Assembly (NCBI GenBank): GCA_965220085.1
Contig: CBDCOZ010000003.1
Coordinates: 1,963,667-2,027,666, forward strand
Length of the DNA stretch: 64,000 nt
Source of the DNA: Candidatus Oxydemutatoraceae bacterium
GTDB taxonomy: Bacteria; Pseudomonadota; Gammaproteobacteria; Poriferisulfidales; Oxydemutatoraceae
Direction of reading: 5' to 3'
Numbering within the stretch: position 1 is the first letter of the stretch; every line of letters begins with the position of its first letter. The notes under the pieces were generated by a model. It was not told the origin of the DNA, made no database searches, and saw nothing but the letters and a program-made list of their open reading frames with translations. Below, piece by piece: positions 1 to 64,000 of the stretch. A program made the position numbers and the translations under genes.

Positions 1-804
1 CTGCTAACCAGAGAAGAATTTGCCAAGTTTAAAGTGGTGATCGAAGAAAGATTAGCCGAGCTTGAGTTAGCGCTCAAAGAAAACAAGGCTCAGTGGAAAG
101 AAGAGTTGGACAAGTTTGAGTCGGCCATGAAAGAAGCGCTGGCCGAGTTAGCGACGAAAGAAGAATTGGCCAATCTTGAATCGGTCATGAAAGAAGAGCT
201 GACCAAGTTGAGCGAAGCGTTAGCCAATCTGGCGACGAAAGAAGAACTGGACAAGTCTGAGGCAACGATCAAAGGACACATAGAGCGGTTGGAAAAAGAA
301 TTGACCAAGTTGGGCGAAGAGTTGGACGATCTGGCGACGAAAAAAGAGTTAGGCGAGTTCAAGTCGGAAACCAAAGAAAACATAGATCGGTTGGAAAAAG
401 AATTGGCTCGGTTGAGAGAAAAGTTAACCCAGTTTGAATTGGCAATAAAAGAAGGCTTAGCCAAGTTCAAGTCAGAAACCCAAAAAGACATAGCTCAGTT
501 GCAAAAGGAATTGGCCGAGTTGAAAAAAGCGTTTGCTGAGTTCAAGTCAGAAGTTAAAAAAGATCTGGAGCGGTTGAGAAAGGACATAACCGAGTTGAGA
601 AAAGAGTTGGACGAGTTCAAGTCAGAAATGAAAAAAGTATTGGAAAATATGGCGACCAAAGAAGACCTGAAAAATCTGGCAACCAAAAAAGACTTGGAAC
701 ATATGGCGACCAAAGAAGACGTGGCTAAGGCGACAATAGGAATCATAAAGTGGCTTGTATTAACCGCACTTGCGTTAGCGGCTGTGATAGCCGCATTTAT
801 GTAA
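1..804 (+). CDS. Coiled-coil, C-terminally membrane-anchored protein (5'-partial; DUF1640/MCUR1-like architecture, tentative). Paralog of the genes at 54647..55675 and 56001..57077.
   Basis: The frame is open to the window start, so GTG at 34 is not the real start. Repeats of ATKEEL/ELxKL give a coiled-coil character. A single C-terminal hydrophobic helix WLVLTALALAAVIAAF is present. The 3' flank is shared with the 54647 gene. Confidence 0.7.
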   Translation: MLTREEFAKFKVVIEERLAELELALKENKAQWKEELDKFESAMKEALAELATKEELANLESVMKEELTKLSEALANLATKEELDKSEATIKGHIERLEKELTKLGEELDDLATKKELGEFKSETKENIDRLEKELARLREKLTQFELAIKEGLAKFKSETQKDIAQLQKELAELKKAFAEFKSEVKKDLERLRKDITELRKELDEFKSEMKKVLENMATKEDLKNLATKKDLEHMATKEDVAKATIGIIKWLVLTALALAAVIAAFM

Positions 805-842
805 CTCTTTGCTTAGGCCTGTGCCGTATCCTGTTCGCGCCG

Positions 843-876
843 ACAGAGGGAGCGCGCTTCGCAGACAGCGCTCCCC
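843..876 (+). terminator. Hairpin GAGGGAGCGC-N12-GCGCTCCC(C)CTC just downstream of the coiled-coil gene
   Basis: A 10-bp inverted repeat is seen directly. The homologous position downstream of the 54647 paralog has a compensating hairpin (GGGAGTG...CACGCTCCC). Confidence 0.35.
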
Positions 877-893
877 CTCCGGCATAGCGCAGT

Positions 894-1408
894 TGCCCCG
901 ACTCCCGCGCCGGGCGAATGATTGCCTGTTGCGCATCGTGCTTCCGGTTTGCGCTGCCCCGACTCCCGCGCCGGGCGAATGATCGCCTGTTGCGCATCGT
1001 GCTTCCGGTTTGCGTTGCCCCGACTCCCGCGCCGGGCGAATGATCGCCTGTTGCGCATCGTGCTTCCGGTTTGCGTTGCGCCGCCTCCCGCGCCGGGCGA
1101 ATGATTGCCTGTTGCGCATCGTGCTTCCGGTTTGCGCTGCCCCGACTCCCGCGCCGGGCGAATGATTGCCTGTTGCGCATCGTGCTTCCGGTTTGCGTTG
1201 CCCCGACTCCCGCGCCGGGCGAATGATCGCCTGTTGCGCATCGTGCTTCCGGTTTGCGTTGCCCCGACTCCCGCGCCGGACGAATGATCGCCTGTTGCGC
1301 ATCGTGCTTCCGGTTTGCGCTGCGCCGACTCCCGCGCCGGGCGAATGATCGCCTGTTGCGCATCGTGCTTCCGGTTTGCGCTGCCCCGACTCCCGCGCCG
1401 GGCGAATA
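894..1408. repeat. 61-bp direct tandem repeat, about 8.4 copies (unit ctgccccgactcccgcgccgggcgaatgattgcctgttgcgcatcgtgcttccggtttgcg)
   Basis: Near-perfect copies start at 894, 955, 1016, ... 1382. There are no spacers. The array sits inside the conserved 3' flank of the coiled-coil gene family, and the single-copy version lies at about 54470–54530. Confidence 0.95.
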
Positions 1409-1460
1409 TTGCGCGCGTTACATGCGTGAAAATAGCGATGAAACATCGCCGCTTTACAAC

Positions 1461-1476
1461 AGCCTCCGCGGAGGCT
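1461..1476. terminator. Perfect 16-bp palindrome AGCCTCCGCGGAGGCT between convergent genes
   Basis: Seen directly. The paralogous flank has a different but also palindromic sequence (CAACGACTTCCGTTGTTG). Confidence 0.3.
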
Positions 1477-1504
1477 TGGGCGGAGTCACGTATCAGCCCG
1501 CGGG

Positions 1505-2179
1505 TTATTTCCTTGCTATCCAGCACTGGCTTAACGCCAGATTTTTGAAAAGCCTTGCTAACAGGGGAATGTAAACGCTGACTCCTATATACACCTCGGT
1601 AGTCGCATACCTGAGCGGCGTAAATCCGTGGTAACGGAGCAAGCGCTTGAGCCCTTTGACGGTGAACCCGTTGCAGTGGGTTCTGTTATTCGTCGATTTC
1701 GGATAGCCGACCCCCAACTGGATATTGGCGGTATGAAACGTGGTCGGGTTCAGGCCGAACAGCAGAGAAAGCCGCTCGTGTAAAGCGGCCAGATTGGGAG
1801 TGCCGCAGACAAAGTGTCCGCCTTTGCGCAACACTCTGTGGATCTCATCGAGCGCGTGATCCACTTCATAAATATGTTCTAACACCTGATTACACGATAC
1901 GATGTCCAGCGATTCCGCAGCAAACGGCAGGTCGCTTTTGTTCAAGTCCAAAAATTCCAGAGAAGCCAAGCGGTGTTGCTTGGGATACTTTCCGTCCCAG
2001 CCTTCGCAATCTATGCCGTGAATCTCAGCGTCGCGGAATGTTTGCTTCAGAGCAAATATGGCTTCCTTGTCACAGCAACCTATCTCCAGAACCTTCCGCA
2101 CTTGCTCCTCTTTCAAGGAAGCTATCATGGAGAAATACAGGTTTCTGTCTTTGCGTCTATACGGCGTCATGGCCCGCAA
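1505..2179 (-). CDS. Class I SAM-dependent methyltransferase
   Basis: Motif I VLEIGCC, followed by D..E and LRKGGHFV motifs typical of the Methyltransf_11/25 fold. Confidence 0.7.
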   Translation of the reverse strand: MRAMTPYRRKDRNLYFSMIASLKEEQVRKVLEIGCCDKEAIFALKQTFRDAEIHGIDCEGWDGKYPKQHRLASLEFLDLNKSDLPFAAESLDIVSCNQVLEHIYEVDHALDEIHRVLRKGGHFVCGTPNLAALHERLSLLFGLNPTTFHTANIQLGVGYPKSTNNRTHCNGFTVKGLKRLLRYHGFTPLRYATTEVYIGVSVYIPLLARLFKNLALSQCWIARK

Positions 2180-2267
2180 CTGCCTCTGCCGGGAGGTCTG
2201 TGAGTCGCGGCGGAGCTATCACAGCCCTTCTTGTCAAGCGCCATGTTCATCGGCGGTGCGCCGGAGT

Positions 2268-3482
<1,215 letters not shown>

Positions 3483-3655
3483 CTATCCGTCAATTATTGA
3501 ATGCCCGCAGGCCAATCTGCAACAAACCCGCTTCAAATTCCGCAAATCCTTCCCGAAGAGGTGACAAGCGCTCATTGAATGCATTCCTGCGTATCCTGCC
3601 TTACTCCCCTTGTGTGTCCCGTAATACTCCCCTGCTCCGCCGCCGGGTACTCGCA

Positions 3656-5356
3656 TTATCGTAGCGGGCCTTCCAGGAAAAGGCGCAGGCGCAAGCGCAG
3701 ACCCGGGTCCGCGCCTTCCACTGCTATGCCAAAGGGCAGGCTGGCCGTATCGTCGCTTTCGGTGTTGTTGTCGGCATCCGCCACTGTCCAGATATAGGTA
3801 GCGGAAGTCGCCGCCGCTCTGGGGATGCCGCTGATGGTGCGGGTGGCGGGCTCAAGGCTTAGGCCCGCCGGCAGAGCCGGGGTCAGGGCATAGGTCAGCT
3901 CACCATTGCCGCCGCTGGCCGCAGGCAGGGTCAGGTCGGTGATGGCGGCGCCGGTCACCCAGCTCTGGTCGGCGATGGCGGCATCGGCGGCAAAGGCCGG
4001 CGCCGTATCCGTACTTACCTCTATGCCGAAGGTCAGCGTATCGGTATCGTTGATCATGGTATTGCTGTCGCCATCGGAGACCCGGTAGGCATAGGTGACA
4101 CTTGTAGCGGAGGCAGGTGTGCCGCTGATAGTACGCGTGTCGGCATCAAAGGCGAGACCCGCGGGCAACGCCGGAATCAGGGCATAGGTCAGCGCGCCAT
4201 CGCCGCCGCTGGCCGCAGGCAACACCACATCGGTGATGGCGGCGCCGATGATCCAAACCTGATCATCCGCCGAGGCATCGCCAAAGGCGGGCACACTGTT
4301 CACCAGCCTGCCGACGCTGCATCGCTCCTCGGAGGCCGGAGGGGAGAACTGATCCATAAAGGAAACGCAGACGCGTATGTGCTTGCCGGTCTGGGCCGCA
4401 AGCGGTGTGAAGTCGGAGAAAGTGATGCCTGTGGCAGTGGCGCCGGGTATATCGCTGTAATCACTGGTTAAAGGGGCGCGACCTCTGTCGGGGGAAGCGC
4501 CCTGTTGCCACTTCCAGGCCAGGGTAGCGACATCGATGCCGTTGGGTTCTGTCACACCGGTTATCGATGCCGTAAGCGGCACACCTACGTAATAGGCGGT
4601 GGCGGCGCCCGTAGCAGTCGCTACCGTGGGCACACCGCTGGCGGCCGTCTGCGTGGATGCCCCTGCCAGGTTGATGGTCATCGTGGCCTCAGTAGCAACT
4701 GGCGATGTTCCAAATGTTTCGATGCTGAAGCGGAAACTGGTAGCGGTGACAGAGATGTCATCGGTTGGCGGGGTGTATCGGAGTTTGTTTTCGGAGTTGG
4801 CAGGTGAAAAATGAGGCATGTGGAATGAGCGACCCCTCTGGTTATCACGACCGAGCTGGCCGATGAAGAGATTGAAGGTGCCATCGTCCTCATAGAAAAG
4901 GGTGCCAAGATCAGGCAAACTTTCGATGTACAGGGTGCCGCCTGTGAAACCGGGGAAGTCGGCCAACCGGAAAGTATAAGTGTCCCCGCCAAGTTCGACA
5001 TCAACACTGCTGTCTTGGGCGGTTTGCGCGTTCGCCCCGGTTGCGCCCAATGCCAGGCACAGCGCGGCCGCGCCGATGCGCCGCAAAATTGCGTAACCCG
5101 CGTCTGCGTCAAGGGGCAGGCAATGTATGGCAACCGCGACGATGCGACGCGCCGCCGCCCGCGCGGGTGCGAAGAGCGCCGCAAACCATAGCGCAAGCCG
5201 AGGCGCCGCCGGAAGACGCATCCGCGTTGCGGATGGCGAGTTGCGGTGTGCGGGTGGCAGAAAGCGAGCGGCGAGGCGATATAGCCGGGAGTCCGCAATC
5301 CCCCTATTTACACAGCGCACGGGGGAGGGGGGGGGGGGGGGGGGTAGTATTAACAT
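3656..5356 (-). CDS. Secreted Ig/cadherin-like repeat protein, paralog 'A' of the 57.4–64 kb array. Ends in RLRLRLFLEGPLR. The 5' end is uncertain or degenerate.
   Basis: The C-terminal ~150 aa and the 3' flank are near-identical to 57417..58292 and 61894..62735. Domain-like TMTINL segments are present. A poly-C tract follows the candidate starts. Confidence 0.65.
   Translation of the reverse strand: MLILPPPPPPSPVRCVNRGIADSRLYRLAARFLPPAHRNSPSATRMRLPAAPRLALWFAALFAPARAAARRIVAVAIHCLPLDADAGYAILRRIGAAALCLALGATGANAQTAQDSSVDVELGGDTYTFRLADFPGFTGGTLYIESLPDLGTLFYEDDGTFNLFIGQLGRDNQRGRSFHMPHFSPANSENKLRYTPPTDDISVTATSFRFSIETFGTSPVATEATMTINLAGASTQTAASGVPTVATATGAATAYYVGVPLTASITGVTEPNGIDVATLAWKWQQGASPDRGRAPLTSDYSDIPGATATGITFSDFTPLAAQTGKHIRVCVSFMDQFSPPASEERCSVGRLVNSVPAFGDASADDQVWIIGAAITDVVLPAASGGDGALTYALIPALPAGLAFDADTRTISGTPASATSVTYAYRVSDGDSNTMINDTDTLTFGIEVSTDTAPAFAADAAIADQSWVTGAAITDLTLPAASGGNGELTYALTPALPAGLSLEPATRTISGIPRAAATSATYIWTVADADNNTESDDTASLPFGIAVEGADPGLRLRLRLFLEGPLR
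5327..5344. repeat. Homopolymeric G18 tract (C18 on the coding strand), preceded by GGGGGA
   Basis: Counted directly. It lies just 3' of two alternative ATGs (5369 and 5356) that are in different frames. Confidence 0.95.
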
Positions 5357-5599
5357 TTTGTTGCTTCATATCTATCTATACTGATGTAACATATGTCATG
5401 TTTCTGGTAAATGCGGTTGCATGTAGTATGTGCACAAACAACTCCGTTGTTTGTAGCTTTTGCATGGAGCACAAACAATTGAGTATGGTTTGCGTTCCAT
5501 CACTGTTTGCGGATTGTTTAGCGCCGTGTGCTCTGCCACAAGGCGCAAGTCATTTACAAGAGTTAAGTTGCTCATTGTTTCCCTCCTTTGGCGTACTCT

Positions 5600-5740
5600 A
5601 CCACAGAGTACGGGTCATTTGCAAGCGCCTCCTGCCCTGCTCCCCTTGTCTGCGCCCCATATGCTCCCCTGCTCCGCCGCAGGATACTCGCGCTATCGCA
5701 ACGGGCCTTCCAGAAAAAGGCGCGGGCACAGGGCGGCGGG
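5600..5740. other. Orphan degenerate copy of the family 3'-boundary element (…TACTCGCGCTATCGCAACGGGCCTTCCAGAAAAAGGCGCGG…) with no attached gene
   Basis: Aligns to the conserved 3' tail/boundary at 3579–3700 and to the 58.6, 60.4, 61.9 and 62.9 kb junctions. Confidence 0.5.
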
Positions 5741-6015
5741 AGCAGCGCATGACAGCGCCGGTTAAGCCGTTCATGCCATCGCGCGGATATTTGCGCCGCC
5801 GCGCATAGCGTGATGAGCGGCTGGGGCGGCAGGCGTCCATGCCGGCTTCTATCCCGCGTTGCTGCCGGGAGCCCGCAATGTTTGCGGCATTATCCGGGGC
5901 GGGCGGCGCAGAAACCTGCGGCAAGCAAACTTGAAAATCGGGCATGCTGATATAATAGCGCACGAACCATGCCCAAAGTATTTGTCTCCGCCGAAACGCC
6001 GACGCCGAAACACCG

Positions 6016-8316
6016 TTGAAAAAGAAAGTCATCTCCAAAGCAACCGCCAAACGGTTACAAAAACCGCAGACACGACCGCCGGGCTCCGGGTTGCTCAAAC
6101 GCCTGCGCACCGCCATCGGCGCCATGCTGGTTGTCATCATCGCTTACCTGTTATTGGTATTGCTCGGCTACCACCCCGACGACCCGTCGTGGGCAAACAA
6201 TGTTCCTGCCGACCAAACCCGCAATCCCGGCGGCGTCATCGGCGCATGGATTGCATACACCTTGTATTTTTTCCTCGGCGGCCCGGCGCTTGTTTTGTTC
6301 CCGCTCGCCATCGGCCTGAGCGCGTGGCACTACTTTAAGCAGGAAGAGAGCGCCCCGTCCTTTCTCAACGAGCACCTGATCAACTGGCTGACATTTGTGC
6401 TGACGATCATCGCGTGTTGCGGGCTGGCATCGCTGCATTTTGTCGGCCACGAACTGCCATTGACGGCGGGCGGGCGGGTCGGCGAGGTGGCGGCGCGCAA
6501 TTTTGTCAGCGTATTCGGAATGGTCGGCTCCACGGTGCTATTGACCGGCCTTGCGGTCACCGGCTTCACCCTGATGACCGGCATTTCGTGGCTCAAAGTC
6601 ATGGATGCCATCGGCGCTTCGATATTCCGCCTGCTGGATTGGGGCAAAGAGCTGCGCGAACGCCGCGCCACGCAACTCGCCGCGGAAGACCGAGAGAAGA
6701 GAATCGTGCAAAGGAAGAAAAAGTTGTCTATTGATACGCCGCCGCGGATTGAACCGCAGGTCAAATCGGTCGGGCCGAGCAAACGCCAGCGGCGCGAGCG
6801 GCAGATCGGATTGCCCCAAGTGAAATCGTCCGATGAGTTGCCGGCGCTGAGTTTGCTGGATGCCTCGGCCGAAGAAGTCGCGGCGTATTCCGAAAAAGAG
6901 CTCAACCAAATGGCGAAGCAATTGGAGATCAAGTTGCAGGACTTCGGCATTGAAGCGGAGGTCACCGAAGCGCAGCCCGGCCCGATCATCACGCGCTTTG
7001 AATTGTTGCCGGCGCCCGGCACCAAAGCGTCCTCTATCAGCAATCTGGAGAAGGACCTGGCGCGCTCCATGTCGGTTCCGAGTCTGCGCGTCGTTGAAGT
7101 GATTCCGGGCAAATCGGTGGTCGGCATAGAAATTCCGAATCAGCGACCGTCCGTTGTGCGGCTGGGAGAAATTCTCGGTTCGCAAAAATACGACGAAGCC
7201 AAATCGCCTCTGACGCTCGCGCTCGGCAAAGGCATTACCGGCGAAGCGACGATGGTGAATCTGGAAAGCCTGCCCCATCTGCTGGCGGCGGGCACGACCG
7301 GGGCCGGCAAGTCGGTGGCGGTACATGTCATGCTGCTCAGTCTCTTGTTTAAGAATCTTCCCCGACAGGTGCGCCTGATTCTGATCGACCCCAAGATGCT
7401 GGAACTCAAAACCTACGAAAACATCCCCCACTTGCTGACGCCGGTGATTACCGATATGAACGAAGCAGCCGGCGTCCTGAACTGGGCGGTGGCCGAAATG
7501 GAACGGCGTTATCAATTGATGGCAAGCGTCGGCGCGCGCAATATCGGCGGGCTGAACCAGCGCATCGCCGAAGCGCAGAACCGCGGGCAGCCGCTGCGCG
7601 ACCCGTTGCTTGAGAATAGCGACGGCGAAGAGGGGGAAGCGAATGAGGCGCCGCTGCTGGAAGCGATGCCCTATATCGTCATCGTCATAGACGAGTTTGC
7701 GGACATGATGATGGTCGCCGGCAAAAAAGTCGAGGAACTGATTATCCGCCTGGCGCAAAAAGCCCGCGCCGCCGGCCTGCACCTGATTCTTGCGACCCAA
7801 CGGCCTTCCGTCGATATCATCACCGGTCTGGTCAAAGCAAACATTCCGGCGCGGATCGCTTTTCAGGTGTCGTCCAAAGTCGATTCGCGAACCATCCTGG
7901 ACCAAAACGGCGCCGAACAACTGCTCGGCAAAGGCGACATGTTATTCCTCGCCCCCGGCGGCGGCTTGCCGGAACGCATCCACGGCGCGTTTGTCAGCGA
8001 TCGGGAAGTCGCCAAGGTGACGGATTTTCTGCGCCGGACGGGAACGCCGCAATACGAAGACCTGCTCGCTGCGCCGACAGCCGGCGCGGGCGGCGCGGGC
8101 GGCGGACAAGGCGATGACCCGCTGTTTGACGAAGCCGTCGCCATCGTCACCGCATCCAACAAGGCCTCCATATCGCATCTGCAACGCCGCCTCAAGATCG
8201 GCTATAACCGCGCCGCCAGAATGATAGAGGACATGGAAGCCGCCGGCATTGTCAGCGCGGTGCAATCCAACGGCAGCCGCGAAGTGCTGGCGCCGCGCGA
8301 AGGTCGCGAATCATGA
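6016..8316 (+). CDS. ftsK: DNA translocase FtsK
   Basis: TTG start. Has N-terminal TM helices, a Pro/Gln-rich linker, Walker A GTTGAGKS and a C-terminal gamma winged-helix ([28 protein letters not shown]). Confidence 0.95.
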
Positions 8317-9125
8317 TGCGCCGCCTCAAGATCGGCTATAACCGCGCCGCCAGAATGATAGAGGACATGGAAGCCGCCGGCATTGTCAGCGCAGCGCAAT
8401 CCAACGGCAGCCGCGAAGCGCTGGCGCCGCGCGAAGGTCGCGAATCATGATGCGCCGCCTCAAGATCGGCTATAACCGCGCCGCCAAAATGACAGAGGAC
8501 ATGGAAGCCGCCGGCATTGTCAGCGCAGCGCAATCCAACGGCAGCCGCGAAGCGCTGGCGCCGCGCGAAGGTCGCGAATCATGATGCGCCGCCTCAAGAT
8601 CGGCTATAACCGCGCCGCCAAAATGACAGAGGACATGGAAGCCGCCGGCATTGTCAGCGCAGCGCAATCCAACGGCAGCCGCGAAGCGCTGGCGCCGCGC
8701 GAAGGTCGCGAATCATGATGCGCCGCCTCAAGATCGGCTATAACCGCGCCGCCAGAATGACAGAGGACATGGAAGCCGCCGGCATTGTCAGCGCAGCGCA
8801 ATCCAACGGCAGCCGCGAAGCGCTGGCGCCGCGCGAAGGTCGCGAATCATGATGCGCCGCCTCAAGATCGGCCATAACCGCGCCGCCAGAATGACAGAGG
8901 ACATGGAAGCCGCCGGCATTGTCAGCGCAGCGCAATCCAACGGCAGCCGCGAGGCGCTGGCGCCGCGCGAAGGTCGCGAATCATGATGCGCCGCCTCAAG
9001 ATCGGCTATAACCGCGCCGCCAGAATGACAGAGGACATGGAAGCCGCCGGCATTGTCAGCGCAGCGCAATCCAACGGCAACCGCGAAGCGCTGGCGCCGC
9101 GCGAAGGTCGCGAATCATGATGCGC
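8183..9125 (+). repeat. 134-bp tandem array of 7 copies: the ftsK 3' end plus the ATGA junction, with 6 extra copies before lolA
   Basis: ATGATGCGCCGCCTC recurs at 8313, 8447, 8581, 8715, 8849, 8983 and 9117 (period 134). The copies differ by a few point substitutions. Confidence 0.95.
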
Positions 9126-9731
9126 CGCCTCGGACTTTTGCTCTTGTGGCTGCCGTGTGTCGGCTCCGCCGGCGCACTCGACGACCTCTACCACTTTTTT
9201 CAGGCGACAACATTTGAGGCAGACTTTGCGCAGAAAGTCTATGACGATGAAGATCAATTGCTGGAGACTTCCCAAGGCTTTGTGCTGTTCCGCCGCCCGG
9301 GGCAATTCCGCTGGGAATACCGCGCGCCCGAAAGTTACATCATCACGACCGACGGCATCAATCTGCTCGTCTATGACCCGGCTTTGTCTCAGGCCTATGT
9401 TCGCCCGACGATGGAAGCGCTCGGCACCGCGCCTTTGCGCCTGCTGTTAGACCGCCGCCGGGTCTTTGATGATTTTGATTTGGAACCGGTTGCGCGCGCC
9501 GACAAACTGAAGTGGGTACGCTTGACTCCGAAAGTGGACGACACCGAATTCACGCATTTTGAAGTCGGCTTTGCCGGGCACGGGATCAGCCGCATGGCGT
9601 TGTTCGATCGCTTTGATCAACGCATAGACATACGCTTTGACAATGTGAAGATCAACCCGGCGATAGCGGCAAGCCGTTTCAAACTCCGGTTGCCGCCGGA
9701 CACCGATGTCATCGGCGACTACCTGCGCTGA
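9117..9731 (+). CDS. lolA: Outer-membrane lipoprotein carrier protein LolA
   Basis: Has a signal peptide [20 protein letters not shown] and LolA-like sequence throughout. Conserved ftsK–lolA synteny. Confidence 0.9.
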
Positions 9732-10455
9732 ACCGAACCGCTATGCGGCCGGCGAGCGGAACAGCTTGGAAACGGGATTGACGTTTTTCACTTCCATCTG
9801 ATCGACGCGCTTGCCGGCTTGCGTCAGGCCGTTAAACGACGGGCACACAAACAGGTTGCCATTCGCGGCAAGCCGTTTCAAACTCCGGTTGCCGCCGGAC
9901 ACCGATGTCATCGGCGACTACCTGCGCTGAACCGAACCGCTATGCGGCCGGCGAGCGGAACAGCTTGGAAACGGGATTGACGTTTTTCACTTCCATCTGA
10001 TCGACGCGCCTGCCGGCTTGCGCCAGGCCGTTAAACGACGGGCACACAAACAGGTTGCCATTCGCGGCAAGCCGGTTCAAACTCCGGTTGCCGCCGGACA
10101 CCGATGTCATCGGCGACTACCTGCGCTGAACCGAACCGCTATGCGGCCGGCGAGCGGAACAGCTTGGAAACGGGATTGACGTTTTTCACTTCAAACTGAT
10201 CGACGCGCCTGTCGGCTTGCGTCAGGCCGTTAAACGACGGGCACACAAACAGGTTGCCATTCGCGGCAAGCCGGTTCAAACTCCGGTTGCCGCCGGACAC
10301 CGATGTCATCGGCGACTACCTGCGCTGAACCGAACCGCTATGCGGCCGGCGAGCGGAACAGCTTGGAAACGGGATTGACGTTTTTCACTTCAAACTGATC
10401 GACGCGCCTGTCGGCTTGCGTCAGGCCGTTAAACGACGGGCACACAAACAGATTG
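9671..10455. repeat. ~180-bp tandem array of about 4.3 copies spanning the convergent 3' ends of lolA (+) and the nucleotidyltransferase gene (−)
   Basis: GCAAGCCGTTTCAAACTCCGG recurs at about 9671, 9871, 10051 and 10231. Each unit carries the lolA stop and the C-terminal codons of the minus-strand gene. Confidence 0.9.
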
Positions 10456-11054
10456 CCACTCACCGCGAGGCGCCGTTGTTCGCGGATTGAAAAGGCGGCC
10501 GCTTCCAGAAATGTCGCGACATCGCGGAAAAAATAGGTGCCGGCGGAAGCGTGTTCGGAAATCACGCGCTTTTCCGCCGTCGCGGTCACACGCCCGCGCG
10601 CGTCAATCGCAAGATAGCTGTAGCAGGCATCATCGGCGCGAAACCACGGAATCAAACCCGACGAATCGGCATCCGCCAACCAGACATCGATCTGCTCCGC
10701 GTCCGCATCGTAGATGATATCGGCGAGGTCTATGCACAGCGGCTCCTCCAAGCGCGCGCTGGCCGACACGCCGGCGACGGCGGAAAGCAGCGCCCCGCGC
10801 GTCGGGCTATTCAAATATGCCTTCTGCGCGCCGACAAAACAGCGGTCAAGAAAGCGGGCGATGGCAGCCGATTCGGGCACATCGGCGCGCAATACAAAAA
10901 TCAGGTCGGCGCTCGCCACAACGCCATCGCGCCACCATGGCCGCGATGTCAAAACCCGTTCTATCAGCGGCGTTCCGTCGACTTCCGACAAAGGCTTGAC
11001 GCAACCGTTTGCGCGAACGATATCGGCGCCGGCCAGAGGAACCACGCAGATCAT
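10338..11054 (-). CDS. Sugar-phosphate nucleotidyltransferase family protein (MobA-like NTP_transferase fold)
   Basis: MICVVPLAG…KPL…GTPLIERVL. The start was chosen at the ATGA overlap with the upstream gene's stop. Confidence 0.55.
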   Translation of the reverse strand: MICVVPLAGADIVRANGCVKPLSEVDGTPLIERVLTSRPWWRDGVVASADLIFVLRADVPESAAIARFLDRCFVGAQKAYLNSPTRGALLSAVAGVSASARLEEPLCIDLADIIYDADAEQIDVWLADADSSGLIPWFRADDACYSYLAIDARGRVTATAEKRVISEHASAGTYFFRDVATFLEAAAFSIREQRRLAVSGNLFVCPSFNGLTQADRRVDQFEVKNVNPVSKLFRSPAA

Positions 11055-12535
11055 TGCGACAGGAAATCGATGTGGCGCTTCAGGTCTTGCGGGGCGCCCA
11101 AACCGTGCATCGCGCTCGCCGGCACTTCGTACACGCCGATGTGACAACCGGCGGCAATCGCATGGTTGTAAACCGGGCAGACATAGAACTCGTTGTTGGT
11201 TCTGTCTTCTTTGACGATCATATCCATCGCCGCGGCGAAGAAGTCGCCGGCGGACATGAACAAATAAATGCCGACCGTCGCGAGATCGGAGATGGGTTGC
11301 TTTTCCCGCACTTGGGTAACCAAACCGTTGTCGCTGACACGGGCAAACGACCACTTGGGGTCGCGCGCTTCGTCGCGAAACACAAGAATGGAACCGTCCA
11401 ACTGCCGCTGTCGGCAATCGGCGACAAAAGCGTTTGCATCAAAGTCGACGATCTGGTCGCAGTTCGCCAACAACAATGGCGCGCGCCAATCTATTTTGCG
11501 ATGCGCGCACAACGCGGTGCAAGCGGCCCCCTGCGTCAGACCCGTGATCGGGACGAAGGATGCTTTCCATTTTTGCTCCAGCATATCGACCATATCGGGG
11601 TATGCTTGCAGGTGTTCGCTCTGCGCGATCAGGACGTTATGGCCGTCGGCGACCCGCAGATTATCCATCACCCGCTCGACCATCGTCATGCCTTTGACAT
11701 CTATAAAAGGCTTGGGTTCCTTGTAACCGGCATCGACAAAACGGCTGCCCGCGCCCGCCATCGGAATCAACACCGTCACCGGCAAATTGCCGACGCTCTC
11801 CTCGCGCTTCTGACGGGAAAAACGGCGGTTATACTCCTGCAACTTTTTCGGCGAATAAAAACTGTGGTAACAACTCGCCGGAATGCGATGGAAACCGACT
11901 TTCTTGCCGGCAATGATCAACTGGTTCAAAGAGGGCGCGATATAAAAAGACCCCTCGTGGGTGTCTTGCAGCATGATCATTTGCTTGCTGGCCGCGACGA
12001 AATCGCGCCCTTTGCGGAAATAATAAAACCCGGCGATGGCATCGCGGCTGATCACCCGCTTCTCCGCCGCTTCATTGACCGTCTCCGGCTCATCGCTGCG
12101 GATATAAGACCACCGCGGGTGCGTAGAGGAGAATGTAATCACCCCCGCATCCAGTCGCCGGCTTTCAAAACCGGCGATGATAGCGAGCAAATCCGCGTCG
12201 ATGATCTGGTCGCCGTTGACGATCAACAACGGCTCGTCGTTGTCTATGTGGTCGACCGCCATCATCACCGAGCACACCGCGCCCGCGGTCGGGTAACGCA
12301 ACCCGACGATGATCGGGTCCTCCGCGCACGACATTTTGATCGTCCGATCAAGGCTGAATTGTTCGCACTCCTCGTCGTTGACGATAAATATCCGGCGGCC
12401 CATAAGCGGCGCCAACCCTTTCAATACGGATTCGATCATCGGCGTATCGGTCACCTCGATCAAGGGCTTGGGAAAATGAAACTCGGCGCGAGGAAACAAC
12501 TCGCTGCCGCCGGCGATGGGGATGACGATATTCAT
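11051..12535 (-). CDS. Tandem two-domain nucleotidyltransferase (two NTP_transferase domains)
   Basis: Two copies of the I(P)IAG(G)…KPLI(E/D)V…G.PMIE motif: MNIVIPIAGG and TVLIPMAGAGSRF. Confidence 0.55.
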   Translation of the reverse strand: MNIVIPIAGGSELFPRAEFHFPKPLIEVTDTPMIESVLKGLAPLMGRRIFIVNDEECEQFSLDRTIKMSCAEDPIIVGLRYPTAGAVCSVMMAVDHIDNDEPLLIVNGDQIIDADLLAIIAGFESRRLDAGVITFSSTHPRWSYIRSDEPETVNEAAEKRVISRDAIAGFYYFRKGRDFVAASKQMIMLQDTHEGSFYIAPSLNQLIIAGKKVGFHRIPASCYHSFYSPKKLQEYNRRFSRQKREESVGNLPVTVLIPMAGAGSRFVDAGYKEPKPFIDVKGMTMVERVMDNLRVADGHNVLIAQSEHLQAYPDMVDMLEQKWKASFVPITGLTQGAACTALCAHRKIDWRAPLLLANCDQIVDFDANAFVADCRQRQLDGSILVFRDEARDPKWSFARVSDNGLVTQVREKQPISDLATVGIYLFMSAGDFFAAAMDMIVKEDRTNNEFYVCPVYNHAIAAGCHIGVYEVPASAMHGLGAPQDLKRHIDFLSQ

Positions 12536-13206
12536 CGCGCCTCCTGCGAACGGTTTTGTAGCGCGTTGATGCGGGAGCAAATATGCGGGTAAATCACATC
12601 GCGCACCCCCGCGACCTCCATCACATGGGCGCCGCTGGCGCGGGCGGCGGCGAGACCGCGCTCATTGTCCTCGATGATCAGGCACGCATCGGGCTTGAAA
12701 CCGAATCGCTTCATCGCCGTCAGATACATCTCCGGATCCGGTTTGGGCTTTTGCACATCCTCGTTGGAGAGATAAAAATCCGCATATTCCGTCAGGCCGG
12801 ACAACTCCAGCATCCGCGTCATGGAATCGCGCACCGAATTGGAACAGATCGCAATGCCATAGCCGTCCTGTTTGAGACGGGAAACGGCGTATTGAATGTG
12901 GAAGATCGGATAACATTTTGTCGCCACGATCTGTTGCGTATAACGTTGCTTCAAATCATTCAGAAACCCGTGCAAGGCGCGCGGCAAACCCCTGGTATCC
13001 GACAGCATCTCCAGTTTCTTGCGCGTCGGCAAACCGTCAAACGTCACGAGGTGGTCATCGCGGCTAATCTCCATCCCGAACAACGCCAGCGCTCGATTGA
13101 GCGCTTCGTAATGCCACTCGCGCGCATCGACCAGAACGCCGTCCATGTCAAACAGCACGGCTTTTATTTCAGACATCAAAAAACTCCTTCGCTTGTTGCG
13201 GAAAAT
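12532..13206 (-). CDS. HAD-superfamily hydrolase, subfamily IA
   Basis: Has VLFDMDGVLVD motif I and the downstream HAD motifs. The start was chosen at MSEIK. Confidence 0.75.
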   Translation of the reverse strand: MFRNKRRSFLMSEIKAVLFDMDGVLVDAREWHYEALNRALALFGMEISRDDHLVTFDGLPTRKKLEMLSDTRGLPRALHGFLNDLKQRYTQQIVATKCYPIFHIQYAVSRLKQDGYGIAICSNSVRDSMTRMLELSGLTEYADFYLSNEDVQKPKPDPEMYLTAMKRFGFKPDACLIIEDNERGLAAARASGAHVMEVAGVRDVIYPHICSRINALQNRSQEAR

Positions 13207-13807
13207 CGGTGCACAAAAGTATCGCGGCATGTATTTCTTCGCGCCATAGTTTCCAATTATCCCATACCCGCCGATGTTCGCGACCGTGCAACTCCGGCGA
13301 GACCAAAGCCACGCGCTTGCCGGCTTGCGCATGCGCGCGCAATGCGTCCGGCGTCGCCCAATCCGCGCACAAGGCATCCAGCCAAACTCCCGCCGCCGCG
13401 GCGTAAAAGGCGGGAGTCGGTTCGCAGTCGCTGTGACGGGTATAGACGGGCAGACCCGCATCCAAGTAATGACGCATATCGGGGACCGACATGTCAAAAA
13501 GGAAATAGGCGGCGGGGTCGATTCCCGCCATCGCTTGCGCCACCCGTTCGCACAAGCCGTCGGCTTTGACGTTGAGCGCCAACATTCCCGCTTGCCCGCG
13601 CTCTTTCCATAACGCCACGACATCGGCGAAGGGCAGCGCGGGGCCGACCGGCGCATCGTGGCTCACGACCAGACCGCCGCCGGCATCGCGGATATCGGTT
13701 TCAACGCCGACCCCGGCGGCAAACCCGCGCGCAAAAGCGCCGAGGGTGTTTTGCTCCGCCGCATCGTTCCACCACCCGCGGTGGCTTAGAATCTGAAAAT
13801 CTTTCAT
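13169..13807 (-). CDS. Glycerophosphodiester phosphodiesterase-like (GDPD) protein
   Basis: SHRG…E.D…H motif at the N-terminus. Confidence 0.55.
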   Translation of the reverse strand: MKDFQILSHRGWWNDAAEQNTLGAFARGFAAGVGVETDIRDAGGGLVVSHDAPVGPALPFADVVALWKERGQAGMLALNVKADGLCERVAQAMAGIDPAAYFLFDMSVPDMRHYLDAGLPVYTRHSDCEPTPAFYAAAAGVWLDALCADWATPDALRAHAQAGKRVALVSPELHGREHRRVWDNWKLWREEIHAAILLCTDFPQQAKEFFDV

Positions 13808-13827
13808 CGTCTGTCGGCTCTCTCTTT

Positions 13828-14295
13828 TTACAGTTTGTTAAGGAGTCTCTTTTTTTCCCGCTGCCAGTCGCGCTTGCGCGCATCGGCGCGCTTGTCGTAC
13901 GCGTGTTTGCCCTTGCCGATGCCAAGCTCCAACTTGGCGATATGGCGTTTCCAATAGAGCTTGATCGGCACCAGAGCATAACCTTTTCGCTCGAGCAGGC
14001 CGGTAAGCTTTGCGATCTCACGGCGGGTCAATAACAATTTGCGGGTGCGCGTCGGATCAACTTCGCGCGAAGAGGAGCACCCCGGCGGCGGGGTGATGTG
14101 GGAGCCGATCAGCCACGCTTCGTTGTCCTTGATCAGCGCATAACTCTCTTTGATATGCGCCCGATGATTGCGCAGCCCCTTGACTTCCCAGCCGCACAAA
14201 GCGAGGCCGGCTTCCAGTCGCTGCTCGATATAGTAATCGTGTGTCGCCCGCGCATTGCGGGCAATCAAACTGCCTGCGGTTTTATTATCTTTCAT
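13828..14295 (-). CDS. smpB: SsrA-binding protein
   Basis: Has ARNARATHDYYIEQ…EAGLALCGWEVK…DPTRTRKLLL and the C-terminal basic tail. Confidence 0.9.
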   Translation of the reverse strand: MKDNKTAGSLIARNARATHDYYIEQRLEAGLALCGWEVKGLRNHRAHIKESYALIKDNEAWLIGSHITPPPGCSSSREVDPTRTRKLLLTRREIAKLTGLLERKGYALVPIKLYWKRHIAKLELGIGKGKHAYDKRADARKRDWQREKKRLLNKL

Positions 14296-14369
14296 TATCC
14301 TGATATTATAGAAGCATTACAGCGCACCCAAGAACAAATACCGAATTAAAAACAAACACGGACAACATT

Positions 14370-15746
14370 ATGCTTGGAAACAATCAACAAGTGGCATATG
14401 GCAGAGGACAGTGGTCGTCGCGCCTCACTTTTATTCTGGCGGCGACCGGCTCGGCCGTCGGTCTCGGCAACATCTGGAAATTCCCGTATACGGCCGCCGA
14501 GAACGGCGGCAGTTCTTTCATACTGATTTACCTGGCTTGTATCTTTCTAATCGGGTTGCCGGTCTTGTGTTGCGAGGTGTTGCTCGGACGCCACGGCAAG
14601 CGCAACACGGTCAGCATATTCCGCCGCTTCCGCCGCGACTACGCGACGCCGCTCGGATGGAGCGTCATCGGCTGGCTCGGCATCGCCAGCGGCATCATCA
14701 TTTTGTCTTTCTACAGCGTCATCGCCGGCTGGGTCGCGGCGTATATATTTAAATCCGCCGCCGGCGCGTTTGACAACATGACCGCGGAAGCCATCGGCAA
14801 TATCTTCGGGGCGTTGCTGGAGAACCCCGAGCAACTGCTTCTATGGCATACCGCCTTCATGGTTTTGACCGCGACAACGCTGGCTCACGGCGTGCGCGAC
14901 GGCATAGAGCGGGTTGTCCGATACTTCATGCCGTTGCTGCTCGTCCTCTTAATCGGGCTGGTCACATACAACGCTTTCACCTGGGACATGCAAAGCACCC
15001 TCGCATTCATGTTCTCCTTTGAGCCCGACAAAATCACGGCGGGAGTCATTCTGCGCGCGCTCGGCATGGCGTTCTTTTCGCTGAGCCTCGGCATGGGAGC
15101 GATGATGATATACGGCTCGTACCTGCCGGGCAGCAAACCGATTCTCGGCACCGCATCGGCCATTGTCGTCGCCGATGTCACGGTGGCCTTGCTCGCGGGG
15201 TTTGCGATATTCCCGCTGCTATTTGCCTTTGATCTGAACCCGACCGAAGGCGGCGCCGGACTGATTTTCCAAACCCTGCCGCTGGCGATAGGGCAAATGC
15301 CGGGCGGGCATGTATTCGGTTTCCTGTTCTTCTTCCTGCTGTTGGTCGCGGCCTGGACTTCCGCCCTGTCCCTGCTGGAACCGTTTGTCGCCTGGTGCGT
15401 GGAACACCGCGGCTGGAACCGCTCTGCCGCCGCCATCGCGACCAGCGCGGCGGTATGGTCGCTCGGACTCCTGACCGTGCTCTCTTTTAACGAATGGGAA
15501 GAGGTCACGCTGTTTGACAAAACCATGTTTGGCCTGCTGGACTATGTGAGCAGCAACATCATGCTGCCGGTCGGCGGGTTTTTGATCGTGCTGTTCGCCG
15601 GCTGGGTATTGCCGGCTTCCGTCTTGCGCGATGAAATCGGATTGCGCAACAAGACGTGGCAGAAAATCTGGCAATTCATAGTGCGCTATCTGTGTCCGGT
15701 CGCTATCGTCATCATACTTGTCAATCTGTTGCGAACGGCGGGCTGA
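14370..15746 (+). CDS. Sodium-dependent transporter, NSS/SNF family
   Basis: Has the signature GLGNIWKFPY and 11–12 predicted TM helices. Confidence 0.85.
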   Translation: MLGNNQQVAYGRGQWSSRLTFILAATGSAVGLGNIWKFPYTAAENGGSSFILIYLACIFLIGLPVLCCEVLLGRHGKRNTVSIFRRFRRDYATPLGWSVIGWLGIASGIIILSFYSVIAGWVAAYIFKSAAGAFDNMTAEAIGNIFGALLENPEQLLLWHTAFMVLTATTLAHGVRDGIERVVRYFMPLLLVLLIGLVTYNAFTWDMQSTLAFMFSFEPDKITAGVILRALGMAFFSLSLGMGAMMIYGSYLPGSKPILGTASAIVVADVTVALLAGFAIFPLLFAFDLNPTEGGAGLIFQTLPLAIGQMPGGHVFGFLFFFLLLVAAWTSALSLLEPFVAWCVEHRGWNRSAAAIATSAAVWSLGLLTVLSFNEWEEVTLFDKTMFGLLDYVSSNIMLPVGGFLIVLFAGWVLPASVLRDEIGLRNKTWQKIWQFIVRYLCPVAIVIILVNLLRTAG

Positions 15747-15750
15747 TGCA

Positions 15751-16182
15751 ATGCCCCGGGTATTACGCCGCGCCATCGTTCCCTGCGCGCCGGAGCAAAT
15801 ATACCGGCTGGTCGGCGATGTCAATTCTTACCACGAGTTCCTGCCGTGGTGCCGCGGCGCCGTGACCGAAACGATAGACGAGCATACGGTCGTCGCCAGA
15901 CTCGACATCCGTCAAAACGACATCGCCCTCTCGTTCTCAACGACCAACCGCAACACGCCCTGCGAATCCATACGCATGGAGCTCAACGAAGGGCCGTTCA
16001 AGAAACTGCGCGGCCTGTGGACGTTTGAGCCGCTCGGCAGCGGCGGTTGCGACGTCCGTTTCACGCTCGACTTTGAGGTATCCGGCGCGCTGCATCAGTT
16101 CGCCGCCGAAAAGCTGCTGGGCAAGCTGTCTTCCGCTTTGACCGACGCCTTTGCCAAACGCGCGCGGCAGTTATACGGATGA
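15751..16182 (+). CDS. ratA: Ribosome-association toxin RatA (SRPBCC/polyketide cyclase fold)
   Basis: Sequence similarity to YfjG. Adjacent to ratB, with smpB nearby as in E. coli. Confidence 0.7.
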   Translation: MPRVLRRAIVPCAPEQIYRLVGDVNSYHEFLPWCRGAVTETIDEHTVVARLDIRQNDIALSFSTTNRNTPCESIRMELNEGPFKKLRGLWTFEPLGSGGCDVRFTLDFEVSGALHQFAAEKLLGKLSSALTDAFAKRARQLYG

Positions 16183-16457
16183 ACACCGTCGAAGTCATCT
16201 ACGCCCAAGCGGATGCGCAGAAAAAAGTCACCCTGCGGCTTGAAGACGGCGCCACCGCCGAGGATGCCATCAAACGCTCCGGGCTGCTGACGCTGTTTCC
16301 GCAGATAGACTTGCGCCGCAATCAAGTCGGCATTTACGGACGGCCGGTCGCGCTGAACAAAGTCGTCCGCGCCGGCGACCGGGTGGAAATTTACCGCAGT
16401 CTGCACAAATCGCCCGTCGAACAGCGCCGCGAACGGGCGCGGAGCAGCGGGGCGTAA
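16179..16457 (+). CDS. ratB: RnfH/RatB family ubiquitin-like protein
   Basis: About 92 aa with a VEVIYA…GDRVEIYR pattern. Overlaps the ratA stop. Confidence 0.7.
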   Translation: MNTVEVIYAQADAQKKVTLRLEDGATAEDAIKRSGLLTLFPQIDLRRNQVGIYGRPVALNKVVRAGDRVEIYRSLHKSPVEQRRERARSSGA

Positions 16458-16800
16458 GCGCCGGGCCGGCTCATAGCAACTCTCTGCCGGCATTCGCCAG
16501 CATCCGTCGCAACGCAATCAAAGGCAAACCGATCAAGGCGCTGGGGTCGGCGCTCTCAATGCAAGAACACAATGCGATGCCGAGACTCTCGGAACGAAAG
16601 CTGCCGGCGCACTCCCACGGCGCGTAAGCGCGGGGCCGGCTCATAGCAACTCTCTGCCGGCATTCGCCAGCATCCGGCGCAACTCGATCAAAGGCAAACC
16701 GATCAAAGCGCTGGGGTCGGCGCTCTCAATGCAAGAACACAATGCGATGCCGAGACTCTCGGAACGAAAGCTGCCGGCGCACTCCCACGGCGCGTCGCGA
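16447..16800. repeat. 177-bp direct duplication (2 copies) at the convergent ratB/maf junction
   Basis: 16447–16623 is nearly identical to 16624–16800. Each copy carries the maf C-terminal codons (…[12 protein letters not shown]). Confidence 0.9.
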
Positions 16801-17252
16801 TGCAGATACGCCTTCGCCTCTCCCGCGGAGAAGGAACGGAAGACGACGCGGGTCGGCACATTGACGAACTGCTCGGCGCCGTCGCGCGCGTCCAGAACGC
16901 ACAGACCGGCATGAAAGATGACTTCGCGCCCGGCGCACATCATCAGTTGTTCGCAGGCGCGCTCAAAACCTCCGGGCTTGCCGAAGATGCGATCGCCCAA
17001 AGCCGCCACCTGATCGGAGCCGATAATCAGCGCGTCGGGGAACGCGCTCATCGCCGCCCGCGCTTTTTGTCGCGACAAGCGATCGACCAGTTGCGCCGCT
17101 TTCTCGTCCGCTTGCGGGGTCTCGTCAATGTCGGGCGAGCGGGTCAGAAAATCGTCGGTCAGGCGCGACAACAGCATCCGGCGGCTGCGGGAACTGGATG
17201 CCAATACCAATGGCGGATGAGACTTTGACCGTTTCTGATTCAATTTATACAA
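16641..17252 (-). CDS. maf: Maf-like nucleoside triphosphate pyrophosphatase
   Basis: [15 protein letters not shown]-terminal motif. Divergent from the yceD-rpmF-plsX operon as in E. coli (yceF). Confidence 0.85.
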
Positions 17253-17260
17253 TAGCCGTC

Positions 17261-17767
17261 ATGATGAACGACAAACTTCCTTCGCGGGTGCGCCCGGCGC
17301 ATCTGATACAAAGCCGGACACGCATCGCCGCTTATGTATTCTGCCATGAATTGCCTAGACTTGCCGATTTATGTCTGTCCGCCGATGCCAAAATCCGGGT
17401 GGCGTTGGAATTTGCAACCGAGCCGGGGAGCAAGCGCCCGCTGGTGACCGTGGAAACCCAAGCGACTTTGGCGTTGAAATGCCAGCGTTGTCTGGCCCCG
17501 ATGGAGCACGAACTCTCGCAGCGCAGCCGCCTGATTATCGCGGAAAATGAGGCGGAGGCGGAAACCATCCCCTTTGCGCGCGATATCGTTATCTGCCGCG
17601 AGGGGCATATCGACCTCAAAAAGTTGGCAGAAGATGAGATTCTGCTGGCCCTGCCGGATATACTGGCGCACAAAAATATGGAACAATGTGACCGACAGAT
17701 GGCACAATATGCGCAGGCGGAAGCAAAACAACGCAAAAATCCGTTTTCGGCTCTAAAGAATTTATAA
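17261..17767 (+). CDS. yceD: YceD/DUF177 large-ribosomal-RNA accumulation protein
   Basis: CxxC…C pattern. Lies upstream of rpmF. The start was chosen to avoid a 5' overlap with maf. Confidence 0.75.
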   Translation: MMNDKLPSRVRPAHLIQSRTRIAAYVFCHELPRLADLCLSADAKIRVALEFATEPGSKRPLVTVETQATLALKCQRCLAPMEHELSQRSRLIIAENEAEAETIPFARDIVICREGHIDLKKLAEDEILLALPDILAHKNMEQCDRQMAQYAQAEAKQRKNPFSALKNL

Positions 17768-17790
17768 TACTTGACTAACAGGAGAAACCA

Positions 17791-17997
17791 ATGGCTGTTC
17801 AAAAGAATCGCAAAACAAGGTCCAAACGCAATATGCGCCGTTCGCACGACGCGCTCGCGCCGCCGACGCTGTCCGAAGACCCGATTACCGGGACCAAACA
17901 CAGACGGCATCACATCAGCGAAGACGGGTTTTATCGCGGACAAGAAGTCATCGCGCAACCCGTTATTGACGACGACGAAGAAAATCAAGAAGCGTAA
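17791..17997 (+). CDS. rpmF: 50S ribosomal protein L32, with an acidic C-terminal extension
   Basis: [22 protein letters not shown] signature. Confidence 0.9.
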
Positions 17998-18027
17998 GGC
18001 GGAGCCCGATATCACAAGGGTCTTTAA

Positions 18028-19047
18028 ATGGGTGCCACAGTAAGCGTTGCAATCGACGCGATGAGCGGGGACAGAGGGCTTGAGGTAACCATTCCCGCCG
18101 CGCTGGACACGCTGAAGCAGTTTGACGATGTGCGACTCATACTGGTCGGCGATGAGAACCGCATCGCCGCCGGCCTCTCGCAGATTGGCGCGGCGCGCGG
18201 CGACCGCCTGCAAACCGTCGCCAGCACGGAAGTCGTCGCGATGGACGAACACCCGGCGACCGCATTGCGCGCCAAGAAAGACTCCTCCATGCGCGTGGCG
18301 ATCGATCTGGTCAAAGAAGGCCGCGCGCAGGCGTGCATCAGCGCCGGCAATACGGGCGCGTTGCTCGCCATCTCCCGCTACTTGTTGCACACCCTCGCCG
18401 GCATAGACCGTCCCGCCATCGCCGCCACCCTGCCGAAGCGATCGGGACAGACGCACATCATGGACCTCGGCGCGAACATAGATTGCAAAGCCGAACACCT
18501 GTTTCAATTTGCCGTCATGGGGTCGGTGTTAGCCGGCGTCGTAGACAACATTGCCAATCCGCGCATCGGGCTATTGAACATAGGCAGCGAGGCAATCAAA
18601 GGCAACGACCAAATCAAAGAAGCGAGCAACCAACTGCAAGACAGCTCGTTAAACTATGTCGGCTATGTCGAAGGCAGCGATCTGCTCAACGATGTCGCCG
18701 ATGTCATCATCACCGACGGGTTTGCCGGCAATGTCGCGCTCAAGACCATGGAAGGCACGGCGAATTTTCTGGCGACCGCATTGAAGGAAAATTTCAAGCG
18801 CAACATCCTGACGCGCGCAGCGGCCATCACCGCCCTGCCGGTATTGAAAACAGTCGCCCGCATCACCGACCCGCGCCGCTACAACGGCGCGAGTTTGCTC
18901 GGTTTGCAAGGCGTGGTGATCAAGAGTCACGGCAATGCGGATAAAATGGCGTTTAAGAATGCGATTGAAATTGCGCGCATAGAAGCGATCAAACAAGTGC
19001 CGCAACAGATAGACCATCAACTGGAGTCCACATTAATCGGCAAGTAA
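18028..19047 (+). CDS. plsX: Phosphate acyltransferase PlsX
   Basis: AIDAMSGD N-terminus and GFAGNV motif. Confidence 0.9.
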
Positions 19048-19049
19048 TT

Positions 19050-19979
19050 ATGGAAATATATTCGCGCATCGCCGGCACCGGCTCCTGTCTTCCAAAACGC
19101 ATCATGACCAATGCCGAGCTCGAGCAACGGGTGCAAACAAGCGACCAATGGATACGCGAGCGCACCGGCATTGAGCAGCGCCACATCGCCGGCGACGACG
19201 AGACGACCTGCGCCCTCGCCTGCCTTGCCGCCGAACGGGCGATGGAGGCGGCGCACGCGCAAGCCGAAGACATAGACCTGATCATTCTTGCGACGACGAC
19301 TCCGGACAAAGTGTTTCCGAGCACCGCCTGCCTGTTGCAAAAGCGCATGGGGCTCGGCGAATGTCCGGCGTTTGACATACAGGCGGTCTGCACCGGATTC
19401 GTATACGCGCTGGACATCGGCAACCGCTTCATCAAAACCGGCGGCGCGCAATGCGCGCTGATCATCGGCGCCGAAGTCATGTCGCGTATTCTTGATTGGA
19501 ACGACCGCTCGACATGCGTGTTGTTTGGCGACGGCGCCGGCGCTGTCGTGCTGCAAGCAAGCGATGAGCCGGGCATCTGCTCAACCCACCTGCACGCCGA
19601 CGGGCGCTATGAGGAACTGCTTCGCGCGGATGACAAAGTGGAAATGAAAGGCAGCGAGGTGTTTAAGATCGCCGTCAGAACGCTGGGGCAGATCGTCGAT
19701 GAAACGCTGCAAGAAAACAACCTCACCGCCGGGGACATCGATTGGCTGGTGCCGCATCAGGCAAACTCCCGCATCCTGGCGGCGACCGCAAAAAAACTGG
19801 ACATGTCTCTTGACCAAGTCATCATGAGCGTCGACAAGCACGGCAACACATCGGCGGCTTCCATTCCCCTGGCTCTGGACGGGGCGGTGCGCGACGGTCG
19901 CATCCGACGCGGGCACAAGCTGTTGCTGGAAGCGTTCGGCGGCGGTTTCACGTGGGGCTCGGCGTTGTTGCGCTTCTGA
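19050..19979 (+). CDS. fabH: 3-oxoacyl-ACP synthase III
   Basis: Active-site Cys in [11 protein letters not shown]. His/Asn residues are conserved. C-terminal GGGFTWGS. Confidence 0.9.
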
Positions 19980-20037
19980 CCCGCGCCGGGCGAACGCGTC
20001 GCGACAGCCCGCGGACGTCGGGCATAATATACAGACT

Positions 20038-21876
20038 ATGCTTGCGACGACGGACACACAGCGGACATTAAAGGAACGTGTCAAAACACTGGGACACGAC
20101 CCGGGCGTGTACCGGATGCTGGATCGGCAAGGCACGATCATTTATGTCGGCAAGGCGCGCAATCTGAAAAAACGCGTCGGTTCGTACTTTAGCAAGAGCA
20201 AACTGAGTCCGAAGACGAAAGCGCTGATGGCGCAAACCCACGACATCGACTGCGTGATCACGCAGTCCGAAGTGGAAGCCTTGTTGCTTGAGAACAACCT
20301 GATAAAAAAGCACCGGCCGCGCTACAACGTATTCTTCCGCGACGACAAAAGCTACCCGTATATCCATATATCCGCCGACGAATTTCCGCGCGTGACCTTC
20401 TACCGCGGCAACCGCAAGAGCGCCGGTCGCTACTTCGGCCCCTACCCCAATGTGCTGGCGGTGCGTGAAACCTTGAACCTGTTGCAAAAATTATTCAAGT
20501 TGCGCCAGTGCAGAAATTCTTTTTTTAAAAACCGTTCGCGGCCCTGCCTTCAATATCAGATTAAACGTTGCGACGCCCCCTGTGTCGGCCTGACCGGCAC
20601 GGAGCATTACCGCGAACAGTTGTCACTTGCGGTCGAGTTGCTGTCCGGCAACAGCCGCAAGGTAATAGAAACCCTGATAAACAAAATGGAAACGGCGGCA
20701 AGCGATATGCAATACGAAGAAGCCGGCGCCCGCCGCGATCAAATCGCCCTGCTCAGAAAAGTATCCGAACAGCAATCGGTCAGCTCCGACGGCGGCGACA
20801 GCGACATTATCGCCTGCCGTTTTGAGGGGCGGTGTGCCTGCGTTCAGGTGTTCAATATCCGCGGCGGCTTAAACATCGGCAATAAAACTTTCTACCCGCA
20901 ACTGCCGGATAGCGATGTTGATGTCGGAATAATTCTGACAGCATTTACCGGACAATATTATCTGACCCACAAGCCGCCCGATGAGATTATCTTCAGCGAC
21001 AAACCGGCTGATGAGGCAACGCTGGCAGCGATGTTGAGTACAAAAGCGGGCAAAAATGTGAAGCTGACGAATACGCCGGCGGGCAAGAAGCGGCGCTGCC
21101 TGCTACTTGCAATCAAGAATACCGAAAACGCATTGAAAACACGCCTGACATCGCGCAAAGGGATACACGAACGATTGCAAAGCCTGCAAGAAGCGCTGGA
21201 TTTACCCGACCTGCCGCGACGCATTGAATGTTTTGATATCAGCCATACGATGGGCGAGAAAACAGTCGCCTCGTGTGTCGTGTTTGATCAGCAAGGTGCT
21301 AACAAACAGGAGTATCGCCGCTTTAACATCAGCGGGATCACGCCCGGCGATGATTGCGCCGCCATGCGTCAGGCGGTCACGCGCCGTTACCGGCGGCTCA
21401 AACGCGGCGAGGCAAAACTTCCCGATGTCCTGCTCATCGACGGCGGTAAAGCGCAAACCGGGGAAGCGAGGGCTGTTCTGAAAGAGTTGGAAATTGAAAA
21501 TGTTGAAGTGATCGGCGTAGCCAAGGGGGTAGAACGCAAGGCCGGTGAAGAGACACTGATTTGCGGGGATTTTGGCGAGACGATGAAACTGCCTCCCGAT
21601 TCTGCCGCCTTGCACCTGATTCAACAAATCCGCGATGAGGCACATCGCTTTGCCATCACCGGACACAAGCTGCGGCGGTCAAAGACGCGCAAAAGATCAA
21701 CGCTGGAAGATATTGCGGGCATCGGCCCGGGGCGGCGGCGCAACTTGCTTAAATACTTTGGCGGCGCGCAGGCGATTGAAGCGGCCGGCATAGACGAGAT
21801 CGGCAAAGTGCCGGGAATCAGCAAACGCATCGCCGGGCTGATTTACGAAGCGATGCACCGCAAGGAGACCGACTGA
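20038..21876 (+). CDS. uvrC: Excinuclease ABC subunit C
   Basis: GIY-YIG N-terminus (GVYRMLD…IIYVGKA), UvrBC domain, and C-terminal RNase H-like and HhH domains. Confidence 0.93.
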   Translation: MLATTDTQRTLKERVKTLGHDPGVYRMLDRQGTIIYVGKARNLKKRVGSYFSKSKLSPKTKALMAQTHDIDCVITQSEVEALLLENNLIKKHRPRYNVFFRDDKSYPYIHISADEFPRVTFYRGNRKSAGRYFGPYPNVLAVRETLNLLQKLFKLRQCRNSFFKNRSRPCLQYQIKRCDAPCVGLTGTEHYREQLSLAVELLSGNSRKVIETLINKMETAASDMQYEEAGARRDQIALLRKVSEQQSVSSDGGDSDIIACRFEGRCACVQVFNIRGGLNIGNKTFYPQLPDSDVDVGIILTAFTGQYYLTHKPPDEIIFSDKPADEATLAAMLSTKAGKNVKLTNTPAGKKRRCLLLAIKNTENALKTRLTSRKGIHERLQSLQEALDLPDLPRRIECFDISHTMGEKTVASCVVFDQQGANKQEYRRFNISGITPGDDCAAMRQAVTRRYRRLKRGEAKLPDVLLIDGGKAQTGEARAVLKELEIENVEVIGVAKGVERKAGEETLICGDFGETMKLPPDSAALHLIQQIRDEAHRFAITGHKLRRSKTRKRSTLEDIAGIGPGRRRNLLKYFGGAQAIEAAGIDEIGKVPGISKRIAGLIYEAMHRKETD

Positions 21877-22427
21877 TGCTGCCGACTGTCTTAACATTCA
21901 CACGCATCGCCGCAGTACTGCTGCTGGTAATCGTGTTTTACCTGCCCTTCTCACAGACACATTTGTGGTGTGCGATTATCTTTGCTTTCGCGATGCTTAC
22001 CGATGTGTTTGACGGCTACCTGGCGCGCAAATTCGATCAAGAGAGTTCGTTCGGCGCGTTTCTTGATCCGGTCGCCGACAAACTCATCGTCAGCGTTGCG
22101 ATCATCTTGTTGGTCAGCGCCAACCCGTCCGTCTTCGTCGTCTTGCCCTCGCTGGTGATCATCTGTCGCGAGATCACCATGCTGGCCTTGCGCGAATGGA
22201 TGGCCGGAATCGGACAACGCGAACTGGTCGCGGTCACGATGGTCGCAAAAATGAAAACAATCAGTCAGGCGATTGCGATCACGCTGATGTTCTATCGCGA
22301 GCCCATCGGCGAGTGGGACGTGTACCAAACCGGTTTGGCACTGCTGTACATCTCCGCGACCCTGACGCTGACATCCATGGCGACATACCTAAAGATTGTG
22401 TCAAAGAACGTGAAGTGGTCGGACTAG
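21876..22427 (+). CDS. pgsA: CDP-diacylglycerol–glycerol-3-phosphate 3-phosphatidyltransferase
   Basis: DVFDGYLAR…G..LDPVADK CDP-alcohol phosphatidyltransferase motif. Confidence 0.9.
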   Translation: MLPTVLTFTRIAAVLLLVIVFYLPFSQTHLWCAIIFAFAMLTDVFDGYLARKFDQESSFGAFLDPVADKLIVSVAIILLVSANPSVFVVLPSLVIICREITMLALREWMAGIGQRELVAVTMVAKMKTISQAIAITLMFYREPIGEWDVYQTGLALLYISATLTLTSMATYLKIVSKNVKWSD

Positions 22428-22446
22428 TGTTGAGCAAAAGAGAAGG

Positions 22447-22522
22447 TGGAGCGGGAAACGAGGTTCGAACTCGCGACCTCAACCTTGGCAAGGTTGCGCT
22501 CTGCCAGCTGAGCTATTCCCGC
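22447..22522 (-). tRNA. tRNA-Gly(GCC)
   Basis: A cloverleaf was folded by hand: acceptor GCGGGAA/TTCCCGC, anticodon loop TTGCCAA, encoded CCA. Confidence 0.9.
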
Positions 22523-22608
22523 GCCGTCGCCATATTCTATTGCTTCTTGCGCGTTTTTACCAGCCCATTCTCGTTTCCGCATGCCCGGCGCATATGCCGC
22601 CCCGCCTG

Positions 22609-23019
22609 ATGACCGACAAACGCGCGGATAAATATGGCTTGATTGCCGGCGCTGCCGTTTTGGGGCTGGTATCCGTCGTATACGACGCGCTTGGCAGCCA
22701 CTTGCTGGAACTATCCGCCAAGCAAGCCGGCAGCTTGGGTGTGGCCACCCACTATGGCATCGTCCATGCGGTGCTGATAATCGGACTGGCGCTGATGCGT
22801 TTTACCGATATGCCCGCTGCGGTTGTGAAAAGACTCTCCGTAGCGGGGACAATATTCTGTGTCGGTGCCATTCTATTCTCATTCAGTATCTATATCTCCG
22901 TCTCAACAGGAATACCGCAAGTGACCGCCATCACCCCGCTGGGAGGCATCGCACTGATGGGCGGGTGGCTCTCCCTGTTGTGGGTCGGCGCAGGTTTCAG
23001 AAAACGCAACGCCGGATAA
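22609..23019 (+). CDS. DUF423 family inner-membrane protein
   Basis: Four predicted TM helices and a YgdD-like sequence. Confidence 0.6.
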   Translation: MTDKRADKYGLIAGAAVLGLVSVVYDALGSHLLELSAKQAGSLGVATHYGIVHAVLIIGLALMRFTDMPAAVVKRLSVAGTIFCVGAILFSFSIYISVSTGIPQVTAITPLGGIALMGGWLSLLWVGAGFRKRNAG

Positions 23020-23144
23020 AGCCGGTGTCAGGCGGTTTATCCTGTTATGGGCCGATAGATATGCCGGCCGGTGTACTGATAAACAAGACAAGCTGCGATA
23101 AATACTGGATAATATGCGCTGCGGAAATAATATGCCGCAACATT

Positions 23145-23218
23145 GGCTAGTTGGCAGAGTGGTTATGCAGCGGCCTGCAAAGCCGTGGACGCCGGTTCGA
23201 TTCCGGCACTAGCCTCCA
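23145..23218 (+). tRNA. tRNA-Cys(GCA)
   Basis: Acceptor GGCTAGT/ACTAGCC, anticodon loop CTGCAAA, CCA encoded. Confidence 0.9.
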
Positions 23219-23219
23219 T

Positions 23220-23303
23220 GCCCGGGTGGCGGAATTGGTAGACGCAAGGGACTTAAAATCCCTCGGGCGTATGCCCGTGCCGGTTCGACTCCGGCCCCGG
23301 GCA
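23220..23303 (+). tRNA. tRNA-Leu(UAA)
   Basis: Long variable arm, anticodon loop CTTAAAA, acceptor GCCCGGG/CCCGGGC. Confidence 0.9.
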
Positions 23304-23431
23304 TTCCTTAAATGACGCACCCTCGTTAAGAAAGCAAAGCGCGAAACGCCTTGATATAAAAGTCATACGCTTGGCAATATACGCTAATAGATACATGTTA
23401 AAATAGCGCACCTTATGCCGGTTATCGACAG

Positions 23432-24400
23432 ATGGTACATCAAACAGAAATCAACAACCTGAAAGAGCAACTCACGCAACGCGTTGTCGGTCAGGAGCAG
23501 TTAGTCGAGCGGTTACTGATCGCGCTGTTAGCCGACGGGCATCTGCTCGTTGAAGGTGCGCCGGGGCTTGCGAAGACAAGAGTCATCCGGGTGCTTGGCG
23601 AGAGCATAGACGGCGATTTCTGCCGTATCCAATTTACTCCCGATCTGTTGCCGGCCGACTTGACGGGAACCGAGATATACCGCCCTCAGGATGGTAGCTT
23701 CACATTTCAACAAGGCCCTTTATTCCACAACATCATCCTTGCCGACGAGATTAATCGCGCACCGGCAAAAGTCCAATCGGCATTACTTGAAGCGATGGCG
23801 GAACGGCAGATAACGGTCGGCGGGCAAACATTCTCACTGCCGCAACTGTTTCTGGTGATGGCAACACAAAACCCGATTGAACAGGAGGGAACTTACCCTC
23901 TGCCGGAAGCGCAACTTGACCGTTTCCTGATGCACGTGACGGTGGATTACCCGTCGGTTGATCAGGAGCAGTCCATCCTCCGACTGGTGCGCGGCGAACA
24001 GCTTGAAGAAATGCAGAACACCGAGCAGACCATCAGCAAAATCTCCCAGCAAAGTATCTTTGATACACGCAAAGAGATTGTGAACCTGCATATGTCGGAC
24101 GAAATTGAACGCTACATCGTTGAGTTGGTACTGGCAACCCGCAATATGGCGGCTTACGGTGACGACATCGCCCATTGGTTGCAATACGGCGCCAGTCCGC
24201 GCGCGACCATAGCACTTGACCGCTGCGCACGCGCACACGCATGGCTCAATGAACGGGACTATGTCACGCCGCATGATGTGCAGGCAATCACGCCGGATGT
24301 AATGCGCCACCGCTTGATTCTGAATTACGAAGCGGAAGCCGAAGGCATTACAGCCGACAAAACAATATCGGAATTGATCAGCCGCATCGCGGTTCCTTAA
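23432..24400 (+). CDS. MoxR-family AAA+ ATPase
   Basis: Walker A GAPGLAKT, Walker B ILADEINRA, sensor regions. Confidence 0.9.
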   Translation: MVHQTEINNLKEQLTQRVVGQEQLVERLLIALLADGHLLVEGAPGLAKTRVIRVLGESIDGDFCRIQFTPDLLPADLTGTEIYRPQDGSFTFQQGPLFHNIILADEINRAPAKVQSALLEAMAERQITVGGQTFSLPQLFLVMATQNPIEQEGTYPLPEAQLDRFLMHVTVDYPSVDQEQSILRLVRGEQLEEMQNTEQTISKISQQSIFDTRKEIVNLHMSDEIERYIVELVLATRNMAAYGDDIAHWLQYGASPRATIALDRCARAHAWLNERDYVTPHDVQAITPDVMRHRLILNYEAEAEGITADKTISELISRIAVP

Positions 24401-24402
24401 CC

Positions 24403-25335
24403 ATGTCTGCCGATGCGGCCACAATACCGCAATCAACCGATAATGAGGCTGTCGCAGTCTCATCCACCTCGCTGATTGCATTGGCACACGCCGCGCGCGG
24501 GCTCTCGCTAAACCCCAAACAGATCCGCGCGCGCACCAGCGATACGATGCAATCCCGCTTCAAGGGTCGCGGCATGGAATATGACGAGTCGCGCCCTTAT
24601 CAACCGGGTGATGATGTGCGCCATCTGGATTGGCGCGTGACAGCGAGAAGCAATGCGACCTATACGAAAACATTTCAGGAAGAACGCGAACGACCGGTGT
24701 TCTTGTGGGTGGATAACCGCGGGCCGATGTTCTTTGCAACACGCGGCAAATTCAAATCGGTTGTTGCGGCGGAAATAGCGGCGCTGCTGGGTTGGAGCGC
24801 CACACACCGCGGCGATCGCGTCGGCGGCGCGGTATTTTTCGGTGAAGAACACCACGAGGTAAAGCCCATGCGCGGGCGACGCGGCATCCTGCGCTTGCTC
24901 CATTACCTGTCGCAACCGCCCCTTGACGGGATCAGTGACACAGCACTCGGCATACCGCTGAACAGAATGTCGCGCATCGCCCGCCCCGGCAGTCTGGTTA
25001 TCCTGATCAGCGACTTTCGCCAGTGCGATGAGCGGGCACAGACTAATCTGCGGCGCCTTGCGGCGCACAGCGAGTTGGTTATGCTTCAGGTGTATGACAC
25101 GCTCGAACAAGAACTGCCGCCGCCGGGGGATTATCGGGTCAGCGACGGGCGCAACGAGGTGCGGTTTGCTTCGCGCGATAGCGCCTTGCGCAAAACCTAT
25201 CGCGATGCGTTTGCGCAGCGCACGCAACTGACGATGAGTCTGGCAAAGAAACTGCGTTCTGCGTATCTTCGCTGTCGCACAAGCGATAATCCTCTGACCG
25301 TGTTGAAAGGAACGTTTGGAGCCCGCAGCCGATGA
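24403..25335 (+). CDS. DUF58 domain protein
   Basis: Partner of MoxR in Bat operons, with a VWA-like fold signature. Confidence 0.8.
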   Translation: MSADAATIPQSTDNEAVAVSSTSLIALAHAARGLSLNPKQIRARTSDTMQSRFKGRGMEYDESRPYQPGDDVRHLDWRVTARSNATYTKTFQEERERPVFLWVDNRGPMFFATRGKFKSVVAAEIAALLGWSATHRGDRVGGAVFFGEEHHEVKPMRGRRGILRLLHYLSQPPLDGISDTALGIPLNRMSRIARPGSLVILISDFRQCDERAQTNLRRLAAHSELVMLQVYDTLEQELPPPGDYRVSDGRNEVRFASRDSALRKTYRDAFAQRTQLTMSLAKKLRSAYLRCRTSDNPLTVLKGTFGARSR

Positions 25336-25791
25336 ACCCGGAAGCGATCGGCGAACTCCTTGCGCAACTGACGATGAGTCTGGCAAAGAAACTGCGTTCT
25401 GCTTATCTTCGGTGTCGCACAAGCGATAATCCTCTGACCGTGTTGAAAGGAACGTTTGGAGCCCGCAGCCGATGAACCCGGAAGCGATCGGCGAACTCCT
25501 TGCGCAACTGACGATGAGTCTGGCAAAGAAACTGCGTTCTGCTTATCTTCGGTGTCGCACAAGCGATAATCCTCTGACCGTGTTGAAAGGAACGTTTGGA
25601 GCCCGCAGCCGATGAACCCGGAAGCGATCGGCGAACTCCTTGCGCAACTGACGATGAGTCTGGCAAAGAAACTGCGTCCTGCTTATCTTCGGTGTCGCAC
25701 AAGCGATAATCCTCTGACCGTGTTGAAAGGAACGTTTGGAGCCCGCAGCCGATGAACCCGGAAGCGATTGGCGAACTCCTTGCGCAACTGC
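25221..25791 (+). repeat. 140-bp tandem array of 4 copies: the DUF58 3' end plus the DUF4381 5' end
   Basis: GCCCGCAGCCGATGAACCCG recurs at 25321, 25461, 25601 and 25741. Confidence 0.95.
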
Positions 25792-26267
25792 GCGATATTC
25801 GCTTGCCCGAACCTCCCGGTTGGTGGCCGCCGGCGCCCGGTTGGTGGATCCTGGCAGCGATACTGGCAGCGTCGATTGCGGGCGGTATCTGGCGGCGGCG
25901 GCAACACATCGCGCATATCAATTCGCCGCGCTATCTGGCGCTTGAGCAACTTGATATATTGCGCGCGCGCTATCGCGCGGACCATGATGCGCAGCGCTTG
26001 CTGGCAGACATCTCCGCTCTGATGCGGCGCGTCGCGCTGAGCATCGGGCCGCGACGGGAAGTCGCCTCGCTGACCGGCGAACAGTGGCTTGATTGGATTA
26101 ACAGACATACGAGCGGCGCGCCGCTTGATGAAAACATTGCGCGGACTCTGATCGATGCGCCGTATCGCCCGACGGCGCAAAGCGATGCCGAGGCGATACT
26201 GCGGGCGTGCGAAGAATGGGCCGAAGGGCTTGAGAGCAAGCGGGGGCAAAGCGATGCTGCACTTTGA
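25752..26267 (+). CDS. DUF4381 domain protein
   Basis: N-terminal LPEPPGWWPPAPGWW plus a TM helix. Confidence 0.7.
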   Translation: MNPEAIGELLAQLRDIRLPEPPGWWPPAPGWWILAAILAASIAGGIWRRRQHIAHINSPRYLALEQLDILRARYRADHDAQRLLADISALMRRVALSIGPRREVASLTGEQWLDWINRHTSGAPLDENIARTLIDAPYRPTAQSDAEAILRACEEWAEGLESKRGQSDAAL

Positions 26268-27243
26268 ATGGCTCTGGGTCTGGTTCCTGCTGCCGCTGCC
26301 GCTGTTGATACGCTGGCTGATGAAGCCGGCGCCGACGCATAGCCGCGCCGCTTTGCGTATTTCTTTCATCGACGATTTCTCATTCGGCGACACAGAACGC
26401 GGCGGCTTCGGCCCTGCGCACCGTTGGTTACTGATATCGGCGGGAGCGGCGTGGTTGCTTCTGGTCATCGCCGCCAGCCGTCCGCAGTGGGTCGATGAGA
26501 TTACCAAGATACAAGCGAGCGGTCGCGACTTGATGCTCGCAGTCGATATTTCCGGCAGCATGAAGACCGAAGATTTCGCATTGAACAATCGCCGCGCGAC
26601 GCGGCTGCAAGTCGCCCGTTCGGTGGCTGCCGATTTCATTAAGCAGCGCGAGGGAGACCGCATCGGCCTCATCGTTTTCGGCGCGGAACCGTACTTGCAG
26701 ATGCCGCTGAGTTTTGATTTGGAGACGGTGCGGGATATGCTCAACTCGACTTTTATCGGCCTCGCCGGCGAGAAGGCGACCGCGATAGGCGACTCTATCG
26801 GTCTGGCGATCAAACGCTTGCGCGCGTACGAGGAGAGCAACCGTGTGCTGATACTGCTGACCGACGGGATCAACAACGCCGGCAACATCAACCCGATGGA
26901 TGCCGCCGATGTCGCCGCGCAACAAGGCATGAAGATTTATACCATCGGCATCGGCTCGGTAGGGAGAAGCGTGTTCTCTCTGCAACCGGCGCCCGAACTG
27001 GACGAGGACACGCTGAAAAAGGTCGCACAAAAAACCGGCGGGCGGTATTTCCGCGCGACCAACACCAAAGAGCTCAGAGAAATCTACGCTATCTTGGACA
27101 AGTTGGAGGTGATAGAACGCGATCAAAAGACGGTCGCGCTCTATACCGAGTTGTACCCGTGGCCGTTGGCCCTGGCGGGTCTGATCGCGTTTCTGCTGTT
27201 GCTGGCCAATATATTGCAAAGGGGGCTGTCATGGAGTTCTTGA
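26254..27243 (+). CDS. batA: VWA-domain protein BatA
   Basis: Two N-terminal TM helices. MIDAS motif DISGSM…T…D. Confidence 0.85.
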   Translation: MLHFEWLWVWFLLPLPLLIRWLMKPAPTHSRAALRISFIDDFSFGDTERGGFGPAHRWLLISAGAAWLLLVIAASRPQWVDEITKIQASGRDLMLAVDISGSMKTEDFALNNRRATRLQVARSVAADFIKQREGDRIGLIVFGAEPYLQMPLSFDLETVRDMLNSTFIGLAGEKATAIGDSIGLAIKRLRAYEESNRVLILLTDGINNAGNINPMDAADVAAQQGMKIYTIGIGSVGRSVFSLQPAPELDEDTLKKVAQKTGGRYFRATNTKELREIYAILDKLEVIERDQKTVALYTELYPWPLALAGLIAFLLLLANILQRGLSWSS

Positions 27244-29030
27244 GCGATTTTCATTTTTTGCGGCCGTGGTGGTTTGTCGCCATCGTGCCGCTGGCTGTCG
27301 CGCTCTGGTTGCTCGCTAAGATGCAGTCGGGAGAGAAGAGTTGGGAGACGATCTGCGACCGCCACCTGCTGCCGCACATCCTGATCGGGCGCGATACGAC
27401 GAGCAGCAAAAAATTTATGCTCGCGCTTGCCGCCGCGATCGGCGCGGTATCCATTCTCGCCCTTGCCGGGCCCGCTGCGGAAAAACAACAGCAGCAGGTG
27501 TTTGAAAACGAATCCGCTCTGGTCGTCGTGTTTGACCTGTCGCGCTCGATGAATGCGGTGGACATACCGCCGAGCCGTCTGGTGCGCGCGCGGTATAAGA
27601 TCAGCGACCTGATCAATCGTTACCAAAGCGGCGGGCAGTTTGCGCTGGTGACGTATGCCGCCGATGCGTTTACTGTCATGCCGCTTACCGACGACACCGC
27701 GGCATTTGAAATGTACTTGTCGTCCCTGAATAGCGGTATGCTGCCGGAACAAGGCAGCCGCCCCGATCTGGCGCTGGAACATTCCGCCGCGCTGGTCGAG
27801 CAGGCCGGCTTGGAGCGGGGAGACATACTGCTGGTCAGCGATTATGTCGACAGCGACCGCAGTCACGCCATGGCCAAGGACCTGGCGCAGCGGGGATACC
27901 GCATTTCGGTACTCGGCGTCGGCAGCAAAGAAGGCGCGCCGATTCGGGTGAACGGCAACATCTTCACCCACAACGGCAAGACCGTCGTCGCGCATTTTGA
28001 TGCGGCGCCTTTGCGCGAACTTGCCAAGCTCGGCAACGGCATCTACAGGCAGTTAGACCCCACCGGCGAGAGCGATATCGCCGCGCTCAACGAGTTGTTT
28101 GAGTCCGCGCCGAAATTGCCGGCGGAAGACGGCTCATCGCAGGTGTTCGGCGAGGCCTGGAAAGAACAGGGGCCGTGGTTGGTGTTGCTGTTATTGCCGT
28201 TGGCGGCTCTCGGTTTCAGGCGCGGGCTCTTAGTCGCCGCGCTTGCTATCACGCTCCCTCTGCCACAACCGGCGACGGCCAACTGGTGGGATGATCTGTG
28301 GCAGCGCGGCGACCAGCAAGCGATGGAAGCATTTGAAAAGGGCGACACCGAGACCGCCGCCGAACTGTTTGATGACCCGAGGTGGCGGGCGGCGAGCAGT
28401 TTTCGCAGCGGCAATTATCGGCAGGCGCAACAGGCGCTTGAGAAACCGCAGAGCGCCGGCGACTGGTATAACCTTGGCAATGCGCAAGCGCACGGGGGTA
28501 ATTTTGAGGGGGCGATCAAATCGTACAAGCGCTCTATTGAGCTTGACCCTGCGATGGAAGATGCGCAACACAACATGGGCATCGTCAGACAGTTGTTGCA
28601 AGAGCAACAGGCGCAAGCCGGCGAAGGCGATGAGGAGGACGCCGAAGGAGAAGAAGCGGAAGGACAACAGGGCGAAGCCGAACAACAAGACGGTTCCGAG
28701 GCGGAACAGGCGGGGCAGGCGGACAGCTCCGGCGATGAAAACGATCCGGATGATGCTTCCGAGCAAGAAGCCGGCAAAGAGGAGCAAGAGCAGGCCGACT
28801 CCGGCGCGCAAGGAAACGAGGAGCAGGAACAGTCCGCCGCCGACGAGCAAGACGATGAGGAAGCGCAAACCGGCGCTAACGAGGGAGAGACGATGCCCGA
28901 GGACAAGCAGGCGATAGAACAGTGGTTGCGTCAGGTTGAGGACAATCCGTCGCGGATGTTGCAACGCAAGTTTCGTTATCAGCAGAGAAAGGAAAACAAA
29001 AATACCGAGGAGGGGGAAAACCCATGGTGA
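27231..29030 (+). CDS. batB: VWA plus TPR protein BatB, with a long acidic low-complexity tail
   Basis: DLSRSM MIDAS motif and TPR helices (DWYNLGNAQAHGGNFEGAIKSYKRSIELDP). Confidence 0.85.
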   Translation: MEFLSDFHFLRPWWFVAIVPLAVALWLLAKMQSGEKSWETICDRHLLPHILIGRDTTSSKKFMLALAAAIGAVSILALAGPAAEKQQQQVFENESALVVVFDLSRSMNAVDIPPSRLVRARYKISDLINRYQSGGQFALVTYAADAFTVMPLTDDTAAFEMYLSSLNSGMLPEQGSRPDLALEHSAALVEQAGLERGDILLVSDYVDSDRSHAMAKDLAQRGYRISVLGVGSKEGAPIRVNGNIFTHNGKTVVAHFDAAPLRELAKLGNGIYRQLDPTGESDIAALNELFESAPKLPAEDGSSQVFGEAWKEQGPWLVLLLLPLAALGFRRGLLVAALAITLPLPQPATANWWDDLWQRGDQQAMEAFEKGDTETAAELFDDPRWRAASSFRSGNYRQAQQALEKPQSAGDWYNLGNAQAHGGNFEGAIKSYKRSIELDPAMEDAQHNMGIVRQLLQEQQAQAGEGDEEDAEGEEAEGQQGEAEQQDGSEAEQAGQADSSGDENDPDDASEQEAGKEEQEQADSGAQGNEEQEQSAADEQDDEEAQTGANEGETMPEDKQAIEQWLRQVEDNPSRMLQRKFRYQQRKENKNTEEGENPW

Positions 29031-30694
29031 TGAGAGTTGCCCAAGCGGTCTTGATCGGCATATCGCTGCTCGCGGTCACGGCGATGGCGGCGGATGTGCG
29101 CACGGTCGTCAAACGCAACCAGATTGAGATCGGCGAATCGTTTCAGGTGGAATTCGTAAGCAACAAGAAAGACACGGGCGCGCCGGATTTTTCGCCGCTT
29201 AACAAAGACTTCCGGGTGTTGGGGAGGAATCAAAAATCCACGCAAAGCATCATCAACGGGGTCGTGAAAATAGAGAAGAAGTGGATCGTGGAGTTATCGC
29301 CCAAGCGCGCCGGGCGGCTGAAAATTCCGGCATTGAACTTTGGCAATGCGAAGAGCCGGGAAGCGTTTGTGCGGGTGAAAAAAGCAAAACCTGCGGCGCC
29401 CGGCAAGGCGGAGGACATCTTTATGGAGATGACAGCGCAACCCTTGTCGCCTTATGTGCAGGCGCAGGTTCTGGTCATTACGCGCCTGTATACGATCAAG
29501 AGCCTGCGCGGGTCGATCAGCGATATTGCGGCGGAAAGCGATGCCATCATAAAGAAGGTCGGCGATGCGAAGAACTACAGGAAGGCGCATCGCGGACGCA
29601 ACTACAACATACACGAAAACCGCTACTTCGTTTATCCGCAAAACAGCGGCGCTGTCAAGATCAAGCCGCCGCAACTGGACGCGCAGTACACCGAGCGGGG
29701 GCGGCGTTATACGGTGCGCAAATCGGCCGCGCCGGTGACCCTCAATGTGCGCCCGGCGCCCGCTTCTTTTACCGGCGTTGCGTGGCTGCCCGCCGAAAGG
29801 ATACGGCTGTCCGAAACGTGGTCGGAAGATTTGGCGTCCCTGCAGGCGGGCGCGCCGCTTGTGCGCACGATAGCCATCAAAGGGCGCGGCATTTCAAGCG
29901 CGCAGTTGCCGGAAATCAAACAGGATGAGGTCGATAATCTCCGGCTCTATCCCGAGCAGGCGACGCTCAAAGACAATACGGGGAATACGCTGGACTCGGA
30001 ACGCATCCAAAAGTTTGTGTTGATTCCGTCTCAGGCGGGGCAGTACAGGCTGCCGGAGATTCGCATCCCGTGGTGGAATACCAAAACCGATAAGACCGAA
30101 TATGCCACCTTGCCGGCGCGGACTCTGTCGGTTGAGGAAGCGGCGGCGGGGTTGATTATCACGCCCGAACCGGTTGTCGCATCGCAGCAAGCAGCGCCCG
30201 TCGGCGATAGCGACGACAGCAATCTGTGGGCGTGGGTCAGCGCTTTGATGTTGCTCGGGTGGAGCGCGACCGGCGCGCTGGTATGGAAACAGCGGGGCAT
30301 CGTCGCGGCTCATGCGGCTGCTGCGACCGATAACCGGCGCAAAGAGGAGAAGCAGGCGGCGAACTTGCGGCGCTGTCGCAGGCAGTTGGAAAAAGCATGC
30401 GCGAACGACGACCGCCTGGCAACCAGAAATACCATGTTGCGCTGGGCCAAACTGATGTGGCCCGACAGGGATACGAAGTCTCTCGGGCAGTTGGCGCTGT
30501 TGGCCGATGATGCCGCGCTGGTCGAAGAGATCAGGCGATTGGATGAGGCGCTTTATTCCGAGCACAGCGATTGGAGCGGCAAGGAGATGTGGACGGCGTT
30601 GCAAGCCTGCTCCGAAACCGCGAAGGAACGACCCGCCGGTCGGTTTGCCAGAAAAAAATCCGGCGGGCTGGCGGCGTTGCACAAACTGAAGTGA
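29024..30694 (+). CDS. batD: BatD family protein
   Basis: Signal peptide and C-terminal TM helix. Position in the operon. Confidence 0.75.
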   Translation: MVMRVAQAVLIGISLLAVTAMAADVRTVVKRNQIEIGESFQVEFVSNKKDTGAPDFSPLNKDFRVLGRNQKSTQSIINGVVKIEKKWIVELSPKRAGRLKIPALNFGNAKSREAFVRVKKAKPAAPGKAEDIFMEMTAQPLSPYVQAQVLVITRLYTIKSLRGSISDIAAESDAIIKKVGDAKNYRKAHRGRNYNIHENRYFVYPQNSGAVKIKPPQLDAQYTERGRRYTVRKSAAPVTLNVRPAPASFTGVAWLPAERIRLSETWSEDLASLQAGAPLVRTIAIKGRGISSAQLPEIKQDEVDNLRLYPEQATLKDNTGNTLDSERIQKFVLIPSQAGQYRLPEIRIPWWNTKTDKTEYATLPARTLSVEEAAAGLIITPEPVVASQQAAPVGDSDDSNLWAWVSALMLLGWSATGALVWKQRGIVAAHAAAATDNRRKEEKQAANLRRCRRQLEKACANDDRLATRNTMLRWAKLMWPDRDTKSLGQLALLADDAALVEEIRRLDEALYSEHSDWSGKEMWTALQACSETAKERPAGRFARKKSGGLAALHKLK

Positions 30695-31440
30695 ACCGCC
30701 TTATGCGAACCGCCGACCTGTTAATCCATGCGCACCGAGTCCTGCCGATTAATCCGGCAAACACGGTGTTGAATGCCCACAGCGTGGCGGTAAGCGCCGG
30801 CAGGATTGCCGCCGTGATGCCGAGCGCTGATGCGCGTCGCAACTGGCTGGCGGCGTTGCACAAACTGAAGCGAACCGCCTTATGCGAACCGCCGACCTGT
30901 TAATCCATGCGCACCGAGCCCTGCCGATCCGCCCGGCAAACACGGTGTTGAATGCCCACAGCGTAGCGGTGCGCGATGGCCGGATTGCCGCCGTGATGCC
31001 GAGCGCCGATGCGCGTCGCAACTGGCTGGCGGCGTTGCGCAAACTGAAGCGAACCGCCTTATGCGAACCGCCGACCTGTTAATCCATGCGCACCGAGTCC
31101 TGCCGATCCGCCCGGCAAACACGGTGTTGAATGCCCACAGCGTAGCGGTGCGCGATGGCCGGATTGCTGCTGTGATGCCGAGCGCTGACGCGCGCCGCAA
31201 CTGGCTGGCGGCGTTGCGCAAACTGAAGCGAACCGCCTTATGCAAACCGCCGACCTGTTAATCCATGCGCACCGAGTCCTGCCGATCCGCCCGGCAAACA
31301 CGGTGTTGAATGCCCACAGCGTAGCGGTGCGCGATGGCCGGATTGCCGCTGTGATGCCGCCCGCTGACGCGCGCCGCAACTGGCGGCGTTGCACAAACTG
31401 AAGCGAACCGCCTTATGCGAACCGCCGACCTGTTAATCCA
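30666..31440 (+). repeat. 179-bp tandem array of about 5 copies: the batD 3' end plus the first ~150 nt of mtaD
   Basis: ATGCGAACCGCCGACCTG recurs at 30703, 30882, 31061, 31240 and 31415. The last spacing is 175. Confidence 0.95.
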
Positions 31441-32730
31441 TGCGCACCGAGTCCTGCCGATTAATCCGGCAAACACGGTGTTGAATGCCCACAGCGTAGC
31501 GGTGCGCGATGGCCGGATTGCCGCCGTGATGCCGAGCGCCGACGCGCGTCGCAACTGGCGGGCGCAACAGTCTGTTGACTTGCCGAGCCATGTCCTGATG
31601 CCGGGGTTGGTAAACGCGCATACGCATACGCCGATGAGTTTGTTGCGCGGCTTCGCCGATGATATGCCGCTGATGTCGTGGTTGCGCGATTACATCTGGC
31701 CGGCGGAACGGCGCTGGGTCAGCCGCGAATTCGTGCGCGCCGGATCGCACCTCGCTTATGCCGAACTTTTGCGCGGCGGGGTGACGTGCTTTAACGATAT
31801 GTACTTCTTTCCGCAGGTCAGCGCGCAACTTGCCGACGAGACGGGCATCCGCGCCTGTATCGGCATGCTGGTGATGGATCTCGCAACCGCCTACGCCGAC
31901 AATCCGGAGCAGTATCTGGAGAAAGGGCTTGAATTGCGCGCACAATTTCATGATCACCCGACCGTGCATCCGGTGTTGGCGCCGCACGCGCCTTATACGG
32001 TGTCCGATGAATACCTGCGGCGCATCGCCGCGCTCGGCGACGAACTCGACTTGCAAATTTGCATGCACCTGCACGAGACTGCGCAAGAGATAGAAGACTC
32101 CCTCAAGCAATATGGCAGTCGTCCGTTGCGGCGGGTGGCCGCGCTCGGCTTATTGTCTTCGCGGTTGCTGGCGGTGCACGCGGCGCACTTGCAAGACGAT
32201 GAAATCCGCGCGCTGGCCGAAGCCGGTGCGGCGGTGATTCACTGCCCCGAATCCAACTTGAAACTGGCCAGCGGTTTTTGTCCGGCGCAAAAGTTAGCGG
32301 ACGCGGGGGGTGTGTCGCACTCGGCACCGACGGCGCGGCCAGCAACAATGATCTTGACATGATCGGAGAAATGCAAACCGCGAGTTTGCTGGCCAAGGGC
32401 GTCGGCAAAGATGCGACCGCGATGCCCGCGCATCGCGCATTGGAAATGGCGACACTGGCCGGCGCGCGCGCGCTCAAACTGGACGACCGTATCGGTTCGG
32501 TTGAAGTCGGCAAAAGCGCGGACTTGATAGCCATAGACCTGAGCGGGGCGGAAGCGAGACCGCTGTATGATATCGCATCGCATCTGGTCTACGCGACCGA
32601 CAGGCGGCAAGTCAGCGATGTCTGGGTGGCCGGGCGGCGGCTGTTGCAGAACCGCACATTGACGACGATTGACATCGACGCGCTCGGCCCGCGAGCGCTT
32701 GAAGGGGAGCGGAAAATCAGCGGCGGATGA
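31415..32730 (+). CDS. mtaD: 5-methylthioadenosine/S-adenosylhomocysteine deaminase (amidohydrolase), with an apparent −1/+2 frameshift at a G6 run (32305–32310)
   Basis: HxH metal motif (VNAHTHTPMSLLRG) in frame 1. …ALGTDGAASNNDLDM…SADLIAIDLS in a second frame starting at 32278. One extra G restores ADAGGCVALGTDG. Confidence 0.8.
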
Positions 32731-33292
32731 CTACGCGCAATCTTCTTCGCGGAACCATGCATTGACGACGATTGACATCGACGCGCTCGGCCCGCGAGCG
32801 CTTGAAGGGGAGCGGAAAATCAGCGGCGGATGACTATCTGCAGTCTTCGTCTTCGCGGAACCATGCATTGACGACAATTGACATCGACGCGCTCGGCCCG
32901 CGAGCGCTTGAAGGGGAGCGGAAAATCAGCGGCGGATGACTACGCGCAGTCTTCTTCGCGGAACCATGCATTGACGACGATTGACATCGACGCGCTCGGC
33001 CCGCGAGCGCGCGCTCAAACTGGATGACCGTATCGGTTCGGTTGAAGTCGGCAAAAGCGCGGACTTGATAGCCACAGACCTGAGCGGAGCGGAAGCGAGA
33101 CCGCTGTACGATATCGCATCGCATCTGGTCTACGCGACCGACAGGCGGCAAGTCAGCGATGTCTGGGTGGCCGGGCGGCGGCTGTTGCGGAACCGCACAT
33201 TGACGACGATTGACATGGACGCGCTCGGCCCGCGAGCGCTTGAAGGGGAGCGGAAAATCAGCGGCGGATGACTACCTGCAGTCTTCGTCTTC
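32437..33292. repeat. Nested duplications of the mtaD 3' end and the convergent PLD-gene 3' end (~92-bp units and a ~280-bp segment repeated)
   Basis: TTGACGACGATTGACATCGACGCGCTCGGCCCGCGAGCGCTTGAAGGGGAGCGGAAAATCAGCGGCGGATGACTAC occurs 4 times. 32440–32730 is about the same as 33010–33290. Confidence 0.85.
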
Positions 33293-34684
33293 GCGATCCT
33301 TTTTCTTGTCAAAATCGTTATCTATGCCGTCGCTACAAGAGTCGCGCGAGAACTCTGATTCCGGCGGCGGATTGCCGTGGAGCCATTCGCCGGGAATCGA
33401 TTCCCACAACTCGTTAAAAAAGGCGGTCAGGCAGGCGGCCTTTGCCGACGCATCCAAAAGAATAATGGTATTCTCATCGTTATACCTCTCCCCCGCGTTA
33501 GTCCAATTCATGGAACCGATGATGATGTGTTTGTTGTCGATGATCGCGGTCTTCGCGTGCATCTTCCCGCCCCACGACTCAACCTTGAGTTTGACATCGT
33601 GATTGCGCAGGTATTCGTGCTTGCTGTAAGAGTTCTTTGCGGCCGTCGCATCCAGTATCACCCGCACTCGCACGCCTCTTTCTTGCGCAAAACGCAGCTC
33701 CTTCGCAACTTCTTTGTGGGTCAGGTAGAAAATCATCACGTCGATGGATTCCTTCGCCCCGTGAATCAGCCCGAGCACACGGCTCATCGCAGGAGACTGC
33801 GGTGAGAAATACAACTGCAAATTCTGCGCGCCGACCTTGGCCGTCAAGTGTTGCGTTTTATAGCGCGCCTTGTTGCGATGATATCTGCCGCCAAACATCT
33901 GATTAAACTCGCCGGCATAGAAATCCGCGACTTCTTCCGAGTCAATCACGATGACGGTGTTCGCGTTGTAACCCCCGATTCCAGTATCGCTCACGTTCGC
34001 CGAGCCCGTCCATACCCAGCGCCCGTCGATGACAAAGAACTTGTTGTGCATCAAATTGCCTCTGAAGTTTATCTTCTTTTTGCTCGCATAACCCCTGCCG
34101 CCGAAACACTGCGTCGGGCCCAGGCTGTCGTCATCGGGCACCTTGCAATAAGGCTTGCTCCTGAGGTCTTTGTCTCTTTTCTCCCGCGCGCGTTGTTTGT
34201 ATTCGTATTTCTTGCGCGCTTCTATGTCCGCCGCGCGGTCATCCCGCACATCCCCCAAGATGTTCTGCAAATAGTCGGTATCGGAATAGTAACTGCCGCC
34301 GTCGGCGTCCCTGTCCACGACGCCTCTGACCCGCACGCCGCGCTTTTCCGCATCGATCAAGGCTTGTACGATCTCTTTCTGCCCGCGTACGCCATACAGC
34401 GCGAAGTCAATGGTGGTTTGCGCATCATCGATCAGCTTTTTCAAAGCCTCGCACATCTCCGTCGTGCAACGGGGGTTCGGGCCTGTCGCCTCCAGCGGCG
34501 ATTGCGTGATGACAGATACGCGCGATTCGGGATGCGAGCACGTTGCCGATGCGGTTTGCGCAACGGCATAGCAGAGCGTTGCCAGCGCGCATATTGTTGC
34601 CACTGCAATGAGAGCCGGTTTCGCACCGGTCAATACACCGGTTAATGTCGTTTTATTCCGCATCGTCAAATAATAAAATAGCAC
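33272..34684 (-). CDS. Secreted phospholipase D-family protein (two HKD motifs)
   Basis: HNKFFVIDGRWVWTGSANVSD and HAKTAIIDNKHIIIGSMNWT. N-terminal signal peptide. Acidic, Cys-containing C-terminal tail. Confidence 0.75.
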   Translation of the reverse strand: MLFYYLTMRNKTTLTGVLTGAKPALIAVATICALATLCYAVAQTASATCSHPESRVSVITQSPLEATGPNPRCTTEMCEALKKLIDDAQTTIDFALYGVRGQKEIVQALIDAEKRGVRVRGVVDRDADGGSYYSDTDYLQNILGDVRDDRAADIEARKKYEYKQRAREKRDKDLRSKPYCKVPDDDSLGPTQCFGGRGYASKKKINFRGNLMHNKFFVIDGRWVWTGSANVSDTGIGGYNANTVIVIDSEEVADFYAGEFNQMFGGRYHRNKARYKTQHLTAKVGAQNLQLYFSPQSPAMSRVLGLIHGAKESIDVMIFYLTHKEVAKELRFAQERGVRVRVILDATAAKNSYSKHEYLRNHDVKLKVESWGGKMHAKTAIIDNKHIIIGSMNWTNAGERYNDENTIILLDASAKAACLTAFFNELWESIPGEWLHGNPPPESEFSRDSCSDGIDNDFDKKKDREDEDCR

Positions 34685-36030
34685 ACACCGGAGATAACGA
34701 ATGCCATCATGAGGTTCAGCGCGAACCCTTCCCTTGCCATCGTTTTGATATCAAACTTCCCCGCCCCATAAACGACTGTATTCGGAGGCGTGGCAACCGG
34801 TAACATGAAAGCGCAACTCGCGCTGATTGCCGCCGGAATCATTATCAGTCTCGGATCAATGCCGGCCCCGACACTGGCTGCCGCCAGGATGGGCATCAAC
34901 AGAGTAGTCGTTGCGGTATTGCTGGTTACTTCGGTAAGGAAAGTGACACCGAGGCAGATGATTAAGATCATCGCAAACACCGGCCACTCTGCCAGTATAG
35001 ACAAATGGGTGCCCAGCACATGACTCAAACCGCTCGCCTGAAATGCCTTGGCGATACAAATCCCCCCGGCGAACAGCAAAATGATTCCCCACGGAATAGA
35101 GCTGGCAGACTCCCAATCCAACAACCGTCCCTTCTTTCCGTCCGGCACCAAACACATCAGCACAACACCCGCCAAAGCGATCGTGCTGTCGCCAATCTGT
35201 GGCGCACCGACCAAGCCGGTCCAGCCGCCGAACGGCGCTTTGCGGAAAATCCATGCGAACACGACCAGCGCAAAGATCAACAACACCCGTCGCTCGGCAA
35301 TCTCCCATGTGCCGACCACAGGCAAATTAATACGCTTCTCAATATGCAAGCCGCGGGTCAGCCAAAATGCTGCCAGCGGTATGCCGAGCAACACGACGGG
35401 CACACCCACTTTCATCCAATCCAGAAAATCCTGACTGGCGCCAAACTGCTCCTGATAAACCGCCATATAAACGACATTAGGCGGTGTCCCGATCGGTGTG
35501 CCAACACCTCCGATACTTGACGCATAGGCGATACCAAGCAGTAATACGGTAGCAAAGCGCGGGTTCTCGGTCGCCGTCACAACCGCCAATACGATCGGCA
35601 ACAGCATCAATACCGTCGCGGTATTGCTCATCCACATGCTCAAAATGGCGGCGGTCGCCATAAAGCCCAGAATGATATTGACCGGCTTGTTGGCGCCGAA
35701 CGCATTGACCATGTACAACGCCAAACGGCGATGGACGCCGCTTTTCTCCACCGAGCGCGACAACATGAACGCGCCCATCATCAGGATGATCAGATGATTG
35801 CCCACCGAACTCGCGGCAACTTTGTAATCCAACACCCCGAACGCCGGGAACAATACCAACGGCACCAACGATGTGACCGGAATCGGCAGGGCTTCCGTCA
35901 CCCACCACACGACGACCAGCGTCGTCACGCCCGCCGTTGCGGCGATAGACCATTCAAGTCCCGATACATCGCAGACCCATATTGCCAATGCTGCCAGAAC
36001 CGGGCCCAGAAAAAGATTAAATTGTTTCAT
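34666..36030 (-). CDS. DASS/SLC13-type anion (sulfate/dicarboxylate) transporter
   Basis: Polytopic membrane protein with ArsB/NhaD-superfamily repeats. Confidence 0.6.
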   Translation of the reverse strand: MKQFNLFLGPVLAALAIWVCDVSGLEWSIAATAGVTTLVVVWWVTEALPIPVTSLVPLVLFPAFGVLDYKVAASSVGNHLIILMMGAFMLSRSVEKSGVHRRLALYMVNAFGANKPVNIILGFMATAAILSMWMSNTATVLMLLPIVLAVVTATENPRFATVLLLGIAYASSIGGVGTPIGTPPNVVYMAVYQEQFGASQDFLDWMKVGVPVVLLGIPLAAFWLTRGLHIEKRINLPVVGTWEIAERRVLLIFALVVFAWIFRKAPFGGWTGLVGAPQIGDSTIALAGVVLMCLVPDGKKGRLLDWESASSIPWGIILLFAGGICIAKAFQASGLSHVLGTHLSILAEWPVFAMILIICLGVTFLTEVTSNTATTTLLMPILAAASVGAGIDPRLIMIPAAISASCAFMLPVATPPNTVVYGAGKFDIKTMAREGFALNLMMAFVISGVCYFII

Positions 36031-36091
36031 AAAATATTTGGCAAGTAATTCTTATGTTGATATTTTAAGGCGCTTTGTGCGCAGGTGTTTG

Positions 36092-37006
36092 TTACTTTGC
36101 CGCTTGATAGGCCTGCTCTATCAAGGTCAAAATATAGGGCAAATCTTCTTGCTTGGCACAAAATACTTGCACATATCCGCCTTGTTGTCCCCCGCTTATG
36201 GAAATCTCCTTTGAAATCTGTTTCGGGTCATGTAATTTTTCCGGTGGAATCCTTAGCACGATTCTTATTTTTTTCTTCCGCAGCTCTATGAATGCAAAGG
36301 TAACTTGTGTTATGTACGAGACATAGTTTTTCCGTACCCTTTCTTCTATGCCATCGTCAAAATCAAGAATCTTTTCTTGTAATGCAAAAAACAGATTTTT
36401 TACCGGCTCATCCGCGGTACTCAAATGGTCATCGAGCGTATAAACCTTTATTTCTTTGCTGACACTCTCAATGGTCGCCTTGTTTTTAGAAGTGGTTTTG
36501 ATCGATTCCTTTGCATCGGATGAAAGCAACTGGTTGTATAAAATTGTGGAATTGTCGTAAGCCCTGACTTCCCACAACTCAATCGCTAAATCCCGGAAGT
36601 TGATGGCATTTTTCTGATAGGTAGTAAACCTTTGCGCCAGAAACAAAACTTTTGACTGCGACCAATCCACATCTTTACGCCCCAACTTCTCCTTGGTCTT
36701 CTCGTTGTATTCCAGAATGAAATCGGCCTTGTTGTTAAGCATTGCGGCGAGGTAGGAAAACCCTTGGTCGATGACACTGGAACTTCTATTCCGCTTGTAC
36801 TCGATGATGACAAAAGAACGGGTCTCTTCATCAAACGCGAGCGTATCGATGCGAAAGCTTTGCACGGGGAATTCCGTGCTGATAAACCGCAAGCCAAAAA
36901 CGGTTTCCAAATTACCCTCGGTTAATCTTTGGATGTCTCTTTCAAGGTCAATACGCTTTTCCTTTATCAGGGACAGCTTCTGTTTTTGTATATTAAAAAT
37001 TGCCAT
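36092..37006 (-). CDS. PD-(D/E)xK nuclease-fold protein of unknown function (NucS/DUF-like core IDTLAFDEETRSFVIIEYKR)
   Basis: D…E.K motif in the typical NucS-like context. Low-GC gene inside the R-M island. Confidence 0.5.
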   Translation of the reverse strand: MAIFNIQKQKLSLIKEKRIDLERDIQRLTEGNLETVFGLRFISTEFPVQSFRIDTLAFDEETRSFVIIEYKRNRSSSVIDQGFSYLAAMLNNKADFILEYNEKTKEKLGRKDVDWSQSKVLFLAQRFTTYQKNAINFRDLAIELWEVRAYDNSTILYNQLLSSDAKESIKTTSKNKATIESVSKEIKVYTLDDHLSTADEPVKNLFFALQEKILDFDDGIEERVRKNYVSYITQVTFAFIELRKKKIRIVLRIPPEKLHDPKQISKEISISGGQQGGYVQVFCAKQEDLPYILTLIEQAYQAAK

Positions 37007-37166
37007 AATTATTTCGCAGTGTGTCAGCCACTATAGAACAAAGACCCAAAGGCTTCCTTGCCGTTGCCTGTGTTGACCCAAGACACCATGTGCATAGCAA
37101 GTTGCGCCTCGTACCTCTCAATTACACTTTCGGTCATGTTCTCTTAAATAAAGCTTTCAATTCTTA

Positions 37167-37934
37167 TTATCTTATTCGTTTCCTAGCGATTTTTACATAC
37201 TCTTTGTCTTGCTCAATTCCAATCCATTCGCGATTGTACTTTTTTGCTACAAAGGCCGTGGTGCCACTTCCCAAAAACGGATCAAGAACTATGTCCCCTT
37301 TTCGGGAACTTGCCAAAATAATACGCTTCAGCATTTCTTCCGGTTTTTGTGTTGGGTGTAATGCACGCCCATTACCACCATGTAAGCGCTCCTTACCCTG
37401 CACAAGCGACAACTCCCAAAGATCACGCATTTGCTTAGGACTCCCATCCTTTTTCTTATCAGGATTTATTTCTTTTATTTTTTCGTAATCAAAAGTCCAA
37501 CCACTTCCTTTTACTGCCCAAACAACAAATTCTGTTGAGTGTGTGAACACTCGTCTTGTCATGTTTGGCATCGCATTTGTTTTATACCAAGTAATGAGGT
37601 TATTCACTTTGAAATCAAGCTGTTTCAAAACAATCATTACTTCTGCAACATTGTGGTAGCTACACGCAACATAAATTGAACCTTTTTCTTTCAGAACCTT
37701 ATCACACGCACCAAGCCACTTTCTTGTAAACTGCAAATATTCTGGCGCTGTCATCTTATCCCACTGCTCATTGACCATGTACCAATCACCACCAGTCTCA
37801 TTTCCTTTCCATTTCAGTCCATTTCCAGACAAGTTGTAAGGTGGGTCTGCAAAAATTAGGTCAATGGAATTCTCATCAACTCTCTTGTTGAGCACATCAA
37901 TACAATTCCCGCTGTAAATAATATTTGTTTTCAT
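37167..37934 (-). CDS. DNA methyltransferase, beta-class (N6-adenine or N4-cytosine)
   Basis: N-terminal DPPY (IFADPPYNL), C-terminal FxGxG-like LDPFLGSGTT. Confidence 0.8.
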   Translation of the reverse strand: MKTNIIYSGNCIDVLNKRVDENSIDLIFADPPYNLSGNGLKWKGNETGGDWYMVNEQWDKMTAPEYLQFTRKWLGACDKVLKEKGSIYVACSYHNVAEVMIVLKQLDFKVNNLITWYKTNAMPNMTRRVFTHSTEFVVWAVKGSGWTFDYEKIKEINPDKKKDGSPKQMRDLWELSLVQGKERLHGGNGRALHPTQKPEEMLKRIILASSRKGDIVLDPFLGSGTTAFVAKKYNREWIGIEQDKEYVKIARKRIR

Positions 37935-37937
37935 ATT

Positions 37938-39761
37938 TTATGTTTGAGGGACAAGACTTGCTTGCCATGCAGAAATCGCACTTGGAATATTTTGTAACCA
38001 CCCATTTGAGTCATTAGATGACCTTGATAAGTCTATGATTTCATCATATAAACGTGAAATTTCTGTATGCCGCAAGAATCTTTTCTGTGATTTCATTTGC
38101 ACTAAAACTTTCAAAATAGAAATAAATTGGTCTATTGAGAGAGGAATAATTTTTTGCGATTGCCCCTCATATTCATACCTTATTGCCATCCAAAAAGTGT
38201 TTATTGTGTCTCTATGTAACTTTGGAGCAATGAACAAGCAATAAGAAGGCTTGTCACCGTATTTTTGTTCAAAGTCACGCAAGTGGCGCATTACTGGCTG
38301 CCCTTCGTTATACCACTGAGTGCGACTACTCAACATCGTGACTTCACAAATTGCATTAAAACTCTCATAGAAACATTCTATATCTGGTGTGTTTGCTGGC
38401 GCGGTAAATGTTGGCTCATTATCATCGCCAACAGGATAATTAGGCTGAATTTTCAATGCATCGTTTAGGGCATATAATCCAAGTGCCGATAGTTTCTCAA
38501 GTAAAATTGGCCTGTCTTTAAAACTAAAAATATTACCCAAATCTTTGATATAAGATTCAATTCGCTTAACCTCCTGAGATTTCTTGTGGCTTTCTTCATC
38601 CTGCAACTCTCGGCGATATTCTCTTAACTCTGAAATATAGTTTTTTAGTTCGGCATTTTGCAGCAATTGGAAATTTTTAATCACAAGGCTTTCTTTTTGC
38701 AAAGCAGATTCATACCCCTGTATTTCCTCAATCAATTTCTCAATAATCTCGACATGTTTTTCTATTGTCTCCCAAGGTAGTTTTGGCTCCGAAATATCAG
38801 AAATATAGGCGAGGCGCTCTTCCTCAGAAGCAAAAGCTTTTGATTGTGCATTATCAAAATCAAGCAAAGAATTGATTTCAACTAATCTCCTCGGTTCTAA
38901 GTCAATGTAAAATCCGCCGCCTCGGATATAAATATATCTTGTACGACGAAAATAACGAATCACATTATCGCCATAATCTTGCAAATTCTTCAACAATTTT
39001 CTTATCTCATTTTTGTTGTCAGTCTCTAAAAACTCACCAGCGAATTGCTTTTCATGGGAATCAAAAACTACGCTTCGTTCCTGTTCTGTTTTGCCTGATA
39101 ACTCATCTCGTAGCGCAATAACCTTTTCTGCGTAAGAGTCAATATCTTGATAATGCACTAAGGTTGGCACAAAAAGAGAAAACTCTTTTTTGCTAATGCC
39201 CTTTGCACTGTTCCCGCGAGCAACTTCTTTTTGATTCACTGCGTTAATCAAATGTAATGTTCCGATAAATGGCTTTATATTGTCATCTACATCAGCTAGA
39301 TTACCTTGGTTACCCTTCCCTGGAACCTGCCATTTCAAGAAACTCCTAAAAAGGAACTCTCCAAAATCCAAGTCGCCTTTCAAAAACAGCCTGCCCCATT
39401 CTGTTATTTTCACCCTCTTATCCTCAATGGCGACCAACCCAATTTTTTTGAGAGGGTTCATTGATTGCCTTCCGCGCATCGCAGGATCCTCATAGCCTTT
39501 TATATTGAAGATTTCTTCTGCTTGTTCAAAAGAGATATCTTTTGACGAATCTTCCATCAGAGCAATCTTGTCTTCGGGAAGATCCTTATAAAATTGTCTT
39601 TGCCCGTAGCCATATGCTCGATTTTGAATCAATAAGATTTGATATCTCTTTTGGCTCTCAGAATTCCATTCGGAATCTTCTAGTTGTTTCAAAACAATCA
39701 AGAACCTTCTCAACCTCTCTGGATTTCGTAGCGTTGTTGTAATTGACCAAGGCTTTTTCAT
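37938..39761 (-). CDS. Type IIS restriction endonuclease, AlwI family (tentative family assignment)
   Basis: N-terminal WSITTTLRNPERL resembles the RE_AlwI family signature as recalled from memory. Size is ~600 aa. Flanked by two MTases. Confidence 0.55.
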   Translation of the reverse strand: MKKPWSITTTLRNPERLRRFLIVLKQLEDSEWNSESQKRYQILLIQNRAYGYGQRQFYKDLPEDKIALMEDSSKDISFEQAEEIFNIKGYEDPAMRGRQSMNPLKKIGLVAIEDKRVKITEWGRLFLKGDLDFGEFLFRSFLKWQVPGKGNQGNLADVDDNIKPFIGTLHLINAVNQKEVARGNSAKGISKKEFSLFVPTLVHYQDIDSYAEKVIALRDELSGKTEQERSVVFDSHEKQFAGEFLETDNKNEIRKLLKNLQDYGDNVIRYFRRTRYIYIRGGGFYIDLEPRRLVEINSLLDFDNAQSKAFASEEERLAYISDISEPKLPWETIEKHVEIIEKLIEEIQGYESALQKESLVIKNFQLLQNAELKNYISELREYRRELQDEESHKKSQEVKRIESYIKDLGNIFSFKDRPILLEKLSALGLYALNDALKIQPNYPVGDDNEPTFTAPANTPDIECFYESFNAICEVTMLSSRTQWYNEGQPVMRHLRDFEQKYGDKPSYCLFIAPKLHRDTINTFWMAIRYEYEGQSQKIIPLSIDQFISILKVLVQMKSQKRFLRHTEISRLYDEIIDLSRSSNDSNGWLQNIPSAISAWQASLVPQT

Positions 39762-39763
39762 AA

Positions 39764-41665
39764 TTATTTTGTTACTTCACAGTAGAAAATACGTTCCGCA
39801 TTATTCCTTCCGTTACTTTTTCCTGTTGTGAAGGCTTTGTAATCTTTTTCAAAAATTTCGACATCGCCCTTATCATTCAGGATTTGCAAAATGTCGTTAT
39901 CATGTATCCGTGCATTTGAACGTCCGTCTTTTGAATCTCCAGTGTTGTTATATGATAGTAAAATGTGTTTGCAATCGGCATCTCTTATCAAACCTGCAAG
40001 TGCACTCGTTGCGCTCTTGAGGCAATAATCGCTCTTGATGTGTGAACGAGCCATCTTTTTACTAATTCCAACAACTTGCGGCCTTTCCCATTCTGCAAGA
40101 TTTTCTAAAAGATGATATGCATCCGAGTATTGGCGCGAATTGTATGGCGGGTCAATATATAAAACATCACAGGAGATTTTTCGTATAAGTGTATTTGCAT
40201 CTTCTTTATAAATCTCATTATTTATGTTGCGTGAATAATCAATATCGGGAACAAGTAACTTTATTGGTTGGAGCATATCTAGCCTTTTACGAAAAGCGTC
40301 ATAATGCCCAACAGTATTTGCCACTTTATCAACTGCGTAAATAAGAGAACAAATCAAGAGATTTCTCTCATCTTTGCCTTCTATGCTTCTGTCAATCTCT
40401 TCTCTAATCACACCTATTTTCCTTGCATTTTCTTCTGTGAAGTATGTTCCGCCAAAGTGTTTTGAAAAATAATTTTCCTTGTCGCTTGGCAAATTGTTGA
40501 GATATTTTATTTTTTCAGAAATACTTTTTTGAGGCTCTTTGCTTACTCCCAAGAATGCTTGTAGGCAAGTATAGTTTGCAAAAAGAAAATCATTGGAAAT
40601 AATCTTTATGCTTGGGTTATTGAACCTTGCCCCGACAACACCGGTTCCCGCAAAGATATCGCAAAACGAGCCTACTAATCCGCACTTCTCGGAGATTATA
40701 TCTTCAACAAACCCGAGTAATTTATATTTATTACCTAAATAACGTCTGTTTTGAAGTTGAAAATATCCGTTTTTTGAACCCCGCGGTTGGAAATAATGCT
40801 TATAGTTTTTTTGAACACTAGCCCCATAAGCAGGCCTTTCAATTTCTAACAAATCAAAAAGTGTTCCTTGCGCTCCGTCCGCAACATAATCAAAACTTTC
40901 GTTTTGGTCTTTTAGTTTTTCGTAAAAACTAAAATCTCCTTTTGATGAAACGATAATAAAATCAATAACAGGTATTCCCATTATATTTCCCGCTTGCACG
41001 ATTTTCTCTACAACCTCAATATCCTTTTTACTGGGCAACGAATCGCCAGATGGATGATTGTGTACCAAAATTACACTCGCGGCATTGAGTTCTATCGCAG
41101 AATAAAAAATTTCTCTTGGATGAAGTAATGTCTTGTCAGCAAGTCCAATACTTACAACTTCTTTTCTCAACAAGACATTTCGTGCATTTAGATACAAACA
41201 AACAAGATATTCCTTTTTCTTACTTCGCAAATCATAGGTTAGTGAAGCAATATCTTGAGAGTTTTTTATCACAACCTCGTTTGTTTGATTGTCTGCATAA
41301 AACCTTTTAACGAGAGAAATTGCTGACGCAATTTGTAAGGCTTTGGCTTCGCCAATTCCTGCAACGCTTTTCAAGTCATCTACTGTAATATTCAAAAAGT
41401 TTTTACTAAATCTCTTGATAATTTGTCGTGAGAGCTGCTGAACATTTTTCCCTTTGATTCCACTTCCAAGCAGGATTGACAAAAGATCGCTTTTTGAAAG
41501 TGCCTCTGGACCTTTCTTGAGAAATTTTTCCCTTGGTCTATCAACTTTTGGAATATCTTTAATCTTTGCCATGTTTATTTCACTAATGCACTCAAGGGAT
41601 TTTTTCATTTTGCTTGCACGACTGAGAGAACACACCCAAAGCGTAATGGAGTTGTTGTCGTTCAC
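39764..41665 (-). CDS. Fusion protein: N-terminal RadC-like (HhH + JAB/MPN HNHPSGD) domain and C-terminal Dam-like (D12 class) N6-adenine DNA methyltransferase
   Basis: DRPREKFL…LSILLGSG…VAGIGEAKA…VILVHNHPSGDSLPSKKDIEVV is RadC. NRRYLGNKYKLL…FCDIFAGTGVVG…LYIDPPYN is Dam-like. The start is probably at MAKIKD (~41569). Confidence 0.8.
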   Translation of the reverse strand: MNDNNSITLWVCSLSRASKMKKSLECISEINMAKIKDIPKVDRPREKFLKKGPEALSKSDLLSILLGSGIKGKNVQQLSRQIIKRFSKNFLNITVDDLKSVAGIGEAKALQIASAISLVKRFYADNQTNEVVIKNSQDIASLTYDLRSKKKEYLVCLYLNARNVLLRKEVVSIGLADKTLLHPREIFYSAIELNAASVILVHNHPSGDSLPSKKDIEVVEKIVQAGNIMGIPVIDFIIVSSKGDFSFYEKLKDQNESFDYVADGAQGTLFDLLEIERPAYGASVQKNYKHYFQPRGSKNGYFQLQNRRYLGNKYKLLGFVEDIISEKCGLVGSFCDIFAGTGVVGARFNNPSIKIISNDFLFANYTCLQAFLGVSKEPQKSISEKIKYLNNLPSDKENYFSKHFGGTYFTEENARKIGVIREEIDRSIEGKDERNLLICSLIYAVDKVANTVGHYDAFRKRLDMLQPIKLLVPDIDYSRNINNEIYKEDANTLIRKISCDVLYIDPPYNSRQYSDAYHLLENLAEWERPQVVGISKKMARSHIKSDYCLKSATSALAGLIRDADCKHILLSYNNTGDSKDGRSNARIHDNDILQILNDKGDVEIFEKDYKAFTTGKSNGRNNAERIFYCEVTK

Positions 41666-41845
41666 GCTTCATAAGGCGTGAGATATGCACAAGTTTCAAT
41701 CGTTTCGTTTTTTTAATCAAAACCCTATCGATTTTACTCGTGAAAAGTTTGAACTTTAATCAAAAAAACGCCGCTGAACCTTCCTATAAGAAGAATTGAG
41801 CGACGCAACGAGTGGCACCATGCCGGAGATGTTGACGTTGTAGTA

Positions 41846-41940
<95 letters not shown>

Positions 41941-41972
41941 TATCAATCAGTATTTTATTCCTTGGAATCTGT

Positions 41973-42161
41973 CTAGTCTGTGGTGACTTTTCCAAGTTGC
42001 TCTTTCTTGATCTTTTCATAAATCTCTTCACGATAGACAGAAACACCCCGCGGGGCATTTATACCCAGCCGTGCCTGACCGCTACTGATGTTCAGAACGG
42101 TTACGGTGATATCGTCACCGATCATAAAAGATTCTCCCACTCTTCTAGTTAGAATTAACAC
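41973..42161 (-). CDS. csrA: Carbon storage regulator CsrA/RsmA
   Basis: [23 protein letters not shown]…GINAPR. GTG start after GGAGGG. Confidence 0.93.
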
Positions 42162-42309
42162 AGTATCCCTCCTGTTAATTTAGCCCGCCTATTATACAAG
42201 ACCCTTGCTTTTGACATAAAAAGGTTTGTTTGTGGCGGAGTTTATCAATCAGATAGTTATTACACCCGATAAAACTGCGCAGCCCGGCTGAACTGCGCAG
42301 CTTCGGTAT

Positions 42310-43359
42310 TTAGAAAGCGTATTGCCAACCGATGGTTGTACGATAATCTACTTCCAGTTGCGGGCCATCCAGATGTTGGTAAACCGGCATGCCGAATTCC
42401 AGCGCAAGGCGATGGTCAGCCAAAGGCCCTTCGTGCCATAACCAATTCATACCGGCGAGCAAATCAACCCGTTTGCCGCCGCGCAAGTCCGTGCGTGCGG
42501 TCGGCACCAACGCCGGGTTGAGATCTTTGTCACGCCCCTTGATGTCTTGCCACTGTCGCGCGTCAAGGCGTAGCGAGGTGCTCAGGCTGGGTTGCCAGGT
42601 GTAGCTCATCCACGCTGTCGCTCCGTATTCATTGCCCAGACGATACCCTTCGGAATTGTGACCGATGCGGAATGTCCCGTGCAATTGTCCGCCCCACGAC
42701 CAGAGGTCGTGGAAATGCTTCCATACAACAGACAGCATGGGGTCATAAGTTCCCGACCCCAGCTGCATGGCATAAGGCAATTTGCTACGCCCCATAGGGG
42801 TCTGGTCTTTTTTATCGGTGCTGCCGGTAGGCAAACTTAAACCGATGTTGACTTGCAATTGACTGTGATGACCTGATGCATGCCCATCCATCAATGGCCA
42901 TAATAAGGACAGTTTCAAATCACCGAGGCCTTGCGTGCGCGTAGTGAACTCGGCCGCAGGGCAATTAGCAAGCGCTGTCGCTCCGGTGCCGCGAGCGGGC
43001 GGCGGGCAAGCGCCGTGCTCCATGGTTTTGCGCACATAAGGGAGCATCGCCATAAAAGTAAAGTTGTTTTCAAAGCCGTACATGGCACCGAACATATGCA
43101 TTTCCATGTCCATTTCGTACGGTGCGACAACAAATGGCTCTCGCCATACTTCTTCGCGGCTGCGCCGGCTGTTGCCATCGCGATTGCCATCCATATGCAT
43201 GGTTGCGTAGCGATATGAAAACATCCATTCACCTGTGTCGTGTGTATGGTCACCCATCACACCCAGCGGCGCATGGTCGTCGGGCTTTGTTATGGTGCCC
43301 GTGTGTCCTGTCGCCGCAAACAATACGGCAACGAGTAATAGTAAAAATTTATAAAACAT
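42310..43359 (-). CDS. Outer-membrane beta-barrel protein (MetA-pathway/'transporter'-family-like)
   Basis: Signal peptide, alternating amphipathic strands, and a C-terminal aromatic residue (…WQYAF). Confidence 0.5.
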   Translation of the reverse strand: MFYKFLLLLVAVLFAATGHTGTITKPDDHAPLGVMGDHTHDTGEWMFSYRYATMHMDGNRDGNSRRSREEVWREPFVVAPYEMDMEMHMFGAMYGFENNFTFMAMLPYVRKTMEHGACPPPARGTGATALANCPAAEFTTRTQGLGDLKLSLLWPLMDGHASGHHSQLQVNIGLSLPTGSTDKKDQTPMGRSKLPYAMQLGSGTYDPMLSVVWKHFHDLWSWGGQLHGTFRIGHNSEGYRLGNEYGATAWMSYTWQPSLSTSLRLDARQWQDIKGRDKDLNPALVPTARTDLRGGKRVDLLAGMNWLWHEGPLADHRLALEFGMPVYQHLDGPQLEVDYRTTIGWQYAF

Positions 43360-43463
43360 TTTAGTCTCCTGTATTCTCAATAAAATATCCTGAAGTACAT
43401 CCCGTTCATCAGGCGGGACGCGATTACCCGGATTTAAGTAATCTCCGACGCGAACGGCCGGAA

Positions 43464-43841
43464 TCAGGAGACTATGGGCGGGGCGCGCGAAGCCCAGTGG
43501 TAAGAAGCTGCAATGGTATCGGGTTGGACATGCGATAGCGCAGTCCCGGCGACAATATGCCAGTCGCTTTTGACTATCATCGGCGCATCGGATGAAGCGT
43601 TTGAATCAGCCAGCCGGCCGACTTCCATCAACGCACACAAACACGTAGCCAACTGCTCGCTTGTGTGGGACATATGCCCGGCATGGTCACTCTCGGCTTG
43701 TTGCTGCGAGTGAATCTGTGCCTCTGCGCAAACACCGCCCCCCGGTAAAGCAAAGACCAGTGGCAAAGCGGCTTGGAAAAGTAACGCACCAAGCATGGCG
43801 CGTCCGATAAAACCGTGGGTTGTCATCCTCATTACTCGCAT
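43464..43841 (-). CDS. Small secreted His-rich protein (possible DUF2946-like metal-binding protein)
   Basis: Signal peptide plus the His-rich segment …DHAGHMSHT… The start is uncertain. Confidence 0.35.
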   Translation of the reverse strand: MRVMRMTTHGFIGRAMLGALLFQAALPLVFALPGGGVCAEAQIHSQQQAESDHAGHMSHTSEQLATCLCALMEVGRLADSNASSDAPMIVKSDWHIVAGTALSHVQPDTIAASYHWASRAPPIVS

Positions 43842-43902
43842 AGACCTGTATTGCGATAATGCACTAATTTGCCCGGCATGACAAATGACAGAGGTATGGC
43901 GA

Positions 43903-45144
43903 CTATTTCCCGTCCGTCTCCGCTTGATCCAAGCCGAACGCATCGTGCAACACGCGCACTGCCGTCTCCATAGATTTTTCTTCTATGACAACAGAAATCT
44001 TTATTTCTGAAGTTGATATCATTCGGATATCTATGCCCGCATTTGCCAAGGTCTGAAACATCTTCGTAGCGATGCCGGCGTGTGAGCGCATGCCGACACC
44101 GACTACCGACACCTTAACAATGGAGTCGTCGCCGCGTACCCGCCCCGATCCAAAAGTAGCGACACTCTGCTCAAGTATCTCACGCGCACGCTTGTAATCT
44201 CTGCGGTGTACGGTGAAAGTAAAGTCAGCTTCGCCGCTTTGCGAACCGACATTCTGCACAATCATATCCACTTCTATGTTGGCATCGGACACAGGCCCCA
44301 GTATCTGCGCTGCGATACCGACTTGATCGGGCACCCCGCGCACGGTCAACTGCGCTTCATCCTGATTGAATGCAATCCCCGCTATCTTTGCGTTTTCCAT
44401 CAATTCTTCTTCGCCTTCATAAGTGATGAGTGTCCCCTTCCCCTTGTTAAAGGTGGAAAGCACCCTGAGCGGCACATTATACTTGCCGGCCAACTCAACC
44501 GAGCGGATTTGCAATACCTTGGAACCGAGGCTTGCCATCTCAAGCATCTCCTCAAAGGTAATCCGCTTGAGCCGCCGCGCTTTGGGCTCTATGCGCGGGT
44601 CGGTTGTATAAACGCCATCGACATCGGTGTATATCTGACATTCCTGCGCTTGTAATGCAGTAGCGAGTGCCACCGCACTGGTATCGGAACCGCCGCGTCC
44701 GAGCGTGGTGATATTGCCCGCGGAATCAACCCCCTGAAAACCGGCAACGACGACGACACGCCCCTTATCAAGCTGACTGTCAATCGTCTGGCGGTCAATC
44801 GACATGATGCGCGCACGATTATAAACATCATCGGTGGCGATACACGCTTGCACACCGTTCATTGATACGGCATCTATGCCCAGTTTGTTCAACGCAATCG
44901 CAAGCAGCGCGGCACTCGCCTGCTCGCCTGTTGCAAGCAATGCATCAAGCTCACGCCCGTAGTAGCCGTTGCTGATATCACCGGCAAGCTTGATAAGGCG
45001 ATCGGTCTCACCGGCCATTGCGGACACAACGGCGACAACCTTGGTGCCTTGCTTGTGATCTGCCGCAATCAGTGATGCGACATGGCGAATCATCTCCGGC
45101 GAGGCGACCGAAGTCCCACCAAATTTCTTTACTATCAGGGGCAT
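43903..45144 (-). CDS. lysC: Aspartate kinase
   Basis: KFGGTSV N-terminus and two C-terminal ACT domains. Confidence 0.93.
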   Translation of the reverse strand: MPLIVKKFGGTSVASPEMIRHVASLIAADHKQGTKVVAVVSAMAGETDRLIKLAGDISNGYYGRELDALLATGEQASAALLAIALNKLGIDAVSMNGVQACIATDDVYNRARIMSIDRQTIDSQLDKGRVVVVAGFQGVDSAGNITTLGRGGSDTSAVALATALQAQECQIYTDVDGVYTTDPRIEPKARRLKRITFEEMLEMASLGSKVLQIRSVELAGKYNVPLRVLSTFNKGKGTLITYEGEEELMENAKIAGIAFNQDEAQLTVRGVPDQVGIAAQILGPVSDANIEVDMIVQNVGSQSGEADFTFTVHRRDYKRAREILEQSVATFGSGRVRGDDSIVKVSVVGVGMRSHAGIATKMFQTLANAGIDIRMISTSEIKISVVIEEKSMETAVRVLHDAFGLDQAETDGK

Positions 45145-45148
45145 GCTG

Positions 45149-45931
45149 CTATCTCAAAATCTGCGGGAAAGTAATGCCTTCCGGCAAGGAATGACTTGCG
45201 TCATATTCTACCCCAACAAGATATAAGCCCTTGCTTGGTGCTGTAACACCGCCGGAGCGCCGGTCGCGTTGGGCCAGAACTTGTGCCGGCCAGTCACACG
45301 GCTGCTCGCCGTGCCCGACTTCGATTAACACCCCGGCAATGTTTCTGACCATGTGCTGCAAAAACGCATTTGCGCAGATATCAATATATATGAAGCAACC
45401 GTCGCGCCACACCCGCAGGCTTTCGACTGTGCGCATCGGCGAGCGCGACTGGCAACCCGCACTGCGGTAGCCGGAAAAGTCGTGCTCGCCAACGAGTGCT
45501 TGCGCGGCATCGTGCATTGCATCGGCATTGAGTGTTTGACTGATGCGCGTACAACGATTACGCAGTAAGGCGGATGGCACATCATCGTTCAGTATCACAT
45601 AGCGATAGTGGCGGCGGATTGCGCTGACACGGGCATGGAAGTCATCGCTGGCCGCCTGCACCCGGCGCAAGCATACATCGTCCGGCAAGTTTGCATTGGC
45701 ACCTCGCAACCACTCGCGAGGTGTGCGCGATGCGGCGGTATCAAAATGTATTACTTGCCGCCACGCGTGTACTCCGGTATCGGTACGTCCGGCACACGCG
45801 ACTACCACCGGATGGTCGGCCACTTTAGAAAGCGCGCCTTGCACGCAGTCCTGCACACTGCGCGCGTGCGACTGGCTTTGCCAACCAAAAAAATCTGTGC
45901 CGTCATATTCGACAGCAGCGCATATCCTCAT
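45149..45931 (-). CDS. truA: tRNA pseudouridine(38-40) synthase
   Basis: YDGTDFFGWQ…GRTDTGVHA catalytic Asp motif. Confidence 0.93.
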   Translation of the reverse strand: MRICAAVEYDGTDFFGWQSQSHARSVQDCVQGALSKVADHPVVVACAGRTDTGVHAWRQVIHFDTAASRTPREWLRGANANLPDDVCLRRVQAASDDFHARVSAIRRHYRYVILNDDVPSALLRNRCTRISQTLNADAMHDAAQALVGEHDFSGYRSAGCQSRSPMRTVESLRVWRDGCFIYIDICANAFLQHMVRNIAGVLIEVGHGEQPCDWPAQVLAQRDRRSGGVTAPSKGLYLVGVEYDASHSLPEGITFPQILR

Positions 45932-47241
45932 CCGGGATCACCTCTCACTTTGTCCTTGAGCGCATGAGCGCGCTTGACTTGTGACGGAGTGCCGCGCTTG
46001 ATTACCGCATCAATTATCTCCTGCGCCTCGATGTGATCGCCCATTTCAATATATGTGGTCGCGAGGTTAAGCTGATTGTTAATCTCACTCTCACCATCAC
46101 TGAGCTTCTCTGCGGGCGCGACATATCCGATTTCTTTTTCCAGCTCGCCTTGCCCGGGCAATGCCGTTTTGCGCTGCCGCTCCTGCTGCCGCGTCAGACG
46201 CCTATGCCTGTATTGACGCACCACCATCAGCGCAAGCAACACAAGCCAAAAGGCCGCCAAACCAAACCAGAATTGGCGCGACAACAAAGCCCGCTTGTCC
46301 CAACCCTCTCCTCTGGCATACTCCCGCGCACGGTCGAGCAACGAAGCGATGCCCTGCGGCTGTTGCTCCGTATCTTTTTGCGCAGCCTCCTCCAATAATT
46401 GATGCTTGAGCGCGGTAATCTGATTTTCCATCGCTGCCATTCTGTTTTTTATCGCGCCCATCTGATCGTCAGAACCACCATCGACATAAACATCGCTTGT
46501 AAGATCACCGGCTAAAAGCTTTTTCAACAGCGCTCGCTCACGATCCGCAAACAATACGCGGCCCATCGCACGCAAGGCACCGTGTGTCTTTGTGTCTTTC
46601 GCAAATTCAGCCTTGGCATCGGCGCTGAGCAAGGCTTGAAAACCGTTGACAAATGATTCGTCCGGCTGAGTGCCGCCTAATCTGAACACGATGTATTTTG
46701 TTTCCAACCCGGCATCGTCGGTGATGAGTCGGCGCAGGCTGCCAAGCACTTCAATGCGAGTCAGACCTGTCGCATCTGCGATGCGATTTAGAATCTGCGA
46801 CAAAACCTCGGCCGCGGTTAATACATCCGGTGGCGGCGGGGCGGGCGGTGTCAAAACAACGGCGTATCTTTTAACGAGCTCACCTTCTGCCGTAACCAGG
46901 CCGACCACCAGATTGAAACGCTCCGCATTGACCGCGCCGATGCTGCTCACCGCGATATGCGGATTAGCGGCGGTCATGACAAGCTCTGTCACGATACGCT
47001 CATGCAAGTCAGAGTATTCAATATTGACCTTCTGATACAGTGCCGCTCCATGCGGCAATAGCCTGATTGCGGAGAGATCCTCCGCAGAAGACAGCGGAAT
47101 GTGAACATCCAATGTCTGCCCGGGCAGGCTTTCAACCCGCAACTCACCCAACTCAACAGCGGCAGCAGTCTGCCATAACAACGAGAACCCGAGCGATAAA
47201 CACAGCAATATGCTCGTGTGCCTGTGTACTTTACCCATCAA
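45928..47241 (-). CDS. FimV/HubP-like membrane protein (FimV C-terminal domain)
   Basis: Signal peptide, a central TM helix and a C-terminal LNLATTYIEMGDHIEAQEIIDAVI motif. asd–fimV–truA synteny as in Pseudomonas. Confidence 0.6.
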   Translation of the reverse strand: MMGKVHRHTSILLCLSLGFSLLWQTAAAVELGELRVESLPGQTLDVHIPLSSAEDLSAIRLLPHGAALYQKVNIEYSDLHERIVTELVMTAANPHIAVSSIGAVNAERFNLVVGLVTAEGELVKRYAVVLTPPAPPPPDVLTAAEVLSQILNRIADATGLTRIEVLGSLRRLITDDAGLETKYIVFRLGGTQPDESFVNGFQALLSADAKAEFAKDTKTHGALRAMGRVLFADRERALLKKLLAGDLTSDVYVDGGSDDQMGAIKNRMAAMENQITALKHQLLEEAAQKDTEQQPQGIASLLDRAREYARGEGWDKRALLSRQFWFGLAAFWLVLLALMVVRQYRHRRLTRQQERQRKTALPGQGELEKEIGYVAPAEKLSDGESEINNQLNLATTYIEMGDHIEAQEIIDAVIKRGTPSQVKRAHALKDKVRGDPG

Positions 47242-48259
47242 TGTAATCGCGCAACATGATTTCCGCTATCTGCACACTGTTAGTTGCGGCACCTTTACGC
47301 AGGTTATCACTGACAACCCAAAGGTTGAGGCCGTTAGGATGTGAAATGTCTTTGCGGATGCGGCCGACAAAGACATCGTCGCAACCGCTCGCTTCGGTTG
47401 CCGCGGTCGGATAACCGCCGTCGGCCTGTTCGTCGATGACGACAACGCCGGCGGCGGTTGCGAGTGCTTCCCGCGCATGTTCAACATCTATCTGCTGTGC
47501 ACATTCAATATGTACCGCTTCGGAATGACCATAGACCACAGGAACCCTGACCGTTGTCGGATTGACAAGAATAGATTCGTCTTCAAATATCTTTTGCGTC
47601 TCCCACACCATCTTCATTTCTTCCTTCGTATACCCGTTGTCCATGAAGACATCTATCTGCGGCAGCGCATTAAAAGCAATCTGCTTGGGATACACCCGGC
47701 TTTCAACCGCAGCACCTCCCAATATCGCGCGCGATTGCTCAAGCATTTCTTCAATCGCAGACTGACCGGTGCCGGAAACCGCCTGATAAGTCGCGACATT
47801 AATCCGCTTGATTTTGAACAGATCGTGCAGAGGTTTTAACGCAACCGCCATCTGTATCGTCGAACAATTCGGGTTGGCGATGATGCGGCGGTTGCTCCAA
47901 CCTGCCAGAGCATGCGGGTTGACTTCCGGCACTACGAGCGGAATATCATCCTCATAACGGAAGTGCGAAGTATTATCGACCACAACGCAACCCGCCCCGG
48001 CGGCAAGCGGCGCATATTGCGCGGACACAGACCCCCCGGCTGAAAACAAACCGAGTTCCGCGTTGGAGAAGTCAAACTCAGCCAGATTTATAACCTCCAA
48101 CTCCTTGCCGTTAAAAGTTATCTTGTTCCCGGCCGAGCGCGCACTGGCCAATGGATACAAATTGGCAACGGGGAACTGCCTCTCCTCGAGTATCCGGCAG
48201 ATCGTGCGTCCAACCGCACCGGTTGCCCCGACAACTGCCACATTGATTTTACGTGCCAT
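47231..48259 (-). CDS. asd: Aspartate-semialdehyde dehydrogenase
   Basis: VAVVGATGAVG Rossmann motif and active-site Cys region. Confidence 0.93.
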   Translation of the reverse strand: MARKINVAVVGATGAVGRTICRILEERQFPVANLYPLASARSAGNKITFNGKELEVINLAEFDFSNAELGLFSAGGSVSAQYAPLAAGAGCVVVDNTSHFRYEDDIPLVVPEVNPHALAGWSNRRIIANPNCSTIQMAVALKPLHDLFKIKRINVATYQAVSGTGQSAIEEMLEQSRAILGGAAVESRVYPKQIAFNALPQIDVFMDNGYTKEEMKMVWETQKIFEDESILVNPTTVRVPVVYGHSEAVHIECAQQIDVEHAREALATAAGVVVIDEQADGGYPTAATEASGCDDVFVGRIRKDISHPNGLNLWVVSDNLRKGAATNSVQIAEIMLRDYIDG

Positions 48260-48293
48260 CGCGAAATACCTCGGAATTATTGATTACATGTTG

Positions 48294-49385
48294 CTACAGC
48301 AGGCTGATGTAATGCCTGACGACCGCATCACCAAGTTCGGATGTCGTCACAGGCGCTCCGCCCGCCGCAATATCCGCCGTACGCAATCCTTCTTCAAGCG
48401 TGCGCCCCACTGCGGTCTCTATCCTGTCCGCTTGCGTTTTCATATTCAAAGAATAACGCAAAAGCATCGCCAACGATAGAATCGTAGCCAATGGATTGGC
48501 CAAACCGCGACCGGCAATATCAGGCGCGGAACCGTGCGCCGGTTCGTACAGACCCCAACCGTCCGCGTTCAAAGACGCCGACGGCAGCATACCGATTGAA
48601 CCCGTCAGCATTGCCGCCAAGTCAGACAAAATGTCGCCGAACATATTAGAGGTGACGATCACATCAAACTGTGTCGGGTCGCGCACCAACTGCATCGCGG
48701 CGTTATCCACATAGAGATGGCTCAAGCGCACATCGGGGTAGTCCTGCGCCACACTTTCTACGACCTCGCGCCACAACTCCGACACCTCAAGCACATTCGC
48801 TTTGTCAACCGAACATACTTTGCACCCGCGCTTGGTAGCGGCGGTAAACGCCGCGCGGGCGATGCGCTCAATTTCGTCTTCACGATAGACCATCGTGTTG
48901 ATTCCTTCTCTGACCCCTCCATCGCCGGTCTGTATGCCCCGCGGAGTACCGAAATAGATACCGCCGACGAGCTCGCGCACAATCAGAATATCCAGACCTG
49001 AAATCACTTCGCGCTTGAGGCTGGAGCTGTCGATAAGCGGTTCAAACAACACGGCCGGACGTAAGTTCGCAAACAGATTCAAACTGCTGCGAATACCGAG
49101 CAAGCCGCGCTCCGGGCGTTTATCGCGCTCAAGCTGTTCATACTGCGGCCCGCCGACCGCACCCATCAACGCCGCAGAGCAAGCGCGCGCCAAAGACAAT
49201 GTCTCCTCCGGCAGTGGCGTCCCGCAAGCATCGTATGCCGCGCCGCCAATCAATCCTTGCTCAACATGAATATCCAAAGCCTCGTGTTGGCAGATAGCAT
49301 CAAGCAACTTACAAGCTTCGGCAGTGACTTCAGGCCCGATTCCATCCCCCGGCAGACACAGAATGCTGTGATTGTGGTTATCCAT
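48294..49385 (-). CDS. leuB: 3-isopropylmalate dehydrogenase
   Basis: [13 protein letters not shown] start, NLFANLRP and GSAPDIAG motifs. Confidence 0.93.
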
Positions 49386-49390
49386 AAACC

Positions 49391-50047
49391 CTATGCCGGA
49401 CTCTTATTGAACAACCACGGTGTCAGTTTGCGCTTGGCGTTCTCATATTCTTGAATCCGGTCGCTATGCTTCAAGGTCAAACCAATCTCATCCAGACCTT
49501 CCAGCAAACAGGACTTATTAAACGCATCAACCTCAAACTTCCACACCGTCTCGCCATCGCTTAATGTCTGTTCGGACAAATCAGCCGTCAGGCCATATCC
49601 TTCCGTCTTTGCCACCCGCTCAAACAATGTGTCTACCGCATCGGGAGACAATACCACCGCGAGCAAACCGTTCTTAAATGAGTTGCTGGCAAATATGTCG
49701 GCAAACATCGGCGCTATAACCACCCTGAAGCCGGCATCCATCAGCGCCCACACTGCGTGTTCGCGAGACGAGCCGCAACCAAAGTTCTCACGCGCCAGCA
49801 ATATGCTGGCATCGCGATAGCGCGGCTGATTCAATACAAACTCGGCGTTGATTTTGCGCTTTGAATGATCCTGCCCGGGCTCACCGGGCTCCAGATAACG
49901 CCAGTCATCAAACAGGTTGGGACCGAAACCGCTGCGTTTTACCGATTTCAGATATTGCTTCGGGATAATCGCATCGGTATCCGCATTGGCACGGTCTAAC
50001 GGCGCCACAATCCCCCGATGTGTTTTGAAAGCCCGCATCACTCCCAC
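49391..50047 (-). CDS. leuD: 3-isopropylmalate dehydratase small subunit
   Basis: LeuD family sequence throughout. Confidence 0.9.
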
Positions 50048-51441
50048 CCTCGCACATCAACAAAATGCCCCGCGACGGCGGCGGCGGCGGCCATCGCCGG
50101 GCTCACCAGATGGGTGCGCCCGCCTTGGCCCTGACGACCTTCAAAGTTGCGATTAGAAGTCGAGGCACAGCGCTCGCCTTTGGCTAAGCGATCGGCATTC
50201 ATTCCAAGGCACATGGAGCAACCCGGTTCGCGCCACTCAAACCCGGCATCCTTGAAAATCTTGTCAAGGCCTTCGTCTTCGGCCTGACGCTTAATCAGCC
50301 CGGAGCCCGGCACGACCATCGCCAGTTTGATACCGGGTGCGACTTTCTTGCCCTTAACGACCGTCGCTGCCGCCCGCAAATCTTCAATCCGCGAGTTCGT
50401 GCAGGAGCCGATAAACACCTTATCCAATACGATATCCTCAATCGCAGTCCCCGGCTCCAAGTCCATATAAGAAAGCGCTCGGCGCCAACTCTCCGATTGC
50501 ACCGGGTCTTTGGCCTCATCGGGCGATGGCACTCTGGCATCCACCGGCGCCACCATCTCCGGTGATGTGCCCCAACTGACCTGTGGGTAAATTGCACTTG
50601 CATCAAGCGACACTTCGCGGTCAAACACCGCGCCGTCATCGGAATGCAAGTCGCCCCACGCCTCCAATGCCTGCTGCCACATTGCGCCACTTGGCGCGTG
50701 AGGGCGGCCTTGCAAATACGCGGCGGTCGTATCATCAAACGCAACCATGCCGGCGCGCGCGCCCGCTTCTATCGTCATGTTGCAAACCGTCATCCTCTGC
50801 TCCATTGAAAAATTGCGGATGACATCACCGCCGTATTCAATCGCATAGCCGGCGCCGCCCGCCGTTCCGATTTTGCCGATGATGGCCAGAATGACATCCT
50901 TGGCGGTGACTCCGGACGGCAACTCGCCGTTCACCGTCACTCTCATATTGGCCAGTTTTTTCATCGCGAGGCATTGTGTCGCAAACACATGCTCGACATC
51001 CGATGTGCCGATGCCCAATGCAAACACCGCAAACGCGCCGTGGGTCGAAGTGTGCGAATCCCCGCAGACCAAAGTCATGCCGGGCAGTGTCGCACCTTGC
51101 TCAGGACCGATGATGTGCACGATGCCCTGACGGATATCATCCAGATAGTAATACTCCAGCGCGTTCTGCGAACAGTTGCGCGTCAAAGTCTCGACTTGGA
51201 TGCGCGATACCGGATCATCGATGCCGAGCGCGCGGTCGGTCGTCGGCACATTGTGGTCGGGCACGGCGATAATGGTGTCCTTGCGCCACAGCGTGCGGCC
51301 TGCAAGTGTCAAACCTTCAAACGCCTGCGGTGATGTAACCTCGTGAACGAGGTGACGGTCTATATAGATGAGGGTGTTGCCGTTCGCTTCTTCGTGGACG
51401 ACATGGTCCCTCCAGAGTTTGTCATAAAGCGTTAATGCCAT
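50038..51441 (-). CDS. leuC: 3-isopropylmalate dehydratase large subunit
   Basis: Aconitase-family Fe-S Cys ligands ([20 protein letters not shown]). Confidence 0.93.
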
Positions 51442-51521
51442 TGTGAAACCTTACCCTTCCTACGCTATGAATACGCTCGCCCGGGTAACCGGGCTTTGCT
51501 AACCGGTGTGCTTATAGGAGA

Positions 51522-51746
51522 TTAATGCGCATCCGGATTATAGAAAGCCGAATCAATGCGCTTCTTATGCGGCCAAAAAGTCATATCGGGGTGTTCTTCG
51601 TGAAGTTTTTCAGCGCGCGTTCGGGCCTCGCCATAGGTCATTTCTTCATCGTAATAACCGGCTTCAAATTTGTATTTGTATCGCCACCCGATAACGAAGC
51701 CGCGCTCATCATCCCGGTGGTGCAAAGTATCTTCCATCGTCGGCAC
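51522..51746 (-). CDS. Hypothetical small protein (74 aa)
   Basis: ORF only. Confidence 0.3.
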   Translation of the reverse strand: MPTMEDTLHHRDDERGFVIGWRYKYKFEAGYYDEEMTYGEARTRAEKLHEEHPDMTFWPHKKRIDSAFYNPDAH

Positions 51747-51802
51747 TATCGAAGTTCATTAATCATAACGCGTGAGGTGGCATGATAACACAACCGCGCG
51801 GA

Positions 51803-52867
51803 TTACCGCGATACAACGGCGCGCGGAGCGTACGCCATCAACAAGCGTTTGAGCACCCGGTGCGACAACTCATACGACAGAGGCGCATCGCTCCCGCCGC
51901 CGGGGTGTACCGTAACCAGCGTCTCGCCGTCGGTTTTTGCCAGCAAGCGCAACTGCAACAAGCGGCGCGCGGGGGCGGCGGGGGCGAAGGCGGGTTCGTC
52001 ATCGTACGCAATCAAATACACGCCCCGACTGCGGTCATCGCCGCGCACATCCATATTGTCGCGCCCGAGTACCGCCCCCAGACGCCGCCATACCCGGCTG
52101 TAGCGCTGCCCGATGACCAATACCGCAACGCCGCCGAGGTCCCTGATATCAAGCCGCGTTTTTATATCGCGCAACGAAGCCATCCGCGGCCCCGCCGCCT
52201 CGCGACCCGAAGCAAGGTGCGCCCTAAAGCGCATCAAGACTTGATACTCAAGGTCGGGGAACGGCGCCAGCAATTGCCACGCGTCGGCTTTGCGTCCGGC
52301 GTTTTGAGCGGCAAAAAATACATTTGTCACAGCGTCCGGCTCGCGCTCAACGCGCACATGCAAACGGGTGCGCAACGCAACAAACTCTTCTCCGGCATCC
52401 GATACGGGGAGCTTGCGGTCGCGCCAAGCGGTGACCATATACCCTTGTGTCGCATTGCTTTGCGCGATGGCAAAACCGTTCTTTTCCAGAAACTCGCCGA
52501 GCGACGGCCACAATGCGGCGGGGTCAACATCGACCGCCAGCCAACTCACATCGCCTTCGCGACGAACCTCCATGTCCAAGCGCGCGGGCAGAACATAGCT
52601 ATCAAACGCCGCGCCGACAGCGCTGACGCGACCGCTCTGCGGCACCATCAGGCTATCGGAATTATCGGGCAACGACAGATCGGGCGGCACCTCCAGCTCG
52701 CCCCCCTCGCCGCTGACAAACGCATCGCAACCGAGGGAAGCGACTTCCAAATCCTTATCCAACAGCGAGGCCCGATTCATGTTCAGACCGCACGCCGTTA
52801 ACAGCAACACACAAGAGACAGCGCAGCCAAACACAAAGGCATGTGATGCGCCCGCAAATTTGCGCAT
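51803..52867 (-). CDS. bamC: Outer-membrane protein assembly factor BamC (lipoprotein)
   Basis: Lipobox LLTAC. Positioned downstream of dapA with a TGATG overlap. Confidence 0.75.
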   Translation of the reverse strand: MRKFAGASHAFVFGCAVSCVLLLTACGLNMNRASLLDKDLEVASLGCDAFVSGEGGELEVPPDLSLPDNSDSLMVPQSGRVSAVGAAFDSYVLPARLDMEVRREGDVSWLAVDVDPAALWPSLGEFLEKNGFAIAQSNATQGYMVTAWRDRKLPVSDAGEEFVALRTRLHVRVEREPDAVTNVFFAAQNAGRKADAWQLLAPFPDLEYQVLMRFRAHLASGREAAGPRMASLRDIKTRLDIRDLGGVAVLVIGQRYSRVWRRLGAVLGRDNMDVRGDDRSRGVYLIAYDDEPAFAPAAPARRLLQLRLLAKTDGETLVTVHPGGGSDAPLSYELSHRVLKRLLMAYAPRAVVSR

Positions 52868-53742
52868 CAACTTACGCCCGCCTGTTTCATCGCATCGCGA
52901 ACCGCATCGTGATATTGCTCCGACAAGGGTGTCAGCGGCAAGCGGATGCCCGCGCCGATCAAACCCATCTCTTGCAACGCCCACTTGGCCGGAATCGGAT
53001 TGGACTCTGCAAACAACTGTTTGTGCAACCCTTGCAACTCGCCGTCCAATTCCCGAGCCCGCGCGGCATCCTTCGCCAGCGCCGCCTCACACATCCGGCT
53101 CATCTTCCGCGGCGCGACATTGGCCGTCACCGAGATCACCCCTTGCGCCCCCGCCAGCATCAACTCGGCCGCCGCCGCATCCTCGCCGCTATAGACCTCA
53201 AAACCCTCTTTGCAATGTCGCATAATTTCAATCCCTCGATCTGCCGTGCCGGTCGCCTCCTTGATACCGACAATCCCGGCGACCTCGCTTAAGCGCACAG
53301 CCGTCTCGGCGCGCATATCACAAGCGGTGCGTCCGGGCACGTTATACAGTATCTGCGGAATGGAAACCGCCTCGGCGATGTGCTTATGGTGCAGGTAGAG
53401 CCCCTCCTGCGTCGGCTTATTGTAATAGGGCGTGACCAAAAGACAGGCGTCGGCGCCGTGCTCTTTCGCGCAACGCGTCAACTCAACCGCTTCGCGCGTC
53501 GAATTCGCTCCGGTGCCGGCGATGACCGGAATACGTTTCGCCGCCCGCTCCGTCGCAAAACGAATCACCTCACAATGCTCGTCAAAATCCATCGTTGCGG
53601 ACTCGCCCGTCGTGCCCGCCGGCACCAGCGCATGCGCGCCGTTCTCAATATGGAACTCGATCAAGTCGGCAAATGTAGAGTAGTCTATTTCCCCATTCGG
53701 ATTCATCGGTGTAACCACCGCAACCATACTGCCGCGAAACAT
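52867..53742 (-). CDS. dapA: 4-hydroxy-tetrahydrodipicolinate synthase
   Basis: GSMVAVVTPM…AGTTGES, with an active-site Lys region. Confidence 0.93.
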   Translation of the reverse strand: MFRGSMVAVVTPMNPNGEIDYSTFADLIEFHIENGAHALVPAGTTGESATMDFDEHCEVIRFATERAAKRIPVIAGTGANSTREAVELTRCAKEHGADACLLVTPYYNKPTQEGLYLHHKHIAEAVSIPQILYNVPGRTACDMRAETAVRLSEVAGIVGIKEATGTADRGIEIMRHCKEGFEVYSGEDAAAAELMLAGAQGVISVTANVAPRKMSRMCEAALAKDAARARELDGELQGLHKQLFAESNPIPAKWALQEMGLIGAGIRLPLTPLSEQYHDAVRDAMKQAGVS

Positions 53743-53921
53743 TCCCGCATTCCCTCCGTTACTATAAAAAGTGTGATATCAGTGCCTATTCTACAATGTT
53801 AGCGATTCGTTTCCCACAATAAATAGCGCGCCGCTCGGGCAATCGCATAAAAACGGCAACGGACACCTTGTTATCGTGCTAGAATCATACTCCCGATAAA
53901 CTTAAACATGCAATAGAACAA

Positions 53922-54389
53922 ATGGCAAAAGCAACCCTTGACAAAAAAGTCCCCGACTTTACATTGCCCGCCACCGGCGGCAAAGACATTTCTCTGTCCG
54001 ACTTCAAAGGAGACAAACTCGTCGTCTACTTTTACCCAAAAGACAACACGCCCGGTTGTACGATGGAAAGCAAAGACTTCCGCGATTTGGCGCGCAGCTT
54101 TTCGCGCTGCGGCACAAAGATCGTCGGCGTATCGCGCGACAGCATCAAATCGCATGAAAAATTCAAAGAAGGAAAGAAGTTGCCCTTTCCGTTGCTATCG
54201 GATGCGGACGAAGCAGCCTGCGAGATATTTGATGTCATCAAACAAAAAACAATGTTCGGGCGCAAAGTGTTCGGAATTCAGCGCAGCACATTTTTGATAG
54301 ACGGCAAAGGGTATCTGAGAAAGGAATGGCGCAAAGTCAAAGTGAGCGGTCATGCCGAAGAAGTGCTGGCCGCCGCCAAGGAGCTATAA
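53922..54389 (+). CDS. bcp: Peroxiredoxin Bcp
   Basis: FYPKDNTPGCT peroxidatic Cys motif. Confidence 0.9.
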   Translation: MAKATLDKKVPDFTLPATGGKDISLSDFKGDKLVVYFYPKDNTPGCTMESKDFRDLARSFSRCGTKIVGVSRDSIKSHEKFKEGKKLPFPLLSDADEAACEIFDVIKQKTMFGRKVFGIQRSTFLIDGKGYLRKEWRKVKVSGHAEEVLAAAKEL

Positions 54390-54646
54390 ACCCGCCGGTC
54401 AACTATCCGGCGAACGCAGGGAATGACATGCCGGACTCGCCTGAGCAACAACGGAAGTCGTTGTAAAACGGCGACGTTTAATCGCTATTTTCGCGCATGT
54501 GACGCACGCAATATTCGCCCCGCGCGGGAGTCGGCAAAACTGCGCTATGCCGGCGAGAGGGAGTGTTGTCGGTGAAGCACGCTCCCCCTGCCGGCGCGAA
54601 CAAGATACGGCGCAGTCCTAAGCGAAGAGTCACATAAGCGCCGCTA

Positions 54647-55675
54647 TCAAAGTGCAACTATCAAAGCCGCTAATGCAAGTACGGCTGCTACAAGCCACTT
54701 TACCATGTCTGCGCGATGTTCAGCCAACTCAGCTCTCAACTCTTCTTTGGTCACCAGATTGTCTAAGTCTTCTTTGGTCGCCATATTGGCCAACTCAGCT
54801 CTCAACTCTTCTTTGGTCACCAGATTGTTTAAGTCTTCTTTGGTTGCCAGATTGTTTAAGTCTTCTTTGGTTGCCAGATTGTTTAAGTCTTCTTTGGTCG
54901 CTGAATTAGCCACCTTTTCTTCCAACCGCTTTAAGTCTTCTTTGGTCGCTGAATTGGTTACCGCTTCTCTCAACTGATCCAATGCTTCTTTCACCGCTGA
55001 CTCAGACTTGTTAAACTCCGCTTTCAACTTGGCCAATGCTTCTTTCGTCGCTGACTCAAACTTGTGAAACTCTTCTTTGGTCACTGTATTGGCTAACCCG
55101 GCTCTCAACTGATTCAATGCTTCTTTCGTCGCTGACTCAGACTTGTCAAACTCTTTTTGGGTCACCGAATTGGCTGCCGCTTCTCTCAACTGATTCAATG
55201 CTTCTTTCATCGCTGACTCAGACTTGTCAAACTCTTTTTGGGTCACCGAATTGGCTGCCGCTTCTCTCAACTGATTCAATGCCTCTTCGATCGCCGACTT
55301 GAACTCGGCAAACTCCGCTCTCAACTGATTCAATGCTCCTTCAATCGCTGACTTGAATTCGGCAAACTCTTCTTTCGTCACGGAATTGGCAAACTCTTCT
55401 TTCAACTTGGCCAATGCCTCTTTCATCGCTAACTCAAACTGGGTTAACTCTTCTTGGGTCGCTAACTTGGCCAATGCTTTTTTCATCGCTAACTCAAACT
55501 CGGCAAATTCGCCTTTCGTCATCAAAGCGCTCAAGTGTTTGCGCAACACTGCCAATTGCTCGTTGGCAATCGCGTGTGCTTTTTGTTCGTCAAAGCCTGC
55601 GCCAGTCAAGTTATCGACGGGCTCATAAGCAACCCCCGCCGTATCTTTTACTTTTAAGTTTTTAGGTTTTTTCAT
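54647..55675 (-). CDS. Coiled-coil, C-terminally TM-anchored protein (DUF1640-like, tentative), paralog 2
   Basis: GGGAGG RBS, start MKKPKNLKV. EF(A/K)EFKSA(I/L)EEAL and ATKEDLNNL repeats. C-terminal MVKWLVAAVLALAALIVAL. Confidence 0.7.
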   Translation of the reverse strand: MKKPKNLKVKDTAGVAYEPVDNLTGAGFDEQKAHAIANEQLAVLRKHLSALMTKGEFAEFELAMKKALAKLATQEELTQFELAMKEALAKLKEEFANSVTKEEFAEFKSAIEGALNQLRAEFAEFKSAIEEALNQLREAAANSVTQKEFDKSESAMKEALNQLREAAANSVTQKEFDKSESATKEALNQLRAGLANTVTKEEFHKFESATKEALAKLKAEFNKSESAVKEALDQLREAVTNSATKEDLKRLEEKVANSATKEDLNNLATKEDLNNLATKEDLNNLVTKEELRAELANMATKEDLDNLVTKEELRAELAEHRADMVKWLVAAVLALAALIVAL

Positions 55676-56000
55676 AATTATTGCGCCTCCCGGTCGCATC
55701 ATAACACTAATTAAAATCTATGATCAATAGCCTCGTGCCGGATAGTAACACTACTTTAGGAGCTGCAGTCAAGCGAATAGGACAGGCGGTTATAGATCAT
55801 CAGACGAACGGTCTAAAAGAAGCATTTGCGCGAGCGCCGTCATGACGCTTCCCTCGCCGAGAGAGTCGCAGAGTCCGCTATGACTCCCAACTTTTTTTGA
55901 AAGTCGCAGAGTCCGAACCACAAGCGCCGGACGATGCAGCGAGGGAGTGTTGTCGGTGAAGCACACTCCCCTGCCGGCGCGAACAAGATACGGCGCAGTC

Positions 56001-57077
56001 CTAAGCGAAGAGTGTAATCAATGTGGCTATCGCTGTAACAATCACAGCCGCTAATGCAAGTGCGGTTGCTACAAACCACTTTATCATTTCTGCGCGATGT
56101 TCAGCCAACTCAGCTCTCAACTCTTCTTTGGTCACCAGATTGTCTAAGTCTTCTTTGGTCGCCATATTGGCTACCTTTTCTTCCAACCGCTTTAAGTCTT
56201 CTTTGGTCGCCAGATTGTTTAAGTCTTCTTTGGTCGCTGAATTGGTTACCGCTTCTCTCAACTGATCCAATGCTTCTTTCACCGCTGACTCAGACTTGTT
56301 AAACTCCGCTTTCAACTTGGCCAATGCTTCTTTCGTCGCTGACTCAAACTTGTGAAACTCTTCTTTGGTCACTGTATTGGCTAACCCGGCTCTCAACTGA
56401 TTCAATGCTTCTTTCGTCGCTGACTCAGACTTGTCAAACTCTTTTTGGGTCACCGAATTGGCTGCCGCTTCTCTCAACTGATTCAATGCCTCTTCGATCG
56501 CCGACTTGAACTCGGCAAACTCCGCTCTCAACTGATTCAATGCTCCTTCAATCGCTGACTTGAACTCGGCAAACTCTTCTTTAGTGACCGAATTAGCAAA
56601 CTCCGCTTTCAACTGATTCAACGCTTCTTCGATCGCCGACTTGAACTCGGCAAACTCTTCTTTCGTCACCGAATTGGCTGCCGCTTCTTTCAACTTGGCC
56701 AATTCTTCTTCGGTCGCCGATTCAAACTTGGAAAATGCTTCTTCGAGCGCCGACTTGAATTCGGCAAACTCTTCTTTCGTCACGGAATTGGCAAACTCTT
56801 CTTTCAACTTGGCCAATGCCTCTTTCATCGCTAACTCAAACTGGGTTAACTCTTCTTGGGTCGCTAACTTGGCCAATGCTTTTTTCATCGCTAACTCAAA
56901 CTCGGCAAATTCGCCTTTCGTCATCAAAGCGCTCAAGTGTTTGTGCAACACTGCCAATTGCTCGTTGGCAATCGCGTGTGCTTTTTGTTCGTCAAAGCCT
57001 GCGGCGGTCAAGTTCTCGACGGGGTCATAAGCAACCGCCGCCGCATCTTCTACTTTTAGGGTTTTGGATTTTTTCAT
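56001..57077 (-). CDS. Coiled-coil, C-terminally TM-anchored protein (DUF1640-like, tentative), paralog 3
   Basis: Same leader, MKKSKTLKV, the same repeats and a C-terminal TM helix. About 300 nt of upstream DNA is shared with paralog 2. Confidence 0.7.
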   Translation of the reverse strand: MKKSKTLKVEDAAAVAYDPVENLTAAGFDEQKAHAIANEQLAVLHKHLSALMTKGEFAEFELAMKKALAKLATQEELTQFELAMKEALAKLKEEFANSVTKEEFAEFKSALEEAFSKFESATEEELAKLKEAAANSVTKEEFAEFKSAIEEALNQLKAEFANSVTKEEFAEFKSAIEGALNQLRAEFAEFKSAIEEALNQLREAAANSVTQKEFDKSESATKEALNQLRAGLANTVTKEEFHKFESATKEALAKLKAEFNKSESAVKEALDQLREAVTNSATKEDLNNLATKEDLKRLEEKVANMATKEDLDNLVTKEELRAELAEHRAEMIKWFVATALALAAVIVTAIATLITLFA

Positions 57078-57416
57078 AATCATTGCGCCTCCCGGTCGCA
57101 TAATAACACTAATTAAAATCTATGATCAATAGCCTCGTGCCGGATAGTAACACTACTTTAGGAGCTACAGTCAAGTGAATAGGACAGGCGGTGTAGATTA
57201 TCAGACGAACGGTCTAAAAGAAGCATTTGCGCGAGCGCCGTCATGGCGCTTCCCTCGCCGAGAGAGTCGCAGAGTCCGCTATGACTCCCAACTTTTTTTG
57301 AGAGTCGCAGAGTCCGAGTCACAAGCGCCGGATGATGCGGCGAGGAGAAAGTTCCATGCTCGCACTAACCACACTCCTCCCTCTTCGCTACGGTGAAGCA
57401 ATGGCGGTAGCCCCCG

Positions 57417-58292
57417 CTACCGCAACGGGCCTTCCAGGAAAAGGCGCAAGCGCAGGCGCACCTCAGGCACCAGATTGGCCTCTGTCACCCGATGACCCGC
57501 GCTACACAGCGACCCTTCCAGCCCTTCCTGTGCGGGCGTGTCATGCTGATCCATGAAAGAAACGCAGGCGCGCACATACCTGCCCACTTGGGCGGCACGC
57601 GGTGCGAAGAAGTCGGAAGAAGCGGCGTCCGCTATGTCGCTATAGGCGCTGTCCGCGGGGGTGTCGGCGCCGCCGGGCGGTGCGTCGGCCTGTTGCCACT
57701 GCCAACTCAGGGTGTCGACATCAATGCCGTTGCGATCCGTCACACCGGCGATGGAAGCTGTGATTCCGGCCGCGGCGGTGATTGTGGGCGCGCCGGCGGC
57801 GGCCGTCTGCGTGGATGCGCTCACCAGATTGATGGTCATGGTGACGATGTCAGATACTTGCTTATCAGGGCCGGAAGTAAGGACACCCACACCGACAGTC
57901 AGACGGTAGGTGAAACTGTCATAACTATTGGTGACAGAGATGGCAGCGGTGGACGGAGTGTATACAATATGGCCCTGATCCAGTTGAATTACAGATGATA
58001 TATTATTAGGGCGAGCAGGAAAAGCGGAGACTACCCTATTTTTTAAAGTGCCGTGTTCGGTGTCGGATTCAATGTGAAGCCCCCCTAGCAAGTCGCCATC
58101 CGCATCCTCGAAAGGAAAATCAGCGACTCTGAACGTGTAACTGCTGCCAATAACGACAGCAACGCTGGCATCCCGAACCATGATGGGAGCCGCATAAGCG
58201 CACGTTACGCCCAATGCCCAGAAGGACAGCGCAAGGCATGTGGCGGTTATCCGGCGATTGCGAGGGGTAGTATCAAAAATTTGTCGTTTCAT
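57417..58292 (-). CDS. Secreted Ig/cadherin-like protein, family member B (subfamily 1). Ends in RLRLRLFLEGPLR.
   Basis: AGGAGAAATACT-ATG, signal peptide MKRQIFDTTPRNRRITATCLALSFWALGVTCAYA, and the conserved C-terminal ~150 aa. Confidence 0.75.
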   Translation of the reverse strand: MKRQIFDTTPRNRRITATCLALSFWALGVTCAYAAPIMVRDASVAVVIGSSYTFRVADFPFEDADGDLLGGLHIESDTEHGTLKNRVVSAFPARPNNISSVIQLDQGHIVYTPSTAAISVTNSYDSFTYRLTVGVGVLTSGPDKQVSDIVTMTINLVSASTQTAAAGAPTITAAAGITASIAGVTDRNGIDVDTLSWQWQQADAPPGGADTPADSAYSDIADAASSDFFAPRAAQVGRYVRACVSFMDQHDTPAQEGLEGSLCSAGHRVTEANLVPEVRLRLRLFLEGPLR

Positions 58293-58382
58293 AGTATTTC
58301 TCCTAATGGTTTGTATTTCGTAAATGCGGTTGCGCAATGAGCGCTTCCGCCCCAAAGACATCCGCAAGCAATTCAAGAAGCC

Positions 58383-58461
58383 ACAAACAACGAATCGAAG
58401 ATACACAAACAACGAATCGAAGATACACAAACAACGAATCGAAGATACACAAACAACGAAG
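58383..58461. repeat. 22-nt tandem repeat of about 3.6 copies (ACAAACAACGAATCGAAGATAC)
   Basis: Seen directly. Lies within a ~210-bp insertion into the otherwise conserved B/C boundary. Confidence 0.95.
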
Positions 58462-58468
58462 TTGTTTG

Positions 58469-58533
58469 TGCTCTCATCACTGTGCTCTCATCACTGTGCT
58501 CTCATCACTGTGCTCTCATCACTGTGCCTCATC
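58469..58533. repeat. 14-nt tandem repeat of about 4.6 copies (TGCTCTCATCACTG)
   Basis: Seen directly. Adjacent to the 22-mer array, upstream of gene B's leader. Confidence 0.95.
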
Positions 58534-58647
58534 AAGCGTTGTTTGTGCACATAACTCACAAAGCGCAAGTCATCCACAAGTATCCTGATATCCTGTCTCA
58601 TCCTCGCGCGCCTCATAACACTCTCCTTCTCATCGCAGTTACTCGCA

Positions 58648-60312
58648 TTACCGCAGCGGGCCTTCCAGGAAAAGGCGCAAGCGCAAGCGCAACTCGCGCA
58701 CCAGATTGGCCTCTGTCACCAGAACGCCCGCGCTGCACAGCGGCCCTTCCTGTTCCGGCATGGCAAGTTCATCCATGAAAGAAACGCAGGCGCGCACATA
58801 CTTGCCCACTTGTTCGGCCTGCGGTGCGAAGAAGTCGGAAGAAGGCGCGTCCGCTATGTCGCCGTAGTTGCCCATGGGGGTGTCGGCCTGTTGCCACTGC
58901 CATTGCAAGGTGCCGACATCGATGCCGTTGACATCCGTCACCCCGTCGATGGAAGCCCTGATTCCGGCCGCAGCGGTGATGGTGGGCGTGCCGGTGGCCG
59001 CCGTCGGGATCGTCGCAACGTCAACACAGTTCGGATATTCGCCGATATGCGAGACCAAATTGCAGGCGCATTCCGTCGCGCCGTTCGGATTCGCCGCCGC
59101 CGGTGTCGCGCCCTCCCCGCAGTTGAAAACATACGGCTGCCGAACCGGGATCATGGCAAACGCCGCGGTAATCAATCCGGGCAACGCCGCAAAACGCGCC
59201 GCCTGAGTTACCCCGCTTGCGTCAAAATCAAAAGGAATCGCGTTGTCTGTGAAGAACACTTTCTCCAGCACCGAAACGACAATGGTTATATTATTAGCGT
59301 CGGAGTTGGCCTCTATGTTAGCAAGCGGGCCGGCAAGGTAGTCCGAGGCCGAGTCGCCTTCGTATCGCGCCAAAACCGCATCCCGATAAACGCCCGCCGC
59401 GGTTTTGATATGCGCGGGATTTGCGGCATCGGCGGCAATGGCGTTAAAGCCGTTAAAAAGACTTTGCACCAGCGGCGGAGGCGCTGCGTCGGGAAAGGCG
59501 TATTCCGCGCCGAACACATCGGCGCACCGCGGCGCACTCTCGCCAAAAAAGCAACCGTCATAATCCGTCCCGCCCGAAGTCAGCGGGATTTCGCATTGGG
59601 GGGCGGCGGTGGCGGTGGAAATATCCCACCCTTCGCGTATGCATGCGCGAGCCCCCTCCCGTTGGCCGCGGGTCAAAGTCGGCATGGCAACACAGTTCGG
59701 CCATACGCCGATGTACGGGTCCGAACCGCAGGAGCACTCGGTTTCGCCGTTCAGGTTATGGTCCGGCGGATAACCGCCGGGGACGTTTCCGTTTTGGTCG
59801 CAGTTTGCAATAAAAACATCGGTGCCGGCGACCTGGGGGCGGACGGTGGGATGGTCTTCCGCCTTCGGAAAAACCGGCGGGTCGCCATACATGAGTGCGC
59901 AGGAAACATTGGCGACTGTGCTTCCCCGAGCAATGTAGCAACTATCAGCGGCGGCACGGTCTAATCCTGATGTTCCCGTCCACAATACGGAGGGAATCAT
60001 ACAAGCCAGATGTCCCGAACCATACAACGCCACCGCTTCGCGTCCGTCCCATCCCGCTTCTTCGCAGTCGTCCAGAATTGAGATCAAGGCGTTGTCAAAG
60101 CATCCGGTGTTTCTCTCCTCAGCGACGTGGGGGGAAGTGACTCGGGTTTGCCCTTCGGAGCAGATAGTTTGGCAAATGCCGCGAACATTTTCCTGTCCTG
60201 CCGGACACATCGTTTGCGCTTGCGCGCTGTTTGCGACGAGCGCGAAAGTGATTGCCGCGCAAATCCCGCAAATTTTAAGGAGGGCGGCAGTATTAATAAG
60301 TTGTCGTTTCAT
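58648..60312 (-). CDS. Secreted Cys-rich / Ig-like protein, family member C. Ends in RLRLRLFLEGPLR.
   Basis: The same leader, MKRQLINT and a signal peptide. A unique Cys-rich body. The conserved C-terminal module (TPTITAAAGIRASIDGVTDVNGIDVGTLQWQWQQAD…). Confidence 0.75.
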   Translation of the reverse strand: MKRQLINTAALLKICGICAAITFALVANSAQAQTMCPAGQENVRGICQTICSEGQTRVTSPHVAEERNTGCFDNALISILDDCEEAGWDGREAVALYGSGHLACMIPSVLWTGTSGLDRAAADSCYIARGSTVANVSCALMYGDPPVFPKAEDHPTVRPQVAGTDVFIANCDQNGNVPGGYPPDHNLNGETECSCGSDPYIGVWPNCVAMPTLTRGQREGARACIREGWDISTATAAPQCEIPLTSGGTDYDGCFFGESAPRCADVFGAEYAFPDAAPPPLVQSLFNGFNAIAADAANPAHIKTAAGVYRDAVLARYEGDSASDYLAGPLANIEANSDANNITIVVSVLEKVFFTDNAIPFDFDASGVTQAARFAALPGLITAAFAMIPVRQPYVFNCGEGATPAAANPNGATECACNLVSHIGEYPNCVDVATIPTAATGTPTITAAAGIRASIDGVTDVNGIDVGTLQWQWQQADTPMGNYGDIADAPSSDFFAPQAEQVGKYVRACVSFMDELAMPEQEGPLCSAGVLVTEANLVRELRLRLRLFLEGPLR

Positions 60313-60453
60313 AGTATTTCTCCCGATGGTTTGTGATTCGCGAACGCGGTTGCGCAATGAGCGCTTCCGCCCCAAAGACATCCGCAAGTATCTCCGTATC
60401 CTGTCTCATCCTCGCGCGCCTCATAACACTCTCCTTTTCCGTAGTTACTCGCA
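60313..60453 (-). promoter_or_regulatory. Conserved ~140-bp cassette boundary (3' tail downstream region plus 5' leader with RBS), D/C junction
   Basis: Near-identical to 61750–61893 and 62736–62875. Confidence 0.6.

Positions 60454-64000: not shown

Follow-up and report, generated by a model that had tools for sequence, protein, structure and literature searches.

A homopolymer of 18 cytosines (C18) in gene A, located in the 64 kb stretch of DNA analysed here (the window), is a real and locus-specific run near the 5' end of the coding sequence and probably serves as a hypermutable slipped-strand contingency tract. Gene A is one of many paralogs for secreted, adhesin-like proteins that contain He_PIG/cadherin-like domains, and the relatives of this family in another organism are classical autotransporters. 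The phase-variation reading is well supported at the level of the family and is plausible, if unproven, for gene A itself; the slipped-strand mechanism is known, and the family and the organism are new.

The C18 tract and the reading frames of gene A

The features of the gene A locus, each with its evidence in brackets, are the following.

3594..3693, minus strand: family 3' element at the end of gene A (BLAST and alignment)
3656..5356, minus strand: gene A, an open reading frame of 566 codons that encodes a pair of He_PIG (putative Ig) domains, ends in the family C-terminus RLRLRLFLEGPLR and lacks an autotransporter beta-domain (identical to database protein P0001)
5027..5086, minus strand: signal-peptide-like segment (L/M)RRIGAAALCLALGATGANA, then Q, with TTG 5086 as a possible internal start (weak Shine-Dalgarno, -3.8 kcal/mol; cleavage site placed by eye)
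5087..5326, minus strand: pre-signal-peptide extension module (SPVRCVNRGIADSRLYRLAARFLPPAH...), homologous to the N-terminal extension of paralogs and autotransporter relatives (unique within the window)
5304..5369, minus strand: 21-codon dead-end frame read from the family ATG at C18, peptide MKQQNVNTTPPPPPLPRALCK, stop TAG at 5306-5304 (frame script)
5327..5344, minus strand: C18 homopolymer (G18 on the plus strand), proline-run codons, the proposed slipped-strand switch (sequence and homopolymer count)
5354..5356, minus strand: second ATG (MLIL...), whose frame is +1 to that of the family ATG and coincides with that of the body at C18, without a Shine-Dalgarno (frame script; an MLILPPPPPPP start also occurs in paralog P0095)
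5367..5369, minus strand: family-conserved start codon (MKQQNVNTT...), out of frame with the body at C18, without a Shine-Dalgarno (alignment with paralogs B-E and frame script)
5396..5575, minus strand: 59-codon upstream open reading frame with a strong Shine-Dalgarno, whose end, MQPHLPET and stop, is homologous to the 33-codon upstream frame preceding other family genes (alignment)
5408..5420, plus strand: family leader motif TAAATGCGGTTGC, upstream of the start when read on the coding strand (exact recurrence at 58321 and 61778)
5630..5730, minus strand: orphan copy of the family 3' element, comprising the end of '...FLEGPLR' with its stop and downstream sequence (BLAST, 82% identity over 101 nt to 3594-3693; alignment)

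On inspection of the sequence the tract is exactly 18 bases long, and a homopolymer scan of the whole window revealed no other run of at least 8 bases, the second-longest G/C run having 7; the arithmetic expectation of an 18-mer arising by chance in 64 kb at 55% GC is about 1e-5. The minus strand around the tract reads ...TATAGATAGAT ATG AAG CAA CAA A ATG TTA ATA CTA C18 TCCCCCGTGCGC..., the tract being located 8 codons past the family-conserved ATG at 5369. This ATG and the one at 5356 are separated by 13 nt and therefore lie in different frames; the frame before the tract (that of ATG 5369) and the frame after it (that of ATG 5356) are each fixed by homology and, at C18, are one base apart.

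Gene A was rebuilt by a frame script with 12 to 24 C and the in-frame start was scored for each length. Only ATG 5356 is in frame at C12, C15, C18, C21 and C24, with a product of 566 aa at C18; ATG 5369 is in frame at C14, C17, C20 and C23, with a product of 570 aa at C17; both ATGs are out of frame at C13, C16, C19 and C22. The preliminary description had reported a C18 run following two ATGs in different frames, which is exact by sequence and frame script, and the script agrees with its calculation that at 18 C only ATG 5356 is in frame and that C17 or C20 restores ATG 5369. Its assignment of ATG 5369 as the family-homologous start placed after the leader is borne out by the alignment of MKQQNVNTT with MKRQIFDTT of the in-window paralogs and by the recurrence of the leader motif.

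The product of gene A looks like a surface protein, with a signal-peptide-like segment, He_PIG domains and relatives that carry the PF03797 beta-barrel, and it may be exposed at the cell surface, although the family members of the window lack a beta-barrel for such display. In the N-terminal region a hydrophobic segment with an A-N-A motif is visible by eye. He_PIG is the sole Pfam match of gene A, to which the ESPR model does not match; PF03797 was found in none of the genes A, B, C and D of the window, and gene A is therefore not considered an autotransporter, in spite of its likeness to autotransporter passengers and the leader architecture that it has in common with them. The ZirU family model (NF040485) gave no match for gene A; only paralog P0095 was matched, at 42 bits against a curated cut-off of 100 bits. 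Past the tract, gene A has two in-frame candidate starts, ATG 5221 and TTG 5086, from which its expression might be independent of the tract.

As for the surroundings of the tract, the 59-codon upstream frame is without any Pfam match, and an Rfam scan of the window returned tRNAs only. Two antisense open reading frames across the tract, 5041-5808 and 5127-5384 on the plus strand, were rejected as genes, having zero family matches.

The tract site in paralogs and relatives

The window contains five further family genes, located from 57.4 to 64 kb and each encoded on the minus strand, which share with gene A the RLRLRLFLEGPLR C-terminus, the conserved 3' element and the conserved leader, which reads ...GCGCAACCGCATTTAC...AGGAGAAATACT ATG AAA CGA CAA ATT TTT GAT AC... 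in the family. The C18 of gene A stands where paralogs have ACC CCT CGC or GCC CCC CGC; tract-free paralogs carry only C4-C6 at this site (C5 in those examined alongside the relatives described below), so the tract has arisen by lengthening of a short run that was there before. In the database gene A corresponds to P0001, on a contig of 2,046,636 bp that encodes more than 25 paralogs. Three products of the source genome, compared as proteins, are informative on the tract site: P0095 starts with MLILPPPPPPPHRR..., that is, with a second-ATG start like that of gene A and seven proline codons followed directly by the signal peptide; P0002 carries NTMPPSPPPPPPRY; and P0043, encoded on a different contig, carries NTPPPPPAQW. 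Giant adhesin-like proteins contain repeated copies of the core module of gene A: among 1.84 billion representative proteins, 395 matched it at E <= 0.001, one of which is a protein of 5517 aa with 30 matched stretches, and about 15 clusters have the RLRLRLFLEGPLR end.

The sequence after the tract, SPVRCVNRGIADSRLYRLAARFLPPAHRNSP...LALWFAALFAPARAAA..., forms the extension module, which matches the N-termini of P0002 (...PPSPPPPPPRYINKGIAVAWLYRLAARFL...), P0007 (MKKEIYNTTPPHVNRNRGIAGTWLYGLVALFLPPSH...), P0099 and P0106 and in all four shares the frame of the family start. It is also present ahead of the signal peptide in autotransporters of an ENA metagenome assembly that are intact and about 1006 aa long, for example in L001 gene 2 and in L002 gene 2 (...AQTPACHVARGIAAAWLHRLAALFLPPS...). 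The 5' region past the tract had been described as degenerate; it is instead a homologous extension that is kept in frame in these paralogs and intact autotransporters. The dN/dS of the module is 0.5-1.6, a range calculated on 28 codons only and indicative of a coding constraint that is weak or unclear, and a profile of the N-terminal extension had no match at E <= 0.01 in a large protein database. The insertion of a mobile element was considered as the origin of the 230 nt past the tract and rejected, this sequence being unique in the window and homologous to paralog pre-sequences.

The relatives compared as DNA all belong to assembly ERZ25072196, on contigs of 2-8x coverage, and derive from another organism than the window because their GC content is 62-66% compared to 55%. 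The existence and the position of their tracts are reliable, while the individual lengths and on/off calls listed here are unreliable, possibly wrong by at least one base.

Primary ATG in frame: L002 gene 1 (P0121, an autotransporter of 1022 aa), C16; L006, C12
Primary ATG out of frame: L001 gene 1, C15; L004, C12; L005 gene 1, C20; L007, C23; L008, C20
Primary ATG out of frame, second ATG in frame: L005 gene 2, C19

All relatives whose called N-terminus looks truncated have a poly-C tract at the homologous place. Over the approximately 120 kb formed by the window and the loci L001, L002 and L004-L008, nine runs of at least 8 bases occur; all nine are poly-C on the coding strand, and each is placed 7-21 codons past the start codon of a family gene and ahead of its signal peptide, so that nine genes have tracts of differing length at one common site. 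L002 (C16), L004 (C12) and L008 (C20) have the start module MNIKALFTKPNIFGTP(A/V)SAMYA in common, and between L002 and L004 the identity is 100% in the 64 nt that precede the tract and about 97% beyond it; with near-identical flanks and differing C counts, the tract therefore changes faster than its flanks. PF03797 was detected in P0121 and in the second gene of L001.

At two of the nine tracts (L002 and L006) the primary ATG has a Shine-Dalgarno and is in frame, while at the other seven, including that of gene A, it is out of frame, a proportion close to about the one-third expected of random phase and like that of families that are mostly off at any time. Two start codons in different frames upstream of the tract are present in gene A and in the second gene of L005. 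As regards the unstable repeat length of contingency loci, for which a threshold of roughly 8 or more was applied to G/C runs, the tract is C18 in the window and C12-C23 in the eight relatives; as regards tract placement, the three length classes have different in-frame starts, and likewise in the relatives. The earlier proposal of a phase-variation candidate is strengthened by these C12-C23 tracts at the same site, with in-frame and out-of-frame lengths. Scans of genome contigs for further relatives found none, and the only match from scans of metagenome contigs (L003) was rejected as a chance 22-mer match in an unrelated high-GC contig.

Proposed switching and alternative explanations

In the proposed mechanism, slipped-strand mispairing during replication would add or remove C residues and, the tract being placed between the start codon(s) and the signal peptide, a change of one base would shift the body of the gene into or out of frame, with heritable and reversible on/off (phase) variation as the outcome. 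Gene A would have three states: the family ATG in frame (C17/C20), the secondary ATG in frame (C18, the state of the assembly) and neither in frame (C16/C19). This reading implies that the length of the tract varies within populations and that either ATG may serve as the start in gene A.

It is possible, if on the unlikely side, that the tract is real and its length mis-called in sequencing or assembly. Long homopolymers are error-prone on every sequencing platform, and the tract length of gene A may be affected as well: a true C17 would leave the gene intact from the family start, with an artefactual frameshift. The comparator contigs, with their 2-8x coverage, in some cases carry extra frameshifts outside the tracts (in the start module of L005, the 3' region of L001 and the body of L008), and the seven out-of-frame tracts point in the same direction; yet L002 and L006 are in frame despite low coverage, the alternative-frame MLIL start is in frame in two genes of the source genome, and a mis-call would alter only the inferred state and not the nature of the tract, C17 being equally unstable. 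An origin of the whole run as a technical artefact, either a poly-G product of two-colour chemistry or a chimeric assembly join, is scarcely credible. Paralog B-E homology does break exactly at the tract, but both flanks are family sequence, with the start module upstream and, downstream, the extension common to paralogs and loci of another organism, and eight independent loci have a tract at the corresponding position of the gene; a two-colour poly-G artefact was rejected for these reasons. It is very unlikely that the tract acts without any change of the DNA, through slippage of RNA polymerase on C18 or through stalling or shifting of the ribosome on polyproline (dependence on EF-P), giving mixed products or a tuned output. 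Slippage in transcription is an established property of long A/T homopolymers, 5-7 prolines in a row are encoded by the tract and most tracts are one base off an in-frame length; however, the offsets are mixed (+1, -1 and in frame), a stimulatory RNA structure is not predicted, the fold of leader and tract being no better than that of shuffled sequence (z-score 0.58), and such an action is itself compatible with a heritable change of length.

The same family-wide use of poly-C switches could be accompanied by the loss of the switch in gene A, an isolated and displaced copy whose 5' end would be untranslatable and whose tract would be a functionless leftover; this is considered unlikely. The family start of gene A has lost its Shine-Dalgarno (AGTAT in place of AGGAG, with a duplex energy of +0.4 compared to -7.3 kcal/mol in paralog B), and the duplex-energy calculation recognised none before either ATG. 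The ATG from which the signal peptide of relatives starts (MHCLL...) is ATA, and a 48-nt insertion after this ATA breaks up the signal-peptide region. A sigma-70 promoter scan around gene A gave zero sites, and the gene stands alone between a thioredoxin-reductase-like gene (trxB) and ftsK-lolA, bracketed by the two copies of the family 3' element. Family gene E, moreover, has a frameshift in its signal peptide without any long tract, so decay or sequencing error does occur in the family. On the other hand, the frame of 566 codons is fully open, the He_PIG domains have a good score (4e-16), the C-terminal family motif is intact, and the AT-rich, unstructured region ahead of the ATGs could permit initiation independent of a Shine-Dalgarno. 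The preliminary description had suggested that gene A is decaying, and this copy may be doing so: the suggestion gains from the lost Shine-Dalgarno, the ATA and the insertion, and loses the argument drawn from a degenerate sequence past the tract.

Slipped-strand switching might also be part of a wider arrangement, a proposal to be regarded as doubtful, in which the tract is the joint of a modular variation system: interchangeable start modules and bodies would meet exactly there, and slippage together with recombination would generate combinatorial phase and antigenic variation among the more than 25 paralogs of an uncultured bacterium that is apparently no pathogen. The start modules that meet bodies at the tract include MKQQIF..., MNIKALF..., MDIKAF..., MHYSAIS... 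and MNPQIY..., and each family gene is bracketed by the conserved leader and the conserved 3' element.

Relation to known contingency loci

Homopolymer contingency loci are textbook features of a few pathogens adapted to their hosts, among them Neisseria, Haemophilus, Campylobacter, Helicobacter and Chlamydia. In the pilC gene of Neisseria, a poly-G run is located in the region coding for the signal peptide and frameshifts of one base switch the surface protein on and off. In pilC and gene A alike, a G/C homopolymer is found near the 5' end of the coding sequence, ahead of the signal peptide or inside it, and the product is a surface protein, in gene A a putative one; in comparison to pilC, the tract described here is longer (18 bases, and 12-23 in relatives), is located in a large uncharacterised paralogous family of an organism that is probably uncultured, and is preceded by two start codons in different frames, from which three states derive.

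Homopolymeric tracts are also described in the Campylobacter autotransporters capC and capD, those of capD being in the coding region (PMC7168839), in Chlamydia abortus autotransporters/Pmps, with tracts up to 16 nt, and in the PLD genes of C. pecorum, with tracts of 5-19 nt and intact variants in reads (PMC3932018). The Campylobacter and chlamydial autotransporters resemble the present case in forming paralogous families in which some members have coding poly-G/C tracts and intact and inactive copies occur together. They differ from it in being type V proteins, whereas gene A and the window members lack PF03797 and end in RLRLRLFLEGPLR, only the relatives from another organism being true autotransporters; in addition, the position of the tract directly past the start module is conserved here across otherwise different modules.

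In Haemophilus influenzae, lic2A and lic1A carry tetranucleotide repeats and their products are cytoplasmic LOS glycosyltransferases. Several initiation codons in different frames are located upstream of the repeat tract of lic2A, according to Dixon et al. 2007 as cited in PMC6479036. Like lic2A/lic1A, gene A has two ATGs in different frames before the repeat, and two of the three length classes would lead to a full-length product, possibly at differing levels; in contrast, gene A has a homopolymer and a predicted secreted protein, and both of its candidate ATGs are without a Shine-Dalgarno. The tpr genes of Treponema pallidum have poly-G tracts of variable length upstream of the start, which act on transcription. 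They are, as here, paralogous surface-protein candidates with variable G runs near the 5' ends of some members, whereas the tract of gene A lies inside the reading frame and not upstream of the start.

The same design is thus encountered here in an uncharacterised family known only from metagenome-derived genomes, with dozens of paralogs and unusually long tracts of 12-23 bases. Apparent frameshifts at such sites in long-read assemblies are not to be taken at face value and, if the switch is confirmed, annotators would have a reason not to label such genes as pseudogenes. Confirmation would also mark the family of gene A as a surface-variation system and would suggest that a strong fluctuating selection, due to the host, phage or grazers, acts on this unstudied organism.

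Sequence 3' of the tract and frameshifted family members

Wherever the extension module (the stretch that precedes the signal peptide in gene A, its paralogs and autotransporter relatives) occurs, in the window at 5280-5330 and in the family loci, a GGGGG within AGGGGGATTGCGG is conserved about 25 nt 3' of the tract. In the mRNA, base pairing between this GGGGG and the C run is conceivable; the fold predicted is no better than that of shuffled sequence.

Frameshifts occur in one family gene and in one autotransporter gene.

61894-62800, minus strand: family gene E, frameshifted within the signal peptide by comparison with B
5938-8459 of L001: P0019, a broken autotransporter gene

Relative to its paralog B, gene E has a GGG run that is short by one G, and the family start (MKRQIFDTAPRNRR...) consequently lies in another frame than the body of the gene; E is either a pseudogene or the product of a base-calling error. 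P0019, in a locus of another organism (L001, assembly ERZ25072196), carries several frameshifts across its 3' half and a duplicated GPRDLPEAQVAHA segment and, since the coverage of the contig is only 5x, its breakage is due either to an assembly error or to pseudogenization.

Long tandem repeats and other genes of the window

Near-perfect long tandem repeats are present at seven sites; their units measure 61-199 nt and occur in 2-8 copies with 93-99% identity.

894-1407
8185-9131
9666-10458
16448-16795
25223-25790
30666-31564
32657-33010

At least two of them have their start in the 3'-terminal part of an ordinary gene, of which the last codons and the stop are repeated; the gamma-domain end of ftsK constitutes one unit (x7) and the end of lolA another (x4). 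The copying of gene ends together with their stop codons is a pattern out of the ordinary.

Other genes in the window are the following.

34-804, 54647-55702 and 56001-57101: three paralogous coiled-coil proteins
37938-41665, minus strand: AlwI-family restriction endonuclease and adjoining RadC/JAB-D12-class adenine methyltransferase fusion

The coiled-coil paralogs are made up of ATKE(D/E)L-type repeats and carry a C-terminal membrane anchor, and their internal tandem repeats suggest that they are variable in length. The endonuclease and the methyltransferase fusion probably form a restriction-modification module.

Ends and leaders of the family genes

All the family genes in the window terminate in the same 45 nt or so, encoding (L)RLRLRLFLEGPLR*, a C-terminal motif for which neither Pfam nor NCBIfam gave a matching model. 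Next comes a conserved stretch of about 60-100 nt; in it lie a strong Shine-Dalgarno sequence and an upstream ORF of 33 codons, and the stop of this ORF overlaps the Shine-Dalgarno sequence belonging to the family gene that comes next.

Family ends with the following conserved stretch (all minus strand)
3594-3693
5630-5730
about 57300-57460
58540-58695
60330-60495
61770-61935
62750-62915

The shared ends, the conserved stretch and the upstream ORF together look like a cassette arrangement. The leader 5' of gene B also contains two perfect short tandem arrays.

58382-58460: 22 nt x3.6
58467-58534: 14 nt x4.9

These arrays are further variable-repeat candidates adjoining a family gene.

Follow-up and report, generated by a model that had tools for sequence, protein, structure and literature searches.

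A tandem array of ftsK gene ends forming a chain of coupled mini-ORFs upstream of lolA in a gammaproteobacterial genome

Introduction

In Mycobacterium tuberculosis, the MIRU-VNTR loci consist of tandem units of ∼50–130 bp located between co-directional operon genes (Supply et al., 1997; as summarized in PMC12548453). According to the same source, each unit carries a small ORF that overlaps its neighbours at −4 through both its start and its stop, the copy number varies among strains, and the insertions are thought to be tolerated through preserved translational coupling. The −4 spacing is the most efficient arrangement for such coupling (PMC12548453). A different kind of event, microhomology-mediated tandem duplication (MTD), is a documented mutation class, with examples in S. 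pombe (PMC8639346). Many arrays with a period of ∼100–200 bp, lying outside intact coding sequence and undergoing active expansion and contraction, have also been described in the small, host-associated genome of Ehrlichia ruminantium (Collins, 2005; Frutos, 2006; as cited in PMC10710844).

Here, we analyzed a tandem array at the ftsK–lolA junction of a Candidatus Oxydemutatoraceae bacterium, within a window of 64,000 nucleotides (the whole stretch of DNA that was analyzed, to which all positions refer). As in the MIRU loci, the unit holds an ORF that is coupled at −4 to the flanking genes. However, MIRUs form one dispersed and apparently mobile family present at many loci, whereas our search of the window found arrays built from local gene ends, with no unit common to two loci, and their origin would be microhomology duplication rather than insertion. 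As in MTDs and in classical bacterial slippage duplications, the unit length equals the distance between short direct repeats (the arms measure 9 bp at ftsK–lolA and 8 bp at two of the sister arrays), with one of the arms left as a partial last copy. In contrast to MTDs, which are usually two-copy, subclonal and fast-reverting, the arrays here appear to be fixed, have been amplified to 4–8 copies and have diverged by 1–7%. The number, period and position of these arrays also recall the situation in E. ruminantium. That organism is phylogenetically distant from the present one, and its genome has a low GC content.

Architecture of the ftsK–lolA array

In the one assembly analyzed, TRF placed the array at 8185–9131, with a period of 134, 7.1 copies, 98% matches and a score of 1824; the coordinates of all features are listed in Table 1. 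The initial annotation had described seven tandem copies of the ftsK 3' end together with the first lolA bases, on which TRF and the dissection of units agree. The place that it gave for the array (8183–9125) was approximately right, and only the exact ends were off, by 2 and 6 nt. An array of 947 bp with 98% identity cannot have arisen by chance.

Table 1 Features of the ftsK–lolA junction and other tandem arrays in the window
Feature	Position	Strand	Basis
ftsK, intact, 766 aa, 4TM + alpha + motor + gamma domains; stop TGA at 8314–8316	6016..8316	+	ORF; Pfam FtsK_4TM, FtsK_alpha, FtsK_SpoIIIE, FtsK_gamma
Native FtsK gamma (KOPS-binding winged-helix) domain, residues 700–759	8113..8292	+	Pfam FtsK_gamma 3–62/63; alignment to PDB 2VE8/2VE9
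Left microhomology arm CGCCGCCTC, FtsK R724-R725-L726	8185..8193	+	Sequence
Seven full 134-bp units, starts 8185, 8319, 8453, 8587, 8721, 8855, 8989	8185..9122	+	Unit dissection
Unit 1, native ftsK 3' end (codons 724–766 + stop) and 2 nt beyond	8185..8318	+	Unit dissection
Units 2–7, six extra 134-bp copies, 3–6 derived substitutions each	8319..9122	+	TRF, unit dissection
Mini-ORF chain, six × 45 codons: 8313–8450, 8447–8584, 8581–8718, 8715–8852, 8849–8986, 8983–9120	8313..9120	+	ORF list
Right microhomology arm CGCCGCCTC, LolA signal-peptide R3-R4-L5	9123..9131	+	Sequence
lolA, intact, 204 aa, start ATGA-coupled to last mini-ORF	9117..9731	+	ORF; Pfam LolA; 100% identical database protein P0001
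Sister array, 61 bp × 8.4, spacer between two convergent genes	894..1407	.	TRF, Pfam
Sister array, 199 bp × 4, lolA 3' end + intergenic DNA + 3' end of convergent gene	9666..10458	.	TRF, ORFs
Sister array, 170 bp × 2, across convergent RnfH and Maf 3' ends; 8-nt remainder CGG[G/C]GCGT	16448..16795	.	Sequence, Pfam
Sister array, 140 bp × 4, DUF58/DUF4381 junction, 8-bp microhomology CGCAACTG, three 47-codon ATGA-coupled mini-ORFs	25223..25790	+	Sequence, Pfam
Sister array, 179 bp × 5, BatD/amidohydrolase junction; BatD stop lost in interior copies (TGA to CGA)	30666..31564	+	Sequence, Pfam
Nested duplications, 103-bp units within 541-bp duplication, convergent amidohydrolase and PLD 3' ends	32457..33295	.	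TRF, blastn

The units stand head-to-tail at a constant spacing of 134 bp and without any spacer, as in tandem duplications or minisatellites (VNTRs). The seven full units are followed by a 9-nt remainder identical to the left arm, which gives an array length of 7 × 134 + 9 and a unit length that matches the spacing of the arms. A short direct repeat is therefore present at both borders, as in microhomology duplications. Both arms are read in the same codon phase and encode Arg-Arg-Leu in ftsK and lolA alike, and such in-phase arms at the borders are the signature of a microhomology-mediated tandem duplication that was later amplified.

All six ATGA-coupled 45-codon ORFs reported by the initial annotation are present in the ORF list. 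Each of them starts with the ATGATG of lolA, ends with the TGA of ftsK and overlaps the next start as ATGA. The stop/start spacing is −4 at all seven junctions (from ftsK to the first mini-ORF, between the mini-ORFs and from the sixth to lolA), which falls within the range for translational coupling (−4 to +3 nt). In addition, as read from the sequence, AAGG lies 9 nt upstream of the ATG in each unit, and this is the start context of lolA itself.

Divergence of the copies

Eight sites vary between the copies, comprising the Y/H, S/N and I/T differences that had already been noticed, one R/K, two V/A and two synonymous differences. The resulting ratio of non-synonymous to synonymous changes in the extra copies, 6:2, fits neutrality, although a proper dN/dS test would require more than eight substitutions. 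Copy 1, the real end of ftsK, has the outgroup state at all informative variable sites, whereas the derived states of copies 2–7 are shared in a nested fashion; copies 3 and 4 do not differ from each other, and the divergence between copies reaches 6/134 nt. This point-substitution divergence upholds the earlier view that the array is not an assembly stutter and is not of very recent origin.

Several of the derived residues occupy strongly conserved positions of FtsK. In a set of 84 orthologues, residue 730 was Y in all 84 (Y730H in copy 6), residue 735 was R in 82 (R735K in copies 3 and 4), residue 737 was only I, V or M (I737T in extra copies) and residue 757 was only V or I (V757A in extra copies), and none of the four derived residues was present in any orthologue. 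The recognition-helix motif GYNRAAR is altered in extra copies by Y730H and R735K.

The repeated peptide had been interpreted as covering the recognition helix and the wing of the KOPS-binding gamma domain, in agreement with its match to positions 27–61 of 63 in the Pfam FtsK_gamma profile (PF09397), and it is homologous to this part of the FtsK gamma domain (PDB 2VE8/2VE9, 2J5P). The native domain aligns to 2VE8/2VE9, the solved gamma domain of P. aeruginosa FtsK. However, the peptide is a truncated fragment with invariant positions substituted: the C-terminal 60% of the domain is kept, but the first 26 profile positions, corresponding to helix 1 and most of helix 2, are missing. It thus falls short of the complete three-helix winged helix (positions 1–63) and is not a functional-domain member of the family. 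AlphaFold2, used without an alignment, predicted a single helix of low confidence for the 45-aa peptide (pLDDT 67.5). It also turned the native 67-aa gamma domain, which served as control, into one long helix instead of the known winged helix, and these predictions are therefore uninformative.

Relatives and database searches

A comparison with relatives had been proposed by the initial annotation, and the ftsK–lolA junction proved to be single-copy in every relative compared, which makes the single-copy junction the ancestral state. The stop and start also overlap at this junction in L001–L003 (77% LolA identity), L004 (72%) and L005, Ca. Porisulfidus (70% FtsK identity), and in L085 (57% LolA identity) ftsK and lolA lie 9 nt apart. 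The genome appears to come from a marine or sponge-associated gammaproteobacterium of an uncultured lineage, whose nearest named relative is the sponge-associated Ca. Porisulfidus MAG. In the homologous loci of 85 other gammaproteobacterial contigs, ∼520 kb in total, one array with a period of 30 or more was found. This array, located between ftsK and lolA in a Wenzhouxiangellaceae MAG (L080, 93 bp × 3.8), was considered as a possible counterpart and rejected, as it is a palindromic intergenic repeat and not a copy of a gene end.

In the protein collections, LolA was 100% identical to P0001, which forms a single-member cluster, and only one assembly with this sequence is present in the collections. 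Exact look-ups of LolA and of one mini-ORF product in an assembly index gave no match, P0001 itself included. No LolA relative was found in a scan of genome contigs or in JGI metagenomes, and the exact sequence of the array junction (the novel duplication) had no match in JGI metagenomes.

Other arrays in the window

Seven long-period arrays, including the one at ftsK–lolA, occur in the first 33 kb of the window, giving a density of ∼1 per 5 kb; the periods of the six others range from 61 to 199 bp. In six of the seven, a gene end forms part of the array, the remaining one is located between convergent genes, and lolA has arrays on both flanks. The array at the DUF58/DUF4381 junction has the same architecture as that at ftsK–lolA, an ATGA-coupled mini-ORF chain. 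It should be noted that the −4 arrangement is not kept everywhere, interior stops having been lost in the co-directional array of 179 bp. Within the window, blastn detected no relationship between units of different arrays and no copy of any unit outside its own array. The presence of similar arrays at other junctions, one of them with an identical ATGA chain, makes a locus-specific function in FtsK or LolA unlikely.

To place the arrays against the available microhomology, we counted pairs of repeats of 8 bp or more located 60–200 bp apart in the same region (n = 209). Both arms lay inside one gene in 87% of these pairs, whereas all seven arrays belonged to the other class (p ∼6e-7), which is the expected signature of survivorship. 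In all three co-directional arrays the period is 2 mod 3 and the fusions are in phase. Selection for in-phase junctions was considered and set aside: the in-phase condition already holds for 57–59% of 8–9-nt microhomologies between coding sequences, and against this background the observation has p ∼0.19, which is not evidence for selection. Because most such microhomologies are in phase, closed ORFs can be expected without invoking any particular cause. In a nearby gene, a run of 6 G contains a frameshift, which could be a homopolymer error.

Origin, persistence and possible significance

On the basis of these results, we consider it about 75% probable that the locus represents a bacterial minisatellite or VNTR, a tandem amplification that is fixed and of moderate age, arose by microhomology duplication, has been tolerated and may relay ribosomes to lolA. 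The process would have started with slippage or template switching between the two 9-bp arms, which are 134 bp apart in the gamma codons of ftsK and the signal-peptide codons of lolA, and the first event would have been a duplication of the ftsK–lolA junction. The second copy, released from constraint, may then have gained three substitutions before slippage or unequal recombination expanded the array to six extra copies, which would have diverged further. A duplication spanning the junction should keep one whole ftsK, ending in the first copy, and one whole lolA, starting past the last copy, and the array appears to persist because both genes stay intact.

Given the ancestral ATGA overlap and arms in the same codon phase, each unit becomes a closed 45-codon ORF with the ribosome-binding context of lolA and the stop of ftsK. 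A ribosome ending ftsK could be handed on six times by termination–reinitiation at the −4 spacing until it reaches lolA, so that the insertion of 804 bp need not uncouple lolA from ftsK. We infer both this relay and the neutrality of the copies from the sequence. The spacer on lolA coupling envisaged by the initial annotation is possible in this form, as a passive, coupling-preserving relay and not as a demonstrated regulator. ftsK and lolA themselves are probably little affected, as neither gene is disrupted and the additional peptides look like junk.

The array seems best explained as one instance of a lineage-specific habit of gene-end arrays. On our best reading, it is mechanistically ordinary, and the interest lies more in the genome-wide habit: two independent loci with mini-ORF chains and five other arrays in 33 kb point to a lineage in which tandem amplification is unusually frequent or persistent. 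Such accumulation may be due to a defect in a repair gene, to a small effective population size or to selection. It is a tentative and rather doubtful extension that the lineage has an unusual genome-wide regime, in which junction duplications are made or kept at a very high rate and amplified, and ATGA pairs are turned into self-templated mini-ORF relays that buffer or tune coupling. If true, this would provide a natural, non-mobile analogue of MIRU and a source of de novo small ORFs from gene ends. The arrays also bear on the acquisition of non-coding DNA and small ORFs by small, host-associated genomes. The locus is also a clean natural example of how duplication across an ATGA-overlapped pair automatically gives a closed, −4-coupled chain of mini-ORFs, and it represents a ready-made series of constructs for measuring the efficiency of each termination–reinitiation step. 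Furthermore, annotation pipelines would call the mini-ORFs FtsK-gamma-domain proteins, and flagging them prevents false gene families.

Alternative explanations

The six 45-aa products might instead be functional gamma fragments acting as KOPS or XerD decoys or as other modulators of FtsK. They do contain the recognition helix and wing, and the mini-ORFs are placed where translation is expected; a regulatory role of free gamma-domain peptides had accordingly been raised by the initial annotation. This suggestion fares poorly against the loss of the first 26 profile positions and against Y730H, R735K, I737T and V757A, which replace residues that are invariant or nearly so. Together with the 6:2 ratio, these substitutions indicate that the peptides are not under FtsK-like constraint. 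Moreover, the 47-aa fusion encoded by the analogous DUF58/DUF4381 chain is unrelated and has no match in Pfam, and the chain architecture is thus independent of gamma-domain content. We regard peptide function as highly improbable: the 45-aa fragments are most likely by-products that would remain unfolded and be degraded, and the six mini-genes are probably functionless. A contingency-like tuner, in which the number of reinitiation steps or of repeated ribosome-binding sites sets the level of LolA versus FtsK and yields heritable, reversible variants, is also unlikely. The lolA start context and −4 overlap in each unit, the expansion and contraction to be expected of 134-bp tandem units, the identity of copies 3 and 4 (which suggests recent expansion) and the arrays on both sides of lolA would all suit such a device. 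On the other hand, the same kind of array is found at unrelated junctions, including convergent gene ends where a translational effect is impossible, the unit has no promoter-like site, the divergence of up to 6/134 nt argues for slow turnover rather than rapid switching, and the JGI metagenome scans for the exact junction sequence and for LolA relatives returned no match.

An assembly artefact, with one copy or some other copy number in the true genome and a repeat inflated by the assembler, appears very unlikely. The sequence is carried by only one assembly (P0001, 2.05-Mb contig), and the frameshift in the 6-G run hints at an imperfect consensus. However, the eight variable sites follow a nested genealogy in which the functional copy is ancestral, and an assembler cannot know that gene interiors are to be avoided, as they are by all seven arrays. 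A contig of 2 Mb also implies long reads, which would easily span 947 bp. Short-read assemblers collapse such repeats and do not expand them. The exact copy number could nevertheless be polymorphic. Insertion of a MIRU-like mobile intercistronic element at the start codon of lolA would lead to the same outcome, namely tandem units at an operon junction with ORFs coupled at −4 to the flanking genes (PMC12548453), but its probability is practically nil. The unit corresponds to the 3' end of ftsK from this very genome, with 98% identity to the native copy and homology to the ftsK of relatives, it has no other copy in the window, and each of the arrays has a different, locally derived unit; on these grounds mobile-element insertion was ruled out. 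Tolerated amplification of a microhomology duplication is the reading that we prefer over all of these.

Other element classes and RNA structure

A combined promoter and terminator scan detected no sigma-70-like promoter in 7600–10600, and the idea of the array as a promoter multiplier was discarded. A diversity-generating retroelement was rejected as well, since the substitutions are not adenine-specific and no reverse transcriptase was found by Pfam among the ∼30 window ORFs scanned, and a CRISPR-like array was rejected because no spacers separate the units. Rfam matched four tRNAs only in the whole window, none of them in the arrays. Folding of one unit and of the junctions gave z-scores of 0 to +1.5 relative to shuffled sequences, indicating no special structure. 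In one fold only, a small hairpin (CGCGA-AGG-TCGCG) formed over the Shine–Dalgarno-like AAGG.

Structure and origin of the ftsK-lolA array

A tandem repeat with a period of 134 bp was found at 8185-9131 (TRF; 7.1 copies, 98% matches, score 1824). In register, it consists of seven complete units (starts at 8185, 8319, 8453, 8587, 8721, 8855 and 8989) and, after unit 7, a 9-nt partial unit, CGCCGCCTC (9123-9131). Each of the six 45-codon ORFs between ftsK and lolA starts with ATGATG and has a terminal TGA that overlaps the following ATG as ATGA. Thus, TRF, in-register dissection and the ORF map agree with the initial annotation, which had described tandem 134-bp units and six ATGA-chained mini-ORFs. 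The 45-aa product corresponds to positions 27-61 of 63 in the Pfam FtsK_gamma profile, and the native FtsK gamma domain aligns over its full length with the Pseudomonas aeruginosa gamma domain structure (2VE8/2VE9). It follows that the units repeat the recognition helix, the wing and the last part of helix 2 but not helix 1, which is consistent with the earlier assignment to recognition helix and wing.

Coordinates of genes, ORFs and tandem arrays in the window
Feature	Position	Size or repeat	Strand	Context
ftsK	6016-8316	766 aa		All four Pfam FtsK domains present
lolA	9117-9731	204 aa		Pfam LolA match
Six ORFs	Starts 8313, 8447, 8581, 8715, 8849, 8983	45 codons		Between ftsK and lolA
Sister array	894-1407	61 bp x8.4		Spacer between convergent genes
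Sister array	9666-10458	199 bp x4		Convergent 3' ends, lolA and its downstream gene
Sister array	16448-16795	170 bp x2		Convergent 3' ends, RnfH and Maf
Sister array	25223-25790	140 bp x4		Co-directional junction DUF58/DUF4381, in MoxR-Bat operon
Sister array	30666-31564	179 bp x5		Co-directional junction, spanning BatD stop and amidohydrolase start
Sister array	32457-33295	103-bp units nested in 541-bp duplication		Convergent 3' ends, amidohydrolase and PLD
LRLRLFLEGPLR-tail genes	3656-5356, 57417-58430, 58648-60387, 60454-61824, 61894-62658, 62876-63988		-	

On its left side, the array begins with CGCCGCCTC within ftsK (codons R724-R725-L726), and the same nonamer lies directly after the ATGATG of lolA (signal-peptide codons R3-R4-L5); the total length is exactly 7 x 134 + 9. 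A unit as long as the spacing of two short direct repeats, one arm of which is left over, is the footprint of microhomology-mediated tandem duplication; mutations of this class are documented (PMC8639346). When the seven units were aligned with three outgroups, copy 1 (the working ftsK end) agreed with the outgroups wherever a variable site was informative, three derived changes were common to copies 2-7, a fourth was found in copies 3-7 and a fifth in copies 3 and 4, and copies 6 and 7 had private changes. This pattern suggests that the junction would have been duplicated once through microhomology, that the unconstrained second copy would then have diverged, and that the diverged copy would have been amplified by steps. 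All testable defining features were found and, judged from its sequence, the array is by origin a microhomology-mediated tandem duplication turned into a fixed, diverging minisatellite.

Comparison with relatives, as proposed in the initial annotation, revealed the array only here. A single ftsK-lolA junction with overlapping stop and start was present in three Logan contigs (L001-L003; LolA 77% identical), a TARA scaffold (L004; LolA 72%) and a Ca. Porisulfidus chromosome (L005; FtsK 70%), and a 279-kb contig (L085; LolA 57%) had a single junction with a gap of 9 nt. The single junction is thus the ancestral state. The right-hand arm CGCCGCCTC was absent from the compared relatives. By FtsK identity, the closest genome with a name was a Ca. 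Porisulfidus MAG associated with a sponge; a TARA metagenome scaffold was among the closest LolA relatives. The LolA of the window was 100% identical to one database protein, which is encoded on an NCBI/ENA contig of 2.05 Mb; the species was not found among GTDB representative genomes or in JGI metagenomes.

Sister arrays and their placement

The ftsK-lolA locus is not special, as the same window carries six further high-identity, long-period arrays, whose contexts were set by Pfam-based gene identification and ORF maps. Taken together, the seven arrays occupy three co-directional junctions (ftsK/lolA included), three convergent 3' ends and one spacer between convergent genes; none lies within a gene (0/7), no period is divisible by 3, and lolA has arrays on both flanks. 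The DUF58/DUF4381 array has the same architecture as that of ftsK/lolA, with a native ATGA overlap, an in-phase 8-bp microhomology (CGCAACTG) and three ATGA-chained 47-codon mini-ORFs (MNPEAIGELLAQLTMSLAKKLRSAYLRCRTSDNPLTVLKGTFGARSR). In the BatD array, the BatD stop is changed from TGA to CGA in interior copies and 4 nt are deleted at the last junction, again indicating decay; TAAT is found in copies 1 and 5 versus CCGC in copies 2-4. Units of different arrays were unrelated to each other and no dispersal was found in the window, which argues against a mobile family. Among about 500 kb of homologous gammaproteobacterial loci (84 other contigs), only one array was detected, palindromic, intergenic and unrelated, and none was present in 20.6 kb of syntenic DNA from a closer relative. 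Such near-absence suggests that the array habit is specific to this lineage. The one palindromic array, REP-like and of a different repeat kind (93 bp x3.8), lies at the same junction, in the ftsK-lolA spacer of a Wenzhouxiangellaceae MAG (L080, 3905-4255).

It might be argued that the assembler produced the array. We counted microhomology pairs of at least 8 bp with spacings of 60-200 bp over the first 35 kb of the window (n=209), and 87% of them had both arms inside one gene, whereas all seven arrays fell into the minority class (p ~ 6e-7). An assembler cannot respect gene boundaries, so this placement argues strongly against an artefact; it fits survivorship, since only duplications sparing an intact copy of every gene persist. 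In addition, a contig of 2 Mb was probably built from long reads, which would span the 947-bp array.

Possible consequences for coupling and gamma peptides

All three co-directional arrays have a period of 2 mod 3, so that the frame from the downstream gene's start runs into the frame and stop of the upstream gene. Selection for in-phase junctions is not required (3/3 in phase, p ~ 0.19), as 57-59% of 8-9-nt microhomologies between window coding sequences are in phase because of codon bias. Translational coupling is most efficient at a spacing of -4 to +3 and declines with distance (PMC12548453). The 804-bp insertion, if out of phase, would have parted the lolA start from the ftsK stop; the in-phase chain would offer six -4 hand-overs in succession, each carrying lolA's own AAGG-N9-ATG context, and ribosomes may be relayed along the mini-ORFs to lolA. 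Neither a sigma-70-like promoter nor RNA structure beyond shuffled controls was found in the 134-bp unit.

Free gamma-domain peptides with a regulatory role had also been suggested. The copies are separated by eight substitution events, all transitions, of which six are non-synonymous and two synonymous, a ratio that appears about neutral. A comparison with gamma domains from 84 FtsK orthologues shows four residues that follow the consensus in the native copy but are altered in extra copies: Y730 (84/84; H in copy 6), R735 (82/84, K in none; K in copies 3 and 4), I737 (only I, V or M; T in copies 3-7) and V757 (only V or I; A in copies 2-7). The extra copies thus evolve without FtsK-gamma constraint and, on this evidence, their 45-aa peptides are not functional gamma domains; with constraint lost and helix 1 missing, a decoy or regulatory peptide seems unlikely. 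Single-sequence AlphaFold2 mispredicted even the native domain, and its peptide model was given no weight.

With regard to known systems, the array resembles MIRU-VNTRs in having intercistronic ORFs coupled at -4, to which the tolerance of MIRU units in mycobacterial operons is thought to be due (Supply et al. 1997, as cited in PMC12548453). However, MIRUs are by definition a dispersed family and the 134-bp unit has no copy elsewhere in the window, which excludes membership. The closest genome-level parallel appears to be the tandem-repeat-rich genome of Ehrlichia ruminantium, as described in PMC10710844. The ftsK-lolA array is real, neatly explained and probably neutral; what modest interest it has comes chiefly from the lineage-wide propensity for arrays and from its possible use as a natural coupling-relay construct.

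Other features of the window

About 3.5 kb (10338-13656), encoding a double nucleotidyltransferase, a HAD-family hydrolase and an unknown ORF, is inserted here; in L004 and L085, smpB directly follows lolA. The amidohydrolase gene (31415-32730) changes frame at a 6-G run (within 32300-32315), so that its two parts, 31415-32362 and 32278-32730, are in different frames; either the gene is a pseudogene or the consensus has a homopolymer error. A low-GC island (36092-41940; 37-41% vs about 58%) adjoining a tRNA (41851-41940) is probably a restriction-modification island gained by horizontal transfer; its products are an AlwI-type restriction enzyme, an N6/N4 DNA methylase, a RadC-Dam methylase fusion and a DUF5655 protein. 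Coiled-coil proteins of in-frame 27-135-bp repeats (KEEL/KKEL-type heptads) are encoded at 34-804, 54647-55702 and 56001-57101, the latter two being paralogues with a C-terminal membrane anchor.

Six proteins share an identical C-terminal tail, LRLRLFLEGPLR, ending at the stop codon; about 70 nt of the 3' end and downstream DNA are conserved among all six genes, and a decayed seventh copy lies upstream of ftsK (5661-5730). No NCBIfam match was found for these proteins, and the only domain recognised was a He_PIG Ig-like domain in one of them; the tail could be a so far undescribed C-terminal sorting tag. Adjoining perfect short-period arrays (58382-58534; 22 bp x3.6 and 14 bp x4.9) overlap the 5' end of ORF 57417-58430 and reach into the spacer before the tail gene at 58648-60387.

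Follow-up and report, generated by a model that had tools for sequence, protein, structure and literature searches.

The window analyzed here, i.e., the whole 64-kb stretch of DNA (64,000 nucleotides, 55% GC) from the small genome of an uncultured gammaproteobacterium, was found to contain seven long-period tandem arrays with units of 61 to 199 bp, together with a nested 541-bp duplication. Three of the arrays lie at junctions of co-directional genes, three at junctions of convergent genes and one between genes. No gene is broken at any of the seven sites, and the genes that flank the arrays are each intact through the first or the last copy. The copies within an array are 93 to 99% identical, with structured SNPs between them. 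No sequence was common to the units of different arrays; each unit corresponds to its own flanking gene ends. Most arrays, but not all, have an m-X-m structure in which a short repeat at the start of the unit recurs after the last unit (as in A1, A3 and the rnfH/maf array, described below). The junction microhomologies ranged from exact matches of 9 and 8 nt, through an 8-nt match with a single mismatch and an imperfect 7 of 8 nt, to none at all (0 nt). The original prediction had placed arrays at three same-strand gene pairs (ftsK/lolA, DUF58/DUF4381 and batD/mtaD), and our positions and Pfam identities agree with this assignment.

Array density in the window was compared to that of other gammaproteobacterial loci. 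At an identity of at least 90%, seven arrays were detected in 64 kb of the window versus four in 1.44 Mb covering 80 gammaproteobacterial ftsK loci (a background set from an FtsK-based scan of genome contigs in which, among the matches listed, relatives were only ~50% identical), corresponding to a density in the window ~40 times that of the background. The four background arrays were rejected as comparable cases, as these were tRNA/terminator or REP-like intergenic repeats and none was located between two co-directional coding sequences. Within the window, none of the junction and intergenic periods (61, 134, 199, 170, 140, 179 and 103) was divisible by 3, and all 23 intragenic repeat periods were. 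Nothing specific on junction-spanning arrays of this type was found in the literature searched.

The first co-directional array, A1 (8185..9131, + strand), is composed of seven 134-bp units plus 9 nt and joins ftsK to lolA. The ftsK gene (6016..8316, + strand; 766 aa; Pfam FtsK_4TM, FtsK_alpha, FtsK_SpoIIIE and FtsK_gamma) is intact through the first copy, and lolA (9117..9731, + strand; 204 aa; Pfam LolA) is intact from the last. Each unit combines the 129 nt of ftsK that immediately precede the ATGA overlap (part of the gamma domain) with the first 6 nt of lolA (ATGATG), one base of which is shared with the ftsK stop codon (8314-8316). The array is flanked by an exact 9-nt microhomology, CGCCGCCTC, that is in the same codon phase in ftsK and lolA. 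Six mini-ORFs of 45 aa were identified on the + strand (8313-8450, 8447-8584, 8581-8718, 8715-8852, 8849-8986 and 8983-9120), each with its TGA inside the ATGA that starts the next copy. The encoded peptide corresponds to FtsK residues 724-766 and covers about two thirds of the gamma domain, with the first helix missing; copy-to-copy substitutions were mostly nonsynonymous. An exact look-up of LolA found no record, and a LolA scan of metagenome contigs found no relative.

The 3' end of lolA lies within a second array, A2 (9666..10461), which is located at a convergent junction and has four 199-bp units. In each A2 unit, a 9-nt spacer separates 66 nt from the 3' end of lolA from 124 nt belonging to the 3' end of an ORF on the minus strand (10338-11417); the C-terminus of this ORF is conserved in a sister species (L090). 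No exact microhomology (0 nt) was present at the A2 junction. At the convergent rnfH/maf junction (Pfam Ub-RnfH and Maf), two 170-bp units plus 8 nt were found (16448..16795) with the 8-nt microhomology CGGsGCGT (one mismatch). The intergenic array (894..1407) has a 61-bp unit repeated 8.4 times, contains no gene ends, and is situated between a coiled-coil gene (34-804, + strand) and a methyltransferase gene in convergent orientation (1505-2179, - strand). An ORF that runs through this array (813-1526, - strand) was rejected as a gene, as it had no Pfam match and is built of non-triplet repeats. A 65-nt direct repeat (3322-3425) was likewise not counted as a junction array, as it is located in non-coding upstream sequence and its repeated part is only 39 of 65 nt.

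The second co-directional array, A3 (25223..25790, + strand), consists of four 140-bp units plus 8 nt between genes for a DUF58 protein (24403..25335, + strand; 310 aa; Pfam DUF58), which is intact through the first copy, and a DUF4381 protein (25752..26267, + strand; 171 aa; Pfam DUF4381), which is intact from the last. The unit is composed of the last ~110 nt of the DUF58 gene and the first 31 nt of the DUF4381 gene, which overlap by ATGA, and the array is flanked by an exact 8-nt microhomology, CGCAACTG, whose codon phase is identical in the two genes. Three mini-ORFs of 47 aa (25332-25475, 25472-25615 and 25612-25755, + strand) each have their TGA inside the ATGA that starts the next copy. 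Thus, every unit of A1 and A3 contains a stop-start overlap of the ATGA type. By contrast, hypothetical units altered by +/-1 in frame would place the stop codon 45 to 108 nt before the next ATG in these two arrays. The start codons of lolA and the DUF4381 gene are preceded, at a distance of 11 to 12 nt, by motifs resembling a Shine-Dalgarno sequence (AAGG/GGAG). No record was found by exact look-up of the A1 and A3 mini-ORFs. A Logan contig derived from Illumina reads (L001, 100% identical) stops at position 25252 of the window, which is 29 nt past the A3 start. If the novel A3 junction exists, a k=31 graph must branch at precisely this point; thus, the contig break provides independent short-read support for the A3 junction.

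The third co-directional array, A4 (30666..31564, + strand), has approximately five 179-bp units between batD (29024..30694, + strand; 556 aa; Pfam BatD and DUF7939) and an mtaD-like amidohydrolase gene (31415..32730, + strand). Its unit joins the last 29 nt of batD (including the stop codon) to the first 142 nt of mtaD across a spacer of 8 nt, with ATG codons at 30703, 30882, 31061, 31240 and 31415. The batD stop codon TGA occurs only in the first copy and is CGA in later copies; the same end point of the BatD protein of a distant relative (L087) mildly favors TGA over CGA as the ancestral codon. In the mtaD-like gene, a G-run near 32305 carries a frameshift that leaves two separate ORFs (31415-32362 and 32278-32730), which match positions 1-243 and 245-344 of the Pfam Amidohydro_1 profile. 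A nested array, A5 (32457..33300), is present at the convergent junction of mtaD with a PLD gene (33272-34684, - strand; Pfam PLDc_2), where 103-bp units, each combining 72 nt from the 3' end of mtaD with 31 nt from that of the PLD gene, are nested in the 541-bp higher-order duplication.

The endpoints of A4 differ from those originally proposed. All three co-directional arrays had been predicted to end at 8-9-bp microhomologies, and this proved exact for CGCCGCCTC and CGCAACTG; the third sequence, GAACCGCC, was rejected as an A4 endpoint, as this 8-mer is internal and occurs twice, 14 nt apart, within every unit. The true A4 junction is AACT|GGCTGGCG, formed from GGCTGGCG of batD and GGCGGGCG of mtaD, which share 3 nt exactly and 7 of 8 nt imperfectly, and is in phase. 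Agreement in codon phase was observed for A1, A3 and the real A4 junction, with the exception of the last A4 unit, in which a 4-nt deletion (CTGG, at ~31378) gives a length of 175 instead of 179 bp and shifts it out of phase. An intact ORF was found in all internal copies of A1 and A3 as claimed. In the last A4 unit, the ORF is 53 aa long and its stop codon falls 13 nt short of the mtaD ATG; the remaining A4 mini-ORFs (66 aa) continue for 22 nt beyond the next ATG and form no ATGA. A start codon is indeed present in every copy, although this is automatic for any unit that spans a co-directional junction.

Related genomes were compared at the same junctions. In the sister species (L082, L083 and L090; ~80-93% nucleotide identity) and in further relatives (L084, Tara, ~77% nucleotide identity; L088, Tara, LolA 72% amino acid identity; the more distant L089, LolA 57% amino acid identity), the ftsK-lolA, lolA-downstream or DUF58-DUF4381 junctions were contiguous and carried no arrays. 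The microhomologies were also absent from these relatives (e.g., CGGCGGCTC/CGTCACCGA and ACACAATTG/GAGCAGTTG). Thus, the arrays are recent. Two further co-directional arrays were detected in a distant 1.94-Mb genome, including a DUF58-DUF4381 array (L087, 11116-11448; unit of 329) and a fabH-uvrC duplication (L093, 9792-10004; unit of 209), and in both the mini-ORF overlaps the next start by 4 nt (ATGA). The fabH-uvrC duplication has the microhomology GGyCGGCGC in a different codon phase in fabH than in uvrC, which breaks the literal rule that the phase is the same in both genes; its ORF is out of phase with fabH yet has its stop codon on the ATGA of the next start.

The chance expectation for phase agreement was then assessed. 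An in-phase microhomology had been expected about one time in three, but of the exact 8-9-nt matches between coding sequences of the window, 46-52% agreed in codon phase. At a chance level of ~0.5, three of three arrays in phase corresponds to p ~0.10-0.14, which is not significant. Hence the original argument from phase, which left the choice between selection and a mechanism coupled to coding phase, is not statistically supported on its own three loci; nothing suggests a phase-coupled duplication mechanism, and selection finds support in a broader form, from unit length. All five co-directional arrays examined in the two genomes have units of 2 mod 3 (134, 140, 179, 329 and 209), and in four of the five (A1, A3, L087 and L093; not A4) the mini-ORF stop codon lies on the ATGA of the next start. 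By contrast, the other units (61, 199, 170, 103 and 541) are 1, 1, 2, 1 and 1 mod 3 and show no constraint. In a null built from the 25 other co-directional junctions of the window only, with longest-ORF starts, 41-44% of microhomology pairs would give 2 mod 3, and 22-26% would be 'relay-competent', i.e., with the ORF end next to the following start. Against this junction-specific null, five of five at 2 mod 3 has p ~0.01-0.02 (0.012-0.016 as calculated). This value is post hoc, the mod-3 rule having been proposed once the data were in view, and the sample is small (five arrays, two genomes). The 2 mod 3 and ATGA pattern of the co-directional arrays, with no such constraint at the other arrays, favors selection on translation.

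Taken together, we consider it probable (roughly 0.6) that the arrays arose by ordinary microhomology-mediated duplication and amplification and were filtered by selection for gene integrity and continuous translation. The lineage would form tandem duplications of ~60-540 bp at an unusually high rate or retain them unusually well. These would originate when replication slips or switches template between microhomologies (0-9 nt) that occur by chance, and be amplified by further slippage or unequal exchange, and the arrays now seen would be those that selection tolerates. A first filter would act on endpoints: when these fall in two genes or in a spacer, the upstream gene stays whole in the first copy and the downstream gene in the last. 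With both genes left whole, arrays would be found on junctions of every orientation, and intragenic periods would be divisible by 3, as observed. A second filter would apply to co-directional genes that presumably share a transcript, where an array would persist only if the ORF opened by the copied start codon stops at or near the next start. Ribosomes may then be passed from copy to copy by termination-reinitiation, such that the array stays translated, translational coupling is kept and polarity on the downstream gene is avoided; the encoded 45-66-aa peptides would be by-products. At A4 this relay is loose, because the mini-ORFs overrun the next ATG by 22 nt, without an ATGA, and the last unit is frame-shifted. 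No cause of an elevated duplication rate was identified within the 64-kb window.

Other explanations were weighed against this filtered-duplication reading. Of these, purely neutral survivorship has an appreciable though minority chance of being correct. By this account, an array is kept unless a gene is broken, phase is a by-product of codon periodicity, and translation of the array is not under selection. The in-phase fraction of 46-52% (which leaves three of three at only p ~0.1) is consistent with neutrality, as are the equal occurrence of arrays at convergent and intergenic sites, the persistence of one out-of-phase A4 unit and the mostly nonsynonymous substitutions between A1 copies. Periodicity cannot, however, explain the fabH-uvrC duplication, which is out of phase with fabH and nonetheless has a unit of 2 mod 3 and an ATGA end; five of five at 2 mod 3 against a null of 0.41-0.44 (p ~0.01-0.02), and the lack of a mod-3 preference at arrays that are not co-directional, likewise speak against neutrality. 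It is improbable that the arrays are functional VNTRs, in which copy number tunes downstream expression as at a contingency locus or useful peptides such as free FtsK gamma fragments are produced. Such a role would fit the intact ORF and start codon in every copy, the coverage of about two thirds of the gamma domain by the A1 peptide, and a poly-C tract of contingency-locus style at a gene start in the same genome. Close relatives are without the arrays, however, the units derive from unrelated genes, inter-copy peptide changes are mostly nonsynonymous, the gamma fragment is without its first helix, and the convergent and intergenic arrays cannot work in this way.

A dedicated repeat-forming activity (e.g., a specialized polymerase or recombinase, as suspected for Borgs, and possibly coupled to transcription or translation) is judged more improbable still. 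The extreme density (~40 times background), restricted to one lineage and found in two related small genomes, would be expected of such an activity, for which Borgs provide a precedent of genome-specific tandem-repeat formation (PMC9879509). Against it, no candidate gene is present in the window, the junctions are heterogeneous (0-9 nt) with no motif common to the units, and SNPs occur between the copies, whereas Borg repeats are perfect and A-rich. Spurious tandem expansion during long-read metagenome assembly or library preparation is the most remote of these accounts. The contig names of relatives suggest HiFi metagenome assemblies, and the mtaD frameshift at a G-run is possibly a homopolymer error. 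Structured SNPs nevertheless distinguish the copies, an independent short-read contig breaks exactly at the array start + 29, and the flanking genes are intact and the frames constrained, neither of which random artifacts would respect.

A wider generalization is offered only tentatively, and we rate it slightly below even odds: that this lineage, so far two related small genomes, has runaway locus-specific minisatellites subject to a general frame rule, with co-directional arrays surviving only if the ORF of each copy passes the ribosome to the next start. If so, the arrays would constitute a natural experiment from which the strength of the constraint placed on operon spacers by translational coupling and polarity could be judged. 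Were the frame rule to hold genome-wide, dozens to hundreds of independent natural insertions would each record a tolerated spacer geometry, and selection that favors termination-reinitiation coupling and disfavors polarity could be read out directly and by counting, which otherwise requires reporter work gene by gene. The annotation and binning of such genomes are also affected, because the arrays generate runs of spurious small ORFs and cause short-read assemblies to break where genes meet.

Translational coupling is known to need overlaps or very short distances (PMC6728339, PMC10666635), and overlaps of the ATGA/TGATG type, for which coupling of adjacent genes in translation has been demonstrated (PMC6728339, PMC10666635), are reproduced in each unit of the A1, A3, L087 and L093 arrays. 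Known coupling links two real genes, whereas in these arrays the ribosome is predicted to be relayed along as many as six successive by-product ORFs. The arrays resemble the repeats of Borgs (extrachromosomal elements of Methanoperedens) in being genome-specific, recent, unique to a locus and flanked by partial repeats, and in that reading frame filters unit length, with all intragenic units divisible by 3. By contrast, the Borg repeats, located in ORFs or spacers, have short, perfect, A-rich units; no such perfect, SNP-free, A-enriched short units were found here, where units are 61-199 bp, GC-rich, marked by SNPs and typically span two genes, and the host is a bacterium with a ~2-Mb chromosome. 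For the question of the tandem-repeat birth rate, the lineage would be a bacterial counterpart to Borgs.

Microhomology-mediated tandem duplications (MTDs) of 55-92 bp at 5-8-bp GC-rich microhomologies have been described and are depleted where they shift the frame (PMC8639346). The arrays share with MTDs a head-to-tail m-X-m-X-m structure with units of tens to hundreds of bp, the fit being exact for A1, A3 and rnfH/maf, and are copies of local sequence absent from the ancestral state, based on single-copy junctions in L082, L083, L084, L088 and L090. MTDs, however, are usually subclonal, two-copy and rapidly reverting, whereas these arrays are fixed, have 4-8 copies and are ~40 times denser than in other gammaproteobacteria; unlike MTDs, some junctions (A2) are without microhomology. 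In MIRUs (mycobacterial interspersed repetitive units), an ORF is coupled at -4 nt to the downstream gene (reviewed in PMC12548453), and MIRU insertion is considered to be coupled in translation and close to neutral for that gene (PMC12548453). The arrays resemble MIRU-VNTRs, which are 40-100-bp tandem repeats between co-directional operon genes in which the end of the unit ORF overlaps the next start (-4 nt, ATGA type); an ORF of this kind, in the same direction and with a 4-nt overlap with the next start, was found in A1, A3, L087 and L093 but not in A4. MIRUs, however, are one dispersed family with a common consensus and apparent mobility, whereas the arrays here consist of local gene ends with no sequence shared across loci, and the same process appears to make convergent and intergenic arrays as well. 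With unit ORFs that meet the next start much as in MIRUs, the arrays would, if the wider frame rule holds, be a self-made, non-mobile counterpart of MIRUs.

Tandem Repeats Finder detected seven long-period, high-identity arrays in the 64 kb of the window (55% GC). Three were at co-directional junctions, ftsK-lolA (A1, 134 bp × 7.1, 8185-9131), DUF58-DUF4381 (A3, 140 bp × 4.1, 25223-25790) and batD-mtaD (A4, 179 bp × 5, 30666-31564); three were at convergent junctions, where lolA meets a minus-strand ORF (A2, 199 bp × 4, 9666-10458), rnfH meets maf (170 bp × 2, 16448-16795) and mtaD meets PLD (103 bp × 3.4, 32657-33010, nested in a 541-bp higher-order duplication, 32457-32748 / 32998-33289); and one was purely intergenic (61 bp × 8.4, 894-1407). 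The neighboring genes were confirmed by Pfam (FtsK, LolA, RnfH, Maf, MoxR, DUF58, DUF4381, BatA/B/D, an MtaD-like amidohydrolase and a PLD-family protein). At every junction array the flanking genes were found to be whole, the upstream gene by way of copy 1 and the other gene from the last copy, exactly as a tandem duplication with endpoints in two different genes predicts. Junction microhomology over all window arrays ranged from 9 nt down to none (A2). The mtaD-like gene, with arrays at both ends, is broken by a frameshift at a G run (32300-32312, GCGGGGGGTG); either the homopolymer was missequenced or the gene is a real pseudogene.

The array copies carried structured SNP differences. In addition, a Logan contig (Illumina run ERR14375724) matched 2,011 bp of the window at 100% identity and ended at 25252, the A3 start plus 29. 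The Logan graph is built with k = 31, and this end is the exact branch point expected of a novel unit-to-unit junction, if present. Four comparable arrays were detected in 80 ftsK loci of other gammaproteobacteria (1.44 Mb), making the window about 40 times denser; all four were rejected as like cases, being tRNA/terminator or REP-like intergenic repeats. If the window is representative, extrapolation to the whole genome gives about 110 arrays per Mb.

We next examined the structure of the co-directional junctions. A1 was of the form m-X-m, with a microhomology m at both ends of the duplicated segment; here m was CGCCGCCTC, read CGC CGC CTC (Arg-Arg-Leu) in ftsK and lolA alike. In A3, m was CGCAACTG, read xCG CAA CTG in both DUF58 and DUF4381. 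Because both gene pairs overlap by ATGA and both units are 2 mod 3 in length, the internal copies were complete ORFs (six of 45 aa in A1, three of 47 aa in A3), each stopping on the TGA of the following ATGA. Thus, the original prediction of in-phase microhomologies and intact ORFs in every copy held for A1 and A3. For A4 it named the wrong endpoint: GAACCGCC is an 8-mer found twice per unit, 14 nt apart (TGAACCGCCTTATGCGAACCGCC), at neither the start nor the end of the 179-bp unit. The real A4 junction, ...CGCAACT/GGCTGGCGGCG..., joins batD GGCTGGCG to mtaD GGCGGGCG in phase, with 3 nt of exact or 7 of 8 nt of imperfect microhomology. A4 was also less tidy in its ORFs. The batD TGA was retained in copy 1 only and was CGA in the others, so the 66-aa mini-ORFs (opened at the copied start codon) run 22 nt past the next ATG; in the last unit (175 bp), CTGG is deleted and the 53-aa ORF, now out of phase, stops 13 nt short of the true start of mtaD.

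Shared phase at three loci had been taken to point to selection or to a mechanism coupled to coding phase, with chance set at one in three per locus. This chance level proved too low. GC content in window coding sequences was 0.60, 0.46 and 0.68 at codon positions 1, 2 and 3, and the same codon phase was found in 52% of maximal exact 8-9-nt matches between window genes and in 46% when 3' ends were set against 5' ends; at 46-52%, three of three in phase is not significant (p ~0.10-0.14). A start codon in each copy is likewise automatic, since the unit spans a co-directional junction. Nothing pointed to a duplication mechanism coupled to phase, and the window yielded no candidate enzyme.

Junction arrays were also present in a more distant 1.94-Mb genome (64% GC; DUF58 68% identical to that of the window over half its length, UvrC 59%). 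Its DUF58-DUF4381 junction carries an independent, in-phase 329-bp duplication with an ATGA overlap and a 110-aa mini-ORF (contig L087, 11116-11448). Its fabH-uvrC junction carries a 209-bp duplication (contig L093, 9739-10168) at GGyCGGCGC, read GG TCG GCG C in fabH but GGC CGG CGC in uvrC, which breaks the literal rule of a shared phase in both genes. Even here, the 70-aa mini-ORF (9792-10004), for which the fabH stop is out of frame, reads past that stop and terminates at the TGA within the ATGA of the true uvrC start. Taken together, unit length was 2 mod 3 in five of five co-directional arrays (134, 140, 179, 329 and 209), four of which stop on the next ATGA; window convergent and intergenic arrays gave 1, 1, 2, 1 and 1.

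For a junction-specific null, microhomology pairs (k ≥ 6-8) were enumerated across 25 other co-directional window junctions. By this approach, 41-44% of pairs gave 2 mod 3, and in only 22-26% did the mini-ORF stop fall between -25 and +4 nt relative to the next start. Against this null, in post hoc tests with n=5, five of five at 2 mod 3 had p ~0.012-0.016, and at least four of five units relay-competent (mini-ORF stopping at or near the next start codon) had p ~0.013. In hypothetical frame-shifted A1 and A3 units the stop would fall 45-108 nt ahead of the next ATG, leaving most of each unit untranslated. Selection thus survives from the original prediction as a partly supported frame rule, one set by where the next start codon lies and not by the codon phase of the microhomology. 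Within coiled-coil genes, 23 of 23 repeat periods were divisible by three, compared to 0 of 7 for the junction and intergenic arrays.

The coiled-coil proteins at 34-804 and 54557-57345 are made up of repeats that stay in frame, with periods of 27-216 bp that are all multiples of 3, and have a weak CCDC90-like/DUF1640 match; the gene pair at 54.6-57.3 kb is a 1,384-bp tandem duplication (82% identity). The L087 locus encodes two further repeat proteins (1-870 and 5878-7047), one a giant of >10,000 aa (318-bp repeats) and the other a coiled-coil protein (repeats of 66/99/198 bp). Its 500-bp moxR-DUF58 spacer holds a 189-bp × 2 array (9587-9971) within a 147-aa ORF whose end lies 18 nt short of the DUF58 start; the unit resembles an insertion within DUF58 (75% identity). 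Just downstream of the duplicated fabH/uvrC junction lies a type II CRISPR-Cas locus (L093 13530-20636; Cas9-like, Cas1, ~30 repeats of 66-bp period).

Wherever the ftsK-lolA, lolA-downstream or DUF58-DUF4381 junction was covered in relatives, it was single-copy and contiguous: in a sister species from Logan runs (L082, L083 and L090, ~80-93% nt identity), in two Tara relatives (L084, ~77% nt identity; L088, LolA 72% aa identity) and, at a greater distance, in L089 (LolA 57% aa identity). The microhomologies were missing from these relatives, the sister species having CGGCGGCTC versus CGTCACCGA at ftsK/lolA and ACACAATTG versus GAGCAGTTG at DUF58/DUF4381. The 8-9-nt identities therefore arose by chance in this lineage, and duplication and amplification came after. 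Such a history fits microhomology-mediated tandem duplication (MTD), to which long, GC-rich microhomologies are much more prone and whose frame-shifting events are depleted in genes (PMC8639346). Between lolA and smpB, about 3.4 kb of ORFs with no Pfam match (10400-13800) looks like an insertion, as smpB directly follows lolA in L088 and L089 and L090 has at least the first ORF.

Other features of the window were as follows. A paralogous ORF family with no Pfam matches has at least six members, five in tandem (57417-63988; 3656-5356, minus strand), with conserved 3' and intergenic segments in common (75-94% nt identity); short perfect arrays (22 bp × 3.6, 58382-58460; 14 bp × 4.9, 58467-58534) lie between two of them. 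The member at 3656-5356 is a 566-aa ORF on the minus strand (reads MLILPPPPPPSP...) with a C18-T-C5 tract (5321-5344) just after its ATG at 5356; the tract has the look of a contingency tract subject to phase variation, or of a homopolymer that is hard to sequence. A low-GC3 island (36092-41665, 0.31-0.51) is probably a restriction-modification module gained by horizontal transfer, with genes for an AlwI-family restriction endonuclease, a RadC-JAB/Dam-type N6-adenine methyltransferase fusion and a DUF5655 protein. A possible duplicated operator or promoter element, a 39-nt sequence (CGTGACACGGCACAnCATTTGCCCCTGTGTCCGATA) occurring twice, 65 nt apart (3322-3425, minus strand), lies upstream of the ORF that ends at 2268.

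The best-supported reading combines a duplication load with a translation filter, for which we infer co-transcription and dependence on coupling. Microhomology-mediated tandem duplications would be born or retained at a high rate and filtered by gene integrity, which would account for junction sites of every orientation and for the mod-3 difference between intragenic arrays and the rest. At co-directional junctions, unit lengths would be kept if the array stays translated and terminating ribosomes reach the next start. The mini-ORF peptides look like by-products, as A1 copy differences are mostly nonsynonymous and the FtsK fragment is without the first gamma-domain helix.

Termination-reinitiation coupling requires overlaps or very short distances (PMC6728339, PMC10666635). 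The closest precedent for the arrays is the MIRU, which carries an ORF coupled at -4 nt with the gene that follows, hence the minimal effect of its insertion on expression (PMC12548453). By contrast to MIRUs, each window array is built from its own flanking genes with no consensus common to the loci, and thus the arrays are not MIRUs. Nor are they of the Borg type, in which repeats are perfect, short and A-rich (PMC9879509). On the best-supported reading, they are minisatellites that arose by MTD and whose coupling resembles that of MIRUs.

What the first reader, a model, noticed from the sequence alone, without database searches (positions are those of the whole stretch)
25221..25791. DUF58/DUF4381 junction: a 140-bp unit ×4 creates three chimeric 47-aa mini-ORFs
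Each unit joins the DUF4381 start (MNPEAIGELLAQL) in frame to the DUF58 C-terminus (TMSLAKKLRSAYLRCRTSDNPLTVLKGTFGARSR*). The ATGA start/stop overlap is preserved at each junction. The join lies at an 8-bp microhomology (CGCAACTG) present in both genes.
Basis: seen in the sequence. Interest (0 to 1): 0.55.

Follow-up and report, generated by a model that had tools for sequence, protein, structure and literature searches.

The report
Tandemly amplified DUF58/DUF4381 gene junction
A 140-base piece spanning the end of one gene and the start of the next has been copied head-to-tail four times, leaving both genes intact and adding three junk mini-genes; it is one of at least seven such recent duplications in this stretch of genome, all sitting on gene boundaries.

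Summary
Window 25223-25790 holds four head-to-tail copies of a 140-bp unit plus an 8-bp terminal repeat (CGCAACTG); only four columns vary. The unit is the last 34 codons of a DUF58 gene plus the first 13 codons of the DUF4381 gene that overlaps it by ATGA, inside a MoxR/Bat operon. DUF58 (first copy) and DUF4381 (last copy) stay intact. Three in-frame 47-aa chimeric ORFs lie between them, each with the ATGA overlap.

Best reading: a recent microhomology-mediated tandem duplication, then amplified. Relatives at about 90% and 77% nucleotide identity have a single-copy junction. The chimeric peptide occurs in no other public protein cluster. The unit has no terminator, promoter, RNA family or unusual fold.

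It is not isolated. Six other long-unit arrays (61-199 bp) lie within 33 kb and none is internal to a gene (random placement P about 2e-5). FtsK/LolA and BatD/amidohydrolase show the same chimeric architecture. In 1.37 Mb of related loci only three such arrays occur. Selection appears to keep only duplications that leave both neighbouring genes whole. In the sister FtsK/LolA array, internal copies accumulate changes in a roughly neutral pattern.

The individual array is ordinary in kind; the density in this genome is unusual. Copy number could not be checked against reads.

The parts
23432..24400 (+). MoxR-type AAA+ ATPase, first gene of the operon
   Evidence: Pfam AAA_3 E 8e-64, AAA_lid_2
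24403..25335 (+). DUF58 gene, intact. Its last 113 bp (34 codons, the stop and part of one further codon) are the first part of repeat copy 1.
   Evidence: Pfam DUF58 E 1e-43. The C-terminus aligns to the end with 18 homologues.
25223..25790 (+). Tandem array: 4 x 140 bp plus the 8-bp terminal microhomology
   Evidence: TRF; register and variant columns; the unit occurs nowhere else in the window
25223..25230 (+). Left arm of the microhomology CGCAACTG, inside DUF58
25783..25790 (+). Right arm of the microhomology CGCAACTG, inside DUF4381
25332..25475 (+). Chimeric mini-ORF 1 (47 aa): DUF4381 residues 1-13 joined to DUF58 residues 277-310; ATGA overlaps at both ends
   Evidence: no Pfam hit; called as a gene in the source record
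25472..25615 (+). Chimeric mini-ORF 2 (47 aa), identical to ORF 1
25612..25755 (+). Chimeric mini-ORF 3 (47 aa), with S->P from T->C at 25678
25752..26267 (+). DUF4381 gene, intact. It starts in copy 4 and carries one synonymous change (25769 C->T).
   Evidence: Pfam DUF4381 E 1.5e-39
26155..30694 (+). Downstream operon genes: VWA (BatA-like), VWA+TPR (BatB-like) and BatD-like
   Evidence: Pfam VWA, TPR, BatD
8185..9131 (+). Sister array, 134 bp x 7.07: FtsK 3' end + LolA start, ATGA overlap, 9-bp microhomology CGCCGCCTC, six 45-aa chimeric ORFs
30666..31564 (+). Sister array, 179 bp x 5: BatD 3' end + amidohydrolase start, with chimeric ORFs (three of 66 aa, one of 53 aa); copies about 93% alike
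9666..10458 (.). Sister array, 199 bp x 4: LolA 3' end + intergenic + 3' end of the convergent (-) gene
16448..16795 (.). Sister array, 170 bp x 2: RnfH stop + intergenic + Maf 3' end
894..1407 (.). Sister array, 61 bp x 8.4, between two convergent genes
32657..33010 (.). Sister array, 103 bp x 3.4, at the amidohydrolase 3' end, nested in a duplication spaced 541 bp apart

Best explanation
This is a recent, lineage-specific structural mutation, not an evolved device. INFERRED: an illegitimate replication or recombination event between two 8-bp direct repeats (CGCAACTG), 140 bp apart, duplicated the segment spanning the DUF58 stop and the DUF4381 start. One repeat lay in the DUF58 C-terminal region and the other just inside DUF4381. 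Once two 140-bp copies existed, slippage or unequal recombination between them raised the number to four. SHOWN: the segment contains the gene boundary, so the first copy completes DUF58 and the last copy starts DUF4381, and neither gene is damaged. The period is 2 mod 3 and the genes overlap by ATGA. Each internal copy is therefore an in-frame 47-aa ORF that starts with the DUF4381 initiation codon and ends at the DUF58 stop, again overlapping the next ATG. INFERRED: ribosomes can pass along the chain by termination-reinitiation, or initiate afresh at each copied GGAG...ATG. DUF4381 is then still translated, perhaps less efficiently, and three unselected chimeric peptides are made as by-products. 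The array persists because it is nearly neutral. SHOWN: six further arrays of unrelated sequence in the same 33 kb also lie on gene boundaries or between genes. INFERRED: this genome generates or retains such duplications at an unusually high rate, and selection removes those that fall inside genes.
For: Array anatomy and microhomology. Intact flanking genes and operon identity. Single-copy ATGA junction in relatives: L003/L004 (about 90-93% nt identity) and L001 (77%). FtsK/LolA is single copy in L085-L088. The chimeric peptide is found only in the source genome among 5.8 billion protein clusters. The novel join is absent from JGI metagenome contigs. The unit has no terminator or promoter match, no unusual fold (z -0.15) and no Rfam family. 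Units of the seven arrays are unrelated to one another, and the A5 unit occurs only here. None of the seven arrays is internal to a gene, whereas 73-85% of random placements would be; joint P = 2e-5. Of the 8-bp microhomology pairs spaced 50-250 bp apart, 81% lie inside genes. Three arrays end in about 8-9 bp of microhomology and a fourth in 4 bp. In the FtsK array, copy 1 keeps the outgroup residues, while the internal copies carry 6 derived nonsynonymous and 2 synonymous changes. In this array the only nonsynonymous change is in an internal copy, and the changes in the parts used by the real genes are synonymous. Related loci totalling 1.37 Mb, including nine long-read chromosomes, hold only 3 arrays with period >=50. 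Microhomology-mediated tandem duplication, favoured by long GC-rich microhomology and depleted in essential genes, is documented in bioRxiv 10.1101/2020.03.03.972455.
Against: Only one assembly carries the array and no reads could be examined, so the exact copy number is unverified. The relatives are short-read contigs, in which tandem repeats can collapse to one copy. The 8-bp arms are not both present in the nearest relative: L003 has CACAATTG and GCAGTTG. The pre-duplication state in the direct ancestor is therefore inferred. All three co-directional junction arrays are in frame (1/27 by chance), which hints at more than plain neutrality. The cause of the high array density is unknown.
Confidence: 0.8

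Rival explanations
1. Assembly or sequencing artefact: the junction is single copy in the organism, and the array or its copy number was created by the assembler or by library amplification.
For: There is a single source assembly and no reads are available. Relatives show one copy. A nearby amidohydrolase gene is split across two frames, which could be a consensus error.
Against: An artefact has no reason to respect gene boundaries, yet all seven arrays avoid gene interiors (P 2e-5). Copies differ by substitutions, not indels. Some of these are shared between internal copies, and some can be polarised with outgroups. The BatD array has diverged to 93%. Breakpoints sit at microhomologies. Nine long-read MAG chromosomes of related bacteria show no such arrays in their 21-kb loci.
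Confidence: 0.05
2. Adaptive tuning device: the number of ATGA-coupled mini-ORFs between DUF58 and DUF4381 sets the translation ratio of the two proteins and varies as a contingency locus. Alternatively, the chimeric peptides themselves act, for example by competing for the partner of the conserved DUF58 C-terminus.
For: All three co-directional junction arrays in the window have period 2 mod 3, so their chimeric ORFs read into the upstream gene's frame; the two ATGA-coupled junctions keep the overlap in every unit. The DUF58/DUF4381 -4 overlap is common: 34 of 77 related loci. The duplicated DUF58 tail contains invariant residues. Short ORFs coupled at -4 nt can deliver ribosomes to a downstream gene (review PMC12548453).
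Against: The array is absent from the nearest relatives. Internal copies of the sister FtsK array evolve with about 3:1 nonsynonymous to synonymous changes at conserved residues. This array has an S->P change in ORF 3. In-frame status in 3 of 3 arrays has only a 1/27 chance probability. Arrays at convergent gene ends cannot work this way, so a common neutral origin is the simpler account.
Confidence: 0.1
3. Insertion of a mobile intercistronic repeat element of the MIRU type.
For: The position at an operon junction, with ORFs overlapping stop and start by 4 nt, resembles MIRUs.
Against: The unit is made entirely of the flanking genes' own sequence and is colinear with the single-copy junction of relatives. 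It occurs nowhere else in the window, and the other arrays have unrelated units.
Confidence: 0.01

Closest known systems
Microhomology-mediated tandem duplications (MTDs) and their expansion into higher-copy repeats (described in S. pombe, S. cerevisiae and E. coli; bioRxiv 10.1101/2020.03.03.972455)
   Same: A local segment of tens to a few hundred bp is duplicated head-to-tail between two short identical sequences (here 8 bp, GC-rich). Duplications that disrupt genes are depleted by selection. Further expansion to more than 2 copies is known.
   Different: Here the duplication spans a stop/start overlap of two operon genes, so no gene is disrupted and coupled chimeric ORFs arise. The density is far above what that paper reports for E. 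coli (which it found 20-fold lower than S. pombe): seven fixed arrays, up to 8 copies, in 33 kb.
Mycobacterial interspersed repetitive units (MIRU-VNTR), as summarised in PMC12548453
   Same: Tandemly repeated 40-100-bp-scale units at intercistronic junctions, whose internal ORF overlaps the neighbouring gene's start by 4 nt, so translational coupling through the insert is kept.
   Different: MIRUs are an interspersed, apparently mobile family with the same unit at many loci. This unit is a private copy of the local gene ends. It is not interspersed, and it is orthologous to single-copy sequence in relatives.
Pervasive tandem repeats of Borg elements (PLoS Biol 2023, PMC9879509)
   Same: Genome-specific, recently formed, near-perfect tandem repeats of independent origin. 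They are flanked by partial repeats, are absent from related genomes, and about half are intergenic or begin within gene ends.
   Different: Borg repeats are A-rich, and many lie inside ORFs with lengths divisible by three, making amino-acid repeats. Here the units are 61-199 bp, 54-67% G+C, none is divisible by three and none is internal to an ORF.
Long-unit VNTR loci of endosymbionts (e.g. Wolbachia VNTR-141 and VNTR-105; PMC3287509)
   Same: Tandem repeats of about 100-140 bp in a host-associated bacterium with a small genome.
   Different: The paper was found by search only and not read here, so gene-junction architecture was not compared. Here the unit is coding sequence of two adjacent genes.

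Membership tests
Microhomology-mediated tandem duplication, amplified (VNTR-like) | Head-to-tail direct copies of a local segment | tested here: met
   4 x 140 bp, 99% identity, no indels
Microhomology-mediated tandem duplication, amplified (VNTR-like) | The same short sequence starts the unit and directly follows the last copy | tested here: met
   CGCAACTG at 25223-25230 and 25783-25790; flanking bases differ. The sister arrays end in 9, 8 and 4 bp.
Microhomology-mediated tandem duplication, amplified (VNTR-like) | Single-copy ancestral state carrying both microhomology arms | tested here: inconclusive
   Relatives are single copy, but L003 has CACAATTG and GCAGTTG at the two sites. L001 has a 7-bp match (CGCAAAA) at the equivalent positions. 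The direct ancestor is not available.
Microhomology-mediated tandem duplication, amplified (VNTR-like) | Copy number varies between cells or strains | not testable with these tools
   No reads and no second assembly of the same species. The chimeric ORF was found only in the source genome.
MIRU-type intercistronic repeat element | Sits at an operon junction with an internal ORF overlapping the flanking stop and start codons by 4 nt | tested here: met
   ATGA at each of the four junctions
MIRU-type intercistronic repeat element | The same unit is interspersed at many loci of the genome | tested here: not met
   The unit matches only 25223-25782 in the window, and the units of the other six arrays are unrelated. 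The rest of the genome was not readable.
MIRU-type intercistronic repeat element | The unit is foreign to the flanking genes | tested here: not met
   The unit is the DUF58 tail plus the DUF4381 head, colinear with the single-copy junction in L001, L003 and L004.
Borg-like pervasive tandem repeats | Many independent, near-perfect, genome-specific arrays flanked by partial repeats | tested here: met
   7 arrays in 33 kb against 3 in 1.37 Mb of related loci; partial or microhomology flanks
Borg-like pervasive tandem repeats | A-rich units; ORF-internal repeats with lengths divisible by three | tested here: not met
   Units are 61-199 bp and 54-67% G+C. No period is divisible by three and none is internal to an ORF.
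MoxR/Bat-type operon (gene context) | MoxR AAA+ ATPase, DUF58, DUF4381, VWA (BatA), VWA+TPR (BatB) and BatD in one direction | tested here: met
   Pfam hits above the gathering scores for all six; same gene order in L001-L003

The most novel reading that the evidence does not exclude
This bacterium has a genome-wide regime of very frequent microhomology-mediated duplication and amplification. It is probably associated with a marine invertebrate and has a 2.05-Mb chromosome. If the density seen here is typical, the genome would hold hundreds of arrays. In operons, only arrays that keep the upstream frame and the ATGA stop/start overlap survive. Copy number at such junctions would then act as a heritable, reversible dial on translational coupling between neighbouring genes.
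Probability: 0.12. Interest if true: 0.7.

Novelty: new variant of a known kind. Interest (0 to 1): 0.4.

Why it matters
Taken alone, the array is a tidy natural example of how a tandem duplication can be harmless. It straddles a gene boundary, so both genes survive, and the ATGA overlap is copied with it, so translational coupling can run through the insert. The more interesting point is the context. A small bacterial genome appears to carry long-unit arrays at roughly a hundred times the density of its relatives, and their positions directly display the filter of selection: boundaries tolerated, interiors not. A whole-genome census could give a natural data set on three things. The first is the spectrum of microhomology-mediated duplication in bacteria. 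The second is whether reading-frame and coupling constraints shape which junction duplications persist. The third is how gene callers inflate annotations with chimeric mini-ORFs, since these 47-aa ORFs are already deposited as proteins.

Tried and rejected
(1) Locating the source genome or same-species genomes in genome contigs with the DUF58 protein found nothing. The source chromosome is known only as a 2,046,636-bp NCBI/ENA contig, and its DNA could not be fetched.

(2) An exact search for the novel join in JGI metagenome contigs gave 0 hits. A search for the 47-aa chimeric peptide in 5.8 billion clusters found only the source genome.

(3) Structured RNA, terminator or promoter in the unit: none.

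(4) A mobile or interspersed element: rejected, because the unit is private and made of local gene sequence.

(5) Clustering of arrays near a replication terminus: no dif-like site was found, and the GC-skew change at about 34 kb coincides with a switch in gene orientation. The idea was dropped as untestable in 64 kb.

(6) Selection on the mini-ORFs from this array alone: only four substitutions, which is too few. The FtsK array was used instead.

(7) Literature searches for junction-spanning tandem arrays with translational coupling found no direct precedent beyond MIRU, MTD and Borg repeats. One search failed on syntax.

Full report
OBSERVATION

Tandem Repeats Finder reports one array at 25223-25790: period 140, 4.1 copies, 99% matches, no indels, score 1108. 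Written in register, the copies are 25223-25362, 25363-25502, 25503-25642 and 25643-25782. They are followed by 8 bases (25783-25790, CGCAACTG) that repeat the first 8 bases of the unit. The bases outside these limits do not match at a 140-bp offset.

Only four columns vary. Copy 1 has G at 25263 and C at 25272. Copy 4 has C at 25678 and T at 25769. Copies 2 and 3 are identical.

The ORF list shows DUF58 (24403-25335), three 47-aa ORFs (25332-25475, 25472-25615, 25612-25755) and DUF4381 (25752-26267). Each overlaps the next by ATGA.

GENES AND CONTEXT

Pfam assigns the following:
- 23432-24400: MoxR-type AAA_3 ATPase
- 24403-25335: DUF58
- 25752-26267: DUF4381
- 26155-27243: VWA
- 27159-29030: VWA+TPR
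- 29024-30694: BatD

This is a MoxR/Bat-type operon. The duplicated DUF58 tail is a conserved part of the protein, with C291, T293, P297, L301 and F305 invariant in 19 sequences. The 47-aa ORFs match no Pfam family.

A stop/start overlap of -4 between DUF58 and the next gene is the commonest arrangement in relatives: 34 of 77 loci, with nearly all the rest within about 10 nt. That spacing is the one associated with translational coupling (review PMC12548453).

The unit contains no terminator-like or promoter-like site. Its RNA and DNA folds are no more stable than shuffles, with z -0.15 and +0.75. No Rfam family matches it. A possible weak Shine-Dalgarno motif (GGAG, 10 nt before each ATG) is copied in each unit; this is read directly from the sequence.

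RELATIVES

The DUF58 protein is 100% identical to one on a 2,046,636-bp NCBI/ENA contig, which is the source chromosome. That DNA could not be fetched.

The nearest other sequences are two Logan contigs, L003 and L004, with protein 96% identical and DNA about 85-93% identical. The next nearest is a TARA scaffold, L001, at 77% DNA identity. All three have DUF58 and DUF4381 overlapping by ATGA in a single copy, and TRF finds no long-period array in them.

Aligning a one-copy reconstruction of the window with these contigs shows that the unit is colinear with their single-copy junction.

The arms of the microhomology are CACAATTG and GCAGTTG in L003. L001 has a 7-bp match, CGCAAAA, at the equivalent places. 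The exact 8-bp pair is therefore specific to the window's lineage.

The chimeric peptide is found in no protein cluster other than the source genome's own. The novel join is absent from JGI metagenome contigs.

Caveat: the relatives are short-read assemblies, and such assemblies can collapse tandem repeats.

The nearest named genomes are Candidatus Oxydemutator and Oxydemutatoraceae at 53-55% protein identity. Oxydemutator is a sponge symbiont genus (PMC11685487). A marine, host-associated gammaproteobacterium is therefore likely, but this was not shown.

NOT AN ISOLATED EVENT

The window holds six more long-unit, near-identical arrays:

| Array | Coordinates | Unit x copies | What it spans |
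|---|---|---|---|
| A1 | 894-1407 | 61 x 8.4 | between two convergent genes |
| A2 | 8185-9131 | 134 x 7.07 | FtsK 3' end + LolA start |
| A3 | 9666-10458 | 199 x 4 | LolA 3' end + convergent gene 3' end |
| A4 | 16448-16795 | 170 x 2 | RnfH stop + Maf 3' end |
| A5 (this finding) | 25223-25790 | 140 x 4.06 | DUF58 3' end + DUF4381 start |
| A6 | 30666-31564 | 179 x 5 | BatD 3' end + amidohydrolase start |
| A7 | 32657-33010 | 103 x 3.4 | amidohydrolase 3' end |

(Coordinates and periods. Gene assignments.)

The units are unrelated to one another, and the 140-bp unit occurs only in its own array.

The FtsK/LolA array is a twin of the finding. It has an ATGA overlap, a 9-bp microhomology (CGCCGCCTC) and six 45-aa ORFs reading MMRRL + the FtsK gamma-domain tail. 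The BatD/amidohydrolase array makes chimeric ORFs in the BatD frame, three of 66 aa and one of 53 aa.

Six of the seven arrays contain a stop codon of a real gene, and the seventh lies between convergent genes. I collapsed the 1-36 kb region to one copy per array and used a hand-checked gene list. In that sequence, 73-85% of random placements of each unit length fall wholly inside a gene. The joint probability that all seven avoid gene interiors is 2e-5. Opportunity does not explain this: 235 of 289 microhomology pairs of at least 8 bp, spaced 50-250 bp apart, lie inside genes.

In 84 related loci totalling 1.37 Mb, only three arrays with period >=50 and >=90% identity occur. Those loci include nine chromosomes from long-read MAG projects. 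FtsK/LolA and the LolA 3' end are single copy in L085-L088.

NEUTRALITY OF THE INTERNAL COPIES

In the FtsK array, copy 1 (the part used by the real FtsK) keeps the residues seen in two outgroups (I, V, V). The internal copies carry derived changes: V->A twice, I->T, R->K, Y->H and S->N. That is 6 nonsynonymous against 2 synonymous, roughly the neutral ratio, and the changes hit conserved gamma-domain positions.

The present array has four substitutions. They are consistent with relaxed constraint on the internal copies but too few to test alone.

| Position | Where it lies | Effect |
|---|---|---|
| 25263 | separates copy 1 (real DUF58 tail) from copies 2-4 | synonymous |
| 25272 | separates copy 1 (real DUF58 tail) from copies 2-4 | synonymous |
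| 25769 | real DUF4381 head | synonymous |
| 25678 | internal mini-ORF 3 | nonsynonymous (S->P) |

MECHANISM

Shown: the anatomy, the microhomology, the intact flanking genes, the in-frame coupled mini-ORFs, the absence from relatives and the bias towards gene boundaries.

Inferred:
- The first duplication arose by slippage or illegitimate recombination between the two 8-bp repeats. Microhomology-mediated tandem duplication is documented; it is favoured by long GC-rich microhomology and is depleted in essential genes (bioRxiv 10.1101/2020.03.03.972455).
- Later expansion to four copies came from slippage or unequal exchange between 140-bp copies.
- Copies 2-4 share two variants absent from copy 1. 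This fits expansion from an already mutated second copy.
- Ribosomes either reinitiate at each ATGA or start afresh at each copied start site. DUF4381 is then still made, possibly at a reduced level, together with three unselected peptides.

The in-frame join requires period = 2 mod 3. All three co-directional junction arrays meet this condition, which has a 1/27 chance probability. This hints that arrays which break coupling are selected against, but the sample is too small to say so.

RIVALS

An assembly artefact is unlikely for four reasons:
- artefacts would not track gene boundaries;
- the copies differ by substitutions that can be polarised with outgroups;
- one array has diverged to 93%;
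- long-read assemblies of related bacteria show no such arrays.

Even so, the copy number itself is unverified.

An adaptive role, either as a translational dial or through functional peptides, is not excluded. It is disfavoured by the absence of the array from relatives and by the neutral substitution pattern in the sister FtsK/LolA array.

A MIRU-like mobile element is rejected.

COMPARISON AND VERDICT

In kind, this is a microhomology-mediated tandem duplication amplified into a VNTR-like array. In its effect on the operon it resembles MIRUs, where a coupled ORF sits at a -4 junction, but it fails the two defining MIRU tests of being interspersed and of foreign origin. At the genome level it recalls the genome-specific pervasive repeats of Borg elements (PMC9879509), but with long, GC-rich, boundary-spanning units.

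I rate it a new variant of a known kind. The single array is of modest interest. The density and the clean boundary filter are worth a whole-genome follow-up.

Noticed in passing
window 8185-9131: A 134-bp x 7.07 array duplicates the FtsK 3' end plus the LolA start (ATGA overlap, 9-bp microhomology CGCCGCCTC). It gives six 45-aa ORFs that contain most of the FtsK gamma-domain tail. The internal copies carry derived nonsynonymous changes, while the real FtsK copy keeps the ancestral residues.
   Followed up: yes
window 30666-31564: A 179-bp x 5 array of the BatD 3' end plus the amidohydrolase start, with copies about 93% alike. Only copy 1 has the BatD stop TGA. Copies 2-5 read CGA, so three chimeric ORFs run on to 66 aa and overlap the next start; a fourth is 53 aa.
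   Followed up: partly
window 894-1407, 9666-10458, 16448-16795: Three further long-unit arrays (61 x 8.4, 199 x 4, 170 x 2) at convergent gene ends. The 199-bp unit contains the 3' ends of both LolA and the opposing gene, and the 170-bp unit contains the RnfH stop and the Maf 3' end.
   Followed up: partly
window 31415-33289: The amidohydrolase gene is split into two overlapping frames (31415-32362 and 32278-32730), which is either a frameshift or a consensus error. Its 3' end is duplicated at 541-bp spacing (32457-32748 versus 32998-33289), with the 103-bp array (32657-33010) nested inside.
   Followed up: no
window 36000-42000: A low-GC island (0.37-0.41 against about 0.58) next to tRNA-Ser (41848-41940). 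It encodes an AlwI-type restriction endonuclease, a RadC + D12 N6-adenine methyltransferase fusion and a DUF5655 protein, so it is probably an acquired restriction-modification island.
   Followed up: partly
window 3624, 5661, 57385, 58616, 60422, 61862, 62844 (about 70 nt each): An interspersed conserved sequence of about 70 nt (...CGCAACGGGCCTTCCAGGAAAAGGCGCAGGCGCA). Most copies adjoin (-) strand ORFs that share long similar stretches and have no Pfam match; one adjoins 3656-5356(-), which has a putative Ig (He_PIG) domain. It could be a shared gene end or a regulatory element.
   Followed up: no
window 34-804, 54647-55702, 56001-57101: Coiled-coil-like proteins built of in-frame 27/54/81/135-nt repeats. 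These are ordinary protein repeats, unlike the boundary-spanning arrays.
   Followed up: no
window 58382-58534: Two adjacent short repeats, one perfect and one near-perfect (22 nt x 3.6 at 100% and 14 nt x 4.9 at 98%), at and just upstream of the start of the (-) strand ORF 57417-58430.
   Followed up: no
window 21358-21448: ARAGORN calls a 91-nt tRNA-Gly(acc) inside the uvrC ORF. Rfam does not confirm it, so it is probably a false positive.
   Followed up: yes

Follow-up and report, generated by a model that had tools for sequence, protein, structure and literature searches.

A five-copy tandem array across the batD/mtaD junction, probably a microhomology-mediated duplication, among several junction-spanning arrays in a Candidatus Oxydemutatoraceae bacterium

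The junction between batD and mtaD, in a 64-kb stretch of DNA (hereafter the window) from a Candidatus Oxydemutatoraceae bacterium, is occupied by a tandem array of five units (array F), which begins in the 3' end of batD and ends in the 5' part of mtaD (Table 1). The gene names given in an earlier, sequence-only reading of this DNA proved right, as the batD product matches Pfam BatD and homologues of the mtaD product are named MTA/SAH deaminase or TRZ/ATZ hydrolase. That reading had placed the array at 30666-31440 with a 179-bp unit repeated five times; its start, unit and copy number stand, and the array runs about 125 nt further than had been thought. Tandem Repeats Finder reports a period of 179, 5.0 copies, 93% matches, and a score of 1553, a repeat search gives start-to-start spacings of 179, 179, 179, and 175, and the mean column identity across the aligned copies is 93%. 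Each unit takes in the final 27 nt of batD with the stop position, then a spacer of 8 nt, and then the ATG of mtaD with a further 142 nt of that gene (47 codons plus 1 nt), and neither of the unit lengths, 179 and 175, is divisible by three. The head-to-tail direct copies with a constant period are those of a tandem segmental duplication or minisatellite (VNTR). In copy 1, the batD stop codon TGA is found at 30692-30694, and it is CGA in copies 2-5. No promoter or terminator was found in a scan of the unit. A mobile or structured repeat (REP/BIME, MITE, CRISPR, riboswitch/sRNA) was rejected because no inverted repeats were found in the unit, the RNA fold of one unit is unremarkable (z = -0.21), and an Rfam scan of the whole window matched tRNAs only, none of them in array F.

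Table 1. Genes, mini-ORFs, microhomology partners, and repeat arrays of the window
Feature	Position	Strand	Remarks
Array A	894..1407		61 nt x 8.4; spacer between two convergent genes
Array B	8185..9131	+	134 nt x 7.1; ftsK 3' end and lolA start; end microhomology CGCCGCCTC; single copy in relatives
Array C	9666..10458		199 nt x 4; lolA 3' end and 3' end of convergent gene; short-read contig end at 10422; single copy in relatives
Array D	16448..16795		170 nt x 2; rnfH stop and maf 3' end (convergent); microhomology CGGCGCGT; contig ends at 16492 and 16766
Array E	25223..25790	+	140 nt x 4.1; DUF58 3' end and DUF4381 start; microhomology CGCAACTG; contig end at 25739
batD, intact	29024..30694	+	ORF; identical product with Pfam BatD and DUF7939; last 27 nt and TGA inside copy 1
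Array F	30666..31564	+	Units start at 30666, 30845, 31024, 31203, 31378; last 7-8 nt are the end microhomology
CTGGCGG in batD	30668..30674	+	Codons ~548-550; upstream partner of founding microhomology; alignment with single-copy relatives
Mini-ORF 1, 66 aa	30703..30903	+	MtaD 1-48 with outgroup-like alleles, then LAALHKLK and RTALCEPPTC
Mini-ORF 2, 66 aa	30882..31082	+	Overlaps mini-ORF 1 by 22 nt; called as gene P0122 on source contig
Mini-ORF 3, 66 aa	31061..31261	+	ORF from repeated mtaD ATG
Mini-ORF 4, 53 aa	31240..31401	+	Out of frame through 4-nt shorter join; stop 13 nt before real mtaD ATG
mtaD (MTA/SAH deaminase, amidohydrolase)	31415..32730	+	ORF; start in copy 5
CTGGCGG in mtaD	31555..31561	+	Codons ~48-50; downstream partner of founding microhomology; alignment with single-copy relatives
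541-bp duplication	32457-32748 = 32998-33289		Encloses array G
Array G	32657..33010	+	103 nt x 3.4; junction of mtaD 3' end and PLD 3' end; nested in 541-bp duplication; single copy in relative L082

The unit boundary is the meeting point of batD ...GGGCTGGCGGCGTT (CTGGCGG at 30668) and mtaD ...CAACTGGCGGGCG (CTGGCGG at 31555), and the short direct repeat at both ends of the native segment explains the join. The fourth join is 4 nt shorter than the other three (AACTGGCGGCG at 31378 versus AACTGGCTGGCGGCG at 30841, 31020, and 31199), which agrees with a 4-nt deletion already noticed at the last copy and with the spacing of 175. This short join is an exact junction at the 7-nt CTGGCGG, and the three long joins share GGC only. 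The joins also differ among themselves by T/C at -9 and A/G at +15 in addition to the 179- and 175-nt forms; the 31-mer across the long join, GCGCGTCGCAACTGGCTGGCGGCGTTGCACA, occurs with two variants, and its short-join counterpart is GCGCGCCGCAACTGGCGGCGTTGCACAAACT. The sequence-only reading had located the join at GAACCGCC, an 8-mer present twice in each unit, on either side of the ATG (30693, 30707, and so on), about 27 nt from the boundary; batD (codon ~548) and mtaD (codon ~48) are in fact joined at the CTGGCGG/GGC microhomology.

In the relative L082, which shares the batD-mtaD-PLD-symporter synteny at 84-87% nucleotide identity, the array F unit is contiguous and present in a single copy. 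A scan of GTDB genomes with MtaD retrieved no close genome (best match 61% amino acid identity). Over 16.8 kb outside array F, the window and the contigs of the short-read run ERR14375724 show 100% identity, and one of these contigs, L001, which belongs to the same strain, crosses the batD/mtaD junction with one copy. Its 5011 bp upstream of the junction are identical to the window, and downstream of the array the sole difference is a 1-nt homopolymer indel, namely a G run in mtaD (32305-32310) that is G6 in the window and G7 in L001; the resulting apparent frameshift of mtaD is probably a consensus error. All 31-mers of L001 occur in the array, and L001 was therefore considered as a collapsed de Bruijn traversal, an explanation that was unsupported at full allele frequency in two simulations. 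When Minia-like simplification was simulated on the assembly graph with a re-implemented simplifier, using the contig rather than reads, the one-copy L001 was obtained only if the five-copy form made up no more than about 15% of the ERR14375724 sample. Together, L001 and the simulation suggest that the five-copy form is not the only, and perhaps not the main, form. The copy number at batD/mtaD is thus probably polymorphic (1 versus 5) between otherwise identical genomes, and the one-copy form appears to dominate the independent short-read data set of the same strain. A single-copy junction in spanning reads had been named as the observation that would speak against the array; such a junction is found in a short-read contig, not in reads, and it points to copy-number polymorphism rather than to the absence of the array.

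The sharing of variants among the copies of array F fails the four-gamete test, for example at the sites GCT/GCC and GAT/GAC, a sign of exchange among them. Two multi-nucleotide patches set copy 1 apart from the other copies and from L001, and within these patches it matches the outgroup at six of the nine differing sites (4/5 in 30786-30802 and 2/4 in TAAT/CCGC). Copy 5 differs from L001 solely by a 4-nt patch that is identical to silent copy 1. Multi-nucleotide patches recur in arrays F and G, and in array B the functional first copy carries sister-like alleles and the interior copies carry derived T>C changes. Array F is the most diverged array (93% identity), yet its flanks show zero divergence from the one-copy allele, a contrast that requires either a recent collapse with at least two exchanges or imported alleles.

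An overlapping chain of mini-ORFs, in which the N-terminus of MtaD is fused in frame to the tail of BatD, had been described from the letters alone and is seen in both the ORFs and the alignment, except that three of the mini-ORFs are 66 aa long, as claimed, and the fourth is 53 aa. The 66-aa products share the C-terminal part ADARRNWLAAL(H/R)KLKRTALC(E/K)PPTC, followed by the stop. Because the copied batD stop is CGA in copies 2-5, the mini-ORFs read on to a TAA 19-21 nt beyond the next ATG. The features by which small-protein genes are recognized, a ribosome-binding site and conservation in relatives, are lacking: no Shine-Dalgarno-like sequence lies upstream of the mini-ORFs, they are not present in the relatives with a single-copy junction or in the one-copy allele L001, and their sole match is the cluster on the source contig, with none in any other data set. 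No functional support was found for the mini-ORFs, which are most likely by-products of the array, and the genes called there are most likely annotation noise.

The batD/mtaD array is one of at least seven junction-spanning arrays (A-G), which, together with a 541-bp duplication, all lie in the first 33 kb of the window and all at gene junctions; its explanation therefore belongs to the genome rather than to batD/mtaD. Tandem Repeats Finder detected no arrays of this kind in the second half of the 64-kb window. In this housekeeping region (ftsK, lolA, maf, the bat operon, and mtaD), 7 of about 27 gene junctions bear such arrays, and the probability is 1.8e-5 that seven duplications of such sizes, placed at random, would all avoid sitting wholly within a gene. 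The density of seven arrays in 33 kb is about 50 times that in related gammaproteobacterial loci, where five were found in 1.21 Mb. The copies are G+C-rich and 93-99% alike, and a unit length divisible by three occurs in none of the seven arrays. After the arrays are collapsed to one copy, the gaps at the junctions are -4, 9, 13, -4, 8, and 0 nt, like those of relatives, and the window has a coding density of about 90% with 55% G+C; contigs of a sister species and TARA contigs have tight single-copy junctions at B, C, and D. The end microhomology measures 9 nt in array B and 8 nt each in arrays E and D, and it is at most 2 nt in arrays C and G, so microhomology is not universal. No boundary motif is common to all arrays, and CGCAACTG, which was considered as one, was rejected as a codon-derived 8-mer that is common here. 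At C, D, E, and the 541-bp duplication, the ends of short-read contigs coincide to the nucleotide with the repeat boundaries, from which it follows that the repeat structures of the assembly are generally trustworthy.

Based on these observations, we consider it likely, with a probability of roughly 0.68, that array F is a microhomology-mediated tandem segmental duplication or minisatellite that was enlarged and reshuffled through unequal exchange and gene conversion and that persists because it does no harm, with no dedicated function. Judging from the join sequences, a nascent strand may have slipped between the CTGGCGG copies 175 nt apart during replication or repair, or alternatively on the 3-nt GGC to give 179 nt, by which the batD tail, the stop, the 8-nt spacer, and the first ~48 codons of mtaD would have been duplicated. 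From two copies, homologous unequal exchange could then have produced five, and the second join type could have arisen by 4-nt CTGG slippage. The pattern of shared variants shows that the copies subsequently diverged and that patches were swapped by gene conversion, copy 1 retaining the older outgroup-like alleles of the mtaD 5' part and copies 2-5 sharing the T>C change that removed the copied batD stop. Since batD is intact through copy 1 and mtaD from copy 5 onward, nothing essential is lost and the array is tolerated, its interior consisting of chimeric fragments only. The same process may have operated at many junctions of the genome (A-E, G, and the 541-bp duplication), with selection purging the duplications inside genes so that those spanning junctions remain. 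Points against this reading are the one-copy junction of L001, the divergence of array F between undiverged flanks, the end microhomology of at most 2 nt in C and G, and the low pN/pS values among the copies. Taken alone, array F is an ordinary, probably neutral tandem duplication, and it is its context that deserves attention.

It might be asked whether the array is an assembly artefact, in which case the single copy of L001 would be the true state and strain variants would have been stacked, or a repeat graph mis-traversed, during long-read assembly. In favour of this, L001 passes through the junction with a single copy although other contigs of its run are interrupted at C, D, E, and the 541-bp duplication, the window contains at least one likely consensus error (the G6 run), and the fused mini-ORF product is found in no other data set, the join 22-mer, searched for exactly in JGI metagenomes, having matched only once, by chance and in unrelated sequence. 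However, four joins that each have their own variants could not be made up by an assembler, and neither could the consistent T>C in the copied stops of copies 2-5 or the outgroup-like alleles of copy 1 that are missing from L001. The anatomy also resembles that of the six other arrays, and for four of these the ends of short-read contigs agree to the nucleotide; an artefact is thus very unlikely. It is highly improbable that the mini-ORFs are functional, either as small proteins or as a leader-ORF relay that carries ribosomes from batD to the distant mtaD start and tunes mtaD translation. Such a relay would fit the lack of a Shine-Dalgarno-like sequence at mtaD and the native start 8 nt past the batD stop, which suggest translational coupling, as well as the termination of each mini-ORF just beyond the next ATG and the stop of the frameshifted last mini-ORF near the native spacing ahead of the real ATG. 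Against this, a like anatomy is seen at the convergent junctions (C, D, and G), where a relay is impossible. The pN/pS values among the copies, mostly below 0.5, could hint at constraint on the peptide, but they rest on small counts, all single-site synonymous changes are transitions, and the signal is not significant after allowing for transition bias. The absence from relatives, from the one-copy allele, and from other data sets also argues against function, as does copy 4, which carries R2Q, S41P, and a frameshift. The peptide itself, an incomplete piece of a beta-sandwich/TIM-barrel amidohydrolase, lacks the HxH metal site, which begins at residue 67.

A further alternative is a targeted mechanism, in which template switching occurs preferentially at junctions, driven by a lineage-specific enzyme or, at the 3' ends of genes, by stalled forks or replication-transcription conflicts, and the arrays might serve as donor reservoirs of gene-end alleles. 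A gene 3' end lies within or next to each of the seven arrays. No array occupies a divergent (5'-5') junction, but this absence is not significant, as about 4 of the 27 junctions are divergent (P~0.3). The 4-nt patch shared by copy 5 and silent copy 1 is a direct record of a conversion in the functional copy, and the recurrent patches in F and G point in the same direction. The presence of CGCAACTG at the ends of the E units as well as the F units would also be expected of targeting, yet this 8-mer is the common codon-derived one and no motif unites the arrays; in addition, there is no reason to expect programmed variation in MtaD, FtsK, LolA, and Maf, which are cytoplasmic or housekeeping proteins. 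Targeting is thus unlikely. A bolder proposal, which we regard as doubtful, is that of a lineage, probably marine and possibly host-associated, with unusually active, possibly 3'-end-associated template switching that seeds arrays at about one-quarter of its junctions. The arrays would be fast-evolving stores of gene ends exchanged by gene conversion, with chimeric ORF chains, and would parallel the Ehrlichia ruminantium and Borg repeats in a free-standing bacterium, genomes that are otherwise identical switching between 1 and 5 copies. If junction-spanning arrays like those of the first 33 kb recur genome-wide, the organism could provide a natural system for measuring the rate of microhomology-mediated duplication and its selection filter. 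It would then also give rise to systematic errors in annotation and short-read assembly, with fragments annotated as genes, contigs interrupted at each junction, and arrays collapsed.

A literature search for junction-spanning duplications in bacteria gave no specific match, and several known systems share part of the pattern. Ehrlichia ruminantium resembles the window in its many tandem arrays in non-coding or junction DNA and probably in their expansion and contraction between near-identical strains, and within the window many independent arrays of unrelated sequence likewise lie outside gene interiors. Most of the 32 pseudogenes that Collins described in 2005 for that species are reportedly repeat-associated truncated gene fragments, with repeat units of up to hundreds of bp. 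However, that species, an obligate intracellular alphaproteobacterium, is AT-rich and has long spacers and ~64% coding DNA, in contrast to the 55% G+C gammaproteobacterium with ~90% coding density considered here, in which the units include the ends of both flanking genes and the arrays are known from 64 kb of a 2.05-Mb contig. The amplifications of ampC and lac in E. coli and Salmonella, reviewed by Reams and Roth, start with a RecA-independent tandem duplication at short homologies, which is followed by RecA-dependent amplification. They would share with the arrays a founding join at a direct repeat of 7-9 bp, unequal homologous exchange, and unstable copy number; unlike the present units of 61-199 bp, which have diverged by 1-7% and bring no dosage benefit, they are of kb scale, selected for dosage, and lost without selection. 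Silent-cassette gene-conversion systems such as pilE/pilS and vlsE act on surface antigens by means of a dedicated recombination signal. Truncated silent copies beside an expressed one and moving mosaic patches (copy 1 to copy 5) are common to these systems and array F, but here the target is a cytoplasmic deaminase with no dedicated recombination signal, and the likeness would be a side effect of any tandem array.

The repeats of Borgs are near-perfect and A-rich, and about half of them lie inside ORFs with unit lengths divisible by three (PMC9879509). Their pervasive, genome-specific occurrence, their absence from relatives, the flanking partial repeats, and the variable unit number in the population (PMC9879509) are matched here, the last probably so, whereas the present arrays are less alike (93-99%), G+C-rich, of lengths not divisible by three, and outside gene interiors; array F, with 93% identity and units of 179/175 nt, was rejected as a Borg-type repeat on these grounds. 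The intergenic VNTR-105 and VNTR-141 of Wolbachia, in which there are a few such loci per genome, have periods of ~100-180 bp and are polymorphic in copy number between very close strains (PMC3287509), as is probably the case for array F. In contrast to those few loci, seven arrays are found here in 33 kb, and their units carry the coding ends of both neighbouring genes.

Based on repeat and ORF coordinates, the batD/mtaD junction is occupied by a tandem array (array F) for which Tandem Repeats Finder gave 93% matches and a score of 1553; a repeat search placed the starts of its copies, numbered 1 to 5 in order, at 30666, 30845, 31024, 31203, and 31378, and the mean column identity across the aligned copies is 93%. 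The end of batD (...GGLAALHKLK-TGA) falls within copy 1, after which each unit continues with a spacer of 8 nt, then the ATG of mtaD and 142 nt of that gene (47 codons + 1 nt). In copies 2-5 the batD stop TGA reads CGA, so the short ORFs that start at the repeated mtaD ATGs (mini-ORFs) run through the copied batD tail into RTALCEPPTC, followed by TAA located 19-21 nt past the next ATG. This anatomy agrees with that described in the sequence-only reading, except that the reported size of 66 aa holds for three mini-ORFs only, the last being 53 aa. In the window, a G6 run (32305-32310) breaks mtaD itself into two frames; in L001, a short-read contig from the same strain, the run is G7 and the frame stays open. 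The frameshift is therefore probably a long-read consensus error and not the mark of a pseudogene.

Genes, mini-ORFs, and junction-spanning repeats (window positions; repeats as period in nt x copies)
Feature	Position	Size	Assignment
batD	29024-30694		Pfam BatD + DUF7939
mini-ORF 1	30703-30903	66 aa	ORF from repeated mtaD ATG
mini-ORF 2	30882-31082	66 aa	ORF from repeated mtaD ATG
mini-ORF 3	31061-31261	66 aa	ORF from repeated mtaD ATG
mini-ORF 4	31240-31401	53 aa	ORF from repeated mtaD ATG
real mtaD	start 31415		MTA/SAH deaminase; TRZ/ATZ hydrolase in some sources' naming
array A	894-1407	61 x 8.4	spacer between two convergent genes
array B	8185-9131	134 x 7.1	ftsK stop + lolA start
array C	9666-10458	199 x 4	lolA stop + 3' end of convergent gene
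array D	16448-16795	170 x 2	rnfH stop + maf 3' end
array E	25223-25790	140 x 4.1	DUF58 stop + DUF4381 start
array F	30666-31564	179 x 5.0	batD/mtaD junction
array G	32657-33010	103 x 3.4	mtaD stop + PLD 3' end
duplication	32457-32748 = 32998-33289	541 bp	

The join of the units had been assigned to GAACCGCC, which proved wrong; this 8-mer sits within the unit, where it occurs twice, flanking the ATG (30693, 30707, and so on). The boundary reads ...GGGCTGGCGGCGTT on the batD side and ...CGCAACTGGCGGGCG on the mtaD side, and both sides contain CTGGCGG (at 30668 and 31555, respectively). Recombination within this shared 7-mer yields exactly the fourth join, AACTGGCGGCGTTG (31378; period 175 nt). 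The remaining three joins, AACTGGCTGGCGGCG, carry four extra bases and share only GGC, and a 4-nt CTGG slippage turned one join type into the other, in either order. Another 8-mer, CGCAACTG, is found at both ends of array E (25223-25230 and 25783-25790) and at the end of the array F unit (30838-30845 and 31550-31557). It occurs 18 times in the window against 3.5 expected, 10 of the 18 being repeat copies, and its common presence at the two arrays is therefore probably a coincidence.

GTDB species representatives include no close genome (best MtaD match, 61%). A protein search yielded Logan contig L082 (run ERR14375725), which is 84-87% identical in DNA to the window and has the same gene order, batD-mtaD-PLD-symporter-DUF5655, with a batD-mtaD gap of 14 nt, mtaD abutting the convergent PLD gene, and a single copy at each junction. 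With this contig as the outgroup for polarizing variants, copy 1 has outgroup-like alleles: its GTAAGCGCCGGCAGG resembles GTGAACGCCGGCAAG of the outgroup, in contrast to GTGCGCGATGGCCGG of copies 2-5. One patch is TAAT in copy 1, CAAC in the outgroup, and CCGC in copies 2-4, and codon 2 of copy 4 is CAA, as in the outgroup. Variant sharing among the copies is reticulate; for example, all four combinations of GCT/GCC and GAT/GAC are present. The copies are thus not recent clones; they have diverged and swapped patches. Differences between copies are often multi-nucleotide patches, such as TAAT versus CCGC at 30750-30753/31462-31465 and six changes within 17 nt at 30786-30802, and array G unit starts (e.g., 32855-32867) read GAACCATGCATTG versus native GAACCGCACATTG. 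Such patches suggest that the changes came by gene conversion or by template switching, and not as separate point mutations.

Three Logan contigs from run ERR14375724 represent the same strain as the window: L088 and L089 match 10422-16492 and 16766-22501, respectively, with 0 mismatches, and L001 matches 25739-30749 without mismatch and differs past array F solely by the 1-nt G-run indel. Contigs end at the exact first or last unique 31-mer beside arrays C, D (both sides), and E and the 541-bp duplication, as expected of a k=31 graph at real repeats, which corroborates these four. The end of L089 (22501) lies within tRNA-Gly(gcc), 22447-22522, implying a second copy of this tRNA elsewhere in the genome.

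At the batD/mtaD junction, L001 contains one copy. All of its 31-mers are found in array F of the window, and at k>=61 it shows combinations present in no window copy (it joins the copy 1 TGA to the CCGCC patch shared by copies 2-4 and to the copy 5 exit). A reading of L001 as a collapsed graph traversal was not supported by simulation, in which Minia-style removal of tips, bulges, and erroneous connections was re-implemented as an approximation. The simulated contig reproduced the outer ends of L001 and broke at 30722/31513 once the five-copy allele reached at least 20% of the mixture; the exact 6065-nt contig was obtained only when this allele made up at most 15%. Taken at face value, the simulation makes the one-copy form dominant in the run. 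Since the alleles of copy 1 are older, the one-copy allele cannot be the ancestor of copy 1, and most simply it is a recent collapse through unequal exchange. The expressed copy 5 differs from it solely in 4 nt, a patch that matches copy 1 and is a trace of gene conversion. At least one array in this genome is thus apparently polymorphic in copy number. The single copy in L001 could also raise the possibility that array F is an assembly artefact; this is unlikely because no assembler could invent its joins, its outgroup-like alleles, or the T>C change in the copied batD stop.

Scans of the array F unit found no promoter- or terminator-like site, Rfam family match, or inverted repeat, and its RNA fold is ordinary (z = -0.21). 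No Shine-Dalgarno-like sequence precedes the ATG in the unit; translation of mtaD is probably coupled to that of batD, judging from the gene arrangement. The mini-ORF chain could in principle serve as a ribosome relay, but arrays at convergent junctions, where a relay is impossible, have equal anatomy. The mini-peptide ends short of the HxH metal motif (residues 67-69), and its only match lies on the source contig. Among the copies, pN/pS is mostly <0.5, which at most hints at constraint on the peptide, as the ratio comes from about 15 events and every single-site synonymous change is a transition.

Array F is one case of a lineage-specific excess of junction-spanning duplications. The first 33 kb of the window contain six further tandem arrays and the 541-bp duplication, all at gene junctions (genes assigned via Pfam mapping) and together affecting about one-quarter of the junctions there. 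In every array, the upstream gene is intact in the first copy and the downstream gene in the last. Collapsing all arrays to one copy gives junction gaps of -4, 9, 13, -4, 8, and 0 nt, like those of relatives, and a coding density of 90%. On this collapsed basis, if seven duplications of the same sizes were placed at random, the probability of none falling wholly within a gene would be 1.8e-5. Junctions B, C, and D are single-copy and tight in sister-species contigs L083-L085 and in the TARA scaffold L086, and array B has sister-like alleles in its functional first copy and derived T>C changes in interior copies. End microhomology is 9 nt in B (CGCCGCCTC), 8 nt in E (CGCAACTG) and D (CGGCGCGT), and at most 2 nt in C and G. 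At identical TRF thresholds, seven arrays in 33 kb compare with five in 82 related loci (1.21 Mb), many of which are short-read assemblies that under-report repeats.

Array F was probably founded as a microhomology-mediated tandem duplication and later amplified by unequal exchange, with its copies homogenized or scrambled through gene conversion; it probably persists because both flanking genes are spared. Among described systems, the nearest parallel is the behaviour of tandem repeats in Ehrlichia ruminantium (PMC10710844). Wolbachia VNTRs (PMC3287509) and Borg repeats (PMC9879509) have some traits in common with the present arrays, which nevertheless fall outside the Borg definition because they are imperfect, G+C-rich, and outside ORF interiors, with units that are not multiples of three. 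Array F alone is of modest interest as a locus; it matters more for drawing attention to a genome unusually rich in junction-spanning duplications, in which one array or more is apparently polymorphic.

Elsewhere in the window, three coiled-coil proteins have internal 27-135-nt repeats (34-804, 54647-55702, and 56001-57101), the last two being paralogues in tandem that share about 82% identity across 1.4 kb. A paralogous family of minus-strand ORFs without Pfam match occupies 57417-63988 (75-93% nucleotide identity between segments), and one of its spacers holds a pair of short, nearly perfect tandem repeats (58382-58534; 22 nt x 3.6 and 14 nt x 4.9). A 91-nt tRNA-Gly(acc) called by ARAGORN inside uvrC (21358-21448) is without Rfam support and therefore likely a false positive. 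The marine scaffold L086 (TARA_SAMEA6028867) shares with window 1505-17252 the order methyltransferase, Pyr_redox, ftsK, lolA, smpB, SNF, ratA, rnfH, and maf, without three genes found at 10.3-13.7 kb, and this synteny suggests a marine, possibly host-associated lineage.
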